This document shows, one piece after another, positions 1 to 64,000 of a stretch of 64,000 nt of DNA (position 1 is the first letter of the stretch; the number at the start of each line of letters is the position of its first letter). Location of the stretch: positions 23,590 to 87,589 of the forward strand of contig DASPPQ010000068.1 of NCBI GenBank assembly GCA_035625415.1. The letters run 5' to 3'. Source of the DNA: Thermodesulfobacteriota bacterium. GTDB lineage: Bacteria; Desulfobacterota; BSN033; UBA1163. The notes beneath the pieces are model-generated. The model worked only from the letters and a program-made list of their open reading frames with translations. It searched no databases and was not told where the DNA came from. The translations under genes were made by a program, and so were the position numbers.

Positions 1-287
1 GACCTTCTCCATTCCGCTTTGGCAAGACGAAGGATTGCGGAGATGAGTGTTCCCGCGTGGCTGATCCCGATGAAGAAGACGAAGTTGGTGATGTAGACTC
101 CCCAAAAGATCGGCCTCGCCAGCCCGGTCACGCCCAACCCATGACCGTACTGATAAAGGTAAGCCCATATTGCCCAGAGAATGACAGCGATGAGGATGGA
201 GAGGGTGAGGTAGAATGGCTTTCCTGTCCTTCTGATGGGCTCGAAAAGAGCGGCGTCTTCTTCTAATTTCAACGCTTTTTCTTCCAT
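1..287 (-). CDS. NrfD/PsrC-like polytopic membrane subunit (ActC-like), N-terminal part; gene runs off window start
   Basis: Minus-strand ATG at 287 overlaps the stop of the upstream FeS gene (TAATG). Translation [30 protein letters not shown]...[22 protein letters not shown] is paralogous to the N-terminus of the NrfD-like protein at 50396-51691. No stop before position 1. Confidence 0.6.
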
Positions 288-970
288 TACATTCCCTCTG
301 ACAGATAGATCACCTTAGGCTCCGTACCTAACTCTTCCATCAGTCTGAAGGCCCTCCTCTCACGTGAAAGGGTTGAGACGACGCTGTTGGGATCGTTCAG
401 ATCGCCAAAGTACATGGCGCCGCTCGGGCATGCCTGGACGCAGGCCGGGATATAATCTTCAGGCAGAAGGTCTCTTCCTTCAATCTTTGCCTTTTCTCTT
501 GCTCGGAGAAGACGGTGGCTGCAGAAAGTGCATTTCTCCACCACCCCCTTCGTTCTGACGGAGACATCTCGATTGAGGGAGCCTTTCAGTTCCCTTGGCC
601 ACTCGGGTGGATACCAGTTAAAGTATTTGACGGTGTAGGGGCAGGCGGTGGTGCAATAGCGGCAGCCAATGCATCGGTGATTGATCTGGCCCACAAGTCC
701 TTCTTCATTGATGTACGTAGCGTTGACCGGACAGACTTTTGTGCAGGGCGGATTGTCGCAATGCATGCAGGGGCGTGGAAGAAGCCTGGCTTTGATATGA
801 GGGTACTCCCCTTCGATATAAGAGATCAATTCGATCCAGTGAATGGTACGACCCTTGGCGGACTCTTCTGGCCCAATAATCGCCACATTGTTTTCTGCCT
901 GACAGGCGACCACGCAAGCCTGACAGGCGGTGCATTTATCTAAGTCAATGACCATTCCCCAGCGATGCAT
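287..970 (-). CDS. 4Fe-4S ferredoxin-type subunit of a complex iron-sulfur molybdoenzyme (PsrB/ActB2-like)
   Basis: 227 aa with four Cys clusters ([34 protein letters not shown]). Near-identical N- and C-termini to the paralog at 51681-52382. Confidence 0.8.
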
Positions 971-982
971 CTAAAACCCCTT

Positions 983-1131
983 AAACTCGAAACGCGACAT
1001 CCGAAATTCGAAACAATTCTATCTATTCTATCTAAATGACCAAAATGAGACGTCCAACACATTGCTGTTTTGAAAATTCGCATTTGGAATTTGTTTGGGA
1101 ATTCGATATTCGCATTTCGAATTTCATATTT
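983..1131. repeat. Imperfect palindromic intergenic element with CCAAAT/CGAAAT-type arms (family copy A)
   Basis: Left arm ...catccgaaattcgaaacaattc, right arm atttggaatttgtttgggaattcgatattcgcatttcgaatttc. Same motif family as 3531-3677, 14532-14659, 41688-41807, 48130-48282 and 54895-55036. Confidence 0.5.
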
Positions 1132-1137
1132 TTACAG

Positions 1138-3519
1138 TTAGGCTTTATAAATTTTGACGCGCGTGGATTCATTGATCGGGTATCCGGTCAAAGGATCCAA
1201 ATCTCCCCCGATGAGTCGATAAGGATTTTCCCCCAGGTTTTCGGACCAGCGACCTCCGGATTTGTGTCCCTCGCCAAAAGGAATACTTGCGACCTCCGGC
1301 ATGGCTCCCTTATAAAGGATTGCCCTTGCTTTTATCTTCGCCTTCGGGGATTCCACCCATACCCAGTCTTTATCCTCGACCCCAAGCCGCTTCGCCGTCT
1401 CAGGATTGATCTCCACCCATGTTTCCCATCTCTCAAACACATAGGATCCGACGCTGGCTTGAAGCCAGGGCTGGTTGGCATTGCGGCTGCCTGTCAGCGT
1501 CATTGTTCTAAATATGTTGAGATGAAATGGATACTCTTTTTTATCAGTTCTCTTCTCCGATTCCTCCCAATGGGGGAAGAAAGAAACATCTTTAGGATCA
1601 TAGGCCAAGGGTGGATGAGTTTGCTTCAATCCCTGCGCATAGAACTCGAATTTTTTTGTGGGGGTTCGAAAAACCCGATCCCATTCCTTAAAGTCATAGA
1701 TGGGGTCCCACCATCCCCCTTTCTCTTGAAGCTGTTTCCAGAACTCATCAAAGGTTTTGTAGGAAGGGGCTGCCCAGCCCCCTCTCTCAAGTAGACGGGT
1801 CCAGGCTTGTTCAAACTGGAGGCCGAAGACGTCGCCCCGTTTTGCGTCGAAAACCCCTTTGATCCCGTAAAGCAAGACTTCCTTAAAATCACTCCAGGGA
1901 AAGGCCTTCTGGATCTCTCCCCCTAGGGATTTTGTGATTTGAAGGAGGATGTCACCCGTCGCTTTCGTTTGATAGAGCGGCTCAACGATGGGTTGCCGGA
2001 TTCCGAGAACTGGAAACCCTTTGTTCAAAGAGACAGGATCATCCTGCCATCTTTCAAGGGGCGTATGGTCGGGTAGAATAAGGTCTGCGAATAGGGTCGT
2101 GTCGTCCATGTAGGGGGAAAAACTGACAATCAAAGGAATTTCCACAAAGGCCTTTAAGAAGAGATCTGGATTCGGATTCGAAAAGAGAGGATTACTGTAG
2201 TAAATAAACAGGGCTTCCGGGCGATACGGTTTTCCAGAGGCCGCATTTCTGGCAAAGAAATAGGGTTGCTGGAGCATCACGGAAGATTTCTTCACGCCAT
2301 CGATTCTTTCGACTCGCAGTCCCTTTTCAGCGACAGCATCTTTTCCAAACGGCGGAAGCGACTGAAGGGGAACCGTTCTCGGTACGAGGAGCCCTCCCGA
2401 GGCATCGATGTTACCCGCCAATCCGTTCAGGATTGAAACGGCCATCTGTTGGAAAGGACGATCCCGGAAGCCTATGGCGATAGAGGGCTGGTTTGATGCA
2501 AACTCCCGGGCCAGCCGGATGATCGAATCAACGGGCACGCCTGTCCGCCGAGACACGACATCAGAGTCGTATTCCGAAAGGACAAATTCCTTGAAACCGA
2601 GATGTTCTTTTCCGCTTGGGTCCGTCCAATTTTCAAACCCGGAACTGAGACTGGCCACAAATTCTTTATGGTAAAGTCCCTCCTTAATCATCATATTTGC
2701 AATGCCGAGAGCCAACAACCCTTCGGTTCCGGGCTGGATTGGAAGCCACTCGTCCGCTTTGATGCCGGTGACGGAGAGGCGCGGTTCAATCTGGACCAAT
2801 TTACCACGGCGTTCCGAGTTTCCCCTCCTGAATTGCCCATAAGCACTTAGGGCCTGCACGGGAGACCAGTACGATTCGAGGAGGTCCGAACCAAAAGAGA
2901 GTATGTATCGGACATTTTCGAAGTCATAAGCGGGCAGGGAATGGATTCCCTGAGTGAGATAGAGGCCCTCCATGGTTGGGCCTTCCCATTGAAACTGATT
3001 ATCGATATAATTGGGCGATCCAAAGGTCTCGAGAAAACGTTCCCAAAGACCTCTCATCAACCCCCGGTATCTTCCTCCCAGAAGCACAAGGCGATGAGGC
3101 TCTCCATTTTTCCGGAGTTTTCTCAGTGATTCGGTAACAACGGAAAGCGCCTCATCCCATGAGACCGGTTGCCATCGACCTTCGCCTCTCCTGCCCGACC
3201 TCTTTAAGGGAGTGCGAATGCGGTCCGGATCGTAGAGACCTTGGAGGCTTGCAATCCCTTTGGGACAGAGAGTCCCACGGTTGACAGGATGGAGGGGGTT
3301 TCCAACGATGTTGACGGCCCATCCGTCAATAATTCTAGCCAGTATTCCGCAGCCGCCTGTGCATTGCCCGCAAACGGTAGGAATCCACCTTTCGACACCA
3401 GGAGGATTTAGATTCTTGGCGACTGGGAATTGGGACCATTTCCAGAAACCGCCCCCGAGGGCAATAGCGGTGCCGGCCCCTGCACCCATCTTCAAAAAAT
3501 CCCTACGGCTGAGTTTCAT
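1138..3519 (-). CDS. TAT-exported molybdopterin-oxidoreductase family subunit (PsrA/ActB1-like)
   Basis: Twin-arginine signal MKLSRRDFLKMGAGAG. N-terminal C-x2-C-x3-C...C motif (VCGQCTGGCG...CPKG). About 790 aa with MopB-like length and order. The 20 aa upstream of the TAT Met in the ORF track are translated repeat, so the start is placed at 3519. Confidence 0.8.
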   Translation of the reverse strand: MKLSRRDFLKMGAGAGTAIALGGGFWKWSQFPVAKNLNPPGVERWIPTVCGQCTGGCGILARIIDGWAVNIVGNPLHPVNRGTLCPKGIASLQGLYDPDRIRTPLKRSGRRGEGRWQPVSWDEALSVVTESLRKLRKNGEPHRLVLLGGRYRGLMRGLWERFLETFGSPNYIDNQFQWEGPTMEGLYLTQGIHSLPAYDFENVRYILSFGSDLLESYWSPVQALSAYGQFRRGNSERRGKLVQIEPRLSVTGIKADEWLPIQPGTEGLLALGIANMMIKEGLYHKEFVASLSSGFENWTDPSGKEHLGFKEFVLSEYDSDVVSRRTGVPVDSIIRLAREFASNQPSIAIGFRDRPFQQMAVSILNGLAGNIDASGGLLVPRTVPLQSLPPFGKDAVAEKGLRVERIDGVKKSSVMLQQPYFFARNAASGKPYRPEALFIYYSNPLFSNPNPDLFLKAFVEIPLIVSFSPYMDDTTLFADLILPDHTPLERWQDDPVSLNKGFPVLGIRQPIVEPLYQTKATGDILLQITKSLGGEIQKAFPWSDFKEVLLYGIKGVFDAKRGDVFGLQFEQAWTRLLERGGWAAPSYKTFDEFWKQLQEKGGWWDPIYDFKEWDRVFRTPTKKFEFYAQGLKQTHPPLAYDPKDVSFFPHWEESEKRTDKKEYPFHLNIFRTMTLTGSRNANQPWLQASVGSYVFERWETWVEINPETAKRLGVEDKDWVWVESPKAKIKARAILYKGAMPEVASIPFGEGHKSGGRWSENLGENPYRLIGGDLDPLTGYPINESTRVKIYKA

Positions 3520-3530
3520 CGTATACTCAC

Positions 3531-3677
3531 CAAACTCCAAATTCCAAATTCCAAATCCCAAATCCCAAGTAAATCCCAAGCACCAATTTCAAAATTTCGG
3601 AACGATTTTATTTGAATTTTGAATTTTGCAGATTGGAGTTTATTTGGAATTTGGTGCTTGTCATTTGGTGCTTTCCT
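3531..3677. repeat. Imperfect palindromic intergenic element with (CCAAAT)n left arm and (ATTTGG)n right arm (family copy B)
   Basis: ccaaattccaaattccaaatcccaaatcccaag...aagcaccaatttc // gaatttggtgcttgtcatttggtgcttt. The arms are reverse complements. Spurious ORFs on both strands translate it. Confidence 0.6.
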
Positions 3678-3679
3678 CA

Positions 3680-4186
3680 TTAGACATGGCATTCCAAGCA
3701 ATCATTCGTTACTTTGTTCTCGGAATGGCAGTTCATGCACCAATTCATCGTCATCTTCACCCATGGCCTGGAGGGTGGTCGCTCGCTTTCAGCAATATTT
3801 CCATGGCAGGTCTGACATGGCAGTTTTCCTAGAACCACATGCCGACGGTGGGAAAAGAAGACGTGATCGGGTTCTCCGTATATTCGTCTCCAGGAAATTT
3901 CTCGTCCCTTTTTTTGATATTGTCTGATCTTTTCTTCTTCTGAGGATTTGGTAACCGGTTCTTTATGGCATTCAAGGCAGGTGGTTAGGTCAGGCATTCC
4001 GGAAAAGTTTTGAGTTTTAAAATAACGGTGACAGGAGTCGCACTCTAACCCCTGTTCAATATGTTTCTTATGGTTGAAGGAGATCGGTTGGCCAGTCCTG
4101 GAGCCAATGCCCAAACGGATGAGGAGGAAGAGTATAAGGAACCCTGCCGCCAATCCAATAAGGAAAAATTTCATGCTGTGAGCCAT
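3680..4186 (-). CDS. Pentahaem c-type cytochrome (ActA-like)
   Basis: Five CxxCH motifs (CDSCH, CLECH, CQTCH, CMNCH, CLECH). N-terminal membrane anchor. Lies immediately upstream of the Mo/FeS subunit genes. Confidence 0.75.
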   Translation of the reverse strand: MAHSMKFFLIGLAAGFLILFLLIRLGIGSRTGQPISFNHKKHIEQGLECDSCHRYFKTQNFSGMPDLTTCLECHKEPVTKSSEEEKIRQYQKKGREISWRRIYGEPDHVFFSHRRHVVLGKLPCQTCHGNIAESERPPSRPWVKMTMNWCMNCHSENKVTNDCLECHV

Positions 4187-4345
4187 TTGGTCACTGCCGA
4201 GCTATCCGGAGGATCACCCGACTCCAATAGATCGAATCATAAACAACGATCGTTATTGCAATGAATCTTAAGGGGAAGGGTCTTACAAATCAATACACTA
4301 AATTATGTATTTTTAAAGCAAAAAAACTGTATTTTGAAAAGGCGC

Positions 4346-5650
4346 CTAAATTTTTTTGAAAGTGCCTTTTCTCCAGCCTTGATCTTCTTCTTCGCGCCTG
4401 AAGCTGCGTTCAATATAGCTAACGTGGCTGAATTCCCCTGCCTCAATGGGGATGGCCACCTTCATCAACAGGGTGAAGATGAGGAGCCCTGTTGCCCAGA
4501 TGCCGAAAGACACCATGAGCTCTAAGTGATTGGGAAAATATTCGAAGATTTCGCCGAGAGGATCCGGGACAAACCCGGGTATCACAAAACCGGGTCCCTT
4601 CTCGATCCATACCCCGATGATAATGAGTAAACAGCCCAAATTTAGGGTGGTTAATCGTTTCCGGGTTTGGGGAATCAGAAAGATGATGAATGCGATGACA
4701 TTCATCGTCATCGCCGACCATATCCAAGGCACGAGCTCCTTGTGGCCGTGGAGGCCTTCGAACAGGTATTTAAAGGCTGCAATATGAACCGTTTGAGAAT
4801 AATACTCCTTAAATATCTCGGCAGAGAGAAGAAACAGGTTGAGAAACATGGCGTAGGCGATTAGTTCTGATATCTTGAAGAGGGCATTATCCTCTATCTC
4901 TATATGGTGCACGGATACCTTCCGGATGATCTGAAAAATAATGATGATGATGGCAGGCCCTGAGCAGAAGGCACTGGCCAGAAACCTCGGGGCAAGGATC
5001 GATGCATTCCAGAAGGGACGGGCAGGAAGGCCATTATAAAGGAAGGCCGTGACAGTGTGGATGGCCACCGCCATGGGGATGGAGATTAAGATAAAAGGAA
5101 GAATAAACTTCCAGTTGGGCTCTTTCCGGTAGTAGAACTTGACTAAAAGGTAGATCGGGATAAGAAGGTTCAGGAATAGATAACCGTTGAGGGCAAGGAC
5201 ATCCCAGGCCAAAAGCGATTGGGGAAAGTTCATCAGTCCTATGAAAGGAAGCATGTGCCAGAATCGGTCGAGCCTCCCGAGGTCGACCATCACAAAGAGA
5301 ATGGCCATGACGATGGAGGAGGCGGCGAAGAGCTCACCGAGCACGACAATCTCTTTGATCGGCTTGAAATGGTAGACATAAGACGGAATGACCAGAAGAA
5401 CCGCGGCTGCAGCCGCCCCGACCAGATACGTGAAATTGGCAATGTAGAGGCCCCAGGAAACCTGATCATTCATTTTTGTTGCGATCAGACCTAAATCGTG
5501 TTGCCTCATATAAAATAGAAAACCCATGCCGATGATCGCCATGAGGGAGAAACACCAGGCATAGTACAGGCTGCTCCCTGTTACCACAAGGGTCAAGGTC
5601 CTCTTGTAAAAATGCCATGTTTCATTCAATATTTCCCGCAACTTTTCCAT
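4346..5650 (-). CDS. NrfD/PsrC-family integral membrane protein (ActF/ActC-like)
   Basis: 434 aa, highly hydrophobic with about 10 predicted helices. Lies between the TAT FeS gene and the pentahaem cytochrome gene. Confidence 0.6.
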   Translation of the reverse strand: MEKLREILNETWHFYKRTLTLVVTGSSLYYAWCFSLMAIIGMGFLFYMRQHDLGLIATKMNDQVSWGLYIANFTYLVGAAAAAVLLVIPSYVYHFKPIKEIVVLGELFAASSIVMAILFVMVDLGRLDRFWHMLPFIGLMNFPQSLLAWDVLALNGYLFLNLLIPIYLLVKFYYRKEPNWKFILPFILISIPMAVAIHTVTAFLYNGLPARPFWNASILAPRFLASAFCSGPAIIIIIFQIIRKVSVHHIEIEDNALFKISELIAYAMFLNLFLLSAEIFKEYYSQTVHIAAFKYLFEGLHGHKELVPWIWSAMTMNVIAFIIFLIPQTRKRLTTLNLGCLLIIIGVWIEKGPGFVIPGFVPDPLGEIFEYFPNHLELMVSFGIWATGLLIFTLLMKVAIPIEAGEFSHVSYIERSFRREEEDQGWRKGTFKKI

Positions 5651-5658
5651 ATGCTTTT

Positions 5659-6564
5659 CTATGCTTCAAAGAAGTAATAAAACTTCGGTTCTGTACCTAA
5701 ATCTTCCTTGAGCCTGAAGACCCGCTTTCGATCGATGATATACCGCATTTCGCTATTCGGGTCGAGGAGGTTGCCAAATTTCCTCGTTCCCGTAGGGCAA
5801 GCTTCCACGCAGGCGGGATACCTTCCTTGCCTTACGCGCTGGATACAAAACGTGCATTTTTCCACAGCACACTTCATTCTGGGTCGGTTTCCCAGGTAAT
5901 GGACGGAAGGGTTTATCTCCTCTCTCGGAATGTTTGGCTCCGCCCAGTTGAAAACCCTCCCTTTATAGGGACAGGCTGCGATGCAGTATCTGCAGCCGAT
6001 GCACCAGTTGTAATCAACCACGACGATACCGTCCGGTTCTTGCCAAGTGGCGTGGACAGGGCACACCTTCACACAAGGAGGCTCCTGACATTGCTGACAC
6101 TGAACGGGAAGATAGATAAATCCCTTTTCCGGAACGAGATCAGGATTGTAATAATGTTCTGAGTCTTCAAGATTGATCAGGTTTCCTCTTTTGAGCCTGA
6201 GAACCCTAATCCACTGAAGTTGAGGGTCATGTCGTGAATGGTTATTTTCTTTTACACAGGCGTAAACGCATCTTCGACAGCCAATACATCGGGAAAGCTC
6301 CAGGCCATATGCCCAAAGCGTGTCGGGAACTGCCTCCTGGGTGCTAATTTGAAATTTCCTTCCATACTTTTGCAAGTACCTCTCTTCCAGCTTGGCAATG
6401 ACGCGCCTCTTCTCTTCCAGTGTCATTTCCCGAAAATGTTTCTGTAAAAAGTCCTCGGCCTCCTCCTTCGTGCAGGAGGAGAAGAGGGGGATAGCAAGAC
6501 CTCCTAGGGCAGTCAGTGAAGCATTACGAAGAAACTCTCTTCGGGTGAAACGTCTATTTAGCAT
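5659..6564 (-). CDS. TAT-exported 4Fe-4S cluster protein (NrfC/DsrO/HmcB-like)
   Basis: RREFLRNASLTALGG twin-arginine signal. Four Cys clusters (CIGCRRCVYAC, CQQCQEPPC, CIGCRYCIAAC, CTFCIQR). Confidence 0.7.
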   Translation of the reverse strand: MLNRRFTRREFLRNASLTALGGLAIPLFSSCTKEEAEDFLQKHFREMTLEEKRRVIAKLEERYLQKYGRKFQISTQEAVPDTLWAYGLELSRCIGCRRCVYACVKENNHSRHDPQLQWIRVLRLKRGNLINLEDSEHYYNPDLVPEKGFIYLPVQCQQCQEPPCVKVCPVHATWQEPDGIVVVDYNWCIGCRYCIAACPYKGRVFNWAEPNIPREEINPSVHYLGNRPRMKCAVEKCTFCIQRVRQGRYPACVEACPTGTRKFGNLLDPNSEMRYIIDRKRVFRLKEDLGTEPKFYYFFEA

Positions 6565-7067
6565 TACGAATCCTTTGGTTTTATTGGTGGAGGCTCGGGT
6601 TTTATCGGTTTGAATTTTGGCTGGTGAGGATCGTGGCAGTGAGCACAGAGATAGTAGGTTCTCTTGCCGGATCCCATAAAGTATCCAGTTCTTTTTCCAT
6701 GAATGCCCGCCTTCCAGTCATTATACACAAAACCGTGGCATTCCCCGCAGAGCCGATAGCTTTCAGTGAAGGGAATCAAATCCCCATTATACAGCCGCAG
6801 TTTATCTCGATTCTTCGCATCATGGCAATCAAGACACCACCGCATCGACTCGGCGTGATGGAGCTTGATATCGGTGTGCTCTTCCTTCAAGACTCTCTTC
6901 TTCCGATTCACCTCCATCGAGGCATGACAGTTGCTGCAGGGAAACAATCCCTCTGTCATTGGAGGTGGAGCGACAGGGAACTCTTCGCCCGCCCCATTTG
7001 AAAAGGACGCAAAACAAAGCCCTAACGAAAGCATCCCCAATGCGATGGTCTTGACTGTTTTCTTCAT
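6564..7067 (-). CDS. Periplasmic tetrahaem c-type cytochrome
   Basis: Signal peptide MKKTVKTIALGMLSLGLCFASF. Four CxxCH motifs (CSNCH, CLDCH, CGECH, CAHCH). First gene of the minus-strand operon. Confidence 0.7.
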   Translation of the reverse strand: MKKTVKTIALGMLSLGLCFASFSNGAGEEFPVAPPPMTEGLFPCSNCHASMEVNRKKRVLKEEHTDIKLHHAESMRWCLDCHDAKNRDKLRLYNGDLIPFTESYRLCGECHGFVYNDWKAGIHGKRTGYFMGSGKRTYYLCAHCHDPHQPKFKPIKPEPPPIKPKDS

Positions 7068-7272
7068 TCGTGAACGGCAACTGGGCAGGAGAGAAGGAGT
7101 TTAGTCATTGATCCGAAAGACTGGTGCTACTAAAAACCTTCCCAATAAATCCAACAAAAAAACTTTATTATAATCTGTTAACATCTTCAACGACAAAAAG
7201 CAAATACTTTGGAATCCCGCTCCTTCTGCATCACAGCTTGCAAAGGGGCTGTCTATGTGATAATTTTTCTCC

Positions 7273-8070
7273 ATGCAGGTCGATATTCAACTGGTTCCAT
7301 CTCCACCGAATTCAGATGCCCTTTTAAATCGAACAGTCGTTGTCGTCGATGTTCTGAGAGCGACTTCTGTCATGGTCAATGCGATATCCCAGGGAGCCTT
7401 GGAGATTCTCCCTTTGGCCGGTGTGGAGGAGGCTCTTCAGATGGCTAAGGTTTTTCCGCGGGGTTCCGTGCTTTTAGGCGGGGAGAGGGAAAGTAAGAGT
7501 ATACCGGGATTTGATTTAGGGAATTCTCCCAAAGAGTATGTCGCCGAAAGTGTGAAAGGGAAGAAACTGATCCTGACGACGACCAACGGAACAAAGGCGT
7601 TTCATTTGGTTTCTTCCGGGAAAGAAGTTTTAGTGGGAAGTTTTCTTAACATTGGAGCCGTGGCACGGAGATGTCTTGAGTCAGGGAGGGAGCTGCTCAT
7701 TTTCCTCTCAGGGGATGAAGGAGGTTTTTCTCTGGAGGACACAGTCTGCGGAGGAATGTTGATCGGTCTGATCACAAAGAAAAGGAAGAAATCTATTTCT
7801 CTGACGGATGCCTCCAGATGCGCCCAGATTCTTTATCAAAGATTCAAAAATAATTTATTAGAAGCTTTTCACCTCTCCTATCATGGAAAACAGTTGATTA
7901 ACCGTGGTTTTGAGGATGACCTTGACTATTGCGCTCAAATCGATATTACCTCCCTTGTCCCCGTATTTAGAGAAGGGGTGATCAGGGCCCCCTCATCCCC
8001 ACCCTCTCCCGCGCGGGGAGAGGGGAAGGGTGAGGGGCGTTATGCGATGCAAATTGAGGAGAACGAGTGA
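7273..8070 (+). CDS. 2-phosphosulfolactate phosphatase (ComB) family protein
   Basis: VVVVDVLRATSVMVNA and LGNSPKE motifs are typical of the ComB family. ATGA overlap with the next gene. Confidence 0.5.
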   Translation: MQVDIQLVPSPPNSDALLNRTVVVVDVLRATSVMVNAISQGALEILPLAGVEEALQMAKVFPRGSVLLGGERESKSIPGFDLGNSPKEYVAESVKGKKLILTTTNGTKAFHLVSSGKEVLVGSFLNIGAVARRCLESGRELLIFLSGDEGGFSLEDTVCGGMLIGLITKKRKKSISLTDASRCAQILYQRFKNNLLEAFHLSYHGKQLINRGFEDDLDYCAQIDITSLVPVFREGVIRAPSSPPSPARGEGKGEGRYAMQIEENE

Positions 8071-8540
8071 TGCGACGCCGAGATCGGGAATTAAAGAATA
8101 AGGAAACCCTCTTAGCCATTTTAGAGCAGTCCCCTGTCGGAAGGATGGCCACCGTTAATCGAAAGGGCTATCCGGTGATCAAACCTGTCAACTTTATTTA
8201 TTGGAACGGAAGGATCTATCTCCACTCTTCAACGAAAGGGGAGAAGATCAGCGACATCCGTCGGGGCAGTTCCGTCTGTTTTGAAGTGGACGAGCCTATT
8301 GCCTACGTGGCGGCAGTGGAACCCGCCTGCAAGAGCACATATTACTATCGAAGCGTTATCGTCAAGGGAAGTGCTATCATTGTGAGTCAGGTTGACAGAA
8401 AATTGGAAATTCTCGAAAGACTGATGGAAAAATACCAGCCGGAGGGGGGCTACCAAGGAGTGGCCCCGGAGATTCTGAAGAGAACAGCGGTGATCGAAAT
8501 CTCTATTCGTGAAATGACCGGAAAGGAACATCTGGGTTAG
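8067..8540 (+). CDS. Pyridoxamine 5'-phosphate oxidase-like FMN-binding split-barrel protein
   Basis: 157 aa with a PNPOx/NimA-like pattern (GRMATVNRKGYPVIKPVNF...RIYLHSS). Translationally coupled to both neighbours. Confidence 0.5.
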   Translation: MMRRRDRELKNKETLLAILEQSPVGRMATVNRKGYPVIKPVNFIYWNGRIYLHSSTKGEKISDIRRGSSVCFEVDEPIAYVAAVEPACKSTYYYRSVIVKGSAIIVSQVDRKLEILERLMEKYQPEGGYQGVAPEILKRTAVIEISIREMTGKEHLG

Positions 8541-9761
8541 ATGAAATCTTCTGTCTCTATTGTCAAGTGCAAAGAATATGATGAAGAAAAGGTCTTGAGC
8601 GCGCTTCGCCAGGCCATCGACCTGATCGGAGGGATTCAAACTTTTGTAAACAAAGACAGTCGTGCTCGGCTCGGGGCGCTCTCCTCTCGGCGCTCGTCTC
8701 TCGGCAAAGCCGAGGGAAGCCGAGGGAAGCCACGGGTTCTCCTTAAACCTAATCTCCTTTACGGAAAACCTCCAGAAAAAGCTGTGACGACTCATCCCTC
8801 TGTCGTGAGGGGGATGATCCAGATCGTTCGAGAGGCGGGAGGAGTCCCTTTTATTGGAGATAGTCCTTCGGTCGGAAGTTTGACGAGGACGGCTGAGAAA
8901 GCTGGCATCAAGGCAGTGGCCGATAAGATGAAGTGCCCTCTTGTGGAATTCAACAGACCTGTTCTCCCTTTGAAAGGCGGAGGGAGAACATTTAGACAAT
9001 TGGAAGTTGACCAGACTGTTTTGGAAGCGGATGTGATCATCAACCTTCCTAAATTCAAAACCCATAGCCTGACGCTTCTCACCCTGGGGGTAAAGAACCT
9101 CTTCGGGTGTATCCCCGGACCTAAGAAAGCCTTATGGCATCTCAAGGCAGGAGATGATCGAAAAATCTTTGCCCAAATACTTTTTGATATCTCCCAGGTG
9201 ATCCAGCCCTCCCTCTCCATTTTGGATGGGATTGTGGGGATGGAAGGGAATGGACCGAATAGCGGCCGCCCGATTCCAATAGGATTGGTTCTGGCAAGCG
9301 GGGACCCCTTGAGTTTGGATCAGATCGTATGTGACCTGTTAGGGATTTCAAGGGAATCTCTGTTAACGAATCGTGTGGCGCTTGAACAGGGGATGGGAAA
9401 AGATCCGATTGAGGTTCTGGGGGAAAGGGTACAAGATCTTAAGATTTCCAACTTCCAGTTTCCAGCCCTCTCTCAGCCGGATTGGCACTTACCGGCAATC
9501 TTGAGAAAGGCGTTGAAGAATGCTCTGACTTCCAAACCAGTGATCGATGACGAAGTATGCAAGGATTGTGATCAATGTGCAAAGATCTGCCCACCCCAAG
9601 CCCTAACGAGAAAGGGAACGGATTTGATCTTTGATTACGGAGAATGCATTCGTTGCTTCTGTTGTCTTGAGGTCTGCTCAGAAGGAGCCATCTCGATCAA
9701 ACCAGGATGGGCCTTGAAGCTCGTCAGTGGAAGGTCGAAGGTGGAAAGTGGAAAGCAGTAG
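8541..9761 (+). CDS. DUF362 domain protein with C-terminal 4Fe-4S dicluster
   Basis: DUF362-like core plus CKDCDQCAKICP and CIRCFCCLEVC motifs. Contains a low-complexity insertion (SSRRSSLGKAEGSRGKPR) encoded by a short tandem gccgagggaa repeat. Confidence 0.5.
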   Translation: MKSSVSIVKCKEYDEEKVLSALRQAIDLIGGIQTFVNKDSRARLGALSSRRSSLGKAEGSRGKPRVLLKPNLLYGKPPEKAVTTHPSVVRGMIQIVREAGGVPFIGDSPSVGSLTRTAEKAGIKAVADKMKCPLVEFNRPVLPLKGGGRTFRQLEVDQTVLEADVIINLPKFKTHSLTLLTLGVKNLFGCIPGPKKALWHLKAGDDRKIFAQILFDISQVIQPSLSILDGIVGMEGNGPNSGRPIPIGLVLASGDPLSLDQIVCDLLGISRESLLTNRVALEQGMGKDPIEVLGERVQDLKISNFQFPALSQPDWHLPAILRKALKNALTSKPVIDDEVCKDCDQCAKICPPQALTRKGTDLIFDYGECIRCFCCLEVCSEGAISIKPGWALKLVSGRSKVESGKQ

Positions 9762-9819
9762 GTTGAAGGCAGTAAGCGGAAGGTAGCTGTAGCACCCTCA
9801 TTTACTGTGGGCGAAGATT

Positions 9820-10557
9820 ATGCGTAACATAAAACTCCTCATTGAATACGATGGAACGAATTATCAAGGATGGCAGGTCCAGCCAGGAGGGCCGACCATC
9901 CAGGGGACGCTTGAAGAGAAGCTGTCACGGCTTACAGGCGAGAGAATTCGTTTGACTGGTTCCGGGAGAACGGATTCAGGGGTTCATGCCTTAGGCCAGG
10001 TAGCTCACTTCAGGACACAGAGCCAGATGGATATCCGTGCAATCCAGAGAGCACTCAACAGTCTTCTCCCTCCAAATATTGTTATTCAAAAGGTAGATGA
10101 GGTTGACGAAGGTTTTCATGCACGGAAGCATTCGAAAAGCAAGGTCTACGAGTACCGAATTCTCAATCGGAATCTTCGGTCAGTTTTTCACCACGGGTAT
10201 GTATGGCATATTCCTCAGAAGCTGAATTTGACGGAGATGAAGAAGGCGGCTCAGAGTTTGATTGGAGAACATGACTTTTCTGCGTTCCGCACGGTGGGCT
10301 CTCCCACTCGTACAACCATTCGAAGAGTGATTAGGGCGGAATGGAAGAGGGGGCGAGACGGCCTCATACGGTTCGAGGTCGAAGCAAACGGCTTTTTGAA
10401 ACAAATGATGAGGTCCATCGTCGGAACATTAGTCGAGATTGGAAGAGGAAAGATGAACGCTGCCGATTTTCGTAAGATCTTAAATTCCAAGGACAGGAAA
10501 GAAGCAGGCCCCACCGCCCCAGCCCAGGGATTATTCTTGAAAGAAGTGAAGTATTAA
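9820..10557 (+). CDS. truA: tRNA pseudouridine(38-40) synthase TruA
   Basis: N-terminus MRNIKLLIEYDGTNYQGWQVQ, GRTDSGVHALGQV catalytic motif, 245 aa. Confidence 0.85.
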   Translation: MRNIKLLIEYDGTNYQGWQVQPGGPTIQGTLEEKLSRLTGERIRLTGSGRTDSGVHALGQVAHFRTQSQMDIRAIQRALNSLLPPNIVIQKVDEVDEGFHARKHSKSKVYEYRILNRNLRSVFHHGYVWHIPQKLNLTEMKKAAQSLIGEHDFSAFRTVGSPTRTTIRRVIRAEWKRGRDGLIRFEVEANGFLKQMMRSIVGTLVEIGRGKMNAADFRKILNSKDRKEAGPTAPAQGLFLKEVKY

Positions 10558-10595
10558 TTGTGGCGCTTGGTTGACGGTAGATCGCTAATCAATCT

Positions 10596-10620
10596 GTAGG
10601 GCAAGGCTTTAGCCTTGCTC
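10596..10620 (+). repeat. REP-like hairpin (GTAGGG + 8-bp stem + TTTA loop), left flank of RAYT
   Basis: gtagg gcaaggc ttta gccttgc tc. The 5' GTAG is the tetranucleotide recognised by REP-associated tyrosine transposases. Confidence 0.6.
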
Positions 10621-10670
10621 AAAAACTTTACCCGATAAACACGGAAATTATCCACAAAAAACGCGTTCGG

Positions 10671-11101
10671 TTGAAGGGTTTCGATTATACGGGCTTCTTT
10701 CACTACTTCGTCACAATTTGCACTTACAAAAAAGAGCGGGTTTTTAAGAATGATCTTCTTTTTGTTAGCTGGCTAACTGACACTTTGCGAGAAAAGTCAA
10801 GTTCTTTTGGGTTTAGAGTCTGGGCATACTGTTTTATGCCGGACCATCTTCACCTTTTGATAGAGGGCAAAGATAACAGTTCGGACAAGAGGGGATTCAT
10901 CTCCTCACATAAGCAATCTACGAGCTTTTATTATAAAAAGAAAACGGGCCTGTCACTTTGCGCACGCGCTGAGAAGAGGAGAAGATACAACGAATGTTGC
11001 ACGCTATATTTTCAATAATCCAGTTAGAAAGGGCCTAGTGGACAACTTCAAGAAATACAAATCTCTTGGCTTCTTTGGATTTGACTTACTCATGGTATAA
11101 A
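10671..11101 (+). pseudogene. REP-associated tyrosine transposase (RAYT)/IS200-like Y1 transposase, frameshifted and truncated
   Basis: N-terminal frame has the HuH motif PDHLHLLIEG. A C-terminal segment in another frame reads ARYIFNNPVRKGLVDNFKKY, the conserved RAYT tail. The two frames cannot be joined without a frameshift and the middle part is missing. Confidence 0.6.
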
Positions 11102-11121
11102 TTTAGCATGTATTGTTTAAG

Positions 11122-11146
11122 AGCAACCCTAAAGGGTTGCCCTACA
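11122..11146 (-). repeat. REP-like hairpin in inverted orientation, right flank of RAYT
   Basis: Reverse complement is gtagggcaaccctttagggttgctc. This matches the left REP except for compensated stem bases. Confidence 0.6.
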
Positions 11147-11162
11147 AACAGGGATATTGGAC

Positions 11163-12296
11163 CTATATTCTAATCAATTCATATTCCCTTGTGCCCATCC
11201 CGATTTCTTCGGCATAGGCAAGCTGAATACTCCAGTTAACCAGCGGATAAATCGCTCTAAATTTGTCTTCTCCGGGTTTCCAGGCTCCTGTGAGTTTGGA
11301 AGTTCGGTTTCCTTCCTGCCCATTCACCAAATCAACCGACGCCTGATCGATGGCAACCGGGTCCTCGGAAGAAAGGATCCCGATATCGTTGACAATCGGT
11401 GTATCAGAATATCCGTAGCAGTCACAGGCGGGAGAGATTTGAGTGAGAAAGTTTAAGTGAAGCGTCTTTCCCTTTTTCTTCTGGATAACTCCATAGGCAT
11501 ACTCCACCATTTTCTTTTGAAAAATAGGGACGCTCTCGTTCCATTGGATTTCAATAGCCCCTGAAGAACAGGTGAGGATGCATTCTCCGCACCCGATGCA
11601 TTTTTTGGGATCGATAAAGGCAATACCCTGTTTGGTTTCGACCTCCGACTGCGGTGGCCGCATCGAGATGGCTTCCTGTGAGCACCGGCTAAGACAGGCC
11701 TTACATCCCTTGCAGGCTTTGCCCTTGACTTGGGGTGAGATATTTGAATGCTGACTCAGCTTTCCTTCACGGCTGGCGCACCCCATTCCCAGATTCTTCA
11801 AGGCTCCTCCGAACCCGGACAATTCATGACCTTTGAAATGGGTGACCGCAATCAGTCCATCCGCCATATAGATCTCTCGGGCGATGGAGACTGTTTTGAA
11901 AATGGGTTTGTCAATCCGAACCTTGACGGCACTATTGCCTCTCAAACCATCGGCAATCAGGATAGGGGCATTCACGACAGACTCTGTGAACCCGTTTTCA
12001 AAAGCGGTGATTAGATGGGAGACCGCTTCACCCCGAGTTCCAACATAGAGGGTGTTGGCATCGGTTAAGAAAGGCTTCCCTTTATATTGTTTGACTCGAT
12101 CCACCACCCTTCGTAAAAAGATGGGTCGAACAAAGGCCGTATTTCCTTTCTCCCCAAAATGGAGTTTAATCGCCACCAAATCCTTCTCCCGGATCTTTCC
12201 CTTCAGATCAGCCCGATCCAGAAGGATGTCCAATTTGTCCAGGAGGGTTTTCCCGGGTTCAACCCTGAGATCCGAAAAAAAGACAGAACTCTCCAT
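11163..12296 (-). CDS. DUF362 domain protein with 4Fe-4S dicluster insertion (second paralog)
   Basis: 377 aa. CKGCKACLSRC and CIGCGECILTC motifs. Core resembles the protein at 8541-9761. Confidence 0.5.
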   Translation of the reverse strand: MESSVFFSDLRVEPGKTLLDKLDILLDRADLKGKIREKDLVAIKLHFGEKGNTAFVRPIFLRRVVDRVKQYKGKPFLTDANTLYVGTRGEAVSHLITAFENGFTESVVNAPILIADGLRGNSAVKVRIDKPIFKTVSIAREIYMADGLIAVTHFKGHELSGFGGALKNLGMGCASREGKLSQHSNISPQVKGKACKGCKACLSRCSQEAISMRPPQSEVETKQGIAFIDPKKCIGCGECILTCSSGAIEIQWNESVPIFQKKMVEYAYGVIQKKKGKTLHLNFLTQISPACDCYGYSDTPIVNDIGILSSEDPVAIDQASVDLVNGQEGNRTSKLTGAWKPGEDKFRAIYPLVNWSIQLAYAEEIGMGTREYELIRI

Positions 12297-12423
12297 ATCA
12301 GAACCTCTTAAGAAAACATTCTAAGAAAATCGCACTTCTGTGTCAACGATGGCCTGAGGAGGGTTGACTTTTTATTGAGAAAAAAGGTAATTTAATGTAT
12401 TGTTCTGACGGAAAGGAGAAGAG

Positions 12424-14520
12424 ATGAAGCGAGGCGAACCAACCACCATTCGAAACATAGGAACCTTCGGCCACGGCGGTGAAGGGAAGACCTCCTTGGT
12501 TGAGGCCATTCTCCTTGACGTGGGCGAAAATACCCGTCTTGGCCGTGTGGATGATGGTTCCTCGTTGATGGATTTTGAACCGGAAGAAATCAATCGAAAG
12601 ATTAGCATCAGTGCCTCTCTTTCTCATTTTGAGTGGAATAAACATTCGTTTCATATCATTGATACCCCGGGGTATGCCAATTTTATCGCTGAGGCGAAGG
12701 CCTCCATGAGGGTGGTAGATGGGGCCGTCATCGTCGTCAGCGGAAATTCGGGGGTCAAAGTGCAAACCGAGACCGTGTGGGGATACGCCAATGAGTTTCA
12801 AGTCCCACGAATTCTGTATGTCAGCAAAATGGATACGGAACGGGCCAATTTTCTCAAAGTGGTGGATGAGGTGAAAAAGATTTTTCCTTCTCAACCCCCC
12901 GTTCCTGTTCAACTTCCCATCGGAGGAGACGGAAGTTTTAAGGGCATGGTGGATTTGATTCAGAGGAAGGCTTATTTGTATCGTGAAGATGGGAGCGGTC
13001 AATTCGAACTCAAGGACGTCCCTCCGGACATGAAAGAAGGGGTGGAACGGCTTCGCGAGAAGCTGGTCGAGATCGTGGTGGAAATGGACGATCAATTAAT
13101 GGAAAAATACTTGGAGTCGGGAGAGGTTTCCATAGAGGAGATTACCCGGTGTCTTCGAAAGGGAACGATGGAAAGAAAACTGGTTCCTGCCCTTTGCGGC
13201 TCCTCCACCCGAAACATAGGGATGCAACCTTTTCTTGATCTGGCGATCTCCTGCTTTCCTTCACCGTTGGAAAGGGGTCCGGTTCAGGGAAAGAATCCCA
13301 GGACGGGAGAACCTGAAACCCGTGAACCCAAAGAAGATGCACCTTTCTCCGCCTTTGTCTTTAAGACGATCGCCGATCCCTTTGCCGGAAAACTGAGTCT
13401 CTTCAGGGTTTATTCTGGAACGGCGAATGCAGATTCCACTCTCTATAATTCCAAAAAGGATGTGAAGGAGAGAATCGGCCAAATTTTCTTGTTGGAAGGG
13501 AAGAAGCAGAAGCCGGTTGGCTTCGCCGGCGTAGGCGATATTGTGGCGGTTGCCAAATTGAAAGAAACCACGACGGGTGACACCTTCTCCGATGAGAAAA
13601 AGCCCATTGTATTCGAAGAAACGAAACTCCCCCTTCCTGTGATCTCCTACGCGCTAACCCCAAAGAGCAAAGGGGATGAGGACAAGATCACCGCTTCCCT
13701 GGCGCGCATCCACGAAGAAGATCCGACGATGATGTTGGGCCGGGACGAACAGACCGGTGAGATCATTCTCTCCGGTGTGGGCCAGACCCACGTGGAAGTC
13801 ATCGTTGAAAAATTAAAAAGGAAATTCGGGGTGGAGGTCAACCTCAGTGTCCCGAAAGTTCCGTATAAAGAGACGATCCGTGGATCGAAGACCGGAGTGA
13901 TCTATCGGCATAAAAAACAGACGGGGGGCCGGGGGCAGTTTGCTGAAGTCCATTTCGATGTTTCTTCCCTTCCGCGGGGATCGGGGTTCGAATTCGAAAA
14001 TGCCCTCACGGGAATGAACGTTCCAAGGAATTTTGTTCCGGCGGTTGAGAAGGGAATCGCTGAAGCGATGCAAAGCGGCGTCCTGGCTGGCTACCCAGTC
14101 GTGGACGTAAAAGTCCGATTCTACGACGGGAAGTCTCATGAGGTCGACTCCTCAGAGATGGCATTCAAGATCGCTGCGATCATGGCTTTTAAGAAAGGGG
14201 TTCAGGACGCCAACCCAGTGCTTCTTGAGCCCATCATGAAGGTGGTGGTGACGGCGCCGGACGAGAACATCGGTGATGTGATCGGCGACCTCAACAGCCG
14301 CCGGGGAAGAGTTCTAAGAGTCGATTCCAAAGGGAATTATCAAATGATCGAAGCCAATGTCCCGATGTCGGAGATGTTGAAATATGCTCCGGACCTCAAT
14401 TCCAAAACAGGGGGTCGCGGAACCTTTACCATGGAATTCTCCCACTATGAGGAAGTTCCTGCCCAACTGGCGGATAAGGTGATTGCTCAGGCCAAGAAGG
14501 AAAAGGAGAAAGAAGACTAA
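12424..14520 (+). CDS. Elongation factor G paralog (EF-G2-like translational GTPase)
   Basis: 698 aa. P-loop GHGGEGKTS, DTPG, SKMD and the full five-domain EF-G length. Not in the rpsL-rpsG-fusA context. Confidence 0.75.
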   Translation: MKRGEPTTIRNIGTFGHGGEGKTSLVEAILLDVGENTRLGRVDDGSSLMDFEPEEINRKISISASLSHFEWNKHSFHIIDTPGYANFIAEAKASMRVVDGAVIVVSGNSGVKVQTETVWGYANEFQVPRILYVSKMDTERANFLKVVDEVKKIFPSQPPVPVQLPIGGDGSFKGMVDLIQRKAYLYREDGSGQFELKDVPPDMKEGVERLREKLVEIVVEMDDQLMEKYLESGEVSIEEITRCLRKGTMERKLVPALCGSSTRNIGMQPFLDLAISCFPSPLERGPVQGKNPRTGEPETREPKEDAPFSAFVFKTIADPFAGKLSLFRVYSGTANADSTLYNSKKDVKERIGQIFLLEGKKQKPVGFAGVGDIVAVAKLKETTTGDTFSDEKKPIVFEETKLPLPVISYALTPKSKGDEDKITASLARIHEEDPTMMLGRDEQTGEIILSGVGQTHVEVIVEKLKRKFGVEVNLSVPKVPYKETIRGSKTGVIYRHKKQTGGRGQFAEVHFDVSSLPRGSGFEFENALTGMNVPRNFVPAVEKGIAEAMQSGVLAGYPVVDVKVRFYDGKSHEVDSSEMAFKIAAIMAFKKGVQDANPVLLEPIMKVVVTAPDENIGDVIGDLNSRRGRVLRVDSKGNYQMIEANVPMSEMLKYAPDLNSKTGGRGTFTMEFSHYEEVPAQLADKVIAQAKKEKEKED

Positions 14521-14531
14521 TCTGCAAGAAG

Positions 14532-14659
14532 GTCAAATCTCAAATGTCAAAGCCCAAATACCAAAGGAATGCCCAAATATCTTAATGCGAAAATGTCCTT
14601 TCGACATTTAGATTTTGAGCTTTATTTGAACCTTGGACTTTGACATTTGGAATTTTCGG
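14532..14659. repeat. Imperfect palindromic intergenic element with CAAAT arms (family copy C), central 7-bp hairpin
   Basis: ggtcaaatctcaaatgtcaaagcccaaataccaaagg ... ctttggactttgacatttggaattttc. Centre is aaatgtc ctttc gacattt. Confidence 0.55.
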
Positions 14660-14665
14660 TTTAGC

Positions 14666-15127
14666 ATGCGTGCTGTCATCCAAAGGGTAAAATCTGCCCA
14701 GGTTTGTGTGGATGGCCGAGTATCTGGAGAGATTGGAAGAGGCCTTCTGGTGCTCCTCGGTGTGGGAAAGGGGGACGGGGAGAGTGACCTCTCTTTTCTG
14801 ACCTCCAAGATACCTGAACTCAGAATCTTCGAAGACAACTCCGGGAAGTTTAATCTTTCCTTAAAAGAGATAGGTGGAGAGATATTGGTCGTCTCACAGT
14901 TTACTCTTTTCGGCGATTGCCGGAAAGGAAGGAGACCCTCTTTCTCGGAGGCGGAAGAGCCTTCCGCTGCCAAGCATCTTTATGAACAATTTATTCTAAA
15001 ATTGAAGGAAGAAAGCGTTCCGGTCCAGACAGGGAAATTTCAGGCAAAGATGGAGGTTCATCTTATCAACGATGGGCCGGTAACGCTTCTATTGGACAGC
15101 AGACAGAGACAGGGAGATGAATTATGA
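14666..15127 (+). CDS. dtd: D-aminoacyl-tRNA deacylase
   Basis: [33 protein letters not shown] is the canonical Dtd N-terminus. The 11 codons upstream in the ORF track are repeat sequence. Confidence 0.85.
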
Positions 15128-16632
15128 GAAGCTATATTTACCTCGCTTTCTTAATCTTTTTTTTCCTCCTCATGGGTTCAACAGCGATTGCCCAGACTCC
15201 TGGGAGGGGTAGGGAGACGGGTATGAAAGAGATCAGGGAGCCAGCTGTCGCAGGAGCATTTTATCCCGATAATCCGGAAGTCCTTTCACGGGACGTGAGG
15301 CGTTATCTTGAAAATGCAAAGGGGGAGAAGCTGGAAGGTGAAATTGTTGCTCTCATCTCACCCCACGCTGGATATATGTATTCCGGCCAGGTGGCAGCCT
15401 ACGCCTATAAACTCATAGAGGGAAAAACGTTTGATTCTGTCGTCGTGGTCGCGCCAAGCCACCGGGCTCTTTTTAAAGGAGTATCCCTTTATGATCGGGG
15501 AGGCTTCCGAACGCCTCTCGGGATAGTCCCCGTGGATGTAGATCTCTCCAAGAAGATGATGGGGCAATGGAAAGAGATTCGATATCTTCCGGAGGCCCAT
15601 TCCCAGGAGCATTCCTTGGAAGTTCAAATTCCTTTCTTACAAGTCGTTTTAAAATCATTTAAACTGGTTCCCATTGTGATGGAGCCCTACTGGAGCTGGG
15701 ATACCTGTCAATCTCTTGCATCCGCTATTGCCGAGGCGGTGAAAGGGAAGAAGGTACTAATGATTGCCAGCTCAGACCTCTCCCATTTTCATTCTTATGA
15801 TGAGGCGGTTAATCTTGACAAGATCGTTCTCAGCTATATCGATCGATTCGATCCGGAAGGATTGAATCGAGACTTGAAGAGCGAGCGTTGCGAAGCCTGT
15901 GGCGGGGGGCCGGTGGTTGCAATCATGTTGGCAGCAAAAATGCTGGGCGCCAATCGTGGAAAAGTCTTAAAATATGCGAATTCCGGTGATGTGACCGGGG
16001 ATCGTAGTCGCGTCGTAGGATATGGGGCTGGAGTTCTTTATAAGGCAGCTGGGGGAAAAGAGAAAATGAAAGATGAAAAGAAGGTCGGCGTCGATTTGGG
16101 GTTGAATCAAGAAGAGAAGAAAACCCTCCTTCATATTGCCAGAACGGTAGTCGAGAATAAGGCGAGAGGGAAGGCCGTCCCAGAATTCAAGATTGGATCG
16201 CCTATTCTAAAGGAAAACAGGGGGGCCTTCGTCACTATTCACAAAAGAGGACAACTGCGGGGTTGCATTGGATACATTGAGGGGCATGGGCCGCTTCACA
16301 AGACCATTGAAGAGATGGCCGAAGCTGCTGCATTTCGCGACCCTCGGTTCGGTCCCGTAAGAGAGAATGAACTTTCAGAGTTGGAGTTTGAGATATCTGT
16401 TCTGACCCCTCTCAAAAAAATTAAGGATGCGAATGAGATTCAGGTTGGGAAGCACGGTATCTATATTAAAAAGGGGTGGTTTTCGGGTCTGCTCCTGCCC
16501 CAGGTGGCGACGGAATACGCCTGGGACCGCCAGACATTTTTGGAGCACACCTGCCAGAAGGCAGGCCTTCCTTCCAATGCCTGGAAGGAAAATGATACTG
16601 AAATCTATATTTTTTCAGCAGACATTTTTTGA
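15124..16632 (+). CDS. Fusion of AmmeMemoRadiSam system protein B (MEMO1-like) and AMMECR1 domain, with N-terminal signal peptide
   Basis: Signal-like [24 protein letters not shown]. Memo motifs AGAFYP and [19 protein letters not shown]-terminal AMMECR1 segment [21 protein letters not shown]...[12 protein letters not shown] overlap with dtd. Confidence 0.7.
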
Positions 16633-16648
16633 TCTGTTTACCTTTCCC

Positions 16649-16948
16649 TCATCCGGTCTTGTATATCTGCGCAATGCTGGTTAATCGCGCGGCCAGGTCA
16701 TTAAGGTTCTGAGCTGCTTGATCCACCTGCTGCATGCCTTTCTGCGTTTGGGTCGCCCCTTGATTGATACTCTCCATCCAAAGCCTTTCGGCAGTGGAGC
16801 GCGCACTTCGGCGTGAAGCACGACCTTGGTCGACGACCGATAGGCAATGTCGCCTCTCAGGCAAGCCCTCCGGCAGATGTTGTGAAGAGAAAGTTGTAGA
16901 ATCATTTAACGTTGGCTGTTTTTTATCAGACTGCTTAAAATCAAACAA
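16649..16948 (-). CDS. Hypothetical 99-aa protein; C-terminus resembles a methyl-accepting chemotaxis protein signalling-domain fragment
   Basis: ...ESINQGATQTQKGMQQVDQAAQNLNDLAARLTSIAQ resembles the distal MCP signalling-helix region. No upstream MCP body, so it may be a remnant or a spurious ORF. Confidence 0.25.
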   Translation of the reverse strand: MFDFKQSDKKQPTLNDSTTFSSQHLPEGLPERRHCLSVVDQGRASRRSARSTAERLWMESINQGATQTQKGMQQVDQAAQNLNDLAARLTSIAQIYKTG

Positions 16949-17101
16949 AGCATTTTCTTAAAATGATCATTCAGCGAATATTCCTCCTAATAGAAATCTT
17001 CTCTAACCATTTAATTATCCTAAAGAAACGGAATAATTTCTATCGCCCTTTCAACTGGCATAAGGATTGCTCTATCAATAAATTAAAGACATGCGATTTT
17101 G

Positions 17102-17130
17102 TTGACAATAGGATAGAATTATCATTTAAT
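17102..17130 (+). promoter_or_regulatory. Sigma70-like promoter of kdp leader (TTGACA-17nt-TTTAAT)
   Basis: ttgaca at 17102-17107, 17-nt spacer, tttaat at 17125-17130, in an AT-rich region upstream of the leader. Confidence 0.4.
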
Positions 17131-17139
17131 AATAAATAA

Positions 17140-17291
17140 AAAGGCCGAATTGAAATAAGCGGGGGAACCAGTTTTTAGGGGTGAATTCTAGACATCTAGA
17201 GAGGATATCCCTTAATCCTAACCCGTCAGCTAACTCCGCAGGCGACTAAGGGAGAGAATCGAACGCAGGGGATCCTCCTCTGCTTTTTTTT
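17140..17291 (+). promoter_or_regulatory. Candidate c-di-AMP (ydaO/kimA-class) riboswitch leader with intrinsic terminator, upstream of kdp operon
   Basis: Contains GCGGGGGAACC, GGGGTGAAT and ACCCGTCAGCTAACTCCGCAGGCG, recalled from memory as c-di-AMP riboswitch signature blocks. Ends in hairpin gcagggg-atcct-cctctgc plus T8. Confidence 0.5.
17265..17291 (+). terminator. Rho-independent terminator/attenuator hairpin + T-run in kdp leader
   Basis: 7-bp GC-rich stem (one G-U pair), 5-nt loop, followed by tttttttt. About 195 nt upstream of the first kdp-associated ORF. Confidence 0.6.
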
Positions 17292-17335
17292 GGCATGAAT
17301 ATGACGAATGTGGTGGTGAATGTGGTGAAAAGGGG

Positions 17336-17362
17336 GTAGGGATAACGAATGGTTCGTTTCCC
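17336..17362 (+). repeat. REP-like GTAGGG hairpin (imperfect) in kdp leader
   Basis: gtaggg ataacgaa tgg ttcgtttccc. Preceded by a direct repeat gaatgtggtg x2 (17307-17330). Confidence 0.35.
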
Positions 17363-17486
17363 AAAAATACGGGTTTTTTTGCACTTAAATAAGCGATTCT
17401 ACCTATAGACTCGCTCCTTTTTTATGTGTATGTCTTTTCTATACACCGAAAGGAATTGTTACCGAAATTTTAGGAGGAATCCGGAA

Positions 17487-17582
17487 ATGAACCTTGAGTT
17501 TTGGCTGATAGCGACATTTCTATTGGGCCTTGTAGCAATGGGAATAGTGTACTTATTCTTCATCGCTTGCGAGAAAATTTAA
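17487..17582 (+). CDS. 31-aa hydrophobic peptide with strong RBS (KdpF-like or leader peptide)
   Basis: taggagga is 7 nt upstream of the ATG. MNLEFWLIATFLLGLVAMGIVYLFFIACEKI forms a single predicted TM helix. Not in the ORF track because it is under 60 aa. Confidence 0.35.
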   Translation: MNLEFWLIATFLLGLVAMGIVYLFFIACEKI

Positions 17583-17599
17583 GAGAAGAGGTGATGTTA

Positions 17600-17683
17600 A
17601 TGATGATCTATGTGACAGCGGCTGTGGCGGTATTTTTGTTCGTCTACCTGGTTGCGGCCCTTGTGCGACCCGAATGGTTCTGA
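17600..17683 (+). CDS. kdpF: K+-transporting ATPase subunit F
   Basis: MMIYVTAAVAVFLFVYLVAALVRPEWF (27 aa). Resembles E. coli KdpF ...GYLVYALINAEAF. Directly upstream of kdpA. Confidence 0.65.
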   Translation: MMIYVTAAVAVFLFVYLVAALVRPEWF

Positions 17684-17724
17684 GGGCCGACAGCGGATCC
17701 TGAAAGAGAGAAAGGAGTTAAACA

Positions 17725-19554
17725 ATGTTTATCCAAATCTGGCTTCTACCTTTTTGTTTACTCGCAGCAGCGACCCTGATCGCGTTCCCTTTGAGTCGCT
17801 ACATGGGGTGGATCATGGATGGGAAATACCGGCCTTTGCCGGTGCTGGGCTGGTTCGAAAAGCGTTTGGACAGTGGCTCCCAGAACTGGAAGCAGTATAC
17901 CATCGCATTGCTCATTTTCAACACGCTGATGTTCATCTATGGCTATGTGGTTCTGTCACTCCAGCAGTGGATGCCACTCAATCCGGACGGCAAGGGGATG
18001 ATTTTCCCCACGACTATCTTTCAAGCCGTGACCTCCTTCATGACGAACACGGACCTCCAGCACTATTCGGGCGAACAGGTTTTGTCAAACTTCAGCCAGA
18101 TTTTCTTTGCCATCTTTATGCTGTTTGTGTCTGCGGCGGTCGGCCTATGTGCACTGACTGCGATGATCCGACTCTTCCGTGGCGAGTCCAAAATTGGCAA
18201 CTTCTTTGTAGACATGTGGCGGGTGCTGGTTTACATGTTCGTGCCGACCGCCTTGATTCTCGCCTTCATCTTTATGGTCCAGGGTAGTCCGATGACCTTT
18301 AAAAGTTCTTACCAGGTTTCCACACTCGAACCTGCGGCCATGGGAACCACGGACAAGGGCGAGGCAAAGCAGCAGACGATCATAGTGGGGCCGGTGGCAG
18401 CATTCGAGTCTATGAAGATGCTTGGAACCAACGGGGGTGGATTTTACGGCATGAATTCCGCGCACCCATTTGAAAATCCGACGGGGTTCACGAATTTTTT
18501 CAACACTCTGGGCATGATGATCTTTCCGTTTGCCCTCGTGTTGATGTATGGCCGAATGCTCGGCCGGATGCGGCATGCCTACGTCATTTTCTCAGTCATG
18601 TTGGTGTTGATGGCTGGCACGATCGTCTGGGCAGTCTACTACGATACACTGAAACCAAACCCGGGATTAACCGGCCATCCTATTGCACGAACATACGAAA
18701 TTCCCAGTGGAACAGCACCGGGTGGAAAACGAGTAGTAAGTCTGCCAGCACTCCCAGGGCTGCCGGTGGACCAGTACCTGGGTAACCTTGAAGGGAAGGA
18801 AATGCGATTCGGGATTTCGGCAGGGGCCACCTTCGATGCACTGACGACAGATGTGACGTGCGGCGCGGTGAATGCAGAGGAGAACAGCCTCAACCCGATT
18901 GCAGCCTTGTCGCCCATGGTCGGGATGTGGCTCAACTGTATCTACGGCGGCAAGGGGGTAGGGATGATCAATCTGTTGCTCTACTTAATCATCGGGATCT
19001 TCGTGGCTGGGATGATGGTGGGCCGGACTCCCGAGTATCTGGGTAAGAAAATCGGGGGCCGGGAGGTGAAACTGGCAATCATCGCCCTGCTGGTCCACCC
19101 CTTCATGATTCTCTTCCCTACCGGGCTGTTTGCTGCGACAAGCTGGGGGCTCAAGGCAGTCAGCAACCCTGGTGCGGATGGCTTTTCACAAATCCTGTAC
19201 AACTTTTCCTCGGCCTCCGCCAATAATGGCTCGGCATTCGACGGATTATCAGTTGCCTATGGTTTGGTAAGTAATGCAAATCCGGCGCCGACAGCGATCC
19301 CATGGAATATCGCAGCGGGCCTCGTTGTCGTCTTCAGCCGTTATCTGCCGATTGTGGCGCCGATCGCCATGGCAGCATTTCTCGGAGAGAAGAAATCGAG
19401 CCCTTTTGGTCTGGGGACCCTGCGCGATGATACAGTTACCTTCGGTCTCCTCCTGATCGGGACGATTCTTATCGTCGGAGCGCTCCTTTTTTTGCCTGTC
19501 GCAGCACTGGGACCGCTTGCAGAACACTTAGGTCCCATTCCTTTCGGAGGCTGA
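17725..19554 (+). CDS. kdpA: Potassium-transporting ATPase subunit A
   Basis: 609 aa polytopic protein with typical KdpA selectivity-filter-like repeats (NGGGF region). Sits between kdpF and kdpB. Confidence 0.9.
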
Positions 19555-19754
19555 CCAGGAAGCCTTTATGGCTGCTTATTAAGAAACTTCATTGGTGCCC
19601 TAACAATGATGAATTGCGAGATGAATCAAAGGAGTCCGATATGAATAGAGTACCCGATAGTAAAGAAACCGTGGAGACAGTTCCCTTCAGTTCGGAGCAG
19701 CCGCGATCACTGCGCCGTGTGAAGCCAAGAGGGTTGATAGAAAAGGAAACCGGG

Positions 19755-21803
19755 ATGGCGGCCTTGAAACAGGCTTTCGTGATGCTGCGGCCTGATATCC
19801 AATGGAAGAATCCTGTGATGTTTGTGGTCGAGGTGGGCGCCTTTCTGACCCTTCTGTTTATCGTACAGGCGGCATGGGGTAGGCAGACCAGTCAGGTTCC
19901 GATTGCGTATTTTATCGCCCTTGACGCATGGCTTTTTCTGACGGTTTTGTTTGCGAATTTTGCAACAGCCCTTGCCGAGGCTCGTGGTAAAGCCCAGGCC
20001 GATTCACTCAGGCGAGCCCGTCACGACACGGTGGCCTACCGTTTGAATGTTGCCGGAGCCGTCGAGGAAGTTTCCTCGACGGTTTTGAAACTTGGCGATC
20101 GGGTGGTCATACAGGCAGGGCAAACGATTCCCGGGGACGGGGAGATCATTGAAGGGATCGCCTCCGTGGATGAGTCGGCGATTACTGGCGAATCGGCGCC
20201 GGTCATCCGCGCCGCGGGCGGCGACCGATCGGGCGTGACCGGAGGCACCGTGGTCCTTTCGGATCGGATCATTGTTCGGATTACCAGCGGGGCTGGTGAT
20301 TCGTTCCTCGACCGTATGATCGCGCTGGTGGAAGGGGCCATCCGTCAGCGATCTCCGAATGAGATTGCTCTCACATTATTACTGTCGGCCTTTACACTGG
20401 TCTTCTTGATCGTCGTCATTCCGCTTTGGCCCATGGCCTGGAACGCCGAACAGTATATGATGGGATATCTAGGTCTCCAAGAACCCTTGAGGAGTCTCGG
20501 CACGGATGTTCCGACCCTCATTGCGCTCCTGGTCTGCCTCATCCCCACTACGATTGGCGCTTTGCTTGCAGCCATCGGGATTGCAGGCATGGATCGCGCG
20601 CTACAGGCCAACATCATCGCTAAGAGTGGCAAGGCAGTGGAGTTAGCTGGTGACATCGACGTTGTGCTCCTCGACAAGACGGGCACGATCACGATAGGGA
20701 ACCGGAACGCAACAACCTTCTTGCCAATCGGAAAGTATTCGGCTGCCGACGTTGGGCGGCTTGCTGCCATAGCGTCCGCCGCTGACGAGACTCCTGAGGG
20801 AAAGAGCATCGTCAGGTTGTTCGAGAAGCAAAGCCGAACTCCGGTCATCGTGCCGCCGGACGCCCAGTTTGTGCCATTTACAGCCCAAACGCGCATGAGC
20901 GGCATCGATCTTCCTGACGGCCGGCGAATACGAAAAGGAGCGCCAGACGCCATCACGAAATTCGTCGAGAGCAAGCAAGGCAGCGTGCCGGGTGATCTCA
21001 ATGCATTGGTTGATAGCGTCGCATCCAAAGGGGCAACGCCCTTAGTCGTGGCTGATGACGGCCACATTGCGGGTCTGGTCGTTCTTGAGGATATCCTGAA
21101 ACCTCATATGCGGGAGCGCTTCGTGCGGCTGAGGAAGATGGGACTTAGGACCGTCATGATCACCGGGGATAACCCTCTCACGGCTGCGACCATTGCCGCA
21201 CGAGCAGGGGTCGATGACTTTCTCGCCCAGGCCACGCCCGAGACCAAGCTCTCTTATATCCGTAAGGAGCAGGCTGGTGGAAAGCTTGTCGCCATGATGG
21301 GAGACGGCACGAACGACGCACCGGCTCTGGCCCAGGCGGACGTTGCCCTCGCCATGAACGCAGGTACGCAGGCAGCTAAAGAAGCGGCCAACATGGTCGA
21401 TTTGGACAGTGACCCCACCAAGTTGATCGAGGTGGTAGAAGTGGGAAAGCAGCTTTTGATAACGCGAGGCGCCTTGACGACCTTCTCAATAGCCAATGAC
21501 GTGGCCAAATACTTTGCGATTATTCCAGCGCTATTTGCAGGGACTTTGCCATGGCTCAAGGCGGTTGACATCATGCATCTGCATTCACCGACCTCAGCCA
21601 TCCTGTCGGCTATCATCTTTAACGCGCTCATCATCCCTGCGCTCATCCCCGTCGCACTCAAAGGAGTTAAATACCGGCCTCTCGGTGCCGATGCTCTGTT
21701 GCGCAGGAACCTTCTGATCTGGGGACTGGGAGGCGTGATTCTACCGTTTATCGGCATCAAACTGATTGATCTCATCATGGTGGGTTTTCATTTGACCATT
21801 TGA
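19755..21803 (+). CDS. kdpB: Potassium-transporting ATPase subunit B (P-type ATPase)
   Basis: DKTGTIT phosphorylation motif, TGDN and [10 protein letters not shown], about 682 aa from the Met at 19755. The ORF could start earlier, at 19614 or 19641. Confidence 0.9.
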
Positions 21804-21873
21804 TTTGAAGTGAAGCAAGCCTGCCAATCCACCCCGGTCCAGACCGCGAGCGGTGCAGGCAAGGAGGCATAAT

Positions 21874-22893
21874 ATGTTACAAACCCTTTGGAAGAGCATT
21901 TTGTTGCTGTTATTTGCTGTGGTCATCTGTTGCGTTCTTTACCCGCTGGTTTTATGGGTGATCGGACAGGCCGCCTTTTCCTTTCGGGCTAACGGCAGTC
22001 TGCTGAGAGGTCCCGACGGCAAACCGGTGGGATCGCGGCTTATTGCACAACCCTTTACCAAGGACGAATACTTTCAGCCCCGCCCCTCTGCAGCGTCTTA
22101 CGATGCGTCTGCCTCTTCCTCGTCATCCTTGTCCGCCTCCAACTACGCGCTGCGCGACCGGGTCGCCCGGGCACTTGGTCCAATTGTGAAATATCGAAGT
22201 GGCCCCAAAGTCAGACAGCCTGTGGCACTGGACATCGAAAACTGGTTTCAAAAGGATATATTCCAAGGCAAGCCTCACATCGTGGCTCAGTGGGCGGACC
22301 TGCACAACGGCCTGGCGCAAGCGTGGGTCAAGGCGGACCCCAAGAATGGCGCATATGTAGACGGTTGGACAAAGGCTCATCCAGCTATAGTCGCCCAATG
22401 GATCAAGGACAATCCCGGTACGCCTCAACCAAAGGCCGATGATTTGGCCGTCGTGTTCTTTGTGAACTTCTCCACGGAGAACCCCGGTAGATTCCCTTCT
22501 CTTGTCAGCCGCACAGGAGCCGATGGCAAGACCAAAACAACGATTGAACCGGTCAAGGAGGGGTCCGATATTCAATCGATCTTCTTTGACATGTGGCGGC
22601 AGGATCATCCCGAGGCTGACCTTCAGGACGTTCCCGGCGATCTGGTAACCACTTCCGGTTCCGGGCTCGATCCCCATATTACGCTTCAAAACGCCGAGTT
22701 TCAATTGGATCGGATCGCCTCGAAATGGGCCGCCAACTTAAAACGCGATCCGAAGGTAGTCCAAAAAGAGATTGAGGAGATATTGCAGGAAAACGCTTCG
22801 GCCCCATGGTTTGGGCTCGCGGGTGAGAAGCTCGTGAATGTCCTTGAGGTCAATCTCGAACTTCGGAGGCGGTACGGAGCACCATCGCCATAA
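21874..22893 (+). CDS. kdpC: Potassium-transporting ATPase subunit C with a roughly 150-aa internal insertion
   Basis: N-terminus (VLYPLVLWVIGQAAFSFRANGSL) and C-terminus (TTSGSGLDPHITLQNAEF...VNVLEVNLELRR) match KdpC. The middle segment (about residues 95-245) has no counterpart in 190-aa KdpC proteins. Confidence 0.75.
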   Translation: MLQTLWKSILLLLFAVVICCVLYPLVLWVIGQAAFSFRANGSLLRGPDGKPVGSRLIAQPFTKDEYFQPRPSAASYDASASSSSSLSASNYALRDRVARALGPIVKYRSGPKVRQPVALDIENWFQKDIFQGKPHIVAQWADLHNGLAQAWVKADPKNGAYVDGWTKAHPAIVAQWIKDNPGTPQPKADDLAVVFFVNFSTENPGRFPSLVSRTGADGKTKTTIEPVKEGSDIQSIFFDMWRQDHPEADLQDVPGDLVTTSGSGLDPHITLQNAEFQLDRIASKWAANLKRDPKVVQKEIEEILQENASAPWFGLAGEKLVNVLEVNLELRRRYGAPSP

Positions 22894-22959
22894 GTGGGTA
22901 ACGCAAGATCGGGCAGGGATAGCCTTTATAGACATGGAGACATAAGTCCTGTGGGGTTT

Positions 22960-23024
22960 GTCATTCCGGGCTTGACCCGGAATCCAGTTATTTCCCCCCT
23001 GGATTCCTGCTTCGTAGGAATGAC
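22960..23024. repeat. Nested-stem structured element X1 (outer GTCATTCC/GGAATGAC, inner GGAATCCAG/CTGGATTC, two local hairpins)
   Basis: gtcattcc-gggcttgaccc-ggaatccag-ttatttcccccc-ctggattc-ctgcttcgtag-gaatgac. A second copy with compensatory hairpin changes is at 38070-38145. Confidence 0.5.
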
Positions 23025-23087
23025 GTCCTTTGGTGCTATAAATGGCGCTGTGTATAGAACAGGGAAGAATTAATGGGGGAGGGGAGG

Positions 23088-24383
23088 ATGAAAAAGAGAT
23101 TAATAGGTTTGAGTCTGGCGGTGTTGATAATCCTCACATTTGGAATGAATGCACACGCCGAAGAGGCATCTTCATCGACTTCAGACAAAGAGACTCAGGA
23201 GGTAAAGCCGTCGGAGGCACCGGCACCGCCACCCGGACTGTTGATGAGTCTTTTGGGAAAGGCGGGATTGGCCCAACCTTTGGACAAGGCCGGGATTAAC
23301 ATCTACGGCTACATCGAAGGCGGTTACTTTCATGACTTCCGTGTGCCGGGGACTGGCCATGGTCCAACCTTCATCGGGTTTAATAGCTACAAGGACGCAG
23401 TTACCCTTGACAAGATCAGTCTGAATGTGGAGCGCACGGTTGATCCGGCCAAGAAGCAGTTTGACTTCGGGTTCCACGTGGAAGGTATTTATGGGACGGA
23501 TGCCGCGTTCGTCCATTCGAATGGGCTCTTTGACTCACAGACGGGCCGCTATCAAGGAGACCTTCTCCAAGCCTATGTGGACCTGACCCTTCCCGACCTG
23601 CCGGTAAGAATCCGCGCGGGCAAGTGGCTCGCACTGGAGGGCTTTGAGCAATTTAGCGCCAACATCTACGGGGCCTTCGGCGATCCGGCCAGGGCCCTCT
23701 ATTCCTATAGCTACCAGTATCTCTACGCCGAGCCTTTTACTCAGACGGGCATTCTTGTCACCACGGTGCTCAGCCCGCAGTGGTCATTTGACGCCGGCTT
23801 CACGCGGGGCTGGAACCAGTCGGTTAAAGACGCCAATGGTGTCCTGGACTTTTTGGGCCGCATCACGTTTACGCCCAGCGACAAGACCTCCATCGTTCTC
23901 GTTATGACGGAAGGCCCAGAATTTCCGGCGGGTTTCGGACACAATCTGCCTAAAGGCGACCCCCACCACTGGTGGACCGCGTTGGACCTAGTGGTCACCC
24001 AGAAAATTACTGACAAATTGAGCCTGGGCTTGGGTGGTGATTACGTCTATGCTTCGCAGATCCCCGGATTGACAGGCGGTTCGAAGCAGTGGGGAGGTGT
24101 GGCTGGCTATGCGAGCTATGCATTTGGTCCGCATTTCACGTTCAATACCCGACTGGAGTGGTACAGAGATGCGGCCAACGGCTTCTCCGACGGGGCGCCC
24201 GTCAGGGCCAACTATTATGAGGCCACGGTGGGTGTAGCCATTAAGCCTTTCCCGAATGACAAATTCCTCTCGAAGTGGCTGTTCAGACCGGAAGTGCGTT
24301 ACGACCGCGCTGATCACTCGGTCTTCGACGGGGGAGACAGAAATCAGATCACCTTCAGCGTGGATGCCCTCTTCACCTTTTAG
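23088..24383 (+). CDS. Outer-membrane beta-barrel (porin-like) protein with signal peptide
   Basis: MKKRLIGLSLAVLIILTFGMNAHA signal. Alternating amphipathic beta-strand pattern. C-terminal aromatic FTF. Inserted between kdpC and kdpD. Confidence 0.5.
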   Translation: MKKRLIGLSLAVLIILTFGMNAHAEEASSSTSDKETQEVKPSEAPAPPPGLLMSLLGKAGLAQPLDKAGINIYGYIEGGYFHDFRVPGTGHGPTFIGFNSYKDAVTLDKISLNVERTVDPAKKQFDFGFHVEGIYGTDAAFVHSNGLFDSQTGRYQGDLLQAYVDLTLPDLPVRIRAGKWLALEGFEQFSANIYGAFGDPARALYSYSYQYLYAEPFTQTGILVTTVLSPQWSFDAGFTRGWNQSVKDANGVLDFLGRITFTPSDKTSIVLVMTEGPEFPAGFGHNLPKGDPHHWWTALDLVVTQKITDKLSLGLGGDYVYASQIPGLTGGSKQWGGVAGYASYAFGPHFTFNTRLEWYRDAANGFSDGAPVRANYYEATVGVAIKPFPNDKFLSKWLFRPEVRYDRADHSVFDGGDRNQITFSVDALFTF

Positions 24384-24549
24384 GATCGGTCTTAGATCCC
24401 ATATCCGATCTTATCCTTTAGGTTATAACCCCTTTCTGGTATAATACGTGACGTTTCTGCGGGGCTTGTTTACATGCGGCGTGTAGATTAAGCTAAAGAG
24501 CGGCTCCGTTGGAATTGGATGATCCAGAATAAGGAGACGGGCTTAGAGG

Positions 24550-26601
24550 ATGGAAATACAGAAAAACGATAAAGATGCCGCAAGACCAGATCCAGACGCC
24601 CTCTTAAAGGAAGTTCAGCGTGAGGAAGAAAAAAGGGGGAGATTAAAAATATTTCTCGGTTATGCGCCGGGCGTGGGAAAAACTTACGCAATGCTTAACG
24701 AAGCACGCATATTGAAGAAAAGGGGGGAAGATGTTGTGGTCGGCGTTGTGGAGACTCACGGCCGCGTCGAAACGGAGGAATTACTTAAAGGACTGGAGGT
24801 AATTCCACGACGGGGTGCGGAATATCAGGGTATTGTCCTCGAAGAATTGGATATCGATGCCATACTCGCACGAAAGCCTTCGGTTGCTTTACTAGATGAA
24901 CTTGCCCACAGTAATGCCCCGGGCAGCCGCCATCCGAAGCGATACCAGGATATTGAGGAATTACTCGACAACGGCATTGATGTCTACACAACGGTGAACG
25001 TGCAACACTTCGAAAGCCTGAACGATGTCTTGGAAAAGATTACGGGAATTCGGACGCAGGAGACATTGCCCGATACCTTTTTAGATCGCGCTGACGAGGT
25101 TCAGGTGATTGACGTCCCTCTGGAAGAGCTCTTTGAGAGGCTGAAAGAAGGAAAGGTATACATTCCCAAGCAGGCCGAATTGGCGATGCAGAATTTCTTT
25201 CAGCGGGGCAATCTTGTTGCCTTGCGGGAACTCATGCTCACCCATGCAGCCCACAAAATGGATACCGAGCTTCTGAATTATATGAGGGCAAAGGCTATTT
25301 CCGGCCCCTGGCCAGCGGGGGAGAGAGTGATGGTCTGCATCGCCCCGAGTCCTTATGCAAAACAACTGCTACGCAAGGGTTACCAGATTGCGAAAGATGC
25401 GCATGCCGAATGGTATGCCGTGCATGTTTCCACACCTGCCCTGAAGGAGATGTCGGATAAGGACAAGGCTTACATCGCCGAGGCATTGAATCTCGCAGAA
25501 GAATTGGGGGCAAAAATTGCAACCCTTTCCGGAACGGATGTCGCAAATGAAATCGTCCGTTTTGCCCGTGAATATAATATTAACCATATCGTCATCGGAA
25601 AGCCTCTTCACTCGATGTTGCTTGGATTCTGGAAGGGCTCACCAGCCTCCCGCCTGCTGCATACTCCGAGCGAGTTTGAGCTGCATCTGATCACGCCAAC
25701 CGTTGAAAAGAGAGAGATAGAGGTAAAGCCAACCCCCGAACGGCTTACGCTCAATCCCAAAGAGTATGTCCTGACCGCCCTTATGGTCGTTGCTGTGACC
25801 TTATTGAACTTTTTCCTTCAGGGATTCGTCAATCGCATCGCTCTGGTTTACATCTACTTGATTGTGACGATTGCGGCTGCCCTGCTTTTCGGCACCGGGC
25901 CTTCGGTATTTTCCTCGATCATCAGCCTGCTCACTTTCGATTTTTTCTTTACAGAGCCGAAATACAGCTTCACCACGTACCATCCGCATGACGTCATTAA
26001 TATCTTAGTCTTCTTCCTCACCTCAGTCATTGTTGGTCAGCTTGCCAAGATAACCAAAAGGCAGAATCTTCTTTTGCAGCTTCGCCTTAGGCGAGTGACC
26101 CTCATTGAAGAGATAAGCAAGGAGTTCTTGATGCTCCCTCCCGTTGAACAACTTGTGGGGGGAATGGTTCAAAATTCGAGCGAATGGGAAAATGTTTTGA
26201 CCCTGTTTCGTACCACTGTTCTCGATCACATCAGTCATATTGCGATTAAGTACCTGTCGAGGATTATGGATGCACCCTCCTTTGTCCTTTTTATCGGGAG
26301 GGGCAAGAGACTCCAGATCTGGGCTCGAAGCAGACCGGATATTGACCTCACGCCTAATGAGATGGCGGTTGCCGAGTGGACCTATGCACACGGTGAGCCA
26401 GCTGGAGCTGGGACGCAGACGCTGCCGAGCGTTAAGGTCTTCTTTGTCCCTATGAAAACGCTTGAAGAGACCATTGGTGTCATCGGGATTCAGTTCGATT
26501 TTAAGAATCTTCTGCTTGATCAGCGGCGGCTTCTGGGTGTCATCTCCAATCTCTCAGCCCTTGCTGCTTCAAGATGGGTCAAACCATGGTCTGCCAGCTA
26601 A
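24550..26601 (+). CDS. kdpD: KdpD-type osmosensor lacking the histidine-kinase module (KdpD N-terminal domain + USP + TM + GAF only)
   Basis: LKIFLGYAPGVGKTYAML...VVGVVETHGR...LDELAHSNAPGSRHPKRYQDIEELL matches the KdpD N-terminal domain. A USP-like segment, four predicted TM helices and a GAF-like segment follow. No HisKA/HATPase region. No kdpE in the window. Confidence 0.8.
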   Translation: MEIQKNDKDAARPDPDALLKEVQREEEKRGRLKIFLGYAPGVGKTYAMLNEARILKKRGEDVVVGVVETHGRVETEELLKGLEVIPRRGAEYQGIVLEELDIDAILARKPSVALLDELAHSNAPGSRHPKRYQDIEELLDNGIDVYTTVNVQHFESLNDVLEKITGIRTQETLPDTFLDRADEVQVIDVPLEELFERLKEGKVYIPKQAELAMQNFFQRGNLVALRELMLTHAAHKMDTELLNYMRAKAISGPWPAGERVMVCIAPSPYAKQLLRKGYQIAKDAHAEWYAVHVSTPALKEMSDKDKAYIAEALNLAEELGAKIATLSGTDVANEIVRFAREYNINHIVIGKPLHSMLLGFWKGSPASRLLHTPSEFELHLITPTVEKREIEVKPTPERLTLNPKEYVLTALMVVAVTLLNFFLQGFVNRIALVYIYLIVTIAAALLFGTGPSVFSSIISLLTFDFFFTEPKYSFTTYHPHDVINILVFFLTSVIVGQLAKITKRQNLLLQLRLRRVTLIEEISKEFLMLPPVEQLVGGMVQNSSEWENVLTLFRTTVLDHISHIAIKYLSRIMDAPSFVLFIGRGKRLQIWARSRPDIDLTPNEMAVAEWTYAHGEPAGAGTQTLPSVKVFFVPMKTLEETIGVIGIQFDFKNLLLDQRRLLGVISNLSALAASRWVKPWSAS

Positions 26602-26659
26602 ATTGCTTGACCGGTAAACGCCACGCAAGCCTCAGCTTGCAGCCGAAGGAGAATAATCT

Positions 26660-27868
26660 ATGAGCGACTTCTATCAAGCCGGGGTCATCACCACACTCCA
26701 TCGATTGAAGAAGATTAATCTGGAACGCATGGAAATGGAACTGGAGTTCTATTCACGATACAATCCGATTGCGCTGATACTTCCCTCCCTCTCTTCAGAG
26801 TTAAAGGAGAACGCTCTCAAGACAATCGTCTCAGAGATTCAAAAGGTTAAATACATCAGTGAGGTGATTGTCACCTTAGGGAGAGCAAATGAAAAAGATT
26901 TTGCCTCTGCCAAGGAATTTTTCTCTGTACTTCCACAGCGGACGATCGTCATCTGGAATGATGGGCCAAGGATTCATTCCCTTTACGATATCCTGACCAA
27001 GAATGATATTTCAGCAGGAGAAGATGGAAAAGGACGCTCTACCTGGATGGCCTTTGGTTATGTCCTGGCAAACGAAAAGAGCAACGTCATCGTGCTTCAC
27101 GATTGCGACATCCTAAGTTACGATCGGGAGTTTTTAGCTCGATTGTGCTACCCAGTGGTCAACCCTAATCTGGGCTATGAGTTCTGTAAGGGATATTATA
27201 GTCGCGTTACAAACAAGATGCATGGGAGGGTCACCCGGCTCTTTGTGACCCCTCTCATCCGATCTCTGGAGCGACTTTTAGGATACCTCCCCTTCTTGGT
27301 TTATCTCGACAGTTTTCGATACCCATTGGCAGGAGAATTTTCAATGATTACGGATTTGGCCCGAATTAACCGTATTCCCTGGGATTGGGGACTGGAGGTT
27401 GGAGTTCTATCAGAGGTCTTTCGTAACTGCTCCTTGAGAAGGATCTGCCAGGTCGATTTGACGGATAATTATGAACATAAACACCAGGAGCTTTCCACAG
27501 AAGATCCCAATAGAGGCCTTCTAAAAATGTCCATCGATATTGCGAAAAATCTTTTTCGAAACTTAGCCAGTGAGGGCATTGATCTTTCCGAAAGCCTGCT
27601 GAAAACATTGAAGGCCACTTATCTAAGAACGGCTCAAGAAACTATTACAAAATATCATGATGATGCTGCCATTAATGGCCTCGATTTTGATCGTCATGAG
27701 GAAGGGGTGGCCGTAGAAACCTTTACCAAGGGAATCGAACTGGCAAGTAAAGCCTTCGTGGAAGACCCTCTAAGCATTCCCATCATCTCCGCTTGGAACA
27801 GGGTTACCTCCGCGATCCCGGACTTTTTGGAGAGGCTGAAGAATGCTACCGACGACGACAACACGTAA
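26660..27868 (+). CDS. mpgS: Mannosyl-3-phosphoglycerate synthase (GT55-like)
   Basis: 402 aa. YDILTKNDISAGEDGKGRSTWMAFGYVLA and VIVLHDCD resemble the Pyrococcus/Thermus MpgS motifs ([30 protein letters not shown]). The stop overlaps the start of the phosphatase gene. Confidence 0.6.
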   Translation: MSDFYQAGVITTLHRLKKINLERMEMELEFYSRYNPIALILPSLSSELKENALKTIVSEIQKVKYISEVIVTLGRANEKDFASAKEFFSVLPQRTIVIWNDGPRIHSLYDILTKNDISAGEDGKGRSTWMAFGYVLANEKSNVIVLHDCDILSYDREFLARLCYPVVNPNLGYEFCKGYYSRVTNKMHGRVTRLFVTPLIRSLERLLGYLPFLVYLDSFRYPLAGEFSMITDLARINRIPWDWGLEVGVLSEVFRNCSLRRICQVDLTDNYEHKHQELSTEDPNRGLLKMSIDIAKNLFRNLASEGIDLSESLLKTLKATYLRTAQETITKYHDDAAINGLDFDRHEEGVAVETFTKGIELASKAFVEDPLSIPIISAWNRVTSAIPDFLERLKNATDDDNT

Positions 27869-28682
27869 ACTCGTGATCTTTACAGATCTGGATGGCACTT
27901 TACTCGATCGGGATACCTATTCATTTGAACCCGCCTTGCCTGCCCTTAATCTAATTAAACAGAAAGGTATTCCTCTTATTCTTTCGAGCAGCAAGACCGG
28001 GAACGAGATTGAGCTATTCCAAAAACAATTGGAAAATAGCCACCCCTTTGTTTCCGAAAATGGAGGAGCGATCTTCGTCCCCAAAGATTATTTTTCCTTT
28101 CCGTTCCATTACGACAGAGCATTGGGGGATTATTTCGTTATGGAATTGGGGGCGCCTTATTCCATCATTACTGAAGTCTTAGATTCGATTAGAAAAGAGA
28201 CGGGGATTTCAATAAAAGGCTTCTCTGATTTCACCGAGGAGGAACTGTCTTCCCTTTGCGGGTTGGGCCAGAAAGAGGCGGCGTTTGCTAAGAAGAGAGA
28301 GTACGATGAGCCATTCGTGATCGAAGGCGAAGAGAAAGAATCCGAAATAGTGAAAAGAAAGATAAAAGACAGGGGGATGCACTATGCTTGGGGGGGGAGG
28401 TTTCATCATATCTTCGGAAAAAACGACAAAGGAAAGGCCGTTGAGATTTTGAAAGAACTCTATGAGACTCAATTTTTCTCAATTTTTACGGTGGGGATTG
28501 GAGATAGCCTGAACGACCTGCCCATGTTGTCAATAGTCGATTATCCAATCTTTCTTAAAAAGAAGGCTGATCTCCTACCAGAAACGCTATCGCCGATTCA
28601 AAATGTCAGGGTCATAAATGGGGGAGGTTCCGAGGCCTGGAACGAAGTAATTCTGAGCGTAGTCCACGCGTTAGAAATTTGA
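27843..28682 (+). CDS. mpgP: Mannosyl-3-phosphoglycerate phosphatase (HAD-IIB, YedP family)
   Basis: LVIFTDLDGTLLD...GIPLILSSSKTGNEI...GIGDSLNDLPML is the characteristic MPGP-family pattern. Confidence 0.75.
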   Translation: MLPTTTTRKLVIFTDLDGTLLDRDTYSFEPALPALNLIKQKGIPLILSSSKTGNEIELFQKQLENSHPFVSENGGAIFVPKDYFSFPFHYDRALGDYFVMELGAPYSIITEVLDSIRKETGISIKGFSDFTEEELSSLCGLGQKEAAFAKKREYDEPFVIEGEEKESEIVKRKIKDRGMHYAWGGRFHHIFGKNDKGKAVEILKELYETQFFSIFTVGIGDSLNDLPMLSIVDYPIFLKKKADLLPETLSPIQNVRVINGGGSEAWNEVILSVVHALEI

Positions 28683-28702
28683 CCGGAGAGTACCCCGCAA
28701 TC

Positions 28703-28722
28703 CCCGCCCTTCAGGGCGGGGT
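28703..28722 (+). terminator. GC-rich hairpin after mpgP (ccccgccc ttca gggcgggg), no T-run
   Basis: Perfect 8-bp stem 20 nt after the stop. A second hairpin gctccgccc tttg gggcggagagc lies at about 28770-28793. Confidence 0.3.
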
Positions 28723-28803
28723 CAGGGGGTACAATATAAAAGAAACAGCATGCCGGAAAGCTCCGCCCTTTGGGGCGGAGAGCTTTACTTCGAAGGTAAA
28801 CCG

Positions 28804-30264
28804 ATGGGGTTCTTTTATTGGTTCATCTTTCTAATGACCGTTGCAATATTTATCTTTGCGATCCAAAATTCAACTGCTCCTACTGTTGCAATGAAATTTC
28901 TCATATGGAGATTCGATGCCTCCCTGATCTACACCTTTTTAGGATCGATCGGAGCGGGCATTCTCATGGCCTTTATCTTCTGGATTCCAAGAGCTATCAA
29001 GGTATCCATTCAATCGAAGGAGTTAAAAGAGCGGATAGAAAACCTTGAAAAAGTTTTATACGGACCTGCCGCCCCCGAAGAGGCACAAACCCAGAGAGTT
29101 ATGAAAAAAGCGATCGTTATTCCTGTCTATCTCAGATTCAATCAACCGGAGGAATTACCTCATTTAGAGGAACTGAGGTTGGCGAAGAGGGCAATCGAAA
29201 GCTTGAAGATATTGGAGGACCAGGATTTCACCCTCATCCTTCTTGTCTGTTTTGATTCGACTGGTGGAGAAGAGGAGGTTTCCTTGCTGGAGATGGACAG
29301 ATTCGTCAGAAAGGAGGTTCATAATCTATGGGAAGGGAAAACCATACTTTTCTCATCCCATCATCTGAAAATGTTAAGGAGAAATTTAGATCAAAGAGAT
29401 TTCAGAGGATTCTCTTCCCTTACGGATCTGAAGGGATTTTCAAAGATTCGTAACGTTGGCCTCCTTCTTGCTCAAGCGCTCTCGGTGGATGTGGCTATCT
29501 TCATCGATAATGACGAAGTCTTGGAAGCCCCGCGCTATTTAAAGGTCGCCTGTGAATATTTAAACGAGAGGTGGAATGGTAAGGTTGTGGCCGGAAAAGG
29601 AGGATTTTACGTTAATCCGGATGGGACGATCCTTCTCCCTCCGAGACGGCTTTGGTGGGATTTTCTCTGGAACAAGACGAAATGGATGAATCGGGTTTGG
29701 GAGAGAATCCTCTCATCTAAAGACCGACTCGTCTTTTCGCCGATCCTTTTGGGTGGAAACCTCGTCCTGCATTGTGACCTTTTTCGAAGCGTCCCCTTTG
29801 ACCCATATATTCCGAGAGGAGAGGATATCGATTATCTCATCAATGCCAGCCAGTTTGGGCTATCTCTCTTATTTGATCGAGAGCTCCAGATTAAACACCT
29901 TCACCCCGAAAGATCGGAAGCGTTCTTTCAGGAGGAGTTGCGGGGCGATATTGAACGGTTTCTCTATGAGCGAGAAAAGGTGAAAAGAGGGCTGTGTGTC
30001 GATCTCAACCCTTACCCAGGATATTTTTTGAGGTGGACCCTCTACCCCAGAGCGATTCTCACCTCTCTGTTCCTTAGTCTCAATTATTTGGGAAAAAGAG
30101 AATGGAAAAAGGCAAAGGAGTGTCTCAGCTGCGTGAGGCTCCTTTTTAAGAAGAGGGACGGAGACGGGTTGAACTATCTAAAATTTAGAGCAGATTGGGA
30201 GAGGGTGATGGTGGAAGTTCAAAGAAATTGGATGGTGGAAATATTGAAGAGTTGTTGGGTATAG
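28804..30264 (+). CDS. LapA-like (DUF1049) membrane anchor fused to a GT-A fold glycosyltransferase-like domain
   Basis: N-terminus FYWFIFLMTVAIFIFAIQNSTAPTVAMKFLIWRF...SIGAGILMAF is LapA/YciS-like. It is followed by IVIPVY and a FIDNDEV (DxD-like) segment. The start is placed at Met-19 of the ORF track because the upstream codons lie in a hairpin. Confidence 0.4.
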   Translation: MGFFYWFIFLMTVAIFIFAIQNSTAPTVAMKFLIWRFDASLIYTFLGSIGAGILMAFIFWIPRAIKVSIQSKELKERIENLEKVLYGPAAPEEAQTQRVMKKAIVIPVYLRFNQPEELPHLEELRLAKRAIESLKILEDQDFTLILLVCFDSTGGEEEVSLLEMDRFVRKEVHNLWEGKTILFSSHHLKMLRRNLDQRDFRGFSSLTDLKGFSKIRNVGLLLAQALSVDVAIFIDNDEVLEAPRYLKVACEYLNERWNGKVVAGKGGFYVNPDGTILLPPRRLWWDFLWNKTKWMNRVWERILSSKDRLVFSPILLGGNLVLHCDLFRSVPFDPYIPRGEDIDYLINASQFGLSLLFDRELQIKHLHPERSEAFFQEELRGDIERFLYEREKVKRGLCVDLNPYPGYFLRWTLYPRAILTSLFLSLNYLGKREWKKAKECLSCVRLLFKKRDGDGLNYLKFRADWERVMVEVQRNWMVEILKSCWV

Positions 30265-30279
30265 ATTCTGAGAGGGTGG

Positions 30280-31524
30280 ATGGAAGAGTCGTTTCGGACT
30301 CAGTTAGAAGAGGCTCAAGAGGCCGATATCTTAATCGGGATTCCGAGCTACAATAATGCCCGAACGATCGGTCATGTGGTGCTTGCGGTGATGGCCGGTC
30401 TTGCCAAATACTTTCCAAATGTCAGGGCAGTGATGGTCAACTCGGACGGTGGGTCATCCGACGGAACTCAAGACGAGGTCAGGAGGGTTCAGATCGAAGA
30501 TTTTAAGACCATTCTTACCTCCCATCCCGTCTATCCGATTCAGAAGATTGTTACTCCCTATCATGGAATCCCCGGAAAAGGAAGCGCCTTCCGCACCATT
30601 TTTGAGGCCGCCAGGATTCTAAAGGCAAAGGCCTGTGCAGTGGTCGATTCGGATTTGAGGTCGATCACCCCGGAATGGATGGAACTTCTTCTCAGGCCTA
30701 TTTACGAGGAGGGATTTGACTACGTCGCCCCTCTTTATGCCCGGCATAAATTCGATGGGACCATCACCAATAGTATCGTTTATCCTTTGACACGGGCGCT
30801 CTACGGGAAAAGAATTCGTCAGCCGATTGGAGGGGATTTTGGTTTTTCTGGAAAGCTGGCAGAATTCTATTTGACCAGAGATGTTTGGGAAACCGATGTC
30901 GCCCGGTTCGGAATTGATATCTGGATGACCACACTCGCCGTTGCCGAAGGATTTAAGGCATGTCAATCCTATCTCGGTGCTAAAATCCATGATGCGAAAG
31001 ACCCTGGAAGCGATCTCGGGCCGATGTTTACTCAAGTCGTCTCTTCTGTCTATCGTTTGATGGAGGAATATCAAACTCTTTGGAGAGGGGTTAAAGAATC
31101 GCAACCCATTCCAAGTTTTGGGTTTCATTATGAGGTGGGATTGGAGCCGATTTCTGTAAATGTAGAAGGGATGATAGGAAACTTCAGGCAAGGGGTTCGG
31201 GATCTGGCTGAAATTTGGGAAAAGGTGGTGCTTCCTGAAACAGTCCTATGGCTCGAGTCCATTGCACGGCTATCAGACGGAGCATTCTCCTTTCCCCAAG
31301 ATTTATGGGTTCGTTTAATCTATGATTTCGCTCTAGCCTATTACAAACGCGCGGTCCACCGCGAACATTTGCTGAAATCGATGATCCCCCTTTATTTAGG
31401 CCGGGTGGCGTCATTCGTTAAAGAAAATCAGAAAAGTTCTGCGGAGGAGGTCGAAAGAGAGATCGAATCCCTTTGCCAGGCCTTTGAACAGATGAAGCCT
31501 TATCTCATAGAACGCTGGGCCTGA
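30280..31524 (+). CDS. GT-A fold (family 2-like) glycosyltransferase
   Basis: ILIGIPSYNNARTIGHVV, NSDGGSSDGT and CAVVDSDL (DxD) motifs. 414 aa. Confidence 0.5.
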   Translation: MEESFRTQLEEAQEADILIGIPSYNNARTIGHVVLAVMAGLAKYFPNVRAVMVNSDGGSSDGTQDEVRRVQIEDFKTILTSHPVYPIQKIVTPYHGIPGKGSAFRTIFEAARILKAKACAVVDSDLRSITPEWMELLLRPIYEEGFDYVAPLYARHKFDGTITNSIVYPLTRALYGKRIRQPIGGDFGFSGKLAEFYLTRDVWETDVARFGIDIWMTTLAVAEGFKACQSYLGAKIHDAKDPGSDLGPMFTQVVSSVYRLMEEYQTLWRGVKESQPIPSFGFHYEVGLEPISVNVEGMIGNFRQGVRDLAEIWEKVVLPETVLWLESIARLSDGAFSFPQDLWVRLIYDFALAYYKRAVHREHLLKSMIPLYLGRVASFVKENQKSSAEEVEREIESLCQAFEQMKPYLIERWA

Positions 31525-31536
31525 AAAGAAGAGGAG

Positions 31537-32256
31537 GTGAAGGATATGGGAGAGGTGTGGAAAGTGACCATCACAGATTCCTTGAACAGATTTTTGGGCA
31601 AAGTCATCGTATTCTTACCCAATCTACTGGCGATGATCACCATCCTCGTCGTGGGGTTTTTCGTCGCCTGGATCTTCAAGAAGCTCCTTTTTCGTTTCCT
31701 GAAGGCCATCCAGTTTGACAAGGTGAGCAGACAATGGGGGTTGGCCGATGTCTTGTCCAAAGGAGGGGTGACTTATTCTCCTGCCAACCTTTTGAGCCGT
31801 TTCTTCTATTGGGTGATCGTTCTCGTTACGCTCATTTTAGGGATCAATGCTCTTGAAGTTGCAGCCACTCAAAACTTGATCACCCAATTCTTTAATTACC
31901 TCCCCCACCTTTTTGCTGCAGTGACTATCCTTGTTATCGGATATTTGATTGCCATCTTTCTGGGCCAGGCAACCCTCATTGCAGCGGTTAACGCCCAAAT
32001 GGAATCAGCCAAACTCCTGAGTCGATTGGTCCGATGGTTCTTTATCATTTTTTCCCTGAGCATGGCCCTCTATCAATTAGGCATTGCAGAAAAGGTGATC
32101 ACCGCAGCCTTCTCCGTTATCTTTGGGGGGATTGTTCTTGCTCTTGCCATAGCCTTTGGATGGGGAGGGAGAGAATTAGCCAAGGATCTTCTTGAGAGAC
32201 TGTATAAAAGAAAGGAGAAGGGTGGCGAAGGACCAGACCATATTTCTCATATCTGA
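31537..32256 (+). CDS. Membrane protein with repeated conserved-TM-helix segments (MscS-family N-terminal-like; mechanosensitive channel-related)
   Basis: Four long hydrophobic helices with repeated ...LL..I..LVVGF.VA.I/LGINALEVAATQNL pattern. No cytoplasmic MscS beta-domain. Confidence 0.35.
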   Translation: MKDMGEVWKVTITDSLNRFLGKVIVFLPNLLAMITILVVGFFVAWIFKKLLFRFLKAIQFDKVSRQWGLADVLSKGGVTYSPANLLSRFFYWVIVLVTLILGINALEVAATQNLITQFFNYLPHLFAAVTILVIGYLIAIFLGQATLIAAVNAQMESAKLLSRLVRWFFIIFSLSMALYQLGIAEKVITAAFSVIFGGIVLALAIAFGWGGRELAKDLLERLYKRKEKGGEGPDHISHI

Positions 32257-32259
32257 AAA

Positions 32260-32340
32260 ATGCGCCGTCTCCCGGGTGTCATCTCCAATCTATCCGCCCT
32301 CGCTGCTTCAAGATGGGTGAAGACCTGGACTGTGAAATAA
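32260..32340 (+). repeat. Direct duplicate of the 3' end of kdpD (orphan 26-codon fragment with ATG and stop)
   Basis: atgcgccgtctcccgggtgtcatctccaatctatccgccctcgctgcttcaagatgggtgaagacctgg... encodes MRRLPGVISNLSALAASRWVKTWTVK*. The kdpD C-terminus is ...RRLLGVISNLSALAASRWVKPWSAS* at 26524-26601. The 60-nt core is about 85% identical. Confidence 0.7.
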
Positions 32341-32407
32341 GGGGAAAATCGGAATCATTATTCTATTTCTTTGGCCTCCGCCGCTTCAACCAGCATTTGC
32401 GTGCCTT

Positions 32408-33670
32408 CTACACAAAAAATACGAAGGTAACGATAACAAAGAGAGGGACGAGAATGCCACATGACCAGAGCATATATCCGAAGAAAGAAGGAATGTTGAT
32501 CTTCTGGTGCTCACAAATCACCTTGACCATGAAATTCGGGCCATTCCCAATATAGGAATTTGCTCCCATAAAAACCGCTCCGACCGAAATCGCCTCCAAA
32601 TATTTGATTGGGATTCCGATGATCTCTTTCGGCAACCCGGTTGCCTGAGCAAACCCCTGTGCCAGGCTCAAAAATGTTACATAAGTGGGGGTATTATCGA
32701 GGAAGGAAGAGAGTCCTCCGGTTGTCCAGAAAAAGTGCCAGGGAAGACGAACTCCGAATTCAGCTCCCCGTGCCTCTAAAATGAGAAGTGCAGGGACCAT
32801 CGTTATAAATATAGCTGCGAAGAGAACGGCCACTTCAATGATTGGGGCATAGTTAAACTCATTTCGCTCGCGAATCTTTTTGGGTGTGACAACAAGGGAA
32901 AAGACTGATAACGCGACCATCACGCCTTCCCTAATGGGGGTATCGAAAAATATGACACTTAAGAGCACGCCGATGATGAATAGAATGTTTATTCTTCCGT
33001 GGAGGGAAATAGGTTCCACCATCTTCTTATCCAGCCTTATTGCTTCCGGGGACTCCCTCTTCCAGAAATGAAAATCAATAAAATAAAAGACGATGAGAAT
33101 GAGCGTCATCATGAATATCCAGTAAGGGAAGAGTCTTAGAGTCCAGAAAAACGGGACTCCTCTCAAGTAACCCATGAATAAGGGGGGATCACCAAGAGGA
33201 GTGAGACATCCGCCAATATTGCAGACGATAAAGATAAAGAAAATCGGGATGTGGGCGATCAGCCGCCTTTCGCTGTTCGTCCTTAAGATAGGTCTTATCA
33301 AAAGCATCGCAGCCCCGGTGGTCCCGAATATATTGGCTATGATCCCACCGATCAAAAGGAAAAGGGTATTATGTAAGGGAGTGGCCTCGATATCGCCGCT
33401 TAAGAATATTCCTCCGGAGATAATAAAGAGAGAGGCGAGCAAAATGATAAAGGAGAAATATTCCTTAATTTCATGAATCAATGGGTTGAAATTATTATAC
33501 TGCCAGAAAAGAATAACCACGGGCAGAGAGAGAATTCCAGAGACGATCGCTTTATTCCGATTGCTGTCCCAGAAACGGCTATGGGTAAGCGGTAAAATGG
33601 CAATAGAAAGTAAAAGAAGAACAAAAAAAGACACGGTCCAGAATGGCAGAATTTGTCCTAAATTTTCCAT
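32408..33670 (-). CDS. ArsB/NhaD-superfamily ion transporter (putative Na+/H+ antiporter)
   Basis: 420 aa with about 12 TM helices. GDPPLFMGYLRGVPFFWT and NGPNFMV motifs are typical of NhaD/CitMHS-type permeases. Confidence 0.55.
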   Translation of the reverse strand: MENLGQILPFWTVSFFVLLLLSIAILPLTHSRFWDSNRNKAIVSGILSLPVVILFWQYNNFNPLIHEIKEYFSFIILLASLFIISGGIFLSGDIEATPLHNTLFLLIGGIIANIFGTTGAAMLLIRPILRTNSERRLIAHIPIFFIFIVCNIGGCLTPLGDPPLFMGYLRGVPFFWTLRLFPYWIFMMTLILIVFYFIDFHFWKRESPEAIRLDKKMVEPISLHGRINILFIIGVLLSVIFFDTPIREGVMVALSVFSLVVTPKKIRERNEFNYAPIIEVAVLFAAIFITMVPALLILEARGAEFGVRLPWHFFWTTGGLSSFLDNTPTYVTFLSLAQGFAQATGLPKEIIGIPIKYLEAISVGAVFMGANSYIGNGPNFMVKVICEHQKINIPSFFGYMLWSCGILVPLFVIVTFVFFV

Positions 33671-33825
33671 CCCCGCCCTCTCTTAGCAAAAATCGTCAAC
33701 TAAGTTAACGTCCATTGAGTATCATTGCATAAGGAGTGAGCCGTTCCATGAGACGGCTTGTCAGCCCCCGCAATAACGACTTTGTTAAGTTGGCCGTTAC
33801 AATCTAAAGCATACCGCTATCCCCG

Positions 33826-34551
33826 TCAAGGCTTCTCGCTATCTTTTTGCTGCCGTGTTTTGCCGGAGATGACCAAAGTGATTTCACCCTTTAACTTTCG
33901 TCCGGTGACCTGAGCCTGAACCTCACTGACTTTCCCCCTGAGAACCTCTTCATAGATCTTTGTCAGCTCGCGGGTGAGGACGATCTCTCGGTCCCCGAGG
34001 ACCTCATGGATATCTCTTAGTGTTTCGGAAATACGATGGGGAGATTCGTAAAAGATAAGAGTCTCCTTTACGTCTGCTAATTCCTTCAGGAGATCTCTCC
34101 GCTTCTTCATTTTATGGGGAAAGAATCCCTTAAAAAAAAAGGCATCTGTTGGGAGTCCAGAAACGCTCAGAGCCGCAATCACAGCGGAAGGACCGGGGAT
34201 GGGAACAATAGCGATCCGGTTTTCAACGGCTGCCAGTACGAGGCGGAACCCGGGGTCGGAGATGCCAGGGGTGCCGGCATCCGAAACGAGGGCAATTCGC
34301 TCGCCCTGCATCAGTTTGGAGAGGATGAATTCCTTTTTTCTTAATTCGTTTCCTTCAAAATAACTGGTGAGAGGGGTCTGAATCCCGAAATGCTTGAGGA
34401 AGAGGCCGGTATGCCGAGTGTCCTCCGCGGCAACCAAATCTACTTCTTTAAGGATGCGGAGGGCCCTCAGGGTGATATCCTCCCGGTTTCCAATCGGGGT
34501 GGAAACAATATAGAGCGTGCCCTTTGTGGGGTTGGAAGAACGAAACGTCAT
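33826..34551 (-). CDS. rsmI: 16S rRNA (cytidine1402-2'-O)-methyltransferase RsmI
   Basis: LYIVSTPIGNREDITLRALRILKEVDLVAAEDTRHTG is the tetrapyrrole-methylase-fold RsmI signature. Confidence 0.8.
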   Translation of the reverse strand: MTFRSSNPTKGTLYIVSTPIGNREDITLRALRILKEVDLVAAEDTRHTGLFLKHFGIQTPLTSYFEGNELRKKEFILSKLMQGERIALVSDAGTPGISDPGFRLVLAAVENRIAIVPIPGPSAVIAALSVSGLPTDAFFFKGFFPHKMKKRRDLLKELADVKETLIFYESPHRISETLRDIHEVLGDREIVLTRELTKIYEEVLRGKVSEVQAQVTGRKLKGEITLVISGKTRQQKDSEKP

Positions 34552-34786
34552 AATTCTCTAGAATCATTGACTATTCACAAAACTATCATTTATTAACGAA
34601 TTGAGCAAGAGTGGGCCGCAAAAAATTTGTTGACAAATGGTGTCAAAATCCATAAAGATATTGTCAAGCTTCTCGGCCCGTAGCAGGGCCGTTCGGCTGG
34701 CCTTCTCAGAGAGTTAGTCATCCCGTGTGGCTTCTGCGGGCAATCGGGGGTAGCACTTTAAGTGCGGGATTGAGGCAAAGGGATTT

Positions 34787-36553
34787 ATGGCCGAAGAGGT
34801 TTCAGCAGATAAAAAGGCTCTTGATCTCAGCGCTGAGATGCCCTCGGTTGAAGGAATGGAAAGCGACGAGGAGTTCATCGTCGCCAGAGATTTGATGAGC
34901 GCCTTCATCAAGGCGATCAAGGCCTTTCGTTTTTACCCACCGGATAACCCGGCCCTGAAAGGATTCCGAGACCAGGTCCTTAAGAAATTCCAATTTTTCC
35001 TGAACAAATATCAGTCCCTTGTGATTCAGGTAGGAGAATACGATCTCTCCTTTAAGGGGAAGATCTTATATGAAAATAGAGATGTGAAGACGAGTCTTGC
35101 CCTTCTTCTGCACAAAGACGGGTTGAGGGAAATCCGTTTTATGAAGGGACTGGAAGAATGGGAGGTTCAGGGGATCATTGATATCCTCAAGCAGAGCGAC
35201 AATATCAATCAATTGGAGGATGACATCGTTACCTTGATGTGGGAAAAGGATTTCGAACACATCAGTCATTTGGCAACGGATGAATTCTTGGAGGAGACAC
35301 CCGTTGTCATACCCGAGAATATTGAACAGTTCAGAAAGAATCTTTTCTTCAAACCTCTTGCGCACCATGTGGAGATAGACCCCGAAGAAGAAGGTTCAGA
35401 GGATGGGGGCGATTTGGATGAGCTCCTTTCCAAGGGGGTCGAGGAACCTGCTCCATTTGTTTCAGATCGAAGCGTCTATTTCCTCACCTCAGACGAAGTC
35501 GATGGGTTGAGAAAGGATGTTGAAGCGGAGATCGATCCAACCTTTATTTTCAATATTCTGGACATCCTGTATGAAATTTTGACTTTGGAAAAAGAGCCCG
35601 AGCCCTATCAAGATGCGGTCAATGTCTTGATCAAGGCACTCGACGCCTTTTTGACCCTCGGCGAGTTCACCAAAGCAACCGATCTTTTGAAACGAGTGAA
35701 TATCATCCTTAAAACTTATGACTTGCAGGATTGGCAGATCGAGAGCATCCGGAGAATCATCGTAGAGGCTGGCGACGACGTGCGGATCAACCGGATCGGC
35801 AAGGTGTTGGAGAGGATAGACGTTCGCCTGGAAGATGTCAACGTCTATCTTTTGCTCCTTCAAAAAAACGCTATCGCCCCTCTCATCAAGCTCTTAGGGG
35901 AACTTAAGAACTCGAAGGCGAGAAGAGTATTCTGTGACGCCCTCTCCGAAATCGGAAAGAACGCCGTTGAGCTGATCACTCCTTTTATTGACGACCGGCG
36001 ATGGTTCTTGGTTCGAAATATTACCTACATCTTAGGCCGAATTGGAAAGGAACAATCCCTTCCGTACATCCTAAAGGCATTCAATCATGAGGAAAATCGG
36101 GTGAGGAGAGAAGCTGTGCAGGCGCTGGGGCTCATCGGCGGGTCGAAGGCCGTCGGAGTATTAGTCAAGGCGCTCACAGACAATGATGTCCGAATCCGTT
36201 GTATGGCGGCGATTAACTTGGGGAAGGTAGGCAAAGAAGCTGGCCTCATTCCTCTTCTGGAAGTGGTGGAATTTAAAGAGTTTTATAAAAGAGAACCGGT
36301 GGAGATCAAAGCCTTCTTCAACGCTATCGGGATGGTTGGCTCCAACGAAGCGGTTCCCATACTGGAGCAACTCTTAGGGCGAAAGAGTTGGTTCGGCCGA
36401 GGGCCCACGGATGAAATCCGGTTCGGAGCAGCGAGAGCGATAGCCATGATTGGAAGCCCCGAGGCAAAAGCCATCCTGGAGGAAGGGAAGAGCTCAAAGG
36501 ACGATTCCATCCGGGAAGCTTGCCTCCAGGCGTTGAGGGGCCAATCCTCCTGA
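34787..36553 (+). CDS. HEAT-repeat (PBS-lyase-like) protein with unknown N-terminal domain
   Basis: C-terminal third has repeated ...RRWFLVRNITYILGRIG..., ...RVRREAVQALGLIGG..., ...VRIRCMAAINLGKVG... HEAT-like units. Confidence 0.5.
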   Translation: MAEEVSADKKALDLSAEMPSVEGMESDEEFIVARDLMSAFIKAIKAFRFYPPDNPALKGFRDQVLKKFQFFLNKYQSLVIQVGEYDLSFKGKILYENRDVKTSLALLLHKDGLREIRFMKGLEEWEVQGIIDILKQSDNINQLEDDIVTLMWEKDFEHISHLATDEFLEETPVVIPENIEQFRKNLFFKPLAHHVEIDPEEEGSEDGGDLDELLSKGVEEPAPFVSDRSVYFLTSDEVDGLRKDVEAEIDPTFIFNILDILYEILTLEKEPEPYQDAVNVLIKALDAFLTLGEFTKATDLLKRVNIILKTYDLQDWQIESIRRIIVEAGDDVRINRIGKVLERIDVRLEDVNVYLLLLQKNAIAPLIKLLGELKNSKARRVFCDALSEIGKNAVELITPFIDDRRWFLVRNITYILGRIGKEQSLPYILKAFNHEENRVRREAVQALGLIGGSKAVGVLVKALTDNDVRIRCMAAINLGKVGKEAGLIPLLEVVEFKEFYKREPVEIKAFFNAIGMVGSNEAVPILEQLLGRKSWFGRGPTDEIRFGAARAIAMIGSPEAKAILEEGKSSKDDSIREACLQALRGQSS

Positions 36554-36568
36554 GGAATCAACCGTCTG

Positions 36569-38020
36569 ATGCCAGAAGAGAAACCCACCACCCTTGATCA
36601 CGAACATCTGCCGACAAAATTAGGAACAGAATTTGTCACAAAATTCAATCGACTCCTAAAAGGAGCGGCCATCTACGATCAGAAGAATGTCAACATCGAC
36701 CGCCTGACGCGTGAATGTGTCCAGACGATCAACGGTATCATCCGATCTCAAGGAAATTTTTTCTTGAAGATCGTTCGTGATAATTTTTTCTTCAATAATA
36801 CCCGGATTGTTGTGAGAGCTGATAAATATCCCATCTTCAAAGCATTTTGGCAGGAGATGAAAAAGCGGTGGATCGGGGAGGTGGAGTTTTTAGAAGAGGT
36901 GAAGGGAGAGCACCTGACGGATTTTGTTTATCTTCTCTCGGGGCTGGAGGAAAATAATGAGAGCAATTACCTCTATGTTAAGAAGCAATTAGAATACCGA
37001 AACATCCAATCCATCGAAGTCGGGAAACTGGAGTTCTTTAGAGACGAAGAGATCTATGTCGATTCGGAGGATCGGAAGAAACATTCGAAAGAGGTCTATT
37101 TTAAGTCCATCGGCTTGGTCAAGGAAGTGGTGGAGAACATCAATCAACAAAAAGCGCTCAATATCCGAAAAGCCAAGCGCCTGATGCAAAACGCTGTCAA
37201 CGCTATCTTGCAGGATGATTCCACTCTGTTGGGATTGGCGAATATCAAGAACTATGACGAATACACCTTCAATCATTCCGTGAATGTGGCCATCTATGCC
37301 ATTGCCTTGGGGCAGAGGATCGGCATTCCCAAGAAGCACCTTTCTCATCTGGGCATGGCAGGGTTATTCCATGATATGGGAAAGACGAGAATTCCGAAGG
37401 AGATTCTTAACAAAACGGGAAAGTTGTCCCCTGAAGAATGGTCGGTCATGCGCTCCCACCCCGTCGTCGGGACGGAACTCATCATGAGGATGAAGGAATG
37501 GGGAGAACTCTCCACCCGGATGATTGAAGGCGCTTTTGAGCACCACCTTCGGTATGATTTGACCGGGTATCCGAGACTTACCCGGAAGAGAAAGATCAGC
37601 CTATTTGGCAGAATCGTAGCCATTGGCGATTTTTATGATGCCTTGGTGAGACCGCGGGTCTACAATCGATTCCCGTATGTGTCCGAAAAAATTCTTGGAA
37701 TCATGCTGGAACGGAGTGGAAAAGACTTCGACCCTGCCATCGTCAAGGTCTTCATCAACATGATCGGCATCTTCCCTCTCGGGACCCTGGTTCTGCTAAA
37801 CACGAATGAAATGGGGATTGTTACCCACATCCAAGAGGATACAGAACTGATCGACCGGCCGAGGGTCTGCCTTCTTTATTACGGCGACGGGGAGTATCGG
37901 AAAGGAAAAATGGTGGATCTGAAAGAGAGGGACGACGCGAGCGGGGATTTCAAGAGGAGCGTCGTCAAAACCCTCGACCCAAATCAATATAACATCAACG
38001 CGGCCGAATTTCTTATGTAA
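36569..38020 (+). CDS. HD-GYP domain c-di-GMP phosphodiesterase with N-terminal domain of unknown function
   Basis: HDMGKTRIP (HD) and LTGYPRL (GYP) motifs. Lies 16 nt downstream of the HEAT-repeat gene. Confidence 0.75.
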   Translation: MPEEKPTTLDHEHLPTKLGTEFVTKFNRLLKGAAIYDQKNVNIDRLTRECVQTINGIIRSQGNFFLKIVRDNFFFNNTRIVVRADKYPIFKAFWQEMKKRWIGEVEFLEEVKGEHLTDFVYLLSGLEENNESNYLYVKKQLEYRNIQSIEVGKLEFFRDEEIYVDSEDRKKHSKEVYFKSIGLVKEVVENINQQKALNIRKAKRLMQNAVNAILQDDSTLLGLANIKNYDEYTFNHSVNVAIYAIALGQRIGIPKKHLSHLGMAGLFHDMGKTRIPKEILNKTGKLSPEEWSVMRSHPVVGTELIMRMKEWGELSTRMIEGAFEHHLRYDLTGYPRLTRKRKISLFGRIVAIGDFYDALVRPRVYNRFPYVSEKILGIMLERSGKDFDPAIVKVFINMIGIFPLGTLVLLNTNEMGIVTHIQEDTELIDRPRVCLLYYGDGEYRKGKMVDLKERDDASGDFKRSVVKTLDPNQYNINAAEFLM

Positions 38021-38069
38021 CCTACCTGAAAACTAACCAAAGATATTTGAAATCTTGGCATTACTTTCT

Positions 38070-38145
38070 CGTTATTCCTGCGGAAACAGGAATCCAGGAT
38101 TTTCCTTGTGAGAACTTTTCTGGATTCTCGCTTTCGCGGGAATGA
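38070..38145. repeat. Nested-stem structured element X2 (second copy of the 22960-23024 element)
   Basis: gttattcc-tgcggaaaca-ggaatccag-gattttccttgtgagaacttttc-tggattc-tcgctttcgcg-ggaatgac. Sits in a convergent intergenic region (HD-GYP + strand / mazG - strand). Confidence 0.5.
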
Positions 38146-38175
38146 CACCCGTTAGTTACCGACGCAACTTGCAAT

Positions 38176-38721
38176 TTATCTTTTCTTTTTTGATTCCTCC
38201 CATAGTCGGTCCATTTCGATGAGGTTAGACTGGGAAAAGGATTTTCCTTCCTTGTGGAGGGAAATCTCAATATAATGAAAACGAGACACAAACTTGGCTA
38301 AAGCCTTTTTCAGCGCCTCCTCTGGGTGGATGCAGAGAATCCGCGAAACGTTTGCGATGACAAAAAGGAGATCCCCGATTTCCTCGCGAATCCTTCTCCT
38401 GTCCCGAAGCGAAAGGGCTTCTCTAAACTCTTTCATTTCTTCTTCCAATTTATTCAACACCCCTTCGATATTTGGCCAGTCAAATCCTACCCGGGAAGCC
38501 TTTTGTGTCAATTGGTAGGCTCGGGAAAGGGATGAGGAATCCCGAGATGTTCCTTCCAAAATAGATCTCCGTTCCTTTTTAAGATTCTTTCTCATCAACC
38601 GATGGGGGACCACTCCCTCCTTCTTTTTCTTCATTTTCGGCAAAGCCTCCAAGTCCCGTAATTCGTAGTCAAAACCCAAGACCCCAGGAATATCTCTGTC
38701 ATGCTGAAATTTTTTCAACAT
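38176..38721 (-). CDS. mazG: MazG-family nucleoside triphosphate pyrophosphohydrolase (short form)
   Basis: C-terminal 110 aa carry the MazG EExGDLLF-type motif (EEIGDLLFVIANVSRIL). The true start may be the internal Met at about 38595. Confidence 0.6.
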   Translation of the reverse strand: MLKKFQHDRDIPGVLGFDYELRDLEALPKMKKKKEGVVPHRLMRKNLKKERRSILEGTSRDSSSLSRAYQLTQKASRVGFDWPNIEGVLNKLEEEMKEFREALSLRDRRRIREEIGDLLFVIANVSRILCIHPEEALKKALAKFVSRFHYIEISLHKEGKSFSQSNLIEMDRLWEESKKKR

Positions 38722-38909
38722 CTCTCATTTTCGGTAACCCATAGATCCTGAACCAAGTTCAGGATGACGATTGCGGATTATGGCCGAGTAATGTGAGATT
38801 GCCAAGCTCCTGTTTTTATGTTATTTAACTACTTTTAAAATAAAGGATTTTTGATTTTTGGTCAATAAAGAGTAGCATTTGATAGAATAATGCTTGCGCA
38901 TAGGAAGGA

Positions 38910-41723
38910 ATGGTAATGGATTACCGTCACACATTAAATCTCCCTAAAACGGACTTCCCCATGAAGGCCAATTTGGCGAAAAGGGAACCTGAGATGCTGG
39001 CGGCCTGGGAGGCGATGGGAATCTATCGTCAAATCATCCAAGGGGCCAAAGGAAGGCCGAAATATATCCTTCACGATGGACCTCCCTATGCAAACGGAAA
39101 TATTCATATCGGGACCGCCTTGAACAAAATCCTAAAAGACTTCATCGTTAAATCGAAGTTCATGACCGGGTTTGACAGCCACTACGTTCCGGGATGGGAC
39201 TGCCATGGGTTACCCGTTGAACACGAAGTGGAAAAAGGCCTCGGCGCGAAAAAAGCCGGTCTCAGTATCGTCGAAATCCGGCGCAGATGCCGGGAGTACG
39301 CAGCAAAATTTGTCGGGATTCAGAAAAAGGAATTTAAGCGGCTCGGAGTTTTCGGGGAATGGGAAAATCCATATCTGACCATGAATTTTGAATATCAGGC
39401 AACCATTGTTCGAGAGTTCGGAAAGTTCCTTTTGGATGGCTTGGTTTACAAAGGAAAAAAGCCCGTCTACTGGTGTCCTACCTGCAAAACGGCTTTAGCT
39501 GAGGCCGAGGTAAAATACGAAGATATCCGTTCCTCCTCCATCTATGTGAAATTTAGAATGATCTCCGATATCGGGAGGGAGTTCCAAAGCCTCAGTGGAA
39601 AACCCGTTTTCGTCATCATTTGGACGACCACTCCCTGGACAATCCCGGCTAATTTGGCAATTGCACTCCATCCTGATTTCACTTATGCAGCAGTGGACGT
39701 GGGGGGTGAAGTCTACATCCTGGCAGAGGGTCTCTTGGAAGAGGTGATGAAGAAATTCGGAATCAAGACATATAAGGTATTGGAGAAATTTCCGGGGAAG
39801 AGATTAGAAGGACTGAAAGCCAGGCATCCCTTCCTCGACCGGGACTCCCTGATCATTCTTGCCTCCTACGTGACTTTGGACGCCGGAACAGGAAGTGTTC
39901 ACACCGCGCCCGGCCATGGTCAGGAGGACTATGAGAGTGGAGTGCAATATGGCCTGGAGGTCTACAGCCCGGTGGACGATGACGGCCGTTTTACCCCGGA
40001 TGTCCTTTTCTTTGCGGGACAGTTCGTTTTTGATGCGAACAACGCTGTAAATAAGAAGCTGGCCGAGGTCGGGGCACTCCTGAAAGAAGAGGTCATGGTG
40101 CATTCCTATCCCCATTGTTGGCGGACCAATGACCCGATTATCTTTCGAGCTACGGAGCAATGGTTCATTTCCATGGATAAGAAAGGATTGAGACAGAATG
40201 CTCTGAAAGCCATCGGTGAGGTGACCTGGATCCCTCCCTGGGGAAGGGATCGTATTCACGGGATGATTGAGAACCGACCGGATTGGTGTGTGTCCAGGCA
40301 GAGGGCCTGGGGCATTCCCATCACCGTTTATTACTGTTCGGCCTGCGAGCAACCCCTGATCAGTCGGCAGGTCATTGACCACACCGTCCGCCTTTTTGAG
40401 ACGGAGGGAGCGGACATCTGGTTTGAAGAGGGGACGAATCGCCTCTTGCCAAAAGGAACCCAATGTCCTGCATGCGGCGGAAAAGATTTTAAGAAGGAGA
40501 CGGATATTCTGGATGTCTGGTTTGACTCAGGAGTTTCCTATGCGGCGGTCCTGGAGAAACGGAAAGAGCTTGAGTATCCGGCCAGTCTTTATCTGGAGGG
40601 AAGCGATCAACACCGGGGATGGTTCCACAGCTCTCTTCTCACTTCTGTCGGCACGAGGGGTCGTGCTCCCTATCTCTCCGTTCTTACCCACGGGTTTGTC
40701 GTGGACGGAGAGGGGAAAAAGATGTCGAAGTCAGCGGGGAATGTGATCGCACCCGAAGAGGTGATCAATCAGCTAGGAGCCGATGTCCTGAGACTTTGGG
40801 TTGCGGCGGAGGATTACAAGGATGACATCAAGATCTCTAACGAAATCCTGAAACGGCTGGCGGATAGCTATTTCCGCATTCGAAATACGTACCGCTTTCT
40901 ATTAGGAAATCTCTACGACTTCCACCCCGAGAAAGACCGGGTTCCCTATCGTGACCTTGAAGAGATGGATCGATGGGCCCTCCATCGGCTCCAGAAAGTC
41001 ACCGCCAGAATTCGCGAGGCTTATGAACGGTTTGAATTCCATGTGGTCTACCACAGCGTTCAGAATTTTTGCGCCGTGGAGATGAGTGCCCTTTATTTCG
41101 ATATTTTGAAGGACCGGCTTTATACATTCCCCTCCGGATCCCGGGGCCGGAAATCGGCGCAGACCGCACTGTACGAAATTTTAGAGGTTTTGACTTGCCT
41201 CATGGCTCCCATTCTTTCGTTTACTTCGGAAGAGGTCTGGAAATATCTTCCTCAAAGACCGGACAAGGCTGAAAGTGTTCACCTGACTGCCTTTCCCGAA
41301 GTGCAGGGTGAATATCTGGACGATGCATTAAGTGAAAGGTGGGACCGGATCTGGGAGATTCGAGCCGTGGTGACCAAGGCTTTGGAAGAGGCCCGGAGGG
41401 AGAAGGTGATCGGGCTCTCGCTGGACGCACAAGTCCATGTCTATCTTCCTGAAAAGGTCTTTTCATTCCTTAAATCTTACGAGAAGGACCTAAAGTCAAT
41501 TTTTATCGTCTCCTCGGTCACCCTTCATCCCGCTGTCAACGGAACCGGGGATGAAAAGGAAACGAGGGTGGAAGTACTCCGGGCAGAGGGCAAGAAATGT
41601 GAGAGATGCTGGAATTACGAAGTGACTGTGGGGGAGCATCCGGAGCATCAGACGATCTGCGGCAGATGCGTCGAGGCGATCCAGGGAGCAAGCACCAAAT
41701 CCCAAGCACCAAACACCAAATAA
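38910..41723 (+). CDS. ileS: Isoleucine--tRNA ligase (type 1, Zn-finger C-terminus)
   Basis: PYANGNIHIGTALNKI (HIGH) and KKMSKSAGN (KMSKS). C-terminus CERCWNY...CGRCV. 937 aa. Confidence 0.95.
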   Translation: MVMDYRHTLNLPKTDFPMKANLAKREPEMLAAWEAMGIYRQIIQGAKGRPKYILHDGPPYANGNIHIGTALNKILKDFIVKSKFMTGFDSHYVPGWDCHGLPVEHEVEKGLGAKKAGLSIVEIRRRCREYAAKFVGIQKKEFKRLGVFGEWENPYLTMNFEYQATIVREFGKFLLDGLVYKGKKPVYWCPTCKTALAEAEVKYEDIRSSSIYVKFRMISDIGREFQSLSGKPVFVIIWTTTPWTIPANLAIALHPDFTYAAVDVGGEVYILAEGLLEEVMKKFGIKTYKVLEKFPGKRLEGLKARHPFLDRDSLIILASYVTLDAGTGSVHTAPGHGQEDYESGVQYGLEVYSPVDDDGRFTPDVLFFAGQFVFDANNAVNKKLAEVGALLKEEVMVHSYPHCWRTNDPIIFRATEQWFISMDKKGLRQNALKAIGEVTWIPPWGRDRIHGMIENRPDWCVSRQRAWGIPITVYYCSACEQPLISRQVIDHTVRLFETEGADIWFEEGTNRLLPKGTQCPACGGKDFKKETDILDVWFDSGVSYAAVLEKRKELEYPASLYLEGSDQHRGWFHSSLLTSVGTRGRAPYLSVLTHGFVVDGEGKKMSKSAGNVIAPEEVINQLGADVLRLWVAAEDYKDDIKISNEILKRLADSYFRIRNTYRFLLGNLYDFHPEKDRVPYRDLEEMDRWALHRLQKVTARIREAYERFEFHVVYHSVQNFCAVEMSALYFDILKDRLYTFPSGSRGRKSAQTALYEILEVLTCLMAPILSFTSEEVWKYLPQRPDKAESVHLTAFPEVQGEYLDDALSERWDRIWEIRAVVTKALEEARREKVIGLSLDAQVHVYLPEKVFSFLKSYEKDLKSIFIVSSVTLHPAVNGTGDEKETRVEVLRAEGKKCERCWNYEVTVGEHPEHQTICGRCVEAIQGASTKSQAPNTK

Positions 41724-41807
41724 GCTCCAATGAATAGAATTCAAGTTTCCAAAAGAAAAAGTCTCGGTCATTGGGATTTGGAATTTAGAATTTGGAATTT
41801 AAGCACC
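41688..41807. repeat. Imperfect palindromic element with CCAAAT arms (family copy D); left arm lies inside the ileS 3' end
   Basis: agcaagcaccaaatcccaagcaccaaacaccaaataa (last 11 codons of ileS) ... cattgggatttggaatttagaatttggaatttaagcacc. Confidence 0.6.
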
Positions 41808-41851
41808 TAATCAAGAAGGCTTTCGGTTCGTGAATAGACGTAGGTGTAAGG

Positions 41852-42370
41852 GTGGGCATGAAACGGAAATATTGGATCTTTTTGATTTTCTGTTTTGGAG
41901 TTCTGGCGCTCGACCAGTGGACCAAATATCTGATCGTGCAAAAACTGCGTCTCTATCAAAGCGTGCAGGTGATCGACGGATTCTTTAACATTGTCCAGGT
42001 GAGGAATACAGGCGGTGCTTTCGGAATTTTCGGAGGAGGAAAAGGAGGGATCGGTTCCATCCTCTTTGTGGTTGTTTCCCTGATTGCCATTGGGGCCATC
42101 GTTTTTCTCTTCGTTAAAACCAGGGAAAATGAAAAGACTCTCGCCCTCTCATTTTCTTTAATTCTGAGTGGCGCCCTGGGAAACCTCATCGACCGTCTCC
42201 ACTACGGGGAAGTTGTAGATTTCCTGGACTTTCATCTATCTACTTATCACTGGCCCGCCTTCAACGTAGCGGATTCGGCCATCTGCATCGGCATCGGGCT
42301 AATGGCGTTACAGGTATTGATCAGGGATCATAAGAAAAGAACCAAATCCAAAGCACCAAGCCCCAAATAG
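41852..42370 (+). CDS. lspA: Lipoprotein signal peptidase (signal peptidase II)
   Basis: LDQWTKYLIV...NTGGAFGIF...NLIDRL...DFLDF is the LspA pattern. Classic ileS-lspA linkage. Confidence 0.85.
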   Translation: MGMKRKYWIFLIFCFGVLALDQWTKYLIVQKLRLYQSVQVIDGFFNIVQVRNTGGAFGIFGGGKGGIGSILFVVVSLIAIGAIVFLFVKTRENEKTLALSFSLILSGALGNLIDRLHYGEVVDFLDFHLSTYHWPAFNVADSAICIGIGLMALQVLIRDHKKRTKSKAPSPK

Positions 42371-42380
42371 ACTCCAAAAA

Positions 42381-42842
42381 ATGCACCCCGTTCTGTTTCA
42401 ATTCGGAACTTTGCGCATTTACGCGTATGGGTTCTTCATCGCCGTGGGTTTTGTCTCCGCCGTGGTCCTTGCCACCTTGAAAATTCGAAAACCAAATACT
42501 GGGATTTCTTTTGAAAACATCGTGGATCTCTTCTTCTACACAGTCCTGTCAGCTCTTATCGGGTCGAGAGTGCTGTTTGTATTGATCAATTTTGACCTTT
42601 GCCGGAACCATCCGATGCAGATATTCAAGATATGGGAAGGAGGCTTGGTCTTTTACGGCGGGCTTGCCTTGGCTGTCATGGTGGCCTTCTGGTATATGAG
42701 GTGGAACCGGTTGCCCGTTTGGAAATTGGCTGATCTTGTTGGCCATTCCCTCTTTTTTTATGTTATTCTATATGAAGAAAAGATATCGGAGATACAAAGT
42801 TGGCTGTTCTTGAAATCGTTAAATATCCTCATCCGATCTTGA
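42381..42842 (+). pseudogene. lgt: Prolipoprotein diacylglyceryl transferase, N-terminal 40% only (C-terminal catalytic half deleted)
   Basis: Residues 1-125 align to Lgt (FGTLRIYAYGFFIAVGF...VWEGGLVFYGGLALAVM...ADLVGHSL). The reading frame then reads unrelated sequence into def. About 60 nt remain before the def start, so the G..NGEL.GR signature region is absent. Confidence 0.6.
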
Positions 42843-43315
42843 AGAGACGTTCCGAGAACGTAAGTGAGATCGATGGAGAATTAGAAAGATTAATTGAAGA
42901 CATGAAGGAGACCATGTACACGGCGGGTGGAGTCGGATTGGCTGCCTGCCAGGTCGGGGTTCCCCGAAGGGTGATCGTTCTCGATGTCAGTCCAATCGAT
43001 CCTCAATACAGTTTCTTCGCTATGATCAACCCGGAAATCATATCGGAAGAAGGGGAGATTGACCATGAGGAGGGATGTTTGAGCGTCCCGGATTGCTTGG
43101 AAAAGGTGAAAAGGAAGGAAAGGGTCTGTGTGAAGGGGTTGTCTCCACAAGGAACGGAGACGGAGATCAAAGTGGACGGCATATTGGCCATTGCGCTTCA
43201 ACATGAGATTGATCACACCAATGGCATCCTCATCCTGGACAGGGTGAGCCGGCTGAAGAGAGAAATCTATCGGAATAAATTGAAGAAAGAAAAGCGTAAG
43301 GAAGAAAAACGTTGA
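42800..43315 (+). CDS. def: Peptide deformylase
   Basis: GVGLAACQVG, EGCLS and HEIDH motifs. Confidence 0.9.
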   Translation: MAVLEIVKYPHPILKRRSENVSEIDGELERLIEDMKETMYTAGGVGLAACQVGVPRRVIVLDVSPIDPQYSFFAMINPEIISEEGEIDHEEGCLSVPDCLEKVKRKERVCVKGLSPQGTETEIKVDGILAIALQHEIDHTNGILILDRVSRLKREIYRNKLKKEKRKEEKR

Positions 43316-44256
43316 ACACACCGCCCTGGCGGATCGTTTTCATTGGGACACCATCCTTTGCACTTCCAGCTCTGAAATCTCTTTTAGAGGCACCCGATAA
43401 ACTGGTAGGTGTCGTGACCCAGCCGGACAGGAAGAAGGGAAGGGGAAGAAAAGCTGTTATTTCTCCCGTAAAGGAACTTGCCCTTCAGCATGGCCTTAAC
43501 CCTCTTCAGCCGGAACAGGCAAAGGAAGAAAGCTTTCGGAATGCGTTGAAGGATCTTCAACCGGATCTCATCGTTGTGGCGGCGTACGGTCAGATTTTGC
43601 CAAAATCGGTCTTAGATATCCCCAGATATGGCGCCGTCAATGTCCATGCTTCCCTACTTCCCAAGTATCGGGGAGCCGCTCCAATTTCCTGGGCTATCCT
43701 AAAGGGAGAGAAAGTGACAGGAGTGACGACGATGGCGATGGATGAGGGCATGGATACCGGGGACATCCTTTTACAGTCTGAGGTCACAATCGCTGAGGAG
43801 GATACATGTCAGACGCTCCACGATCGGCTAGCCTCTTTAGGAGCGCGGCTGCTGATAGAGACTCTCGATAAAATGAAGAAGGGACATATTCAGCCCCTTC
43901 CACAGGACCCTTCGAAAGCGACCTACGCTCCAGCGCTCAAAAAAGAGGATGGACACATTGATTGGAAAAAGGAGGCTGGAGAGATTGATCGTCAAGTCCG
44001 TGCCTTCAATCCGTGGCCCGGTGCGTTTACGAGATTGGACGACCGGCTATTAAGAATCTATAGAGGAGCAGTAAGGGAAAGACCGGTAACGGGGAAAACG
44101 GGTACTGTGGTCTGGGTGGGATCGGATTTCATAGAAGTGGAAGCAGGGAGGGATGCTTACGTCATCAAAGAAGTCCAATTGGAGGGAAGAAGGATAATGA
44201 GCATCCGGGAATTCCTTCCCGGGCATCTCATCCCCGTGGGAGCGGTCTTTCATTGA
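43312..44256 (+). CDS. fmt: Methionyl-tRNA formyltransferase
   Basis: N-terminal formyltransferase fold (IVFIGTPSFALPAL, HASLLPKYRGAAPI). ATGA overlap with def. Confidence 0.9.
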   Translation: MNTPPWRIVFIGTPSFALPALKSLLEAPDKLVGVVTQPDRKKGRGRKAVISPVKELALQHGLNPLQPEQAKEESFRNALKDLQPDLIVVAAYGQILPKSVLDIPRYGAVNVHASLLPKYRGAAPISWAILKGEKVTGVTTMAMDEGMDTGDILLQSEVTIAEEDTCQTLHDRLASLGARLLIETLDKMKKGHIQPLPQDPSKATYAPALKKEDGHIDWKKEAGEIDRQVRAFNPWPGAFTRLDDRLLRIYRGAVRERPVTGKTGTVVWVGSDFIEVEAGRDAYVIKEVQLEGRRIMSIREFLPGHLIPVGAVFH

Positions 44257-44398
44257 ATATGCGTTTCCTTTGCCCTCTCCGCCAGTTGGGAAAGGGGCGG
44301 CGCAAGGGAGAAAGCGGTTGCTCGACGGTCAGATTAATGATTGACAAAAGATCGCGTAATGATTATCCTCTCCGTTTAAGAAGGAGGTTGAGCTATCA

Positions 44399-45259
44399 AT
44401 GAATCAATTCAAGACATTCTTTTTGATGCTGGTTTTAACAGTTCTCCTTGTCCTGGTAGGGAGCGTCATCGGAGGAAGGAATGGGGCTATATACTTTTTC
44501 ATTTTCGCTGCCCTGATCAATTTCATCACCTATTGGTTTAGCGACAAGATCATTCTTCGGATGTATGGAGCAAAGGAAGTTTCTCAAAGCGAGGCGCCTG
44601 AGCTTTATCAGATCGTAGGAGAGCTAACGAACAAGGCGAGCTTGCCGATGCCGAAGGTCTATATTATGGAAAATGACGCTCCGAATGCCTTCGCGACAGG
44701 GAGAAATCCAGAACACGCAGCGGTAGCGGTCACAACCGGTATTTTGAGAATCCTTTCTACGGATGAACTAATGGGCGTCATTGGGCATGAGCTCTCCCAT
44801 ATTCGACATCGGGATATGCTGATTGGCACGGTTGCCGCCACAATCGCTGGCGCGATCACGATGCTCGCCAGGGTCGCCCAGTTTGGAGCCATTTTTGGAG
44901 GGATGAGATCGGATGACGATGAAGGAGGCGGAGGAGGAAACTTCCTGTTCGTTCTCCTTTTCTCTATCGTTGCTTCGTTTGCAGCTTTACTGATTCAGAT
45001 GGCCATTTCTCGGTCCAGGGAATATTTAGCCGATGAGGGCGGAGCGCATCTCAGCAATCCCCTCTCTTTAGCAAAAGCTCTGGGCAAATTAGAAGTGGCC
45101 GCTCAGAGGATTCCCATGGATGCCAATCCTTCTACCGCTCATATGTTCATCGTCAACCCGCTGAGAGGGGGAGGAGTTCTTTCTCTCTTTAGCACCCATC
45201 CGCCGATTGAGGAGCGGATCGCCAAACTCGAGGAGATGGCGAGGACGGGAAGGTTTTGA
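44399..45259 (+). CDS. htpX: Membrane zinc metalloprotease HtpX (M48)
   Basis: [10 protein letters not shown] (HExxH) with flanking TM helices. 286 aa. Confidence 0.85.
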
Positions 45260-45307
45260 CCGGCAAGTGCCCTGCGGCCCAATCTTTCCGAGGGCAAAGG
45301 GCACAAT

Positions 45308-46705
45308 ATGAGTGGCAATTCATTCCCGGGAAGTTCCGTCATTATGGGAGCTTCGAAAAAGACCCCAAGGGCGATCTGCCTCGACATCCTGAATTGGGTT
45401 GAGGAGGCGGATCTTCATCCAGACCGTCTTCTTACGGACTCATTCAAACGCTACCGCCACCTTACTTTGCTTGACCGCTCTTTCCTCACGGAATTGACTT
45501 ATGGGACTATTCGCTGGCGTGGAAAGCTCGATTGGGTGATCCATCATTTTTCGAAAATCCCTTTCGAGAAGATTGAATTAGAAACTCTCAATATCCTCCG
45601 CCTCGGGGTCTACCAAATCCTTTTTTTGTCAAGAACCCCTTCCTCGGCTGCTGTGAACGAGTCAGTAGCGTTGGCTAAACGAATACGAGGAAGAGGAGGA
45701 GCAGGCTTTGTCAACGCCGTGCTCCGTTCCTCCATCCGTCAGAAAGACGAAATCCGCTATCCGGGCATCACCGAAGATCCAGCGCTCCATCTCTCCGTCG
45801 TCCAATCGCATCCGCTCTGGTTAGTTCAGAGATGGATCAAGGAGATGGGTGTCGAAGAAACTGTTCGCATCTGCGCGTTCAACAATCAGATCTCCTCCCT
45901 GACGCTCCGAGCCAACACCTTGAAGATAAATCGAAAAGACCTCATGGCAAAGTTAGGGAGAGAAGGGTTAGAATCACTTCCGACCGCTTATTCGAAAGAG
46001 GGAATTATGCTACCAGACCCTCCCCCCGTATCAGAACTTCCGTTCCTTAAACGAGGCTTTTACGTGATTCAGGACGAGGCCTCCCAACTGGTCACTTCCA
46101 TATTGGGTCCAAAGCCGGGAGAACGAATCCTTGATGCCTGTGCTGCTCCGGGTGGAAAGACCACTCATACGGCTCAAGAAATGGGAAACCAGGGAAAAAT
46201 CTATGCCCTGGATCTTAGTAAGGGAAAGTTGGAATTAATCGAAGAAATATGTGAAAGATTGGGGATAGGGATAGTCACCTTGCTCAAGGGAGACGCCGCT
46301 ACATCTCTTCCTCTCTCCAAAGACTTAGTGTTCGATCGGGTTTTGGCAGATGTTCCTTGTTCAGGGTTTGGAACGCTTCGCAAGAACCCTGATCTGAAAT
46401 GGAGAAGAGAGGAGAAGGACATCCGGAGATTGAGCGAACGACAGCTTTCGATATTGGCTAATCTTTCGACCTATGTAAAAGAAAGAGGCATCTTGACTTA
46501 TAGCACCTGCACGGTCTTTCATGAAGAGAATGAGGATGTGGTCGAGAAATTCTTGGAGGGACATCCGGCATTCAAACTCGATCGGATTGATAACGACCTT
46601 TCAGAAAAATGGCGCCCGTTGATCCAAAACGGATATTTGAAAACCTTTCCCCCTAAAAATGAAATGGATGGGTTCTTTGCGGCGCGGTTGAGAAAAGAAT
46701 CTTAA
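45308..46705 (+). CDS. rsmB: 16S rRNA (cytosine967-C5)-methyltransferase RsmB
   Basis: NusB-like N-terminus, SAM-binding DACAAPGGKT, catalytic DVPCSGFGTLRKNPD. def-fmt-rsmB linkage. Confidence 0.8.
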   Translation: MSGNSFPGSSVIMGASKKTPRAICLDILNWVEEADLHPDRLLTDSFKRYRHLTLLDRSFLTELTYGTIRWRGKLDWVIHHFSKIPFEKIELETLNILRLGVYQILFLSRTPSSAAVNESVALAKRIRGRGGAGFVNAVLRSSIRQKDEIRYPGITEDPALHLSVVQSHPLWLVQRWIKEMGVEETVRICAFNNQISSLTLRANTLKINRKDLMAKLGREGLESLPTAYSKEGIMLPDPPPVSELPFLKRGFYVIQDEASQLVTSILGPKPGERILDACAAPGGKTTHTAQEMGNQGKIYALDLSKGKLELIEEICERLGIGIVTLLKGDAATSLPLSKDLVFDRVLADVPCSGFGTLRKNPDLKWRREEKDIRRLSERQLSILANLSTYVKERGILTYSTCTVFHEENEDVVEKFLEGHPAFKLDRIDNDLSEKWRPLIQNGYLKTFPPKNEMDGFFAARLRKES

Positions 46706-46724
46706 TCAGAAAAACAAGTGGGCA

Positions 46725-47342
46725 ATGCAAGAGATTCACTATTTGATTAAGGGATTCATCGTCGGATTATCCATTTCCGTTCCGGTGGGTCCTATCGGGA
46801 TATTATGTATCCGACGGACTCTGGCGCAAGGCCGTATGGTGGGATTTCTTTCAGGCCTGGGAGCGGCTACGGCCGATGCCTTTTACGGAGCCATCGCCGG
46901 TTTCGGACTGACCTTTCTTGTTGATTTTCTAATCGGTAAGCAGTATTGGCTTCATCTGATCGGGGGCGGGCTGCTTATTATCCTGGGTGTAAAGACATTT
47001 CTCTCTAAACCTGCCGAAGAAGGGGTCCCCGTGGAACGGAACAGCCCTTGGCATGCATATCTTTCAACCCTTTTTCTAACCCTCACGAATCCCATGACCA
47101 TTATCTTCTTTGCGGCCGTTTTCGCCGGACTGGGAGTCGGAAGCGAGGGCGATCACTTTCTATTAGCAGGAATGTTGGTGACGGGGATTTTCGTCGGCTC
47201 TGCAATGTGGTGGCTCGTTCTGTGCGGCTTCACCGGTCTATTGCAGAAACTGCTCAATCTCAAGAGATTGCAGTGGCTAAACAGAATCTCGGGTTTGATC
47301 ATTTTAGGTTTTGGCTTGTTTGCGCTATTGGGTTTGCTGTAA
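46725..47342 (+). CDS. LysE/RhtB-family amino-acid exporter
   Basis: 205 aa, six TM helices. N-terminus GFIVGLSISVPVGPIGILCIRRTL is typical of LysE/YggA. Confidence 0.7.
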   Translation: MQEIHYLIKGFIVGLSISVPVGPIGILCIRRTLAQGRMVGFLSGLGAATADAFYGAIAGFGLTFLVDFLIGKQYWLHLIGGGLLIILGVKTFLSKPAEEGVPVERNSPWHAYLSTLFLTLTNPMTIIFFAAVFAGLGVGSEGDHFLLAGMLVTGIFVGSAMWWLVLCGFTGLLQKLLNLKRLQWLNRISGLIILGFGLFALLGLL

Positions 47343-47412
47343 TAAGGAAGTCAGCTTAATTTCATTGAATAAACGTTGGGATTTAATAATATTGTCTAAC
47401 AGATGTACGGTT

Positions 47413-47440
47413 GTAGGGTGCGTTCCCAGAACGCGCTGTC
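47413..47440 (+). repeat. Imperfect REP-like GTAGGG hairpin upstream of rpe
   Basis: gtaggg tgcgttc cca gaacgcgc. The 6-bp stem is conserved, the rest diverges. Confidence 0.3.
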
Positions 47441-47469
47441 ACAGCTCATAGAGTAAACGGGAGGTTCGA

Positions 47470-48123
47470 TTGAAAAAAATAGCGCCTTCGATTTTATCGG
47501 CGGATTTCAGCCGGCTCGGTGAGGAGGTCAGGGCAGTCGAAAAGGCTGGGGCGGATGTGATCCATGTCGATGTGATGGATGGGCATTTCGTTCCGAACAT
47601 CACCATCGGCCCTTTGGTTGTGGAGGGACTGAGGAAGTTAACCTCACGGCCTCTCGATGTGCATTTAATGATCGAAAACCCTGATCGCTATATTGAAGCC
47701 TTTGCTCAGGCGGGCGGCGATTGGATAACGATTCATGCTGAGGTGTGCCCCCATCTCAAGAGGACAATCAAGAAGATTCGCGGGCTGAATGTGAGGCCGG
47801 GTGTCGTGCTTAAGCCTGCAACTTCGTTGAACGTCCTTCATACCGTTCTTGAGGATGTGGACTTAGTCCTGGTTATGTCGGTTAACCCCGGGTTTGGCGG
47901 GCAATCGTTTATTCCTTCCACGCTGAAAAAGATTGAACGGTTGAGAAAAATGGTCGATCAAAACCGCCACCCGCTGGAAATAGAGGTGGATGGAGGAGTC
48001 AAAATCGAGAACATCAGGAGGGTCTCAGCAGCCGGCGGAGACATCTTCGTTGTTGGTACGGGCATCTTTAAGACCGAAAGCTACGAAGAGACTATAAAGA
48101 AGTTGAGAGAAGAAATTGGGTGA
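47470..48123 (+). CDS. rpe: Ribulose-phosphate 3-epimerase
   Basis: IAPSILSADFSRLGEEV...HVDVMDGHFVPN...DGGV. TTG start. Confidence 0.9.
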   Translation: MKKIAPSILSADFSRLGEEVRAVEKAGADVIHVDVMDGHFVPNITIGPLVVEGLRKLTSRPLDVHLMIENPDRYIEAFAQAGGDWITIHAEVCPHLKRTIKKIRGLNVRPGVVLKPATSLNVLHTVLEDVDLVLVMSVNPGFGGQSFIPSTLKKIERLRKMVDQNRHPLEIEVDGGVKIENIRRVSAAGGDIFVVGTGIFKTESYEETIKKLREEIG

Positions 48124-48129
48124 CGGAAG

Positions 48130-48282
48130 TACCAAGTTCCAAGCACCAAATCCCAAATAAATTTCAATCACCAAAATCCGAAAAGCCGGGATGGTCATTT
48201 GAGATTGAAATTTGGGCGTAGGGAACGGTTTCAAACCGTTCCCTAAAGGTATTTGGAATTTGTGATTTGGGATTTAAGACAA
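48130..48282. repeat. Imperfect palindromic element with CCAAAT arms (family copy F) enclosing a central REP-like hairpin (48218-48245)
   Basis: accaagttccaagcaccaaatcccaaataaatttcaatcaccaaaatccg ... gtaggg aacggtt tca aaccgtt ccc ... ggtatttggaatttgtgatttgggatttaag. Confidence 0.6.
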
Positions 48283-48307
48283 CCATGGTTCGCACTTACT
48301 CTACGCG

Positions 48308-48946
48308 TTGTTTAGAATAATGGAGCTTTCCAAACAGAAAAATTACCAACAGTCCTTTGATTTGGCCTGTGCCTCCATCAAAAAAATGAATCTGGAGGAG
48401 AGGGCAAGGAAAGCCGGGGCTGATTATCAAAGAGGGGAAGAGGGGGAGAAGATCACTATTGAGTTTTTTTCAGAACCCTATCGTCTCCGGTTTCCTCAGA
48501 TAGAATTCTATTCTCCGTCTAAGAAGGTGGTTTCATTGGTCACTCGCATCCTCCTACTCCATTACCTCATCCATGCGGATGGAAATCCTCTCACGGGAAA
48601 ATGGGTGGCCTACAAGGATATTCCAGGAGGCCTTCTTTACGCGGGTGTTTTTGCGAGACGAGTGACAGAACCTTTACAGCGGAAATTTGGCAAATCAGCC
48701 GAATCATTTAGGGAGGCCGGAATGGAATCGGGGGGAGAACCTGTGGAAATCGGGGATGCCTCTTTCGTCCTCCATGCTTTCCCTCGTGTGCCTCTTCAGT
48801 ATGTCCTTTGGGAGGGTGACGACGAGTTTCCGCCGTCCGTCCAGCTTCTTTTCGACGCGTCTGTAGATCATTACCTTACGTTAGAGGATATCGTTGTTCT
48901 TGGACAGGTAACCGCCGGTAGAATAATCAACCGTTCTGGGGTCTGA
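48308..48946 (+). CDS. Hypothetical protein (DUF3786-like?)
   Basis: 212-aa ORF with coding-like composition. No motif recognised with confidence. Confidence 0.3.
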   Translation: MFRIMELSKQKNYQQSFDLACASIKKMNLEERARKAGADYQRGEEGEKITIEFFSEPYRLRFPQIEFYSPSKKVVSLVTRILLLHYLIHADGNPLTGKWVAYKDIPGGLLYAGVFARRVTEPLQRKFGKSAESFREAGMESGGEPVEIGDASFVLHAFPRVPLQYVLWEGDDEFPPSVQLLFDASVDHYLTLEDIVVLGQVTAGRIINRSGV

Positions 48947-49016
48947 ACCTCGGGACCTGTCGCAAATTGTGAGAGAGGGGCTGAAGTATTTTAAAATTCT
49001 ATTTAGGGAGACAAGA

Positions 49017-49907
49017 ATGGAAGAAGTCATTTATCTCGAGAGGCCAGTTCTTCATGAGCCCTATTTGATCATCGGGTTTGAGGGATGGCCCAATGCAGGA
49101 GAGATTTCCTCTTTCGCTCTTCGGCATTTAATCGATAGTTTAGGGGCAAGAGAATTCGCCTCCATTCCGACAGAGAATTTTTATCAAATGTCTTCCCTGC
49201 GACCAATGGCAGTGATTAAGGAAGGACGACTGATCGAACTGAAGTCTTCGGGCAATCATTTTTATTACGTCAAGGGACTCCCTTCCAACGACCTTATCCT
49301 TTTCTCCGGCGTGGAGCCTCACCTTCGGTGGAACGTTTTTGCTGATCTTATTCTCGATTTGGCTGAGCGATTCCGCGTGACACAAGTTCTTACCATCGGT
49401 GGCACTTACGATTACGTCCCTCACACTTATCCTCCGATGGTCAGCAGCCTGTTCAATCATGAAGAATTGCGAGAAAGGGTGGTCGGGGCCGGGCTGGGGT
49501 TGACGGAATACTCCGGACCCATCAGCATCCACACTTTTATTCTCGAGGCGGCCGGGAAGAGAAATTTGGATGCGATCAGCCTTTGGGGTCATGCCCCACA
49601 ATATCTTCAAACGAGGAATGTAAAAGTGGCCTGCTCCCTCCTTAAGAAACTGATCGATTTGACCGGAATAGAGATCGATCTCTCCGATCTTGAGAAGGCC
49701 GGCGAATACTTCGATCAGCAGATCAACCAATTGGTGGAGGAAGATCCGAAGCTCCAAGAGGTCATCGGCAAGTTAGAAGAAGCCTACAAGGGGTCCGAAA
49801 GAATTCTTCAACCGTTAAGAAAGGAAGAGGGGGCGAAAGAAGACAAAGTGGTCTACATTCAAGCCTTCCTAAAGAAATCGGAGGATGAAGAGAAGAAAGA
49901 TGGGTGA
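49017..49907 (+). CDS. PAC2 (proteasome assembly chaperone 2-like) family protein
   Basis: YLIIGFEGWPNAGEISSFAL...LTIGGTYDYVPH...YSGPISIHT matches the PAC2-family pattern. The start is probably MEEVIYLERP. Confidence 0.5.
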   Translation: MEEVIYLERPVLHEPYLIIGFEGWPNAGEISSFALRHLIDSLGAREFASIPTENFYQMSSLRPMAVIKEGRLIELKSSGNHFYYVKGLPSNDLILFSGVEPHLRWNVFADLILDLAERFRVTQVLTIGGTYDYVPHTYPPMVSSLFNHEELRERVVGAGLGLTEYSGPISIHTFILEAAGKRNLDAISLWGHAPQYLQTRNVKVACSLLKKLIDLTGIEIDLSDLEKAGEYFDQQINQLVEEDPKLQEVIGKLEEAYKGSERILQPLRKEEGAKEDKVVYIQAFLKKSEDEEKKDG

Positions 49908-49958
49908 ATTTTCGGTCACTTGAGCCTCGACCTCTCGGTTCCTTAATTCCTCAAATGC

Positions 49959-50363
49959 TTATTTTGGCTTGCCTGCTGGTCGGGCAGCGAATTCCATGAC
50001 CGTGTAGACGAGTGCCCAGCGCTGCTGCTCAGTGTATTGAGTCCATGCGACCATCCCCGAATTCGGAATCCCCTTCAAAATGACTTCGAAGATTTTCCGA
50101 GGGTCCCCCTTCGTATTGGGCCATTCTTTCAATGCATTTCGGAAATCGCTTGGGGGAGGTTTGAGAACGGCCCCAGCTACTCCTTTTCCATCACCATTGG
50201 AACCGTGACAGGTTGCACAAATCTGATCGTAGATTTTTCTTCCTTCCTTTAGCATTTCGGGCGTCTTCTTGGGAGGCTTCGAATCTGCACCAAAACTGAT
50301 CGGAGCGGTAAGGAAAAGAAAACTAGCCATTACGATCCATGTCCATCTTTTTATTCTCCCCAT
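49959..50363 (-). CDS. Monohaem c-type cytochrome (ActE-like)
   Basis: Signal peptide plus a single CATCHG haem site. Last gene of the module-2 operon. Confidence 0.6.
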   Translation of the reverse strand: MGRIKRWTWIVMASFLFLTAPISFGADSKPPKKTPEMLKEGRKIYDQICATCHGSNGDGKGVAGAVLKPPPSDFRNALKEWPNTKGDPRKIFEVILKGIPNSGMVAWTQYTEQQRWALVYTVMEFAARPAGKPK

Positions 50364-50395
50364 TTTTTTCCTCCTCTACTTTAGAAATTTATTTT

Positions 50396-51691
50396 CTATC
50401 CTGCCACAGGATTCGGGCCAGACTTCTCCCTCTGCTCCTTCTCCGTCTCCCATATGGAGATGACCGGGAAAAGTTTCGAGAAGAGGACGAAAGCCAGAGT
50501 GAACCCTGCAAAAAGGCCAGCCGTCATAGACCACTCCACCCAAGAAGGGCTATAAGCCCCTCGGCCGTAAGGAAGACGGGGTTGGGTGAAAGAGGGAATG
50601 ATGATGAGGAATCGTTCCAGCCACATCCCAATAATGATCGAAATTGACGAGATCAGAAGTCCTGGAATGGTGCGCCGCCAGATGAGCATTGGAAAAGGAA
50701 AGAAAAAACAGAGAACAGTCATCGTCCAAAAGAGAGGAGCGTATTTACCCGTCAGCTTGCTCCATAGGACCGCAAGCTCATAGGAATCGCCTCCATAGCC
50801 TGCCGTCAGGTGTTCGGCAAAAGTAAAGTAGAACCATAGTAGTGTGAAGACGAGTAGCAGCAATCCCATATTATTGAAGTGGTAGGGCGTCAGATAGCCC
50901 TCCAAATGATAAACCTTCCTTAGAACAATGATGACCACAATGATTGTGGCAATCCCCGAAAAGATGGCTCCCGTTACAAAATAGGGGGCAAAGATCGAAC
51001 TATGCCACATGGGCTGTGTCTGCATTCCAAAAACCCAGGAGACCACTGTATGAACACTCACGGCGATAGGGATGACAGCGATACACAAGATGCCTATCGC
51101 CTTTCCCAAATTGCGTTGCTGTCTTTCCGTTCCCATCCACCCGAAGGAGAGGGGCTTATATAGCCATCTTCGGCCCGGGAACCGGTCCCTGAGGAAGGCA
51201 ACGTCAGGGATCATCAGTACCAAAAGGAAAATATTGCTGACGGTGAAGTAGGTCATGATGCACGTAAAATCCCAAATAAGGGGAGACTTAAACTGTGCAT
51301 GGAGGGCCACCCAGTAGAAGAGGTAAGATCGACCGAGGTCGAAGAGGATATTTGTCGGGCCTGCCGCCAGGGCGAAAACAGTCACAGCCTCTGCAGCACG
51401 GCCGAAAGGAGTCCCCCATCGGGCGTGAGTGATTCTTAGCACTGCCGAGACCAGAGCACCCGCATGGCTAATCCCGATGAAGAAGACGAAATTGACAAGG
51501 TAGAGAGCCCATGACACGGGGTGGCCCATCCCGGTCTCTCCTAAACCCTCGATAAATTGCCAGACAAAAGCGATGACAGACCAGAGGACAACCGCTGAAA
51601 GCAAACCTGTCACGATCACAGAACCTCTCCCCCATCGGGTCAGCGGTTCGATCAGGCGGCTATGCTTTTGCGCAACAGCGTCACTGTCCAT
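50396..51691 (-). CDS. NrfD/PsrC-family quinol-interacting membrane subunit (ActC-like)
   Basis: 431 aa, 10 predicted TM helices. [20 protein letters not shown]. 11-nt overlap with the FeS gene. Confidence 0.75.
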   Translation of the reverse strand: MDSDAVAQKHSRLIEPLTRWGRGSVIVTGLLSAVVLWSVIAFVWQFIEGLGETGMGHPVSWALYLVNFVFFIGISHAGALVSAVLRITHARWGTPFGRAAEAVTVFALAAGPTNILFDLGRSYLFYWVALHAQFKSPLIWDFTCIMTYFTVSNIFLLVLMIPDVAFLRDRFPGRRWLYKPLSFGWMGTERQQRNLGKAIGILCIAVIPIAVSVHTVVSWVFGMQTQPMWHSSIFAPYFVTGAIFSGIATIIVVIIVLRKVYHLEGYLTPYHFNNMGLLLLVFTLLWFYFTFAEHLTAGYGGDSYELAVLWSKLTGKYAPLFWTMTVLCFFFPFPMLIWRRTIPGLLISSISIIIGMWLERFLIIIPSFTQPRLPYGRGAYSPSWVEWSMTAGLFAGFTLAFVLFSKLFPVISIWETEKEQREKSGPNPVAG

Positions 51692-52382
51692 CGTCCCATT
51701 CCCCTTCTTTCAAATAGAAGACTTTTGGTTCCGTCCCTAGATCCTCCATCAGCCGAAAGGCACGTTTGCTCTTGGAGAGCTTAGAAACTCTACTTTCGGA
51801 GTCATTCAAATCACCGAAATAGAGGGCTTCGCTGGGACAAGTCTCGACACAAGCGGGAGTAACTTCGCCATCCTTAATCGTTCGGTTCTCTTTCTTTGCA
51901 TTCATCTTGGCTCTTCGAATCCTTTGAATACAAAAATTGCACTTCTCCGTGATGCCCTTTCTCCGGGGGTAGACATCTGGATTCAACCCTTTCTTATACG
52001 CTTCCGGCCAGGAAGGCGGATACCAGTTGAAATAACGCACCGTATAAGGGCAGTTGGAGATACACATCCTCACCCCGATGCAACGGGAATAGACTTGTGC
52101 GACAATGCCTTCCGGATTTTTGTAGGTGGCTTCAACAGGGCAGACCTTGGTACAGGGCGGTTTATCACAATGCATGCAAGGCAGGGGATTGAAGCGCATC
52201 TCCACATTGGGATAGGCTCCCTTGATCTCATGGATGAGATTCATCCAGAATTTTGCCCTTCCCAGTTTGGCGTATTTTTCTCCCATAATGGGAATATTAT
52301 TCTCCTGGCGGCAGGCCACGACGCAGGCCTGACAGGCGGTGCATTTATCTAAATCAATCACCATTCCCCAGCGATACATCAT
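51681..52382 (-). CDS. 4Fe-4S ferredoxin-type subunit (PsrB/ActB2-like), paralog of 287-970
   Basis: [29 protein letters not shown] plus three further Cys clusters. 233 aa. Confidence 0.8.
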   Translation of the reverse strand: MMYRWGMVIDLDKCTACQACVVACRQENNIPIMGEKYAKLGRAKFWMNLIHEIKGAYPNVEMRFNPLPCMHCDKPPCTKVCPVEATYKNPEGIVAQVYSRCIGVRMCISNCPYTVRYFNWYPPSWPEAYKKGLNPDVYPRRKGITEKCNFCIQRIRRAKMNAKKENRTIKDGEVTPACVETCPSEALYFGDLNDSESRVSKLSKSKRAFRLMEDLGTEPKVFYLKEGEWDDGQ

Positions 52383-52478
52383 GAATCCTGTCTCTTAGTC
52401 TTTTTGTCTTACAGTCTCATAGTTTTTTCATTCAAGGGTCTTATTGTCAATTGACCATTCGACCATAACACTACAGGA

Positions 52479-54866
52479 CTATGTGACTTTATACACCTTC
52501 ACCCTGGATGAAAAATAAGAGACAAATCCACCCAGATGATCGTACTCTCTCGCAAGAAGCTCATTTGGATTGATCCCTCGCCCCCTTGCCCACCGGCCAT
52601 AGGCCTTGTGGCCCTGTCCGTAAGGAATATGGATGTGCTTTGGGTGCGTCCCGGGGAAGAGCCTCGCTTTCGCTTTCAGCTTCCCTGCCATCGACTCCAC
52701 CCAGATCAGGTCTCCGTCTTTGATGCCCATTTTTTGTGCAGTTTGCGGATTGATCTCGACCCACGATTCCCACCTCTCATAGAGATGGGGCCCGACGATC
52801 TCTTGGAGATAGGGTTGATTTGCTCCTCTTCCTTCTGCCATGGTCATCAGCTTATAGTCGATGAGATGGAAGGGGTATTCCCTTTCTTCTCCCACCCATC
52901 TCGGTTTTTCGTAATGGGGAAGAAAGGCTCTGTCCCCCCTTGCTTCAACCTTCAACTCCCCCAAAATGTAATCTATATCTTCCGAATTTTTTTTGGAGAT
53001 CTCTTGCAAGCCTCGCTCCATCCCCAAGGAATAGAATTCAAACTTCCCAGAAGGGGTGTTGAATTTCCTTTTCCATTCTCCAAAAGGGTAGAGGGAATCC
53101 CACCAGCCGCCTCGCTCAATTAAAGTCTTCCAGAATTCATCAAAGTCTTCTGCCTTGATGGAGCCTCGTTTGGACGCGAAAACGCCCTTGATCGCCTCTT
53201 TCAAAGCCTCTTGAAAATCTTTCCAGGGAAAAGACTTCGCGACGGTTCCCCCCAAGCCTTTTGCGATTTCGATGATGACATCGCCTGTATTTCTAACATC
53301 ATGGAGAGGAGGGTCAATGGTGGGGCTCCTTAATCCAAACATAGGGAATCCCAAGCCTGGTTCAACATGGTCATCCTGCCAGCGTTCGAAATAGGTTCCG
53401 TCGGGGAGGACAAGATCGGAGAGCATCGTCGTCTCATCCATAAACGGGGAGAAACTGACGATAAAAGGAATCTTCTCTAATGCCTTCTCAAATTTCTCAG
53501 GTTGGGGAAGGCTGAAGACAGGATTGGTATAATAAAGGAAAAGTGTATCAACAGGGTAGGGTTCTCCCTTCAGGATTTTCTCCGGAAGTGCAGAAGGAAG
53601 CTCCGTGGCGAAAGGGAAGGGAGTGCTTCCGGCTCGATCTATGCGCAGTTGGGAAAGACCCCTTAATGCAACTGCATCCCTCTGAACGGCAGGCCAGTTC
53701 TGAAAAGGAGGCTTTCTCTGGAGCAAAAGACCTCCACGGGTATCGATCGACCCAACGAGGGCGTTAAGGCTATCTACAGCCATTTGTGAATAAGTTCCAT
53801 TGGTCTGCATACCCACCCCCCGTCCTGTGACGGCAATGGCGGGCGGGTGAGAAGAAAATTCTTTGGCGATCCGAATAATGATCTCTTCAGGGACCCCCGT
53901 GAAAGAAGAAACCTGCTTAGGTGAATATTCTCTGAGCACCAGGGTCTTAAAACCCATGTGAGTCTTTCCGTCACTGTCCCTCCAATCCTCAAACCCAAAT
54001 GTATGGCGATCAAGAAATTGATGATCGTATTTTTTCTCCTTGATGATCCAGTGGGCAATTCCCAGGGCCAGCGCTCCGTCTGTCCCAGGCCGAACAGGGA
54101 TCCACTGGTCCGCCTTCGATGCTGTGATGGAGAATCTCGGCTCAATCTGGACAAGTTTCCCCCTGACTCCTGGTCTGCCTCTCCTTAGAAACCCATAGCC
54201 CCAAAGATTTCTGATTGAAGGCCTCGATGCCTCCAGAAGGCTCGCTCCAAAGGAGAGGACATAATTTACTTCTTCCCAGTGGATAGCCAAAAAGTCTCTT
54301 ACACCCATCGTGAAGAGATGACCTTTCAGAATACCCTCGGAGCCCCTGGCGGGATTTCCAAGATGGTTTGGAGAACCGAAGGCTTCGACGAACCTTGCCA
54401 TGAGTTCGGCCATGTGACCGCGATATCTTCCTCCCAACACCATCAGATGGTGAGGTCTCCCCTCCAGACGAATGGCCTTCAACCTCCGGGTGACAAGACC
54501 AATTGCTTCCTCCCAGGAGATCTTCTCCCAATTCCCCTCTCCACGCTTCCCTCTTCTTATCATGGGCTGCTGGATTCGATCGGGATCATAAAGGACTTGA
54601 AGCCCTGATTGACCTTTTGGACAGAGACGCCCTCGATTGATCGGGTAATCTTTTATTCCTTCCAGCTTGACTGGCCAATGATTGACTGAGCGTATGCGGA
54701 GACCACAGCCACTCGGACACTGGAGGCAGATTCCTGTCGACCAGTACTCTTCGTAAGGAACCCATTCCCCTTCTTTGGGCAAGGCATGAAGGAGTTCGTC
54801 TGACAGGGCCATCCCAAAGGTCGCCGCACCGATCAATTTTAACAATGTTCTTCTATTAATGTTCAC
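52479..54866 (-). CDS. TAT-exported molybdopterin-oxidoreductase family subunit (PsrA/ActB1-like), paralog of 1138-3519
   Basis: GTG start. NINRRTLLKLIGAATFGMA TAT signal. CLQCPSGCG...CPKG N-terminal Cys motif. 795 aa. Confidence 0.8.
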   Translation of the reverse strand: MNINRRTLLKLIGAATFGMALSDELLHALPKEGEWVPYEEYWSTGICLQCPSGCGLRIRSVNHWPVKLEGIKDYPINRGRLCPKGQSGLQVLYDPDRIQQPMIRRGKRGEGNWEKISWEEAIGLVTRRLKAIRLEGRPHHLMVLGGRYRGHMAELMARFVEAFGSPNHLGNPARGSEGILKGHLFTMGVRDFLAIHWEEVNYVLSFGASLLEASRPSIRNLWGYGFLRRGRPGVRGKLVQIEPRFSITASKADQWIPVRPGTDGALALGIAHWIIKEKKYDHQFLDRHTFGFEDWRDSDGKTHMGFKTLVLREYSPKQVSSFTGVPEEIIIRIAKEFSSHPPAIAVTGRGVGMQTNGTYSQMAVDSLNALVGSIDTRGGLLLQRKPPFQNWPAVQRDAVALRGLSQLRIDRAGSTPFPFATELPSALPEKILKGEPYPVDTLFLYYTNPVFSLPQPEKFEKALEKIPFIVSFSPFMDETTMLSDLVLPDGTYFERWQDDHVEPGLGFPMFGLRSPTIDPPLHDVRNTGDVIIEIAKGLGGTVAKSFPWKDFQEALKEAIKGVFASKRGSIKAEDFDEFWKTLIERGGWWDSLYPFGEWKRKFNTPSGKFEFYSLGMERGLQEISKKNSEDIDYILGELKVEARGDRAFLPHYEKPRWVGEEREYPFHLIDYKLMTMAEGRGANQPYLQEIVGPHLYERWESWVEINPQTAQKMGIKDGDLIWVESMAGKLKAKARLFPGTHPKHIHIPYGQGHKAYGRWARGRGINPNELLAREYDHLGGFVSYFSSRVKVYKVT

Positions 54867-54894
54867 TGCCTAATCCGAATTCGCATAGAGCGCC

Positions 54895-55036
54895 GCGTTT
54901 AAAATCCCAAATCACAAATTTCAAATCGCAAATAAGCACCAATTTCGAATTTCCAATGACCGAACACATTGTATTTCCAATTTGAGCGATTGGAAAATTT
55001 ATTCGAAATTTGGCGTTTGGAATTTGGTGCTTCCGT
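54895..55036. repeat. Imperfect palindromic element with CCAAAT arms (family copy G)
   Basis: aaaatcccaaatcacaaatttcaaatcgcaaataagcaccaatttcgaatttccaatg ... cattggaaaatttattcgaaatttggcgtttggaatttggtgcttccg. Confidence 0.6.
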
Positions 55037-55066
55037 ATCTCTATGCTCTCGCTATGCGCTGCGCGC

Positions 55067-55615
55067 TTAACTGGAGTGGCATGCATAGCAATCCGTCGCG
55101 GCTCCTTTTCTCTTGTGGCAGTCCAGGCACCACTCCATATACAATCGATCAACCATTCTTACAGGGGTATCACTGACACCCGTGACCCCGTGACAGGTGG
55201 AGCAATCGATTTGGCCCTGGATATGAATCCAGTGAGGGAAGACGACAAATTTCGGAAGCTCGTACATCCGATTCCAGGGAATTCTCTTATTCGCTTTCAC
55301 GTATTCAACCACTTTTAGCGCCTCAGGCCTCTTACTGATTGCATCACTCGAATGGCAGGCTCGACAGAGTTCGATGTTTGGAATCCCGGCAGCACGGTGT
55401 TCGCTGGCATGCGAGTGGCAGAAAATACAGTTCAACCTGGCCACTTCTTTGTGGTGGATATGATTGAAGCGGACGGGTTGATCGACAGGCTCACTTTTTA
55501 GAATCGGGAAGACAAAGAAAATTAGAGATTTCATTGGGACCCGGAAACGATGCCATGCAACAGTGATGGTAAGAAGAATCACGAGGACCACCACAAGAAA
55601 GCCAATCTTCTTCAT
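55067..55615 (-). CDS. Pentahaem c-type cytochrome (ActA-like)
   Basis: N-terminal TM anchor. Five CxxCH motifs (CIFCH, CRACH, CSTCH, CLDCH, CYACH). Confidence 0.75.
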   Translation of the reverse strand: MKKIGFLVVVLVILLTITVAWHRFRVPMKSLIFFVFPILKSEPVDQPVRFNHIHHKEVARLNCIFCHSHASEHRAAGIPNIELCRACHSSDAISKRPEALKVVEYVKANKRIPWNRMYELPKFVVFPHWIHIQGQIDCSTCHGVTGVSDTPVRMVDRLYMEWCLDCHKRKGAATDCYACHSS

Positions 55616-55689
55616 AGTTTCAGTTTATTCTCAAACGTCAAAGTCTGTCAACTCAAAATCGGCCACCAACGCTTCACCAGTTCAAATCA

Positions 55690-56610
55690 CTAACTCAGCA
55701 ACCTGTCTAAGGAAAGGAGTGAGATGACGAGGACGGCATAAATATTCAATTTCATGAAGGTGATCCTTAACAAGCGTTTATTGTCATGAGAACTTAGAAA
55801 AATGATGGCACTCCAAAACAGCCAACACGCTGCAGCCACTAATAGAAGATAGCAGAAAAAATAATTCAGAAGTCCGAATAGAGGAATGATCAGAGAAGAA
55901 ACTCCTGTCGCCAAAAGCCATGTGAAGATGATCCGTTTGATCTGTTTCGTCGAGAAGATCTTTATGATGGAAGGAAACCCGACCCTCTCGTAATCTTTTG
56001 AACAATCCAGAAGAAGGAGCCAGAAGTGAGGCACCTGCCAGATAAAGAAGAAGAGAGCGACTCCCCAGATCCGGGGATCAAGGATGTTCCCCGCCCCTGC
56101 TACCCATCCCAAAACCGGGGGAATGGCGCCCACCAGGGCCCCGGGCACCGCTGCAAACGCTATTTTCTGCTTCAGAGGGGTATAGATCAAGTTGTACCAG
56201 AGGACGGCAAAGAGACCTAAAGCCAATGCCGGTTCTCCGGCTCCGAGAAGGAGGATGAGAGCCCCTGAAAGAATCAGGCTTAGAGAAATCCGGAGAGCCG
56301 TCTCAGGATTCAATCTTCCAGAAGGGATGGGCCTTGATTTTGTCCTATCCATCAGTTTGTCTATTTCTCTTTCTTGATATTGATTGAGCGCGCTCGAACC
56401 GCATGCGAGAAGGAAAACCGCCACCGTTGGCACCAGCATATGGATTGTGATCTTTCCCTTTGCAAGAAGATACCCTGTTGCCGCGGTAAGCGTTGCAAGG
56501 AGAGAGATCCTTATTTTTGCGAGGTCAGGGAGGATAGCGAACCACTCTCTCCATACGTAGGCTCTATCCTTCGAAATCTCCCTGACATTTCGTAGCGCCT
56601 GCACAATCAT
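55690..56610 (-). CDS. ctaB: Protohaem IX farnesyltransferase (haem O synthase)
   Basis: UbiA-family polytopic protein, 306 aa. 4-nt overlap with the coxB stop. Confidence 0.85.
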   Translation of the reverse strand: MIVQALRNVREISKDRAYVWREWFAILPDLAKIRISLLATLTAATGYLLAKGKITIHMLVPTVAVFLLACGSSALNQYQEREIDKLMDRTKSRPIPSGRLNPETALRISLSLILSGALILLLGAGEPALALGLFAVLWYNLIYTPLKQKIAFAAVPGALVGAIPPVLGWVAGAGNILDPRIWGVALFFFIWQVPHFWLLLLDCSKDYERVGFPSIIKIFSTKQIKRIIFTWLLATGVSSLIIPLFGLLNYFFCYLLLVAAACWLFWSAIIFLSSHDNKRLLRITFMKLNIYAVLVISLLSLDRLLS

Positions 56611-57527
56611 CCTTTCAAACTCTTTATGAATTCGACGAGTGCGTTCAGTTCCTCCTCGGTTAGGCCTATTTTAGGCATGATAGGTGGGTATCCTTCAACG
56701 TGGACCACGTTAGGCTCGGATATGAATTTGCGGATGAAAGTCTCATCAACGACTACTACCTCCTTCTTCCCACCACTTGTGACCTCTTCCTTTTTTCCGA
56801 AAAGACCCTTAAAACTTGGTCCCACCCGTGGCGTTCCGTCGGTGCTGTGACAGGCAAAGCATCCCTTCTCCTGATAAACCCTGGGTCCTTGAGGGGGACC
56901 CTTCAACGCCACTTCTTCTTTCTTAGTCTGATACCACTTTGTAAACTCCTCTTCGGGGAGGACGACTATTTTTGTAAGCATGTGAGAGTGTTCGAGGCCG
57001 CAATACTGCGAACACAGAACATCAAATGTCCCCACTTCTGTCGGCTGAAACCACAGATAGTTTGTCATTCCAGGAACGACATCCTGTTTGATCCGGAAGG
57101 CGGGGATATAAAAACCATGGATAACATCGAGTGAATTCATTACCAGTTTGACCGGCTTCCCGACGGGAACCCTTAATTCCGTGTCTTGAGTTCCGTTTTC
57201 GTACTGAAACAGCCAGGACCACTGACGGGCGATCACCTTTATTGGCATCGCTCCCGGAGGAACTTTCTTCAAGAACTCGAAGCCTGTCAGCCCGTAGTAG
57301 AACATCGTTAGAACGATCAGCGTCGGTATGACTGTCCAGGTCACTTCCAGCCAGGTGCTCCCTTCAATGTCAACCGGCTTGGGGTGTTTTTCTCGACGGT
57401 AACGAATTAAGAAATAGACCATCAAAAATGTGATGAGTCCCAGAAGAAGAACACAGATCAAGAGGATATATAGAAAGACGTTATCGACAACTCTTCCGGA
57501 TAAGCCTGTGGCTCCTGAGAAAATCAT
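56607..57527 (-). CDS. coxB: Cytochrome c oxidase subunit II with fused C-terminal cytochrome c domain (caa3-type)
   Basis: CuA site CSQYCGLEHSHM. ARQWSWLFQY. C-terminal CFACHS haem motif. Confidence 0.9.
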   Translation of the reverse strand: MIFSGATGLSGRVVDNVFLYILLICVLLLGLITFLMVYFLIRYRREKHPKPVDIEGSTWLEVTWTVIPTLIVLTMFYYGLTGFEFLKKVPPGAMPIKVIARQWSWLFQYENGTQDTELRVPVGKPVKLVMNSLDVIHGFYIPAFRIKQDVVPGMTNYLWFQPTEVGTFDVLCSQYCGLEHSHMLTKIVVLPEEEFTKWYQTKKEEVALKGPPQGPRVYQEKGCFACHSTDGTPRVGPSFKGLFGKKEEVTSGGKKEVVVVDETFIRKFISEPNVVHVEGYPPIMPKIGLTEEELNALVEFIKSLKG

Positions 57528-57826
57528 TTCACACCCCCTCGAAAGGCCAGGTCTGAAAAGGTCAAAAGGATAAAGACGAGAAAAACGGCCATGACAAGAG
57601 GGATAATGACCTTAAAGATGAGAAGTCTTTCGGATCTGAGGTGCATGAAGTAATTTAGAACCAGTCCGGACTTCGTTCCTGCGATCGCCAAAGCGATGAG
57701 AATGGTCCAGCCGCCAAGTGCCATTCCTGCAACGCTAAGCGTCGTTCCTGTCAGGATGACCAACCCCACCCAGACAAGGACATAGGTTCGATACCTTGTA
57801 CCATGGGACTCTTCTTCAGGCTTCAA
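57524..57826 (-). CDS. Cytochrome c oxidase subunit IV (prokaryotic caa3-type small subunit)
   Basis: 100 aa with three TM helices. Lies between coxC and coxB, with a 4-nt overlap with coxB. Confidence 0.5.
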   Translation of the reverse strand: MKPEEESHGTRYRTYVLVWVGLVILTGTTLSVAGMALGGWTILIALAIAGTKSGLVLNYFMHLRSERLLIFKVIIPLVMAVFLVFILLTFSDLAFRGGVK

Positions 57827-57885
57827 TTCAAGTTCCTCCGTAAATCCCCCTACTCCCCCCTTTACTAAAAGGGGGGTGGGGGGGA

Positions 57886-58506
57886 TTACGTAATCAGATA
57901 GAACAGGGGGTATAGAAAGATCCAGATGATATCGACCAGGTGCCAGTATAATCCCGCATTTTCCAAGGGAATGAAGCGCATCTGGTTAAGCCTGTTTTTG
58001 TCAATGAGAATTAACATTACAGAGAGGATGCAGACCCCCACGAGCACATGGAGTCCGTGGAGACCTGTCATCACATAGTAAAGGCCGAAAAAAAGAATCT
58101 CCCCCTTCGCACGGGCCAATAGGGTCGGAGAATTCGGATAAATACCATGTTCAATTTTACCGCCCCATTCAAAGCCCTTGTTCCCGAGAAAGAGGAGGCC
58201 AAGAGCGATTGTAGCCATCAGCAAGACCATTGACAATCTGCGCTCGCCCTTTCGGAGGGCTGTGATGGAGGCTGCTACGCATAAGCTGCTGGTCAGGAGG
58301 ATAATGGTGTTTAACGTGCCGAGAAGGATCTCCAGTTGCCTCGAGGCATGATGAAAATTGACGGGGTCTTTATAGCGGTAGGCAGAGTAGAGGATGAACA
58401 TCCCTCCAAAGAGGAGAAGTTCGGACAGAATGAAAAGCCACATACCCAGCTTGGCGCTGGTATCCTCCCTGGTCTCTTCAAAGACAGCCTCTCGTGCTTC
58501 ATCCAT
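57886..58506 (-). CDS. coxC: Cytochrome c oxidase subunit III
   Basis: COX3-like seven-helix protein. Start placed at MDEAREAVFEE so that it does not overlap coxA. Confidence 0.8.
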   Translation of the reverse strand: MDEAREAVFEETREDTSAKLGMWLFILSELLLFGGMFILYSAYRYKDPVNFHHASRQLEILLGTLNTIILLTSSLCVAASITALRKGERRLSMVLLMATIALGLLFLGNKGFEWGGKIEHGIYPNSPTLLARAKGEILFFGLYYVMTGLHGLHVLVGVCILSVMLILIDKNRLNQMRFIPLENAGLYWHLVDIIWIFLYPLFYLIT

Positions 58507-60136
58507 TATGTTCAAGCTCCTTAAAATCATGAGGGCCATGTTGGATAACCGGGATTTTTTCAAAGTTCTCAGTTGGAGGCGGGGAAGGGATCTGCCATTC
58601 AAGCGTCACTCCGTCCCAAGGATTGTCTTCAGCTTTTTCGCCTTTGAAAAGCCCGTGGAATAGATTGGCAAACATGATGATTAGGCCGGCGATAAGAATC
58701 CACGAGCCGAATGTTGCTGTCAGGTGGAGGGTTCGGAATTGGGGAAGATAATCATAATATCTCCGGGGCATCCCTTCCCAGCCTAGCAGGAGCATGGAAA
58801 AATAGAACATATTGAATCCGATCAACATGATGACCCATGCGCGTATGGCCATTTTTCGGCTGTACATGCGGCCAAACATCTTGGGGAACCAGTAATGGAA
58901 AGCGGCAAAAAGACCGAATCCCATTCCGCCAAAGATAATGTAGTGAAAATGGGCCGGGATCCAATACGTATCGTGGAGGTGGACATTGGGTGCCAGGGCC
59001 CCCTGGATCAAGCCTGTAAGCCCCCCTATCGAAAAGAGGAAGATAAAAGAGAGACAAAAGAGGAGAGGAGGCTCGATGACAATAGAGCCTTTGTGGAGTG
59101 TCGCAACCCAATTGAAGACTTTGATTGCGCTGGGAATGGCTACCAAAAAGGTGAGAAGAGAGAAGAGGAGGTCAGCAAAATCGCTCTGTCCGCTCACGAA
59201 CATATGATGGCCCCAAACGAGGGATCCCACCGCAGCGATGGCCATGCCCGAAAGGGCGATCGCCATATATCCAAAAATCTTCTTCCTGGCAAACACGGGA
59301 ACCACATCCGAGACGATCCCCATTGCAGGAAGGATCATGATATAAGTCGCGGGGTGTGAATAGATCCAAAACATATGTTGGTAAAGAATAGGGTCACCTC
59401 CCTTGGCCGGATCAAACACGCCTACTCCAAAAAATCTTTCGAGAAAGATGAGAACCATTGTAATTCCGATCACCGGTGTAGCAAGAATTTGAACCCATGA
59501 CGTTGAGTAGATTCCCCAGACAAAAAGGGGCAGACGCCTCCAGGTCATTCCGGGAGCCCTTAGTCTGTGAGTCGTTGTCACAAGGTTAATACCCGTCAGA
59601 ATAGAGGACATGCCTAAAATAAAGACACCAAAAACTGCAAGCGGGACGTTGACGGTCGTCCGCAGACTATACGGCGCATAGAATGTCCATCCTGTATCAG
59701 GAGGCCCTTGGCCGGTGAAGACAGAAATAAAGACCACGCCTGCCCCGGTAATGTAAAGCCACCAGGAAAGGAGGTTGATTTTCGGAAAAGCGACATCCCT
59801 TGCGCCGATCTGGATTGGAAGGAAGAAATTTCCAAAAATGGTCGGGATGGCCGGGATGACGACCAGAAAGATCATAATGATCCCGTGCAGCGTGAAGAGG
59901 GAATTGTATGTCTGAGGTTTCATGATGGCCCCTCCGGGTGCAATCATCTCCAGACGCATGAAGAATCCCAGGACAACTCCACTAAAAAAGAAGGCGATGA
60001 CAAAAATGAAGTAAAGAAGGCCGATTCTCTTGTGGTCTAGGGTGAGAATCCATGAAAGGATTCCGTGATATCGCCCTTGGTTATTATAAAAACTGGTTCT
60101 TGGGGCAATGCCCCCCGTAGCTCCGTCCGACGTCAT
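58499..60136 (-). CDS. coxA: Cytochrome c oxidase subunit I
   Basis: 545 aa. WFFGHPEVY-type and HHMF haem/CuB ligand regions (GHHMFVSG, WIPAHFHY). Confidence 0.95.
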   Translation of the reverse strand: MTSDGATGGIAPRTSFYNNQGRYHGILSWILTLDHKRIGLLYFIFVIAFFFSGVVLGFFMRLEMIAPGGAIMKPQTYNSLFTLHGIIMIFLVVIPAIPTIFGNFFLPIQIGARDVAFPKINLLSWWLYITGAGVVFISVFTGQGPPDTGWTFYAPYSLRTTVNVPLAVFGVFILGMSSILTGINLVTTTHRLRAPGMTWRRLPLFVWGIYSTSWVQILATPVIGITMVLIFLERFFGVGVFDPAKGGDPILYQHMFWIYSHPATYIMILPAMGIVSDVVPVFARKKIFGYMAIALSGMAIAAVGSLVWGHHMFVSGQSDFADLLFSLLTFLVAIPSAIKVFNWVATLHKGSIVIEPPLLFCLSFIFLFSIGGLTGLIQGALAPNVHLHDTYWIPAHFHYIIFGGMGFGLFAAFHYWFPKMFGRMYSRKMAIRAWVIMLIGFNMFYFSMLLLGWEGMPRRYYDYLPQFRTLHLTATFGSWILIAGLIIMFANLFHGLFKGEKAEDNPWDGVTLEWQIPSPPPTENFEKIPVIQHGPHDFKELEHNG

Positions 60137-60948
60137 ACCTGTTGCTCCTCTTTAAGACGCTGTCTTCTCCCTTTGAAAAGAAGGAATACGACAAATAATA
60201 TCGCAAAAGATAGGGTGATGGTTCCAGTAACTCTCAACATGTTGAAGACGAGTTTGTTGGCTTTTGGATCGTAACGGAAGCAGAAGCGAACCACCCTCAC
60301 AATGGTGGGCCCAATCCTTCCCTGAGAAGCTTCTACGAACGCCAGCTTAAGATCGAAGGGGAGGGGGTCCGCGCCGTACATGTAGCGGACAACCTTTCCA
60401 TTAGGGGCGAGGATAACTAACGATACTGGATGTTCAAAATCTTCCCCCACTCTTTTGAAATGGAAACCTATGGCATCCGTCAGTTTACGAATATTCTCTT
60501 TGTCTCCTGTCAAGAATCTCCAGACATCCGCAGGGAAAGGTTTTTGGATCATTTTTAGATAAGTTTTTTTCTTTTGCAGGGCAAGATCTGGCTTTTCCGT
60601 TTCATCAAAACTGATGGTTAGAACGGTATATTCCTTGCCAGGTTCGGCGGGCAACTTATCCAGAGCATCTGCCAAATTTTGCAACAGTAAACTACAGACA
60701 TTCGGGCAATGTAAGTAGACTGGAGTGACAATGGTGGGGGTATGAATCAGTTGTCTTAGACTAACGGCAATGCCGTTCTCATCATGGAACGTCAGATCAA
60801 GGGGGACGAGTTGTCCCAATTTTTCATCAATCCCGATTCCGGAAAGATCTTTCGGTTGCTCATGCTCCATGTGACCACTGACAGTGTTGCCGAAAACAAA
60901 GAATCCTATCAGCAAAATGATTAGCTTTATGGTGAACGACGTTTTCAT
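60133..60948 (-). CDS. SCO1/SenC copper chaperone
   Basis: CPNVC thioredoxin-like copper-binding motif. N-terminal TM anchor from MKTSFTIKLIILLIGFFVF. ATGA overlap with coxA. Confidence 0.7.
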   Translation of the reverse strand: MKTSFTIKLIILLIGFFVFGNTVSGHMEHEQPKDLSGIGIDEKLGQLVPLDLTFHDENGIAVSLRQLIHTPTIVTPVYLHCPNVCSLLLQNLADALDKLPAEPGKEYTVLTISFDETEKPDLALQKKKTYLKMIQKPFPADVWRFLTGDKENIRKLTDAIGFHFKRVGEDFEHPVSLVILAPNGKVVRYMYGADPLPFDLKLAFVEASQGRIGPTIVRVVRFCFRYDPKANKLVFNMLRVTGTITLSFAILFVVFLLFKGRRQRLKEEQQV

Positions 60949-60995
60949 TATATCCCTCTCCCTAACGCTCCCCATCGAGAGACTATGTCGCAATT

Positions 60996-61051
60996 GTAGG
61001 GGGCTTGATTCATCAAGCCCCCTAATAGGGCTCAATGAATTGAGCCCCTAC
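60996..61051. repeat. BIME-like pair of convergent REP hairpins upstream of sco1
   Basis: gtagg gggcttga ttca tcaagccccc, then taata, then gggctcaa tgaa ttgagccc ctac. The second is reverse-oriented; its reverse complement is gtaggggctcaattcattgagccc. Confidence 0.65.
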
Positions 61052-61761
61052 AACATATTGTGTGCGCGTATTCGGTAAATCATATTAAGAGACGGTCCCC
61101 AACGGAGAGAGATCAGAGCTAAAATATATTGATGCGTATGTAATAGTAATCTACGGGAAAAGGGTTGATATCGTAAATGGGGAATTCACTGTATTTGGGT
61201 GGAAATCTTAAGGTATTTTTTGGGGGATTCTTCTTATCCAGCATCGCGGACCTTGAAATTTCTCCCTCCAATGATTGGCTCTAACTAAAAGGTGTAAAAG
61301 TTAGAGTTAGAGAATGGGGGACGAGAAAACAATTTTGACCTGCGGGAATTATTTTACACTGAAAGAAAGTTAGAGAGAATTTTGAGAAGATTAGAATTGA
61401 TTTGACATCGAGAATAGATTAGATGTTAAATATAAGCAGGAGGCAATGGGTCTTTCGGCATCTGTCCAGGGGTACGGCGATGGGAGTCAATGAATAAAAG
61501 CCCTTGTAGCTCTAACGTGCCCGCGGCGGGGGTGACTGATTTGGGCTACAAGGGCTTTGCTTTATTCGCTGCCTCATATTAAGGGTTTACATTATGTTTT
61601 AATGTATATCCCCGTGATATTATAACAATGTGTTAAGCAACGGACCTAGCCATTTAGGTGTTGAAAGAAGGGGAACTTCAACTGCCATGATATTTCAGTT
61701 TTGCGAAGTCATTGTCGAATAGGCCTCGTGAGTTCGACCATTTGAGGGGGAGGTTACGGCA

Positions 61762-62319
61762 ATGGAGGTAACTCGATTGGTCCCAAAAGAGAGGAGAGGG
61801 CTTGTCGTTGTGATTACAGGCAACGGTAAGGGAAAGACGACATCCGGTCTCGGTATTGCGGTTCGGGCATGCGGTCACAACATGAGGGTCTGTATCATCC
61901 AGTTCATGAAGGGTGATATCTATGCAGGTGAATGGGATGGCGTAAAGAAGATGGGTTGCGAGGTGGAGCTGATTTCCACTGGCAAAGGGTTTTGCGGTAT
62001 TCAGGGAAATCCCTATCCTTACAAAGAACACAGAGCGAATGCTCAGGAGGCGATCAAATTAACGCATCAGAAAATGGAATCAGGCCGGGAAGATATTCTT
62101 ATATTGGATGAAATCAACAACGCTCTGCACCTTCGACTGGTGGATCTGGAACAGGTCTTAGAAATCATCCGACGCAAGCCCCGTTTGATGCATCTTGTTT
62201 TGACCGGACGGGACGCCCATCCTCAAGTGGTCGAGCTAGCGGATACGGTCAGCGAAATTAAGGAAGTGAAGCACGCCTTTAGCAAGGGGATTGAACCGCA
62301 GCCCGGGATCGATTATTAA
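61762..62319 (+). CDS. cobO: Cob(I)yrinic acid a,c-diamide / cob(I)alamin adenosyltransferase (CobO/BtuR family)
   Basis: GNGKGKTTSGLG P-loop and IQFMKG. 185 aa. Confidence 0.8.
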   Translation: MEVTRLVPKERRGLVVVITGNGKGKTTSGLGIAVRACGHNMRVCIIQFMKGDIYAGEWDGVKKMGCEVELISTGKGFCGIQGNPYPYKEHRANAQEAIKLTHQKMESGREDILILDEINNALHLRLVDLEQVLEIIRRKPRLMHLVLTGRDAHPQVVELADTVSEIKEVKHAFSKGIEPQPGIDY

Positions 62320-62366
62320 TAGTCGCGCGGGCAGGTCCCTGAAAGCAATTTCATGGTGTTTCTTTT

Positions 62367-63179
62367 GTGATTCCAAGCCAGGAGGTGGAATTGACTTTAC
62401 TGCAAGCAGTCATACTCGGATTGGCCCAAGGTCTGGGAGAATTCTTGCCCATATCCAGTTCAGCCCATTTAGTCCTGATTCCCTGGCTTTTCATGTGGAA
62501 GGATCCCGGGCTTACTTTCGATGTCGCCCTGCATATCGGCACGCTTGTTGCCGTCGTCATTTACTTCTGGAAGGACTGGTGGCAATTAATCATAAAAGGC
62601 TTTACAGATGCTCGAAGTGTAACAGGGCGATTGTTTTGGTATTTGGTTGCGGCAAGTGTGCCTGGAGCGGCTGCGGGATTTTTTTTCGAAAAAAAGGCCG
62701 AAACTGTCTTCAGATCCCCTGTTCTTATTGCCGCGATGTTGATCGTGATGGGCATTTTTCTTTACTGGGCAGATCGCAGAAGCGCCAAGAATATAGAGAT
62801 GACCCATATCACTTTTAGGACAAGCATCCTGATCGGGATATCGCAGGCGCTGGCGATCATTCCGGGGGTTTCCCGTTCGGGCATTACGATGACGACAGGA
62901 CTGCTGACGGGAACGACCAGAGAAGGGGCAGCCAGGTTTTCGTTCTTGTTGTCAGCTCCCATCATCTTCGGCGCTGCTATGGTGAAACTGCCGGAGGTGA
63001 TTTCGAATTCGTCTCTGATTACTGTAAATTTTGCGACGGGGATGCTGGTCTCTTGTGTTACCGGCATAATGAGTATTGGTTTTCTGCTTCGGTATGTTCA
63101 AACCAAAAATTTCTTACCATTCGCCTGGTATAGGTTTATATTGGGTGGAGTAGTGATAATAATTGCGCTATCGCGGTAA
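62367..63179 (+). CDS. uppP: Undecaprenyl-diphosphatase
   Basis: LLQAVILGLAQGLGEFLPISSSAHL and PGVSRSGITMT are BacA/UppP motifs. Confidence 0.9.
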   Translation: MIPSQEVELTLLQAVILGLAQGLGEFLPISSSAHLVLIPWLFMWKDPGLTFDVALHIGTLVAVVIYFWKDWWQLIIKGFTDARSVTGRLFWYLVAASVPGAAAGFFFEKKAETVFRSPVLIAAMLIVMGIFLYWADRRSAKNIEMTHITFRTSILIGISQALAIIPGVSRSGITMTTGLLTGTTREGAARFSFLLSAPIIFGAAMVKLPEVISNSSLITVNFATGMLVSCVTGIMSIGFLLRYVQTKNFLPFAWYRFILGGVVIIIALSR

Positions 63180-63189
63180 AATAAAGCTG

Positions 63190-64000
63190 CTATCTTCCGA
63201 GAAATTCGCCAATCGGTGCGAGGGGTTCGATATGATCGCAAAGTATCTTAAAGATAGCTAACATAGGAAATGCCAGCATCGCGCCAACGATGCCCCACAT
63301 CCACCCCCAAAAAATTAGCCATACAAAAATCACTACGGGATTAAGGGTGAAACGCAACCCGAGCAGCATAGGAGTGACAATTTGACCCTGAATTGTCTCC
63401 AGGGCAATGTAGATGGCCGGTGCCAGCAGTACCCGGCCGACGCTATCAAACGTGAGGAATGCTACCACCGTTACGACTGAGATGCCGATCAAAGGCCCGA
63501 TATACGGAAGGAAAACGAGAAATCCGGCCATCACCCCCCAGAGCACGGGGTTGGGCAACCCGATGAAGTACATGGCGAGACCGACTGAAATCCCCATAAA
63601 GATATTGATCACAGTTACGGTATAAAGGTAGCGGGAGGTATGGTGTTCGACTTCGCGAGTAATTTTCACGATCTGTTTTTTTTTGTCAAGTCCGGGAAAG
63701 AGTTTAATCAACTTCCGTAAAAATAAGTCCCCCGAAGCGAGAAGGAAGTAGAGAAGGATAAACATTACCGAACTCTTAACGATAACTTCCCTCGTACCGG
63801 ACAAAACAGCATCGGCGATACCGGGAGGGTGTATCTCAACTTCAGGTTTCTTTTCCGTACCCATTCTCGTAATTCTTTTCAACTCTTCAACCGCGTTGTT
63901 TACCCGTTCCAAAGGCGTGCGCAAAAAACCGACCTTTGACTCGATCTGGTGGAGGCTCTCAGGGGCTTTGTCGATCCATTCGGCGGCGGGTGCGGAAAGT
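63190..64000 (-). CDS. AI-2E (UPF0118/PerM) family transporter, C-terminal part; 5' end beyond window
   Basis: C-terminus LIFWGWMWGIVGAMLAFPMLAIF. The reading frame stays open upstream of the annotated Met to the window end (...LSAPAAEWIDKAPESLHQIESKVGF...). Confidence 0.6.
   Translation of the reverse strand, partial: LSAPAAEWIDKAPESLHQIESKVGFLRTPLERVNNAVEELKRITRMGTEKKPEVEIHPPGIADAVLSGTREVIVKSSVMFILLYFLLASGDLFLRKLIKLFPGLDKKKQIVKITREVEHHTSRYLYTVTVINIFMGISVGLAMYFIGLPNPVLWGVMAGFLVFLPYIGPLIGISVVTVVAFLTFDSVGRVLLAPAIYIALETIQGQIVTPMLLGLRFTLNPVVIFVWLIFWGWMWGIVGAMLAFPMLAIFKILCDHIEPLAPIGEFLGR

Follow-up and report, generated by a model that had tools for sequence, protein, structure and literature searches.

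A predicted alternative complex III-like quinol:cytochrome c unit beside a second cytochrome/FeS/NrfD module in an uncultured Thermodesulfobacteriota bacterium

The window, a stretch of DNA of 64,000 nucleotides, comes from an uncultured Thermodesulfobacteriota bacterium and opens with a cluster of respiratory genes. Seven genes, all on the minus strand like the features described below, were verified in the order first described, and the Pfam and NCBIfam searches confirmed every domain: the upstream trio, cyt4, FeS_O and NrfD_P, is followed by cyt5, MopB, FeS_C and NrfD2, referred to here as the Act-like unit. Six of the open reading frames are complete; the seventh, NrfD2, is truncated by the window edge. 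The cluster probably extends past this edge, as the orthologous loci carry two tetrahaem class-I cytochromes c beyond NrfD2; ActD, ActE and ActF are absent from the Act-like unit in those loci. Judged by its genes, the locus appears to place an alternative complex III (ACIII)-like quinol:cytochrome c unit beside a second, small cytochrome/FeS/membrane module; it is a variant of known machinery, and a new enzyme is not indicated.

The cyt5 gene (3680–4186) encodes one pentahaem cytochrome c of ActA/QrcA type, 168 residues in length, with five CXXCH motifs and one N-terminal transmembrane helix; it matches the solved ActA chain 8k9e_A at 4e-24, and also 6btm_A, 6f0k_A and 6lod_A. The ActB2/QrcC-like FeS_C protein (287–970) is 227 residues in length and contains 16 Cys in four groups, every one of which aligns with the ActB2 domain of 6f0k_B (5e-62). 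It has no signal peptide and probably crosses the membrane as a hitch-hiker on the TAT export of MopB. NrfD2 starts at 287, overlapping FeS_C (TAATG), and its first 95 codons (1–287) lie in the window; they belong to an ActC-like NrfD protein of 10 transmembrane helices and are 73–92% identical to the N-termini of 445-residue NrfD proteins in related loci. One full-length orthologue, from locus L002, matches ActC (6f0k_C) at 3e-72 and 247 bits, and ActF at 1e-10. The ActC quinol-pocket residues Trp82, Ile86, Phe89, Leu166, Asp169, His247 and Val250 (list from PMC5928083) are conserved in this orthologue, and Trp82, Ile86, Phe89, His97, Thr100 and Ser103 are all conserved within the window fragment. 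Asp253 of ActC is Val in the orthologue and the counterpart of His139 is ambiguous, which counts against the reading favoured below. As the preliminary description had proposed, cyt5, MopB, FeS_C and NrfD2 appear from these homologies to be ActA, ActB1, ActB2 and ActC of ACIII type, with ActB split into two genes.

The same four genes also resemble the Qrc complex. Among NCBIfam models, QrcA scores best for cyt5 (122 bits, cutoff 180) and QrcC for FeS_C (305 bits, cutoff 400), QrcB is co-top for MopB and 10 family representatives, and a single NrfD stands beside B2 with no ActD, ActE or ActF, as in Qrc; the host is a Thermodesulfobacteriota bacterium. These features would fit an electrogenic operation like that of QrcABCD in sulfate reducers, with menaquinone reduced by periplasmic cytochromes that receive their electrons from hydrogenases, formate dehydrogenases or external donors. 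We regard this operation as rather unlikely, because all four Qrc models stay under their cutoffs and the full-length NrfD2 orthologue reaches 41 bits on QrcD (cutoff 570) compared to 247 bits to ActC. The downstream partners are class-I cytochromes c, which are typically of higher potential, and not type I c3. Furthermore, QrcD and ActC form separate clades that differ in their modes of energy conservation (PMC6303296), and QrcB is described as lacking redox cofactors (PMC13059093), whereas MopB keeps one cluster motif.

The MopB/ActB1-like protein (1138–3519) is 793 residues in length and TAT-exported; it is of the molybdopterin-oxidoreductase fold, keeps the FS0 motif and has no Mo-ligand Cys. 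Its open reading frame was listed at 1138–3579, giving 813 residues from a TTG that reaches into the intergenic repeat; the start is most likely the ATG at 3519 (MKLSRRDFLK). Residues are numbered on the translation of 3522–1138, which counts the Met as residue 2. Molybdop_Fe4S4, Molybdopterin, Molydop_binding and TAT_signal were detected, all three MopB Pfam domains being above threshold. The FS0 motif, CX2CX3CX27C, is formed by Cys51, Cys54, Cys58 and Cys86 and followed by CPKG. These Cys residues are invariant in 16 relatives and were found in 132–140 of ∼141 family representatives; the Lys of CPKG, which connects FS0 to the pterin in true enzymes, is retained within the clade. Arsenite oxidase is not known to have a protein ligand to Mo; a pterin cofactor may thus be bound even where the protein ligand is missing, and this, together with the kept CPKG Lys, counts against a cofactor-less B1. 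The N-terminal CxxCxxxC...C motif is present in B1 as had been claimed, and two aligned solved ACIII ActB proteins have no Cys at these positions. Compared with the solved structures, MopB is closest to ArrA (286 bits, 5e-84, the best full-length relative), followed by PsrA (170 bits) and ActB1 (∼62 bits). ActB is sister to ArrA/ArxA (PMC10100899), and no cofactor has been reported in ACIII B1 (PMC5928083).

A genuine Mo/W-bisPGD reductase, acting on polysulfide, thiosulfate, arsenate or another chalcogen or oxyanion and wired to multihaem cytochromes, would fit the similarity to ArrA, the three Pfam domains, FS0 with its CPKG Lys, and Arg151 and Tyr152, which retain Arg165 and Tyr166 of ArrA. 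MopB is 67–87% identical across metagenome-assembled genomes, which suggests strong purifying selection and would also suit an enzyme. However, in the alignments to ArrA and PsrA the ligand position holds no Cys, Sec, Ser or Asp: Trp179 aligns with Cys193 of ArrA, a gap stands at Cys173 of PsrA, and the residue after Trp179 is variable (Glu, Ser or Asp) and gapped in most family representatives. Five of the seven ArrA active-site residues are replaced, with His189, Ser190, Lys198 and Tyr210 changed to Asn, Gln, Met and Leu. The same set of active-site columns is gone from more than 100 relatives without the ligand, and seven HSxxC relatives retain it; in MopB the Asp of PGTD is Glu, an RG loop is deleted and Lys672, Glu678 and Asn768 are changed, all of them invariant in the HSxxC relatives. 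The NCBIfam scores of MopB, 293 bits on ArrA (cutoff 1600), 283 on QrcB and 276 on PhsA (cutoff 694), are all far under the cutoffs, the partner subunits are all closest to ACIII, and ActB1 and QrcB, to which MopB is related, carry no cofactor (PMC5928083, PMC6303296, PMC13059093). Because the same columns are lost in so many ligand-less relatives, the reductase option of the preliminary description is highly improbable. B1, having lost the Mo ligand and active-site residues, is predicted not to be a reductase and to keep one FeS cluster site, FS0.

The trio begins with cyt4 (6564–7067), a tetrahaem cytochrome c of 167 residues with four CXXCH motifs and one N-terminal hydrophobic signal or anchor. 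Its Pfam matches are Paired_CXXCH_1 (4e-08), Cytochrome_C7 (2e-06) and, weakly, NapC/NirT; sequence search gave no solved homologue (best E 0.067), and the protein is 70–86% identical across related loci. FeS_O (5659–6564), 301 residues with a RREFLR TAT motif and four Cys groups, is a TAT-exported, ferredoxin-like four-cluster protein of NrfC/PsrB/DsrO type; it scores 183.7 bits on the DsrO model (cutoff 200) and matches PsrB at 9e-31. NrfD_P (4346–5650), 434 residues with ∼10 transmembrane helices, matches Pfam NrfD at 6e-36 and passes the DsrP model with 403.9 bits (cutoff 350). Each of its best 120 homologues shares 84% identity or more, and NCBI names some of them DsrP. DsrM, DsrK and DsrJ are not present, the DsrJ model does not match cyt4 at E up to 0.01, and no DsrM or DsrK lies near the trio in any locus. 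As first suggested, cyt4-FeS_O-NrfD_P form a module like NrfBCD or DsrJOP, and they also resemble Cbc4.

Each of the two units is preceded by its own conserved promoter-like block, as predicted from the aligned upstream sequences. Before cyt4, at 7167–7203, the conserved TTGCTT-17-(TG)TTAACAG overlaps TTGTCG-18-TATAAT (10/12 match at 7196–7167), and the TTGCnTTTT...GATGTTA block is kept in most of 23 aligned cyt4-upstream sequences. Before cyt5, at 4265–4310, the palindrome ATACA-N8-TGTAT (4293–4310) partly overlaps TTGATT-17-TAAGAT (4293–4265). This block is under the threshold of the promoter scanner; it is conserved in an alignment of 25 NrfD_P-to-cyt5 gaps, TTGCAT...TGnTATAAG taking its place in a second group of loci, and the palindrome occurs once in the window (0.08 expected). 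The scan found no terminator-like site in the NrfD_P-to-cyt5 gap, and the two units are possibly co-transcribed. Within the Act-like unit, one long imperfect inverted repeat with AAATTCCAAAT / ATTTGGAATTT units fills the cyt5/MopB gap (3520–3679; RNA MFE –41.6 kcal/mol, z –3.1), and another lies in the MopB/FeS_C gap (971–1137; –38.2 kcal/mol, z –1.8, weak). A degenerate active site and a trio with its own promoter were the two findings that the preliminary description had named as speaking against its proposal, and both were largely encountered in silico.

The seven-gene order on the same strand is kept in ∼25 loci. The trio stands beside the Act-like unit in one clade only (MopB identity of 65% or more), at ∼17 loci in genomes and several in metagenomes, and is absent from more distant relatives. 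The core of cyt5, MopB, FeS and NrfD, with a tetrahaem cytochrome, is retained down to 32–49% MopB identity, with a gradual transition to clusters in which ActC is followed by ActD-, ActE- and ActF-like genes; a fused ActB of 1041 residues occurs among these. The strict gene order, the lack of a terminator-like site after NrfD_P and the missing ActD and ActF also fit one larger complex. In such a single ACIII-like machine, built from the seven genes and the two downstream cytochromes, NrfD_P would take the place of ActF while keeping its own FeS protein and cytochrome, and FS0 of B1 would connect this second arm to the FeS branch of B2, which is otherwise a dead end. ACIII needs its ActC/ActF pair, the role of its FeS2–4 has been termed elusive and FeS4 is near the surface (PMC5928083); one group of the NrfD family contains ActC, ActF and DsrP (PMC8076601). 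However, relatives at 32–49% MopB identity have neither ActF nor the trio, indicating that the single-NrfD core works alone. NrfD_P has no match to ActF at E < 0.01, and its best solved relative, ActC, reaches 2.8e-11 (46 bits). Moreover, the promoter-like block before cyt5 is conserved, in locus L021 the two sets are separated by additional FeS and MopB-like coding sequence, and in L010 the trio does not adjoin the Act-like genes. One supercomplex is therefore quite unlikely. Of the 'extended seven-gene module', the genes and their order stand; its unity is unproven, the trio being linked in one clade only.

With moderate confidence, we favour two adjacent co-oriented modules, both periplasm-facing and quinone-interacting, for electron transfer. 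The analysis shows directly which genes are present, their homologies, the motif states and the synteny within its phylogenetic limits; which cofactors are bound, which way electrons flow, how the complexes are composed and how the genes are transcribed we infer. In the proposed mechanism, B1 would carry the signal-less B2 over the membrane by its TAT signal, and NrfD2 would be the menaquinol oxidation site and supply the proton path. Electrons would enter FeS_C at its membrane-proximal cluster, follow the haem chain of the anchored, five-haem cyt5 and then pass by way of the tetrahaem class-I cytochromes to a periplasmic or terminal acceptor; a [4Fe-4S] cluster at FS0 would make the FeS branch of B2 one cluster longer. 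The trio would be a second quinol:cytochrome c module, gained once in this lineage with its own promoter-like sequence. Qrc, a close relative, runs in the opposite direction, which counts against the proposed quinol oxidation.

Among known systems, the trio shares with DsrJOP, NrfBCD and Cbc4 (CbcSTU) a small multihaem cytochrome c, one TAT four-cluster FeS protein and one NrfD-family membrane subunit. Different from DsrMKJOP, whose DsrJ is a membrane-anchored trihaem protein with His/Cys ligation (PMC10861901), cyt4 has four haems; different from Nrf, NrfA is absent. Cbc4 of Geobacter, a proposed quinol:cytochrome c oxidoreductase, combines a tetrahaem cytochrome of ∼160 residues with FeS and membrane subunits (10.1101/2025.04.14.648717), and hits with E ∼1e-3 give no more than a hint that cyt4 is homologous to CbcS or NrfB. 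MopB resembles ArrA and PsrA/PhsA in full-length fold, TAT signal and FS0, but it differs in the Mo-ligand and other substrate-binding residues and in its distance from the ArrA and PhsA cutoffs. Like QrcABCD, the menaquinone reductase of sulfate reducers found in the same phylum, the Act-like unit has a multihaem cytochrome, a pterin-less MopB-like protein, a four-cluster FeS protein and a 10-helix NrfD, with separate B and C genes; its membrane subunit, in contrast, is ActC-like, FS0 is kept, the four equivalog cutoffs are missed and the partner cytochromes are class I. ACIII (ActABCDEF), solved for Rhodothermus marinus, Flavobacterium johnsoniae, Roseiflexus and Chloroflexus, shares the anchored pentahaem ActA, the TAT-exported MopB-fold B1 without Mo ligand, the four-cluster B2, the 10-helix ActC with most quinol-pocket residues and the order A-B-C. 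Different from ACIII, ActB is split here, B1 retains FS0 and resembles ArrA more than it does the solved ActB1 proteins, and two tetrahaem class-I cytochromes stand instead of ActD, monohaem ActE and ActF. Two published clusters come close by description. In neutrophilic iron oxidisers, which differ in host phylum and presumed physiology, actB1 is split from actB2 and encodes exactly the same CX2CX3CX27C [4Fe-4S] motif, and the proteins were assigned to an ACIII-Qrc clade within the MopB family (Kato et al. 2015, PMC4643136); these actAB1B2CDEF clusters retain actD, actE and actF and lack an upstream trio. A split B1 with FS0 is accordingly not new. In the candidate phylum MBNT15, ACIII-like cluster 4 has ActABC-type genes, an ActE-like protein with four haems instead of one and neighbouring cytochrome-FeS-NrfD quinol-oxidising modules, and ActD is present; the oxidase genes lie far from this cluster, and its proposed role is to supply electrons to multihaem cytochromes of the periplasm (Begmatov et al. 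2022, PMC9386147). Its additional modules are in counter-oriented operons, whereas the trio described here lies directly upstream on the same strand.

The 1-7067 region of the window contains seven co-oriented genes, all encoded on the minus strand, as shown by the ORF list and translation. The gene cyt4 (6564-7067) encodes a 167-residue protein with four CXXCH motifs; it overlaps by one base with FeS_O (5659-6564), whose 301-residue product carries an RREFLR TAT motif and four Cys groups. Together with NrfD_P (4346-5650, 434 residues), these genes are referred to as the trio. The other four genes form the Act-like unit. Cyt5 (3680-4186) is 168 residues in size, with five CXXCH motifs and one N-terminal TM helix. 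MopB comprises 793 residues from 3519 to 1138, when translation begins at the plausible ATG at 3519 (MKLSRRDFLK). The ORF as listed is 813 residues in length, starts with TTG and reaches into an intergenic repeat. MopB is 100% identical to database entry P0001, whose start is likewise over-extended to give 813 residues, owing to the inverted repeat at 3520-3679 that misled the gene callers. MopB residues are numbered according to the translation of 3522-1138, with Met as residue 2. FeS_C (287-970) has 227 residues, including 16 Cys, and no signal peptide. It shares a TAATG overlap with NrfD2, which begins at 287 and runs off the window edge, leaving 95 residues inside the window. All domains of the seven genes were confirmed by Pfam and NCBIfam, and the gene-by-gene account in the preliminary description is correct.

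The Act-like unit is related to ACIII (alternative complex III, ActABCDEF). Cyt5 matches ActA in four solved ACIII structures, with E values of 4e-24 to 2e-20; FeS_C matches the B2 domain of ActB (6f0k_B, 5e-62), with each Cys group aligned. For NrfD2, we used the full-length orthologue L002:13227-14564 from a related genome, which is 91% identical over the 95 residues in the window. It matches ActC (6f0k_C) at 3e-72 and 247 bits, compared to 1e-10 for ActF. The quinol-pocket and proton-path residues of ActC have been listed for R. marinus (PMC5928083). Of these, NrfD2 keeps W82, I86, F89, H97, T100, S103, L166, D169, H247 and V250; it has Val in place of D253, and the His139 equivalent is ambiguous.

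QrcABCD menaquinone reductase (Qrc) was also considered. The top NCBIfam models are QrcA for cyt5 and QrcC for FeS_C, both below cutoff. MopB has no pterin ligand but keeps an N-terminal [4Fe-4S] motif; QrcB is described as free of redox cofactors. The equivalog scores are 122 bits against a cutoff of 180 for QrcA, 283 against 440 for QrcB, 305 against 400 for QrcC and, with the full-length NrfD2 orthologue, 41 against 570 for QrcD. QrcB is the best or co-best NCBIfam model for the 10 MopB-family representatives scanned, each time below cutoff; one of them, P0259 (1020 residues), is a B1-B2 fusion, B1 and B2 being the MopB-fold and four-cluster FeS parts of ActB. With P0232, the representative most similar to QrcB, as the seed, a search gave unnamed 'molybdopterin-dependent oxidoreductase' entries and none named QrcB. 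A bona fide Qrc was rejected, as all four equivalog cutoffs were missed and NrfD2 is ActC-like. Judged by these scores and the matches to solved structures, cyt5-MopB-FeS_C-NrfD2 belongs to the ACIII/Qrc lineage as an ActA-B1-B2-C unit whose membrane subunit is of the ActC type.

The closest solved relative of MopB is ArrA (5e-84, 286 bits, residues 38-767); the match to PsrA is 4e-49 and that to solved ActB is about 1e-16. This ranking agrees with the published placement of ActB as sister to ArrA/ArxA (PMC10100899). The N-terminal motif CX2CX3CX27C (FS0) is present in MopB as C51-x2-C54-x3-C58-x27-C86, followed by P-K-G; both the Psr/Phs/Arr-type motif and the Lys after the fourth Cys (CPKG) are kept. 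FS0 is invariant in 16 relatives with identities down to 42%, and of about 141 family representatives, 132-140 have it. In the two solved ActB1 chains aligned, 8k9e_B and 6btm_B, the FS0 positions hold no Cys, and R. marinus ACIII is reported to carry no prosthetic group in B1 (PMC5928083).

The active site of MopB was compared with that of ArrA using HMMER alignment for the residue equivalences, over seven residues that we take to be those of the ArrA structure paper; their numbering fits a chain offset of 40. The Mo-ligand and pterin-proximal positions are not conserved. The Mo ligand Cys193 of ArrA is replaced by Trp179, and His189, Ser190, Lys198 and Tyr210 by Asn, Gln, Met and Leu, respectively. 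Arg165 and Tyr166 are kept as R151 and Y152, so that MopB retains two of the seven presumed active-site residues. PsrA Cys173 falls opposite a gap, and no conserved ligand-type residue (Cys, Sec, Ser or Asp) follows the GSPN motif across the MopB family representatives.

The family sample consists of 150 listed representatives of 50%-identity clusters. Each scores 398-857 bits, higher than the 286 bits of ArrA, and almost none has Cys at the ligand site. An HSxxC motif is kept by seven relatives, which are interspersed. When these seven were compared column by column with 119 ligand-less members, about 15 columns invariant in the HSxxC relatives were found to be lost. The ligand-less group has consistently lost the motif His and Cys, the Tyr210 equivalent, the Arg-Pro pair (W219 and S220 in MopB), the Asp of PGTD (Glu in MopB), the RG loop (deleted in MopB), and K672, E678 and N768; it retains the scaffold and FS0. 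MopB itself is identical at 134 of the 187 columns conserved in the HSxxC group. In one ligand-less subgroup, from the metagenome loci L063, L067, L068, L069 and L080, the fourth FS0 Cys is replaced by Gly (GGLGPKG), which suggests independent, stepwise loss of FS0 inside the ligand-less family.

A genuine molybdoenzyme was rejected on the missing ligand and the degenerate active site. By its sequence and by analogy, we take MopB to be a non-catalytic subunit of the ActB1/QrcB type in which FS0 persists, and it would contain no pterin cofactor, as in ActB1 and QrcB (PMC5928083, PMC6303296, PMC13059093). The interpretation in the preliminary description is upheld in part: in its ACIII-like core with a split ActB, given the ActA, ActB2 and ActC matches, and in the presence of FS0 in B1; its statement that ActB1 lacks FS0 is right for canonical ACIII, as the solved chains have no Cys there and R. 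marinus B1 is cofactor-free. Its alternative, a genuine chalcogen or polysulfide reductase, is not supported, given the loss of the Mo ligand, of five of the seven ArrA residues and of the conserved columns.

The trio was compared with the Dsr system. NrfD_P scores 403.9 bits against the NCBIfam DsrP model, above its cutoff of 350, and FeS_O scores 183.7 bits against DsrO, just below the cutoff of 200; cyt4 has no DsrJ model match at E values up to 0.01. Different from DsrJ of DsrMKJOP, which is trihaem with one His/Cys haem, cyt4 carries four CXXCH motifs. The genes next to the trio, both in the window flanks and in the related locus L104 (GCA_040960625.1), include none that is DsrM- or DsrK-like, and the ORFs upstream of the trio in other loci gave no matches to the cluster proteins used as seeds. 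A bona fide DsrJOP was rejected, since cyt4 does not match DsrJ and neither DsrM nor DsrK adjoins the trio in the window or L104. NrfD_P is extremely conserved and abundant; its best 120 homologues are all at least 84% identical. Some near-identical homologues (P0317, P0321, P0353 and P0378) are named 'sulfate reduction electron transfer complex DsrMKJOP subunit DsrP' by NCBI, because they exceed the equivalog cutoff. With a gene context that contains no DsrM, DsrK or DsrJ, this naming is likely a systematic over-annotation in Thermodesulfobacteriota MAGs, and such over-calling can inflate the sulfur-cycling potential inferred in MAG surveys.

Among solved structures, the closest relative of FeS_O is PsrB, a generic match, and that of NrfD_P is ActC, a weak one; no solved relative of cyt4 was found in the PDB by sequence. 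Cyt4 has weak matches to Cytochrom_NNT (0.0032), napC_nirT (0.0014) and NrfB (0.006) in Pfam/NCBIfam. In architecture, the trio resembles NrfBCD, DsrJOP and Geobacter Cbc4, with which it shares the set of small multihaem cytochrome c, TAT four-cluster FeS protein and cofactor-less NrfD-family subunit. For Cbc4, composed of tetrahaem CbcS, four-cluster CbcT and membrane CbcU, a role as quinol:cytochrome c oxidoreductase has been proposed (10.1101/2025.04.14.648717); what DsrJOP does is still termed an enigma (PMC10861901).

We compared 24 genome loci, labelled mostly as Thermodesulfobacteriota, Deltaproteobacteria, Syntrophaceae or Syntrophorhabdus MAGs; metagenomes were scanned with an 8-sequence alignment, the 33-sequence version being too diverse. 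Wherever MopB is at least 65% identical and the locus is not cut short by its contig (about 17 loci), the seven-gene order is kept; several metagenome loci and L104 show it as well. Directly after NrfD2, outside the window, the orthologous loci encode two proteins of ~400 residues with four class-I cytochrome c CXXCH motifs each. Beyond these tetrahaem cytochromes, L002 (17116-22185), L003, L017, L028, L035 and L104 encode one 157-residue cNMP-binding protein, one 592-residue GltD-like NAD(P)H/FeS flavoprotein that includes a ferredoxin domain, and one Rieske/cytochrome b6-type complex with a 273-residue multihaem cytochrome. Against the ExtP model (cutoff 290), the cytochrome b of this complex reaches 276 bits. 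Owing to these downstream genes, the seven genes are regarded as part of a larger respiratory island.

The locus L010 is an exception to this order, having no trio adjoining the Act-like genes. L021 is another; FeS-like and MopB-like coding sequence is inserted between the trio and cyt5 (L021:5210-8892). In its ligand region, the inserted MopB shows the pattern H-x-x-x-C, and in the NJ tree described below it lies apart from the ligand-less sequences; it may act catalytically, using the adjoining modules. At 32-49% MopB identity, cyt5-MopB-FeS-NrfD is kept, usually with the tetrahaem cytochromes next and never with the trio. In the loci furthest removed, ActC is followed by ActD-, ActE- and ActF-like genes; B is split in some of them, and one encodes a fused ActB of 1041 residues that still has the FS0 Cys. 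In a rough NJ distance tree of MopB, midpoint-rooted, without bootstrap and built without true QrcB and solved ActB1 sequences, the trio-bearing loci group together as a single derived clade within the ligand-less sequences associated with cytochromes, and the HSxxC sequences lie outside this larger group.

Upstream of the cluster, the window contains one 2-phosphosulfolactate-phosphatase-like gene (7273-8070), one PNPOx-like gene (8067-8540), and truA flanked by two DUF362 genes (8541-9761 and 11163-12296). The phosphatase-like gene, the PNPOx-like gene and the DUF362 pair are common to the window and L104, where the pair is annotated with ferredoxin (Fer4) domains. Further away, one c-di-AMP riboswitch (17133-17259, 98 bits, E value 5e-22) precedes kdpA-kdpB-kdpC; this region (17725-26601) continues with genes for an OmpL-like porin and for a sensor of the KdpD type that contains USP and GAF domains. 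The riboswitch-kdp association is standard and unrelated to the respiratory cluster.

Upstream of cyt4, a consensus scanner identified a single good promoter-like site (7196..7167); it detected no terminator-like site between the trio and the Act-like unit, and neither promoter nor terminator in the NrfD_P-to-cyt5 gap. By cross-locus alignment, one conserved block, TTGCnTTTT...GATGTTA, is located upstream of cyt4 (7203..7175), and a promoter-like block in the NrfD_P-to-cyt5 gap is visible only in this way. In the window's group, the gap contains the perfect palindrome ATACA-N8-TGTAT (4293-4310), which partly overlaps TTGATT-17-TAAGAT on the -35-like hexamer upstream of cyt5; the second group of loci has TTGCAT...TGnTATAAG instead. 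The palindrome occurs once in the 64-kb window, against 0.08 expected; the closest loci conserve the block around it, and three loci contain the palindrome in its exact form. It is a candidate regulator-binding site, and the block before cyt5 looks regulated. Beside the palindrome, we noted the cNMP-binding protein encoded downstream of the cluster in orthologous loci. Based on the two conserved blocks, the trio and the Act-like unit probably each have their own promoter; read-through between them is possible.

The ~160-nt spacing is not peculiar to the boundary of the trio and the Act-like unit, because the cyt5-to-MopB (3520-3679) and MopB-to-FeS_C (971-1137) gaps are also long. On the minus strand, both contain long imperfect inverted repeats made of low-complexity units, AAATTCCAAAT / ATTTGGAATTT and GAAATTCGAAATGCG / CGCGTTTCGAGTTT. 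The predicted RNA folds are -41.6 kcal/mol (z -3.1) for 3520-3679 and -38.2 kcal/mol (z -1.8) for 971-1137; the repeats may form hairpins that stabilise the mRNA or guide its processing, or they may be REP-like elements.

In the mechanism we propose, MopB would export FeS_C by TAT hitch-hiking and scaffold the periplasmic arm. Menaquinol would be oxidised at NrfD2, and electrons would pass from the proximal FeS cluster of FeS_C to cyt5, whose five haems would hand them on to the tetrahaem class-I cytochromes. FS0 would lengthen the FeS-cluster side branch, and the trio would serve as a second quinol-cytochrome c link. It is also conceivable, though we consider it improbable, that the nine genes encode a single, ancestral-looking ACIII, in which each NrfD subunit keeps its own FeS and cytochrome partners and FS0 links the FeS2-4 branch of B2 to the second arm. 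If such a nine-gene complex exists, ACIII would have originated from two NrfCD-type modules and one Arr-like molybdoenzyme, which would explain the orphan ActF and the dead-end FeS wire of ACIII; two-site quinone cycling could then occur, of the kind suggested for DsrMK and DsrJOP.

In Thermodesulfobacteriota MAGs from soil, peat and aquifers, the cluster is abundant, and it is probably a main quinol:cytochrome c route in these MAGs, beside the Rieske/cytochrome b complex. The FS0-retaining, ligand-less ActB1-like family, whose 150 listed representatives outscore ArrA, is very large and unnamed; named members come from Thermodesulfobacteriota, Elusimicrobia, Armatimonadetes, Coatesbacteria and one Archangiaceae (myxobacterial) MAG. 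This family stands as a bridge from the Arr-type molybdoenzymes to B1 of solved ACIII, which is cofactor-less; therefore, the stepwise loss of catalysis can be traced in the lineage. As far as we found, neither the size of the family and its set of lost columns, nor the arrangement with a DsrP-type trio directly upstream, no ActD/E/F and two tetrahaem cytochromes, has been described in the literature.

Like ACIII, the Act-like unit has a membrane-anchored pentahaem ActA (cyt5), a TAT-exported ActB that presumably holds no Mo-bisPGD (MopB and FeS_C), and a 10-TMH NrfD-like ActC with a periplasmic quinol site (NrfD2, by its full-length L002 orthologue). Different from B1 of the solved complexes, which has no prosthetic group, C51, C54, C58 and C86 of FS0 are invariant here. 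ActD (2 TMH), monohaem ActE and the second NrfD-like subunit ActF are missing from the loci of the window's clade; their counterparts occur only in the distant relatives L084, L092, L093 and L098-L102. ActB encoded by two genes is a variant already known (PMC4643136, PMC9386147). A split actB1 with exactly CX2CX3CX27C, placed in an 'ACIII-Qrc clade', has been described for iron oxidisers (PMC4643136), and MBNT15 has an ACIII-like cluster with a four-haem ActE-like protein and adjoining cytochrome-FeS-NrfD modules, which has been linked to periplasmic multihaem cytochromes (PMC9386147).

Follow-up and report, generated by a model that had tools for sequence, protein, structure and literature searches.

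The window analyzed here, a stretch of 64,000 nucleotides from an uncultured Syntrophales-like Thermodesulfobacteriota bacterium, carries six long palindromes in the spacers between its genes, and the question raised by this locus is what these elements are and what maintains them. An earlier note on this DNA had described them as arms of CCAAAT(C/A) units facing arms of ATTTGG units and had offered several roles: a MITE-like mobile repeat, long mRNA-stabilizing hairpins or terminators, or a binding array for a nucleoid protein.

Six inverted heptad arrays belong to one dispersed family

All six elements were found at the positions described, and all are inverted arrays of 7-nt periodicity, the left arm marked by CAAR cores and the right arm by YTTG cores at that spacing. 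The copies and the features associated with them in the window are as follows (CM, covariance model).

983 to 1131, unstranded: copy A, a divergent member with CGAAAT/ATTTCG-type heptads (nhmmer E = 3.7e-5), filling the spacer between the Mo-pterin subunit gene (1138 to 3519, minus strand) and the 4Fe-4S subunit gene (287 to 970, minus strand)
3528 to 3677, unstranded: copy B, with 5.6 tandem CCAAATT units and AAGCACCAA in each arm (nhmmer E = 3.8e-23), between the cytochrome c7 gene (3680 to 4186, minus strand) and the Mo-pterin subunit gene (start codon at 3519)
10671 to 11018: Y1_Tnp open reading frame, flanked by inverted GTAGGGCAA... REPs at about 10596 to 10620 and 11122 to 11145
14532 to 14659, unstranded: copy C, also a divergent member, with GTCAAAT/CTCAAAT-type heptads (nhmmer E = 4e-8; CM score, 46 bits), in the spacer that separates the EF-G gene (stop at 14520) from dtd (ATG at 14666)
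41688 to 41807, unstranded: copy D, in the ileS/lspA spacer (nhmmer E of about 1e-11)
42342 to 42376, plus strand: remnant of a seventh copy, left arm only, AACCAAATCCAAAGCACCAAGCCCCAAATAGACTCCAA
48130 to 48282, unstranded: copy E (nhmmer E = 6e-13), in the spacer that separates rpe (stop at 48123) from the DUF3786 gene (start at about 48320)
48218 to 48245, unstranded: GTAG-tagged REP hairpin GTAGGGAACGGTTTCAAACCGTTCCCTA, of a separate repeat family, nested in the right arm of copy E
52383 to 52478, unstranded: inverted 7- to 8-nt arrays, TGTCTCT/TAGTCTT ... GACCATT/CGACCAT, of the same class and another family
54895 to 55036, unstranded: copy F (nhmmer E = 5e-15; CM score, 60.6 bits; fold z = -3.2), between the second cytochrome c7 gene (55067 to 55615, minus strand) and the second Mo-pterin subunit gene (start at 54866)

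Runs of at least three units numbered five forward and five reverse in the window, all of them within the elements, whereas a second-order Markov model predicts 0.06 to 0.07 per direction (maximum, 2), or about 0.13 in total against the 10 observed. Self-similarity at lag 7 gave five runs, compared with zero or one at the other lags from 4 to 12, and Tandem Repeats Finder (TRF) reported period-7 arrays in copies B, C, D, E, and F. The arms of these five copies form inverted repeats of 16 to 44 nt that are 70 to 89% complementary, copy C having 44-nt arms at 70%. An nhmmer profile built from metagenome copies only, with none from the window, matched the six sites and no others in the window, with E values from 4e-5 to 4e-23. 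Copy B is the top-scoring copy of the window (CM score, 101 bits), and copy A falls under the CM cutoff of 0.01. The copies align to a consensus with their heptads in register, with position-specific variants and the same unit order. These data show that a single dispersed family of non-coding repeats accounts for all six loci. The short open reading frames that span the elements are artifacts, as had been surmised, and a public gene caller placed a 45-aa "gene" within copy B, whose array is also the break point of a public contig. Copy E is identical in six further same-strain assemblies.

Some details of the initial description required amendment. All six copies stand, but a seventh survives as the left-arm remnant, which provides the final codons of lspA and its TAG stop, the lgt start codon lying 10 nt downstream. 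The elements do occupy spacers, as described, except that copy D is not strictly intergenic: the ileS reading frame enters its left arm for 13 codons and stops at the TAA in CAAATAA (41721 to 41723). The REP hairpin that had been placed at the center of copy F lies instead in the right arm of copy E. Copy F is flanked on both sides by short heptad arrays that are GC-rich and of a different type (GCATAGAGCGC, 54882 to 54892; CTCTATGCTCTCGCTATGCGC, 55039 to 55059). The arrays at 52383 to 52478 fill, in the second operon, the same Mo|FeS junction as copy A does in the first, and gave no match to the heptad-family profile in the nhmmer search of the window. GACCATA arrays were also seen in the relative L017.

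Architecture of the element

Each element is an imperfect palindrome of 110 to 150 bp with two inverted blocks of six to nine phased heptads. The CCAAAT(C/A) description captured the heptad arrays but not their real unit, which is a conserved CCAAA core (TTTGG in the opposite arm) plus two variable bases, with variants specific to each position. The unit order is fixed: AAGCACC, AAATNCC, AAA[T/C]AAN, NTCCAAT, GACCAAA, ATTCAAA, a free loop, and the mirror image. Column conservation is 0.8 to 0.99 at CC and AAA and 0.4 to 0.7 at the two linker positions, and a near-perfect run of units occurs in copy B only (5.6 copies at 93% by TRF). The arms are AT-rich (30 to 40% GC) and carry no GTAG tag, and the loop or spacer ranges from about 10 to more than 60 nt and tolerates insertions. 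The ends of the copies are ragged, in heptad steps, the right ends often finishing in ATTT(T)A, and unit number varies between arms and between orthologs. TA or TAA precedes about half of the left ends, but the neighboring stop codon confounds this observation, and the right ends show no counterpart.

Occurrence in other organisms and common descent

Copies were collected with a seed of about 15 to 16 nt, and 120 metagenome loci and 120 IMG/VR loci matched by it were sampled, of which 78 and 8, respectively, held true copies. The foreign contigs, with host contig GC contents of 34 to 69%, yielded 107 copies in 542 kb, and nested GC-rich hairpins were common in the metagenome copies. The named genomes with copies were those of the Syntrophales-like clade and one Desulfobacteraceae MAG. 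In the plasmid and phage collections only plain SSRs were matched; plain (TTCCAAA)n arrays were present on cyanobacterial and Aeromonas plasmids.

Arrays of this kind might be independent local products of 7-nt slippage and quasi-palindrome template switching, with no common descent. As summarized in PMC4679880, heptanucleotide repeats are the commonest class of long SSRs in bacteria, with polymerase slippage as the proposed cause (Mrazek 2007). Lag 7 is dominant in the window and in its relatives, unit number is variable, the orthologous spacers of relatives hold many unrelated heptad types, and the plasmid arrays are plain repeats, all of which would suit such an origin. However, the unit order and the landmarks AAGCACC, CAAATAAG, and CCAATGACC/GGTCATTGG are common to all window copies and dozens of unrelated contigs, the landmarks lying mostly outside the seed used for collecting copies, and the profile made from foreign copies finds the window copies with E values down to 4e-23. 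We therefore consider independent origins highly improbable. Slippage probably modulates the length of the arrays, and it cannot repeatedly create the heptad-family consensus.

Relationship to known repeat classes

The head-to-tail 7-nt period, evident from TRF, core spacing, and lag 7, is that of the long heptanucleotide SSRs or STRRs. The likeness to these repeats (cyanobacterial STRR, Beggiatoaceae TAACTGA) extends to intergenic position, variable copy number, proximity to start or stop codons, and slippage as the likely source of length changes (Mrazek 2007 and Mazel 1990, via PMC4679880 and PMC4692102; MacGregor 2015). Long heptanucleotide SSRs are mostly direct arrays of a single unit, whereas the heptad family consists of inverted pairs with a composite consensus and a central unique segment. 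Assignment as a plain heptanucleotide SSR or STRR was rejected, since unit sequence depends on position and the order of the variants is conserved.

The structure observed, with three or more units in each of two opposite-strand blocks separated by a variable spacer in intergenic DNA, is that of paired inverted heptanucleotide arrays. In Geobacter metallireducens, paired tandem hepta- or octanucleotide sites on opposite strands were proposed to be global-regulator sites, with binding by IHF or HU as a guess (Aklujkar et al. 2009, PMC2700814). Like the present family, they consist of two blocks of three to five tandem 7- to 9-nt units on opposite strands with a variable spacer, they are intergenic, including intercistronic (proB-proA), at tens per genome, and their host is also one of the former Deltaproteobacteria. 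Their units are different (GTTGCTYN, TCTCCGTS[Y], and MTYCTGA), and three of the four classes (1 to 3) were described as single-genome, whereas the heptad family spans many lineages with a fixed unit order. Xanthomonas has GGGAATC heptamer arrays in convergent pairs and Nostoc has GGGGAYT arrays, with array type (single or paired) conserved between species and length varying (Rehm et al. 2015, PMC4692102). These are likewise heptameric and intergenic, with 70 to 75 facing opposite-strand pairs per genome, but they are G-rich and near-perfect with G-quadruplex potential, whereas the heptad family is AT-rich, with one G-poor arm and nonidentical units. CCAAA-N2 matches none of the described units (GTTGCTYN, TCTCCGTS[Y], MTYCTGA, and GGGAATC), and thus, judged by its sequence, the heptad family is a new addition to the class of paired inverted heptanucleotide arrays known from Geobacter, Xanthomonas, and cyanobacteria.

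The family also resembles REPs and REPINs, which are abundant intergenic hairpin repeats without target duplication whose doublets form long hairpins. REPs, however, are short palindromes, GC-rich and tagged at the 5' end with GTAG or CGTC, and their insertions in the heptad elements form a layer of their own. The earlier contrast between the elements and GC-rich REPs was borne out in the window, where the REPs form a separate GTAG-tagged family beside a Y1 (RAYT-like) transposase gene, the REP in copy E being of the same type as those flanking that gene. Membership in a REP/REPIN-RAYT system was rejected on the basis of the AT-rich untagged arms and a RAYT-like gene with no heptad elements at its flanks.

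Is the family a selfish repeat?

The family could be a selfish or neutral MITE- or REPIN-like repeat that is copied into spacers, is tolerated mainly just past stop codons, and decays, with no host role and no dedicated binder. It has the size (110 to 150 bp), copy number (six copies and a remnant in 64 kb), and inverted arms of a MITE. Its many copies share a consensus across hosts of widely differing GC content, near-perfect "young" palindromes (L113, L174, L095, and L190) exist beside degraded copies, and both deletion decay and nested insertion were observed. Among copies with two called flanks, 51 lie in co-directional, 8 in divergent, and 7 in convergent spacers, roughly what spacers offer, and the genes between paired copies are housekeeping genes. 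The MITE-like suggestion thus holds as far as a dispersed multicopy family with a shared consensus in many organisms is concerned, but other hallmarks of a MITE were lacking. Across 56 full-length copies the longest shared flank k-mer averaged 3.38, compared with 3.29 ± 0.09 for shuffled pairings, showing no target-site duplication. The termini are not sharp, no autonomous parent element or associated transposase was present among the genes between paired copies, no parent was present in the plasmid and phage collections, and the sole Y1 transposase gene of the window is flanked by GTAG REPs rather than by the heptad family.

Orthologous copies bear on the same issue. Between the window and the relative L020, the arms of copy D are identical at 67 of 76 positions (88%), compared with 54% for the loop, 53% for the downstream spacer, and 57% for ileS fourfold sites (p = 6e-9); in copy D a 9-nt deletion took out the ancestral ileS stop codon. 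At the lspA-lgt junction, where the relatives L008, L011, L015, L017, and L072 have fuller copies than the window remnant, the arms of L015 and L017 are identical at 78 of 93 positions against 40% at fourfold sites, and copy-specific unit variants common to the two argue for one old insertion. The arms at both sites have thus stayed consensus-like amid loops, flanks, and fourfold sites that have diverged to 40 to 57% identity, which counts against a repeat that simply decays. A selfish repeat would instead owe this conservation to recent or repeated insertion or to gene conversion among copies, and the appearance of purifying selection could be produced by gene conversion or by insertions that recur at one site. 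Since about 70% of positions agree between any two family members aligned in register, the ortholog data show that the arms are still consensus-like more firmly than they show constraint specific to orthology, and in a crude comparison, which is a weak test, orthologs were not measurably closer than other members. Several orthologous copies are decaying (the right arm is gone from the window remnant and degenerate in L008, and another element interrupts the copy of L007), indicating that the element is dispensable at individual sites. On balance, we regard a purely selfish or neutral repeat as somewhat unlikely.

Placement relative to genes and RNA pairing

The left end of the element lies a median of 12 nt past the upstream stop codon (interquartile range, 3 to 34), two copies supply the stop codon themselves, and in copies A, B, and C the right end lies 7 to 13 nt from the next start codon. 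Each of the six window copies separates co-directional genes within an apparent operon (ileS-lspA, rpe-DUF3786 gene, EF-G gene-dtd, and cytochrome c7-Mo-FeS), and ancient paralogous operons with 36 to 61% amino acid identity both have a copy at the cytochrome c7|Mo junction. Such placement would suit a functional intercistronic RNA hairpin that blocks 3' exonucleases or RNase attack or that couples translation; in the coupling version, a ribosome stopped about 12 nt upstream would melt the stem base and leave the U/G-rich 3' arm free beside the next ribosome-binding site. Precedents for functional intercistronic RNA hairpins are the ERIC (IRU) elements of enterobacteria and the Correia elements of Neisseria, which are imperfect palindromes of about 100 to 150 bp, transcribed from intergenic sites often within operons. 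Like the heptad elements, they are conserved at orthologous sites, have other elements inserted inside them, and have no coding capacity. Their arms are not phased heptads, and Correia elements have 26-bp terminal inverted repeats and a TA duplication, which is absent in the heptad family. The heptad family has no sequence similarity to either, and it has no Rfam match: with Rfam 15, only a c-di-AMP riboswitch was found in the whole window at the gathering threshold, and the elements were also unmatched at E ≤ 1 in ten element-bearing loci.

Predicted RNA folds ranged from -21 to -55 kcal/mol, with z scores of -5.8 for copy E, -5.4 for copy C, -2.9 for copy B, and -2.2 for copy A, but copy D (z = -1.05) folded no better than shuffles. 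Double changes numbered 370 against 248 in the shuffle control (0/500), and in the inner stem by the loop Watson-Crick pairs made up 53 to 68% compared with 35 to 41% expected. The inner stem therefore covaries, and some selection or templating for pairing exists. Overall arm pairing was 75.0% against 70.9% expected from column composition, and variable pairs were Watson-Crick in 45% compared with 37% expected, with the outer linker positions at or below expectation, which points to conservation of sequence more than of pairing. The arms are just 75 to 78% complementary, with more transversion than transition mismatches (285 versus 196), and G.U-type mismatches showed no bias to the transcribed strand (101 sense versus 95 antisense, the latter being A.C on the transcribed strand). 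Approximately 23% of copies with two called flanks are in divergent or convergent spacers, and some orthologs have lost one arm while retaining the operon. Orientation relative to transcription was not significant at 30:16 (p = 0.054), or 25:14 (p = 0.11) without the window and L020 copies, and was 14:11 among clearly asymmetric copies. These results do not favor the mRNA-stabilizing hairpins of the earlier note, and we consider a selected RNA hairpin unlikely. The long AU-rich hairpin that would form in polycistronic mRNA when the element is co-transcribed is regarded as a by-product, not a selected feature.

Intrinsic (Rho-independent) terminators or attenuators at operon boundaries are also suggested by long hairpins after stop codons and by the ATTT(T)A right ends. 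Yet the stems are AT-rich and mismatched, with a T-run of at most 4 and without the combination of GC-rich stem and T-run, and elements lie inside conserved operons (ileS-lspA-lgt and cytochrome c7-Mo-FeS), whereas the four convergent spacers of the window are all without a copy. A terminator scan, whose hit counts were at chance level, picked up none of the six. A role in termination is the least credible of the explanations weighed and can be set aside almost entirely.

A proposed model of duplex-DNA recognition

The pattern to be explained is one of conserved cores, free linkers and loop, independence of orientation, and arms that persist at orthologous sites. Core conservation, arm persistence, and the pairing tests lead us to propose, tentatively and as a real possibility, that the family is maintained by recognition of its phased cores on duplex DNA, for which the global-regulator sites proposed in Geobacter offer a precedent. 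Of the roles in the earlier note, the nucleoid-protein binding array appears to be the one that best fits the conserved cores, free linkers, and free loop. On this model, a small putative DNA-binding protein would recognize the phased CCAAA/TTTGG cores sequence-specifically in double-stranded DNA and thereby hold the element together, reading it from both sides in the manner of an operator array. This putative binder may be the factor that spreads the element, or it may be a nucleoid or regulatory protein. Copies also lengthen or shorten by approximately whole heptads, take in other hairpin repeats, and erode through deletion. The omega (ribbon-helix-helix) repressor of pSM19035 is a small dimer that cooperatively reads contiguous 7-bp units in direct and inverted orientation; its arrays, of the unit WATCACW with conserved cores and free unit flanks, occupy a handful of promoter and centromere sites on the plasmid. 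The resemblance is one of possible mechanism only.

Unrelated heptad families occupy the same spacers in relatives, and hence one specific protein cannot account for all of them. It is conceivable, if rather doubtful, that the CCAAA-N2 heptads and, by extension, other heptad families of the same spacers are operator-like arrays for a putative sequence-specific protein. Such a protein might serve in the nucleoid or in regulation, with hundreds of intercistronic spacers as its targets, or might be a mobilizing enzyme of a new kind whose activity leaves no target duplication. If this were true, these arrays would represent a genome-wide system of cis elements and protein across several environmental bacterial lineages, and could explain why 7 nt is a favored repeat period in bacteria.

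Six phased heptad palindromes in the window

An earlier note had placed long palindromes at six sites in the window, and reading of all six stretches confirmed them. The copies and the genes on either side are as follows.

Copies of the element and their flanking genes
A, 983-1131: upstream, Mo-pterin subunit gene; downstream, 4Fe-4S subunit gene
B, 3528-3677: upstream, cytochrome c7 gene; downstream, Mo-pterin subunit gene
C, 14532-14659: upstream, EF-G gene; downstream, dtd
D, 41688-41807: upstream, ileS; downstream, lspA
E, 48130-48282: upstream, rpe; downstream, DUF3786 gene
F, 54895-55036: upstream, second cytochrome c7 gene; downstream, second Mo-pterin subunit gene

In all six elements, CAAR cores recur at exact 7-nt spacing in the left half and YTTG cores do likewise in the right half. 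Runs of at least three phased units number five forward and five reverse in the 64-kb window, every one of them within the six elements. A second-order Markov model for the window predicts 0.06 to 0.07 per direction, and 2 was the highest count in 100 simulations. Self-similarity at lag 7 likewise gave five runs, compared with 0 to 1 at each other lag from 4 to 12. Period-7 arrays were reported in B to F by Tandem Repeats Finder, and arm pairs in the same five copies by an inverted-repeat finder. Folded as single strands, the elements are predicted to form hairpins of -21 to -55 kcal/mol, with z-scores from -1.05 (D) to -5.8 (E) against dinucleotide shuffles; the test is conservative, since the two halves are still complementary in composition after shuffling.

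Several details of the note needed amendment. A (CGAAAT) and C (GTCAAA) use variant units, and besides the six copies there is a seventh, a remnant at 42342-42376 with a left arm only. The REP (a short GC-rich, GTAG-tagged hairpin) that had been assigned to the center of F is actually in the right arm of E, at 48218-48245. The short ORFs that the note mentions on the elements are spurious products of gene callers.

The host belongs to the Thermodesulfobacteriota and is an uncultured member of a Syntrophales-like clade, with an IleRS at most 89% identical to that of any GTDB species representative; the same strain is present in peat or groundwater samples (ENA ERZ272512xx, JGI 3300020150). The GC content of the window is 48.9%. 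All six copies sit between codirectional genes and fill the spacers, beginning 3 to 12 nt past the upstream stop codon on the left and finishing 7 to 57 nt before the next start codon on the right. The intergenic position claimed for the elements does not strictly apply to D, since the ileS frame stays open through 13 codons of the left arm (41685-41723) before the TAA of CAAATAA closes it. In the relative L020 the ancestral ileS stop codon persists, on 9 nt that are deleted from the window. lspA also ends within an element, the remnant copy (42342-42370), which supplies its TAG stop, and both proteins have lineage-specific C-terminal tails derived from heptad-element left arms. The two ancient paralogous Mo-enzyme operons (36 to 61% amino acid identity) both have a copy at the cytochrome c7/Mo-pterin junction, for which the chance is ~6% given that 6 of 24 spacers are occupied. 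A public short-read contig terminates inside the B array. At strain level, E and B in seven further assemblies match the window exactly, without polymorphism, and are uninformative about slippage or excision.

A widespread family with conserved cores and free linkers

Alignment of the copies gives a common consensus of ordered units, AAGCACC-AAATNCC-AAGCACC-AAATNCC-AAATAAA-CTCCAAT ... loop ... TTTCGGTCATTGG-ATTTGG units. A 15-base seed from it, AAGCACCAAATNCCAA, matched at least 120 loci in each of two collections, JGI metagenome contigs and IMG/VR. Full elements of the same architecture were present at 78 of the 120 metagenome loci listed and 8 of the 120 viral-collection loci listed, the IMG/VR matches being mostly due to chance. 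True copies occur on IMG/VR contigs classed as viral (L211, L229, L230, L252, L272, L284, and L287), which may be real phages, prophage borders, or misclassified bacterial DNA; L284 carries four copies in 2.6 kb, adjoining a gene for an Ig-like/TIG-domain protein. The contigs that bear the listed copies contain 107 copies in 542 kb; their hosts are characterized by GC content alone, which spans 34% to 69% once the element is masked. This range, together with the foreign copies, indicates that the family is widespread and not private to the window genome. Named genomes with the family are L007, L008, L011, L015, L017, L020, and L072 of the close clade and one Desulfobacteraceae MAG.

An nhmmer profile built solely from 31 foreign copies had exactly six matches in the window, the six elements, with E values from 3.7e-5 (A) to 3.8e-23 (B). 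A first covariance model, R1, which used the RNAalifold default structure, had only 11 pairs and was replaced by R2, which used a consensus-fold structure with 43 pairs and recovered B, F, C, E, and D. Every copy keeps the heptad register, and the consensus of the family forms a near-perfect palindrome. The CC and AAA positions are conserved at 80 to 99% and the two linker positions at 40 to 70%; the cores are thus the conserved part, while the linkers and the loop are free. That such copies are independent products of slippage is very improbable; slippage would be a likely source of the length differences between arms and between orthologous copies.

No Rfam family matched the elements, and a literature search with the motif strings brought up nothing but primers and unrelated sequences. 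Plain (TTCCAAA)n microsatellites, and no family member, came from the plasmid and phage collections. Two plasmids carry perfect single-arm (TTCCAAA)n arrays, Dolichospermum pAfl69 (L327, 401-470), where an (ATTACGA)n array follows directly, and Aeromonas salmonicida pAsa5 (L328, 400-450); these have the TTCCAAA unit in common with the window family but lack its palindromic architecture.

Terminator, MITE, and REP hallmarks are absent

A terminator role, one of those proposed in the note, fared poorly: a GC-rich stem with a T-run was seen in none of the copies and terminator-scan hits were at chance level, which makes this explanation extremely improbable. The proposal of a MITE-like repeat held insofar as the elements form a dispersed multicopy family, but not with respect to target-site duplications or sharp ends. 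No target-site duplication was detected (3.38 versus 3.29 ± 0.09), and the ends are ragged, in whole-unit steps. Between paired copies, where a cognate gene was sought, lie housekeeping genes only (mreB, dnaG, liv ABC genes, and genes for a glycosyltransferase, an enoyl-CoA hydratase, and a pilin).

Identity with REPIN/RAYT systems was considered and rejected, as the window Y1 transposase flanked by GTAG REPs represents a family separate from the heptad elements. This transposase is a 115-amino-acid ORF of the IS200-like Y1 family (10671-11018, forward strand; PF01797, E = 7.5e-8) that looks short or truncated. Inverted GTAG-tagged REP hairpins lie at 10596-10620 and 11122-11145 (GTAGGGCAAGGCTTTAGCCTTGC and, on the other strand, GTAGGGCAACCCTTTAGGGTTGC), the classic RAYT arrangement. 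GTAG REPs also insert into heptad elements, in many metagenome copies and in the window in E, where the nested REP is of the type that flanks the Y1 ORF; a related hairpin lies at ~47413-47440. A second MITE-like palindromic family occurs in the window at 22960-23024 and 38071-38146 (GTCATTCC...GGAATCCAG / CTGGATTC...GGAATGAC), and in L007 (9470-9570) a copy of it is inserted in the heptad element at the ileS-lspA junction.

RNA pairing and orientation

The family carries no transcription-strand signature. In the 49 copies with codirectional flanks, G.U-type mismatches numbered 101 on the sense and 95 on the antisense strand, and transversions (285) exceeded transitions (196). Within the window, alignment of B, D, E, and F is better in the mRNA sense (10/10 pairs). 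Across 46 copies the ratio was 30:16 (P = 0.054), falling to 25:14 without the window and L020 and to 14:11 for clearly asymmetric copies only. The window signal therefore does not generalize, and transcription-linked orientation was rejected as robust.

On the model alignment, arm pairing was 75.0% versus 70.9% expected from column composition, variable pairs were 45% Watson-Crick versus 37% expected, and double changes numbered 370 versus 248 in shuffles (0 of 500 shuffles reached the observed value). The excess at variable pairs has only two sources, the inner stem and a single landmark pair, with outer linker positions at or under expectation. Complementarity is therefore mostly a simple result of both arms obeying one unit consensus. 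A functional intercistronic RNA hairpin, acting for example in translational coupling, would fit the distance of the elements from the upstream stop codon (median of 12 nt; interquartile range, 3 to 34), and we consider it unlikely. With crude ORF calling (longest ORFs on the metagenome contigs), the spacers comprised 51 codirectional, 8 divergent, and 7 convergent cases, roughly what genomes offer.

Long persistence of the arms

Window copy D and its counterpart in L020 are orthologs that share their junctions. Against a baseline of ~70% identity for in-register pairs of any family members, their arms are identical at 67 of 76 positions, compared with 54% in the loop, 53% in the spacer past the element, and 57% at ileS fourfold sites (P = 6e-9). 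The lspA-lgt junction has a family copy in the window (the remnant), L008, L011, L015, L017, and L072 and none in L009 and L020. Among these junction genomes ileS fourfold sites are saturated (34 to 47% identity); the arms of L015 and L017 match at 78 of 93 positions on the same baseline and have copy-specific unit variants in common. These arm identities come from ungapped and MAFFT block comparisons; a permissive global aligner gave 0.755 for shuffled sequences, and its element identities were discarded. Given this control and the baseline, the firm claim is that old copies are consensus-like in the arms only. The arms persist long, and copies decay through deletion and nested insertion. Purely selfish DNA, refreshed by reinsertion or conversion, is a somewhat doubtful explanation of the family.

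We tentatively favor, from the conservation pattern, the reading that the conserved feature is recognition of the phased CCAAA/TTTGG cores by some putative protein on duplex DNA. The candidate reader could be a mobilizing factor or a nucleoid or regulatory protein, and the mRNA hairpin would then be an unavoidable by-product.

At the lspA-lgt junction of the window, lgt (42381-42842) encodes only 153 amino acids, covering positions 1 to 120 of the 240 in the Pfam LGT model. Its start lies 931 nt from that of fmt in the window versus 1,287 nt in the relatives L008 and L020, so that the C-terminal half of the gene (~356 nt) is missing; this could be a real deletion/pseudogene or an assembly collapse. 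A reading in which lgt is frameshifted and its C-terminal half lies at 42800-43315 was wrong, the ORF there being def (peptide deformylase). Elsewhere in the window, a c-di-AMP (ydaO-type) riboswitch (17133-17259, forward strand; 98 bits, E = 5e-22) lies upstream of a kdp potassium-transport operon comprising kdpA (17725-19554), kdpB, kdpC, a porin gene, and kdpD, an ordinary known arrangement.

Other heptad families and published precedents

Further 7-nt arrays were found in the window.

Other 7-nt arrays in the window
9726-9790: GTGGAAA units
52383-52478: GTCT/GACCAT units
54882-54892 and 55039-55059, around F: GCATAGAGCGC/CTATGCG
55616-55689: CTCAAAC/GTCAAAG units

Several heptad families thus coexist in one genome. 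The array type around F is the same as that in the ileS-lspA spacers of L009, L010, and L013. In 16 close relatives this spacer nearly always holds 7-nt arrays, mostly of units other than those of the CCAAA family and often as inverted pairs (GCGGATT, GCGCAGA/CTATGCG, CATCAGG/CCTGATA, GACCATA, and CTCAAAG/CTTTGAA), and L020 has a CTTTACG array at the site of window copy E. Close relatives gave 23 runs at lag 7 versus 10 at lag 8 and 0 at the remaining lags, and distant relatives 35 at lag 7 versus at most 15 at other lags.

In Geobacter metallireducens, paired tandem hepta- or octanucleotide sites on opposite strands were guessed to be IHF/HU sites (PMC2700814), and Xanthomonas has 70 to 75 convergent pairs of GGGAATC arrays (PMC4692102). 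A further source describes heptanucleotide repeats as the commonest long simple sequence repeats in bacteria and TAACTGA arrays beside start codons (PMC4679880). The present family is a new one in this known, unexplained class of paired inverted heptanucleotide arrays, and in lifestyle it comes nearest to ERIC- or Correia-like elements. Hairpins of CCYTC-like pentamers, C-rich/G-rich, at 7989-8037 and 57843-57887 (CCCCTCATCCCCACCCTCTCCC / GGGAGAGGGG...) resemble the "class 4" multicopy sites of G. metallireducens, and the loops of some metagenome family copies (e.g., L106) enclose hairpins of a similar kind.

Significance

Heptanucleotide repeats are the most overrepresented long repeat class in bacteria, without known cause, and paired heptad arrays were noted earlier, without explanation, in Geobacter, Xanthomonas, and cyanobacteria. 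The elements have practical effects, in that short-read assemblies break at them, false short genes arise, and the 3' ends of real genes are rewritten. The family appears constrained and is unusually tractable, with a composite consensus that can be modeled (as in R2 and the nhmmer profile) and copies in many uncultured lineages and in well-known operons (ileS-lspA-lgt, rpe, and the respiratory Mo-enzyme operons). Its arms, moreover, are kept at orthologous sites while neutral sites saturate. With these properties, the question of whether it is a protein-binding array, an RNA device, or selfish DNA becomes directly testable.

Follow-up and report, generated by a model that had tools for sequence, protein, structure and literature searches.

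A decaying RAYT gene between two inverted GTAG-tagged REP hairpins at the truA-DUF362 locus of an uncultured Thermodesulfobacteriota lineage

In the 64-kb stretch of DNA analysed here (64,000 nt, hereafter the window), which belongs to an uncultured member of the Thermodesulfobacteriota from a sulfate-reducer-like lineage, the truA gene (9820-10557, + strand) is followed by a convergent gene for a DUF362/4Fe-4S protein (11163-12296, - strand) and then by the EF-G gene. Between truA and the DUF362 gene lies a RAYT locus (10596-11145), which consists of a Y1/HUH transposase pseudogene and two GTAGGG-tagged hairpins that flank it in inverted orientation. The pseudogene extends on the + strand from its former start codon, now ACG (10641-10643), to a TAA stop codon (11098-11100), and the two hairpins are located 39 nt past the truA stop codon and 17 nt past the DUF362 stop codon. 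No match was obtained at this locus in an Rfam search.

The left REP (GTAGGGCAAGGCTTTAGCCTTGCTC, 10596-10620, + strand) begins with the GTAG tag (10596-10599) and folds into a 9-bp stem with one G.T pair (10599-10607/10612-10620) closed by a TTTA loop (10608-10611). A CT dinucleotide abuts the tag on its 5' side in seven of the eight lineages that were compared. The right REP (GTAGGGCAACCCTTTAGGGTTGCTC, 11145-11121, - strand) is in the inverted orientation, with its tag at 11145-11142. The core of the flanking REPs pairs perfectly over 7 bp and is closed by a TTTA loop. A repeat finder joined the two hairpins into a 45-nt inverted repeat (10595-10639/11102-11146, 76% complementary). As single-stranded DNA, the hairpins fold with energies of -7.8 and -9.4 kcal/mol (z-scores of -3.0 and -4.6), and both surpassed 200 of 200 shuffled sequences. 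The stems differ from each other in a compensatory manner (CAAGGC/GCCTTG on the left vs CAACCC/GGGTTG on the right), and this difference is identical in every orthologous locus. A first-pass annotation, made from the letters of the sequence, had already described a degraded RAYT between inverted GTAGGG hairpins, and the flanks bear this description out; the left hairpin starts exactly where that annotation had placed it, and the right one is present but shifted by 1 nt from the 11122-11146 that it had given.

The two halves of the transposase signature lie in different reading frames, as the first-pass annotation had recognized. The upstream frame, which reads ...FRVWAYCFMPDHLHLLIEGKD...KKKTGLSL, contains PDHLHLLI, in which H-L-H (10845-10853, + strand) represents the HUH motif. 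The C-terminal signature ARYIFNNPVRKGLV, which includes ARYIFNNPV, is in a second frame reading ...RRGEDTTNVARYIFNNPVRKGLVDNFKKYKSLGFFGFDLLMV up to the stop codon; this frame contains the codon of the catalytic Tyr (11005-11007, + strand) and the YIFNN helix (11005-11019), with its Asn at +4. In an alignment of 11 intact homologues (157-167 aa; 56-79% amino acid sequence identity to the remnant), the HUH motif and the Tyr and Asn of the helix are invariant. Y1 transposase similarity was found by a profile search, in which the upstream fragment alone scored 32.6 bits against Pfam Y1_Tnp (cutoff, 23). Against the NCBIfam model of REP-associated tyrosine transposases, NF047646 (REP_Tyr_transpos; cutoff, 80), the repaired remnant, consisting of the two joined fragments, scored 72.8 bits, falling below the cutoff because of a 17-nt deletion, and six intact orthologues or homologues scored 86.6-110.7 bits. 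The scores against the IS200 profile NF033573 (transpos_IS200; cutoff, 55) were 22.7 bits for the remnant and 21-37 bits for the six intact homologues. Because the intact homologues pass the RAYT profile and their IS200 scores are far below the cutoff, the gene is, by profile, assignable to the RAYT family and not to IS200. A database search returned 427 homologues, mostly of ~158 aa, the best of which shows 78% amino acid identity. The sole sequence match in the PDB is E. coli TnpAREP (4ER8; E-value, 5e-5; ~25-30% identity), and its alignment spans the HUH motif, WQ..F/YxEH, and YIxxNPV, pairing HLH with HMH and the YIFNNPV region with YIYINPV.

Two inactivating lesions were identified in the window copy. 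One is the loss of the start codon (ATG to ACG at 10641-10643), which is ATG in all intact orthologues according to both the protein and DNA alignments. The other is a 17-nt deletion with its junction at 10958-10961 (+ strand), where the DNA alignment shows CTTTG-GCAARTWAAYTATTATG-AGCA in the orthologues. The deletion has removed the invariant WQxxYY and shifted the frame, so that the HUH motif and the catalytic Tyr are no longer readable together. Six contigs, each assembled independently from a different sample (three from ENA, two from JGI, and one from Logan), share the ACG codon and the 17-nt deletion with the window in identical form; their TruA protein is also identical, and their ~605-nt truA-DUF362 interval shows zero or one difference to the window. 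Because of this identity in six independent assemblies, both lesions are real; the frameshift noted in the first-pass annotation is thus genuine, and the start codon loss comes in addition to it. The ACG start either preceded the deletion or is independent of it, because a related contig (L181) has ACG without the deletion. In the window copy, 11 of 60 family-invariant residues are changed, vs 0-7 of 60 in the 11 intact homologues when each was tested alike. The dN/dS ratios between the window copy and its orthologues are 0.22-0.42, vs 0.16-0.24 among L001, L003, L004, and L010; of these, L010 has a nonsense codon of its own. The dN/dS ratios and invariant-residue changes indicate some relaxed constraint and a fairly recent gene death.

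Orthologues of the RAYT gene were found at the same syntenic site in >10 contigs with 75-99% DNA identity, and the gene order DUF362-truA-RAYT-DUF362(-)-EF-G is kept in L001-L010 and L181-L183. In the metagenome contigs L001-L009, intact orthologues (70-78% amino acid identity) are present at exactly the same site. L010, a GTDB MAG labelled as Thermodesulfobacteriota, shows 75% amino acid identity and 84.5% DNA identity over the syntenic block. A tblastn search of the 64-kb window with 120 homologues detected no second RAYT, the pseudogene being the only match. RAYTs are known to be single-copy and vertically inherited genes (PMC5581495), and the distribution observed here appears to match this single-locus, vertically inherited pattern.

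In at least four further lineages, the RAYT at this site was inactivated by different lesions. The ACG start is present without the deletion in L181, and L183 has a 1-nt frameshift. L010 contains a nonsense mutation (CGA to TGA) at codon 50, and L182 has a 54-nt in-frame deletion that eliminated the first beta-strand, accompanied by mutated REPs that include a GTAG to GCAG change in the tag. In P0064, which is known from its protein sequence alone, a frameshift is located in the C-terminal region ahead of the Tyr. L186 has an ATG start together with the deletion, so that three pseudogene alleles (ACG with the 17-nt deletion, ACG only, and ATG with the 17-nt deletion) coexist in related samples. 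When compared with window positions 10558-11165 and with L181, L186 is a mosaic: it matches the window exactly in its 3' half and diverges from it in its 5' half. This structure seems to indicate homologous recombination within the locus between co-occurring strains. These lesions make it evident that this clade of Thermodesulfobacteriota can do without the RAYT.

The two flanking hairpins are the best-conserved segments of the locus across the eight lineages. Their mean pairwise differences are 4.1% (left REP) and 5.0% (right REP), compared with 24-40% in the adjacent spacers (31-40% in those beside the left REP) and 23% at third codon positions. The left REP is identical in L001, L003, L004, L010, L181, and L183, and the hairpins are still perfect where the RAYT is dead, namely in the window, L181, L183, and L010. 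This strong conservation could partly reflect a role of the hairpins in the flanking transcripts.

The flanking REPs belong to a class that is also found with RAYT homologues in other phyla. For this comparison, we used a strict pattern consisting of GTAG, 1-2 nt, a 7-bp stem, a T[TC][TCA]A loop, and the complementary 7 nt, with up to one mismatch, and a set of 80 loci from GTDB genomes that encode RAYT homologues (29-75% amino acid identity). Most of these 80 loci have inverted GTAG-tagged REP flanks, in which GTAG and 1-2 nt precede a hairpin with a GC-rich 7-bp stem and a loop of TTTA or TTCA. The 80 loci contain 323 strict hairpins, 204 of which are located within 400 nt of the RAYT gene, and the density farther off is 1.05 per 10 kb; control loci yielded 1 in 415 kb and shuffled sequences yielded 0. 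The REP class of 23 nt can be written as GTAGGGCAA-NN-CTTTAG-NN-TTGC. Homologues with ~45-65% identity (best tblastn segment) are flanked by GTAGGGCAAGGCTTTAGCCTTGC or by its stem variants (CC, AC, and others), and hosts of the GTAGGGCAAGGCTTTAGCCTTGC class include Scalindua, Brocadiaceae, WOR-3, Syntrophaceae, Elusimicrobiota, and other MAGs; the Kuenenia locus (L014) contains only near-variants of GTAGGGCAAGGCTTTAGCCTTGC. In total, the RAYT clade was seen together with the 23-nt REP in Thermodesulfobacteriota, anammox Planctomycetota, WOR-3, Elusimicrobiota, Zixibacteria, and others. REPs of the GTAGGGCAAGGCTTTAGCCTTGC class are multi-copy in the other phyla, often as several copies or in tandem. 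Among REP instances, which had been pre-selected for pairing, we counted 134 distinct paired stem variants. As far as can be judged from these comparisons, the near-invariance of the REP across phyla is among the least ordinary aspects of the locus, together with the lack of an expanded REP population seen in this lineage and the recurrent, independent loss of the enzyme beside conserved hairpins.

In four RAYT loci of distant genomes from other phyla (L020, L024, L029, and L058), the REPs beside the RAYT form regular tandem arrays, such as 42-nt units in which GTAGGGCAAGGCTTTAGCCTTGC is joined to a constant spacer or runs of half-REPs such as GGTAGGGCTCAACTTCGC. Because of their superficial resemblance, these arrays could be mistaken for CRISPR arrays.

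The window itself contains 20 occurrences of GTAGGG on both strands, six of which are directly followed by a hairpin of at least 7 bp, compared with a background of 1.7% of positions (binomial P ~8e-7). The strict pattern is found at exactly four sites in the 64-kb window (10596+, 11145-, 60996+, and 61051-), and shuffled sequences contain 0.035 on average. The latter two sites form a tail-to-tail doublet (60996-61024 on the + strand and 61026-61051 on the - strand) with TTCA loops, located 48 nt upstream of the SCO1-cox operon. With two inverted REPs, a short spacer, and a larger hairpin, the doublet has the layout of a REPIN/BIME, and its fold reaches -21.8 kcal/mol (z-score of -7.1). It shares the tag, spacing, and stem length of the flanking REPs and differs from them in stem sequence. 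Among the relatives, it is a doublet in L170, a singlet in L171 and L172 (81% identity), and absent from L173 and L174. Because of this doublet/singlet/absent distribution, it appears to behave as an inserted REP-like element. The doublet is probably related to the RAYT-flanking REPs, and a link to this particular RAYT enzyme is plausible.

L170 and the window, which represent the same species, are 99.7% identical, with 32 mismatches in 11.6 kb. At 61006-61013, the loop of the perfectly palindromic 60996 hairpin is flipped between them (TTCA in the window vs TGAA in L170), with the stem unchanged. The palindrome thus seems to have been inverted in place rather than altered by two point mutations.

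The first-pass annotation had also proposed further REP copies of the same build at 17336, 47413, and 48218 in addition to the pair at 60996-61051. Hairpins are indeed present in the sequence at all of these positions, but the three single ones do not match the strict pattern, none of the listed hairpins shares the stem sequence of the flanking REPs, and the proposal holds for the doublet only, with 48218 being doubtful. The sequence of L010 orthologous to the 17336 hairpin is GTGGAAATAATAAATGGGTCGTCTAGG..., which has neither a tag nor a clean stem. The nearest relative at 47413, L090, has the homologous non-hairpin sequence TTAGAAGGTGCTTTCTTAGAACACAG, and the 47413 fold (z-score of -1.9) is no better than those of shuffled sequences. 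The hairpins at 17336 and 47413 are thus local sequence and not inserted REPs, because the orthologous sequences of close relatives lack a GTAG hairpin. The 48218 hairpin is a perfect 12-bp palindrome headed by GTAGGG, is outside the spacing of the family, and forms the centre of an inverted array of CCAAAT/ATTTGG heptamers, where a different hairpin is present in L090 and L091; its status as a REP is accordingly questionable. No additional copy of the flanking-REP stem sequence was found in the 64-kb window, nor was the flanking REP sequence found outside the RAYT locus in ~120 kb from the relatives. The support for a REP family dispersed through this genome is weak.

Two other types of small repeats were encountered. 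The heptamer array around 48218 belongs to a second intergenic repeat class, found at 1065-1127, 3532-3680, 14535-14660, 41690-41800, 48127-48280, and 54897-55035, which consists of arrays with a 7-8 nt period that closely follow genes and whose CCAAAT../ATTTGG.. arms make up long, imperfect inverted repeats. The relatives have analogous arrays at the same place with other units (GCATAGC/GCTATGC and GGATTGC), and the arrays resemble the STRR-type heptamer repeats of cyanobacteria. The second type is a hairpin of the form (GTC)ATTCCGGG-loop-CCCGGAATCCAG, present at 22963-22983 and 38074-38093 in the window and at ~14880-14960 in L010. CTGGAT and GGATTC are the hexamers most common beside hairpins in the window. 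This hairpin is a widespread small palindromic element that is insertion-polymorphic between the window and L010. A c-di-AMP riboswitch (RF00379, 98 bits) at 17133-17259 (+ strand), followed by a terminator-like T-run, precedes two tiny kdpF-like ORFs (starting at 17488 and 17601) and kdpA/kdpB-like genes (17725-21803), and L010 has an extra ~270-nt insertion between the riboswitch and kdpF that carries the ATTCCGGG...CCCGGAATCCAG hairpin.

Other features of the window include a stem of ~14 bp (AAGCCCTTGTAGC...GCTACAAGGGCTT) around ~30 nt at 61482-61573, which precedes a cob(I)alamin adenosyltransferase gene (61762-62319) by ~190 nt and is kept in all five contigs L170-L174, with a variable surrounding spacer. 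It had no match in Rfam at the gathering threshold and may represent an unannotated RNA or regulatory structure. In addition, the repeat finder revealed that positions 1-970 and 51438-52380 are paralogous gene segments (70-81% identical) from two gene clusters of the molybdopterin-oxidoreductase/4Fe-4S type.

We interpret the locus as a decaying REPtron, namely a single vertically inherited RAYT with two inverted GTAG REPs between truA and the convergent DUF362 gene, and assign this reading a probability of roughly 0.9. Judging from the enzymes of E. coli, Stenotrophomonas, and Marinomonas, the intact HUH/Y1 enzyme would bind the REP folded as single-stranded DNA, recognize the 5' GTAG tag plus the stem-loop, and cut at the nearby CT via a 5'-phosphotyrosine link, a reaction that could move or multiply REPs. 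TnpAREP requires the GTAG tag and the palindrome and cleaves at CT 5' or 3' of the REP (PMC8266576, PMC3479197), and in REPs that are perfect palindromes the loop sequence is also a recognition determinant (PMC8266576). With its ACG start and 17-nt deletion, the window enzyme is dead and the flanking REPs are intact relics, in a lineage whose REP family has presumably stayed unexpanded and in whose sister lineages the RAYT appears to have been lost repeatedly.

Several known systems are close to this arrangement. The E. coli TnpAREP/REPtron (4ER8; Group 2 RAYT) similarly combines the HUH motif and a single Tyr with inverted 5'-GTAG REPs, a CT beside the tag, and a single syntenic locus. However, the REPs of E. 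coli occur in hundreds of copies and form an imperfect palindrome whose bulge is essential, whereas those described here have a perfect 7-bp stem and no expanded population was seen. The Group 3 REPtrons of Stenotrophomonas maltophilia and Marinomonas sp. MWYL1 (PMC8266576) have perfect-palindrome REPs preceded by GTAG, and the loop of the Marinomonas REP is TTTA as in the window (PMC8266576), but these systems are gammaproteobacterial and have large REP populations. GTAG-tagged palindromic repeats have been described as stem-loops with GTAG at one end that occur as singletons and dimers, mostly near the 3' ends of genes, and that flank RAYTs (Di Nocera et al. 2013, PMC3733652); the architecture of the window REPs seems to fit this super-family. 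GTAGGG, Kuenenia, and Deltaproteobacteria are unmentioned in the main text of that paper, and on this basis the sequence class of the window REPs is undescribed there. Frameshifted or lost RAYTs followed by REPIN decay have been reported in Neisseria, E. coli, and P. chlororaphis (bioRxiv 10.1101/2021.07.10.451892). The RAYT of N. gonorrhoeae and the RAYT-less strains of E. coli and P. chlororaphis resemble our case in the lineage-wide inactivation by frameshift and in the REP/REPIN relics. In Neisseria, however, a large REPIN population is decaying, whereas almost none exists here and the inactivation recurs independently in sister lineages. Since RAYTs with GTAG REP flanks and frameshifted RAYTs have both been published, the window locus is ordinary to a specialist.

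The decaying REPtron has to be weighed against three other explanations. The locus could be the remnant of an ordinary autonomous IS200/IS605 element with the hairpins as its subterminal LE and RE. IS200/IS605 TnpA belongs to the same HUH/Y1 superfamily and also recognizes hairpins in single-stranded DNA, Y1_Tnp is named 'Transposase IS200 like' in Pfam, a weak transpos_IS200 match exists, and horizontal mobility could explain the near-identical REP and RAYT unit in several phyla. However, the IS200 profile scores (21-37 bits vs a cutoff of 55) contrast with the passing of the RAYT model by the intact relatives, and the hairpins are inverted and 5' GTAG-tagged as is typical of REPs, whereas IS200/IS605 ends are on one strand. 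Furthermore, the element occupies one syntenic site down to ~75% DNA identity, giving no sign of transposition, and a second copy is absent from the window. We regard an IS200/IS605 origin as very improbable. Since metagenome assemblies often contain frameshifts confined to a single contig, the gene might be intact and its frameshift an artefact of assembly or sequencing; this is hardly conceivable here, because the ACG codon and the 17-nt deletion agree in six independent contigs with at most one SNP in ~605 nt, and a clean 17-nt deletion is unlike a homopolymer-type error.

The remaining explanation is that the hairpins serve primarily at the 3' ends of truA and the DUF362 gene, as mRNA stabilisers or terminators, that they are conserved on this account, and that their link to the transposase is secondary. 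It would account for the short distances to the two stop codons and for the perfect hairpins beside dead RAYTs, and REPs near the 3' ends of convergent genes are the commonest arrangement in REP-rich genomes (PMC3733652). On the other hand, RAYT homologues of other phyla that have unrelated neighbouring genes are bracketed by the same hairpins, which hence travel with the transposase rather than with truA or DUF362; a T-run is absent 3' of either hairpin, and the REPs of L182 are mutating alongside its damaged RAYT. Such a primary 3'-end function is improbable in our view, and the hairpins may have had a dual role, serving both the transposase and the 3' ends.

The decaying REPtron bears on annotation, since the ~606-bp 'intergenic' gap between truA and DUF362 consists of a RAYT pseudogene and its REPs and is neither regulatory DNA nor a novel ORF. 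It also provides a small natural series of RAYTs outside Gammaproteobacteria, intact in some lineages and broken in others in five or more different ways at the same site, with the flanking hairpins as the best-conserved 25-mers. With this series, the decay of REPs could be timed from the loss of the RAYT, or their retention for the benefit of the host could be tested. A farther-reaching reading, which we consider unlikely at present, is that the RAYT clade and its near-invariant 23-nt REP, always paired as inverted GG-type and CC- or AC-type copies, constitute a very old multi-phylum unit, and that this lineage has a 'minimal REPtron' without a REP population, in which the RAYT is repeatedly lost but transposase-independent selection keeps the hairpins, for instance because they may serve as structures at the 3' ends of the truA and DUF362 genes. 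In the REPIN-RAYT 'symbiosis' model, the benefits of REP and RAYT are inseparable; if the minimal REPtron were true, the benefit of the REP would be separable from that of the RAYT. The repeated loss of the RAYT with conserved hairpins may leave room for the hairpins to serve the host at the 3' ends of the adjoining genes, truA and DUF362.
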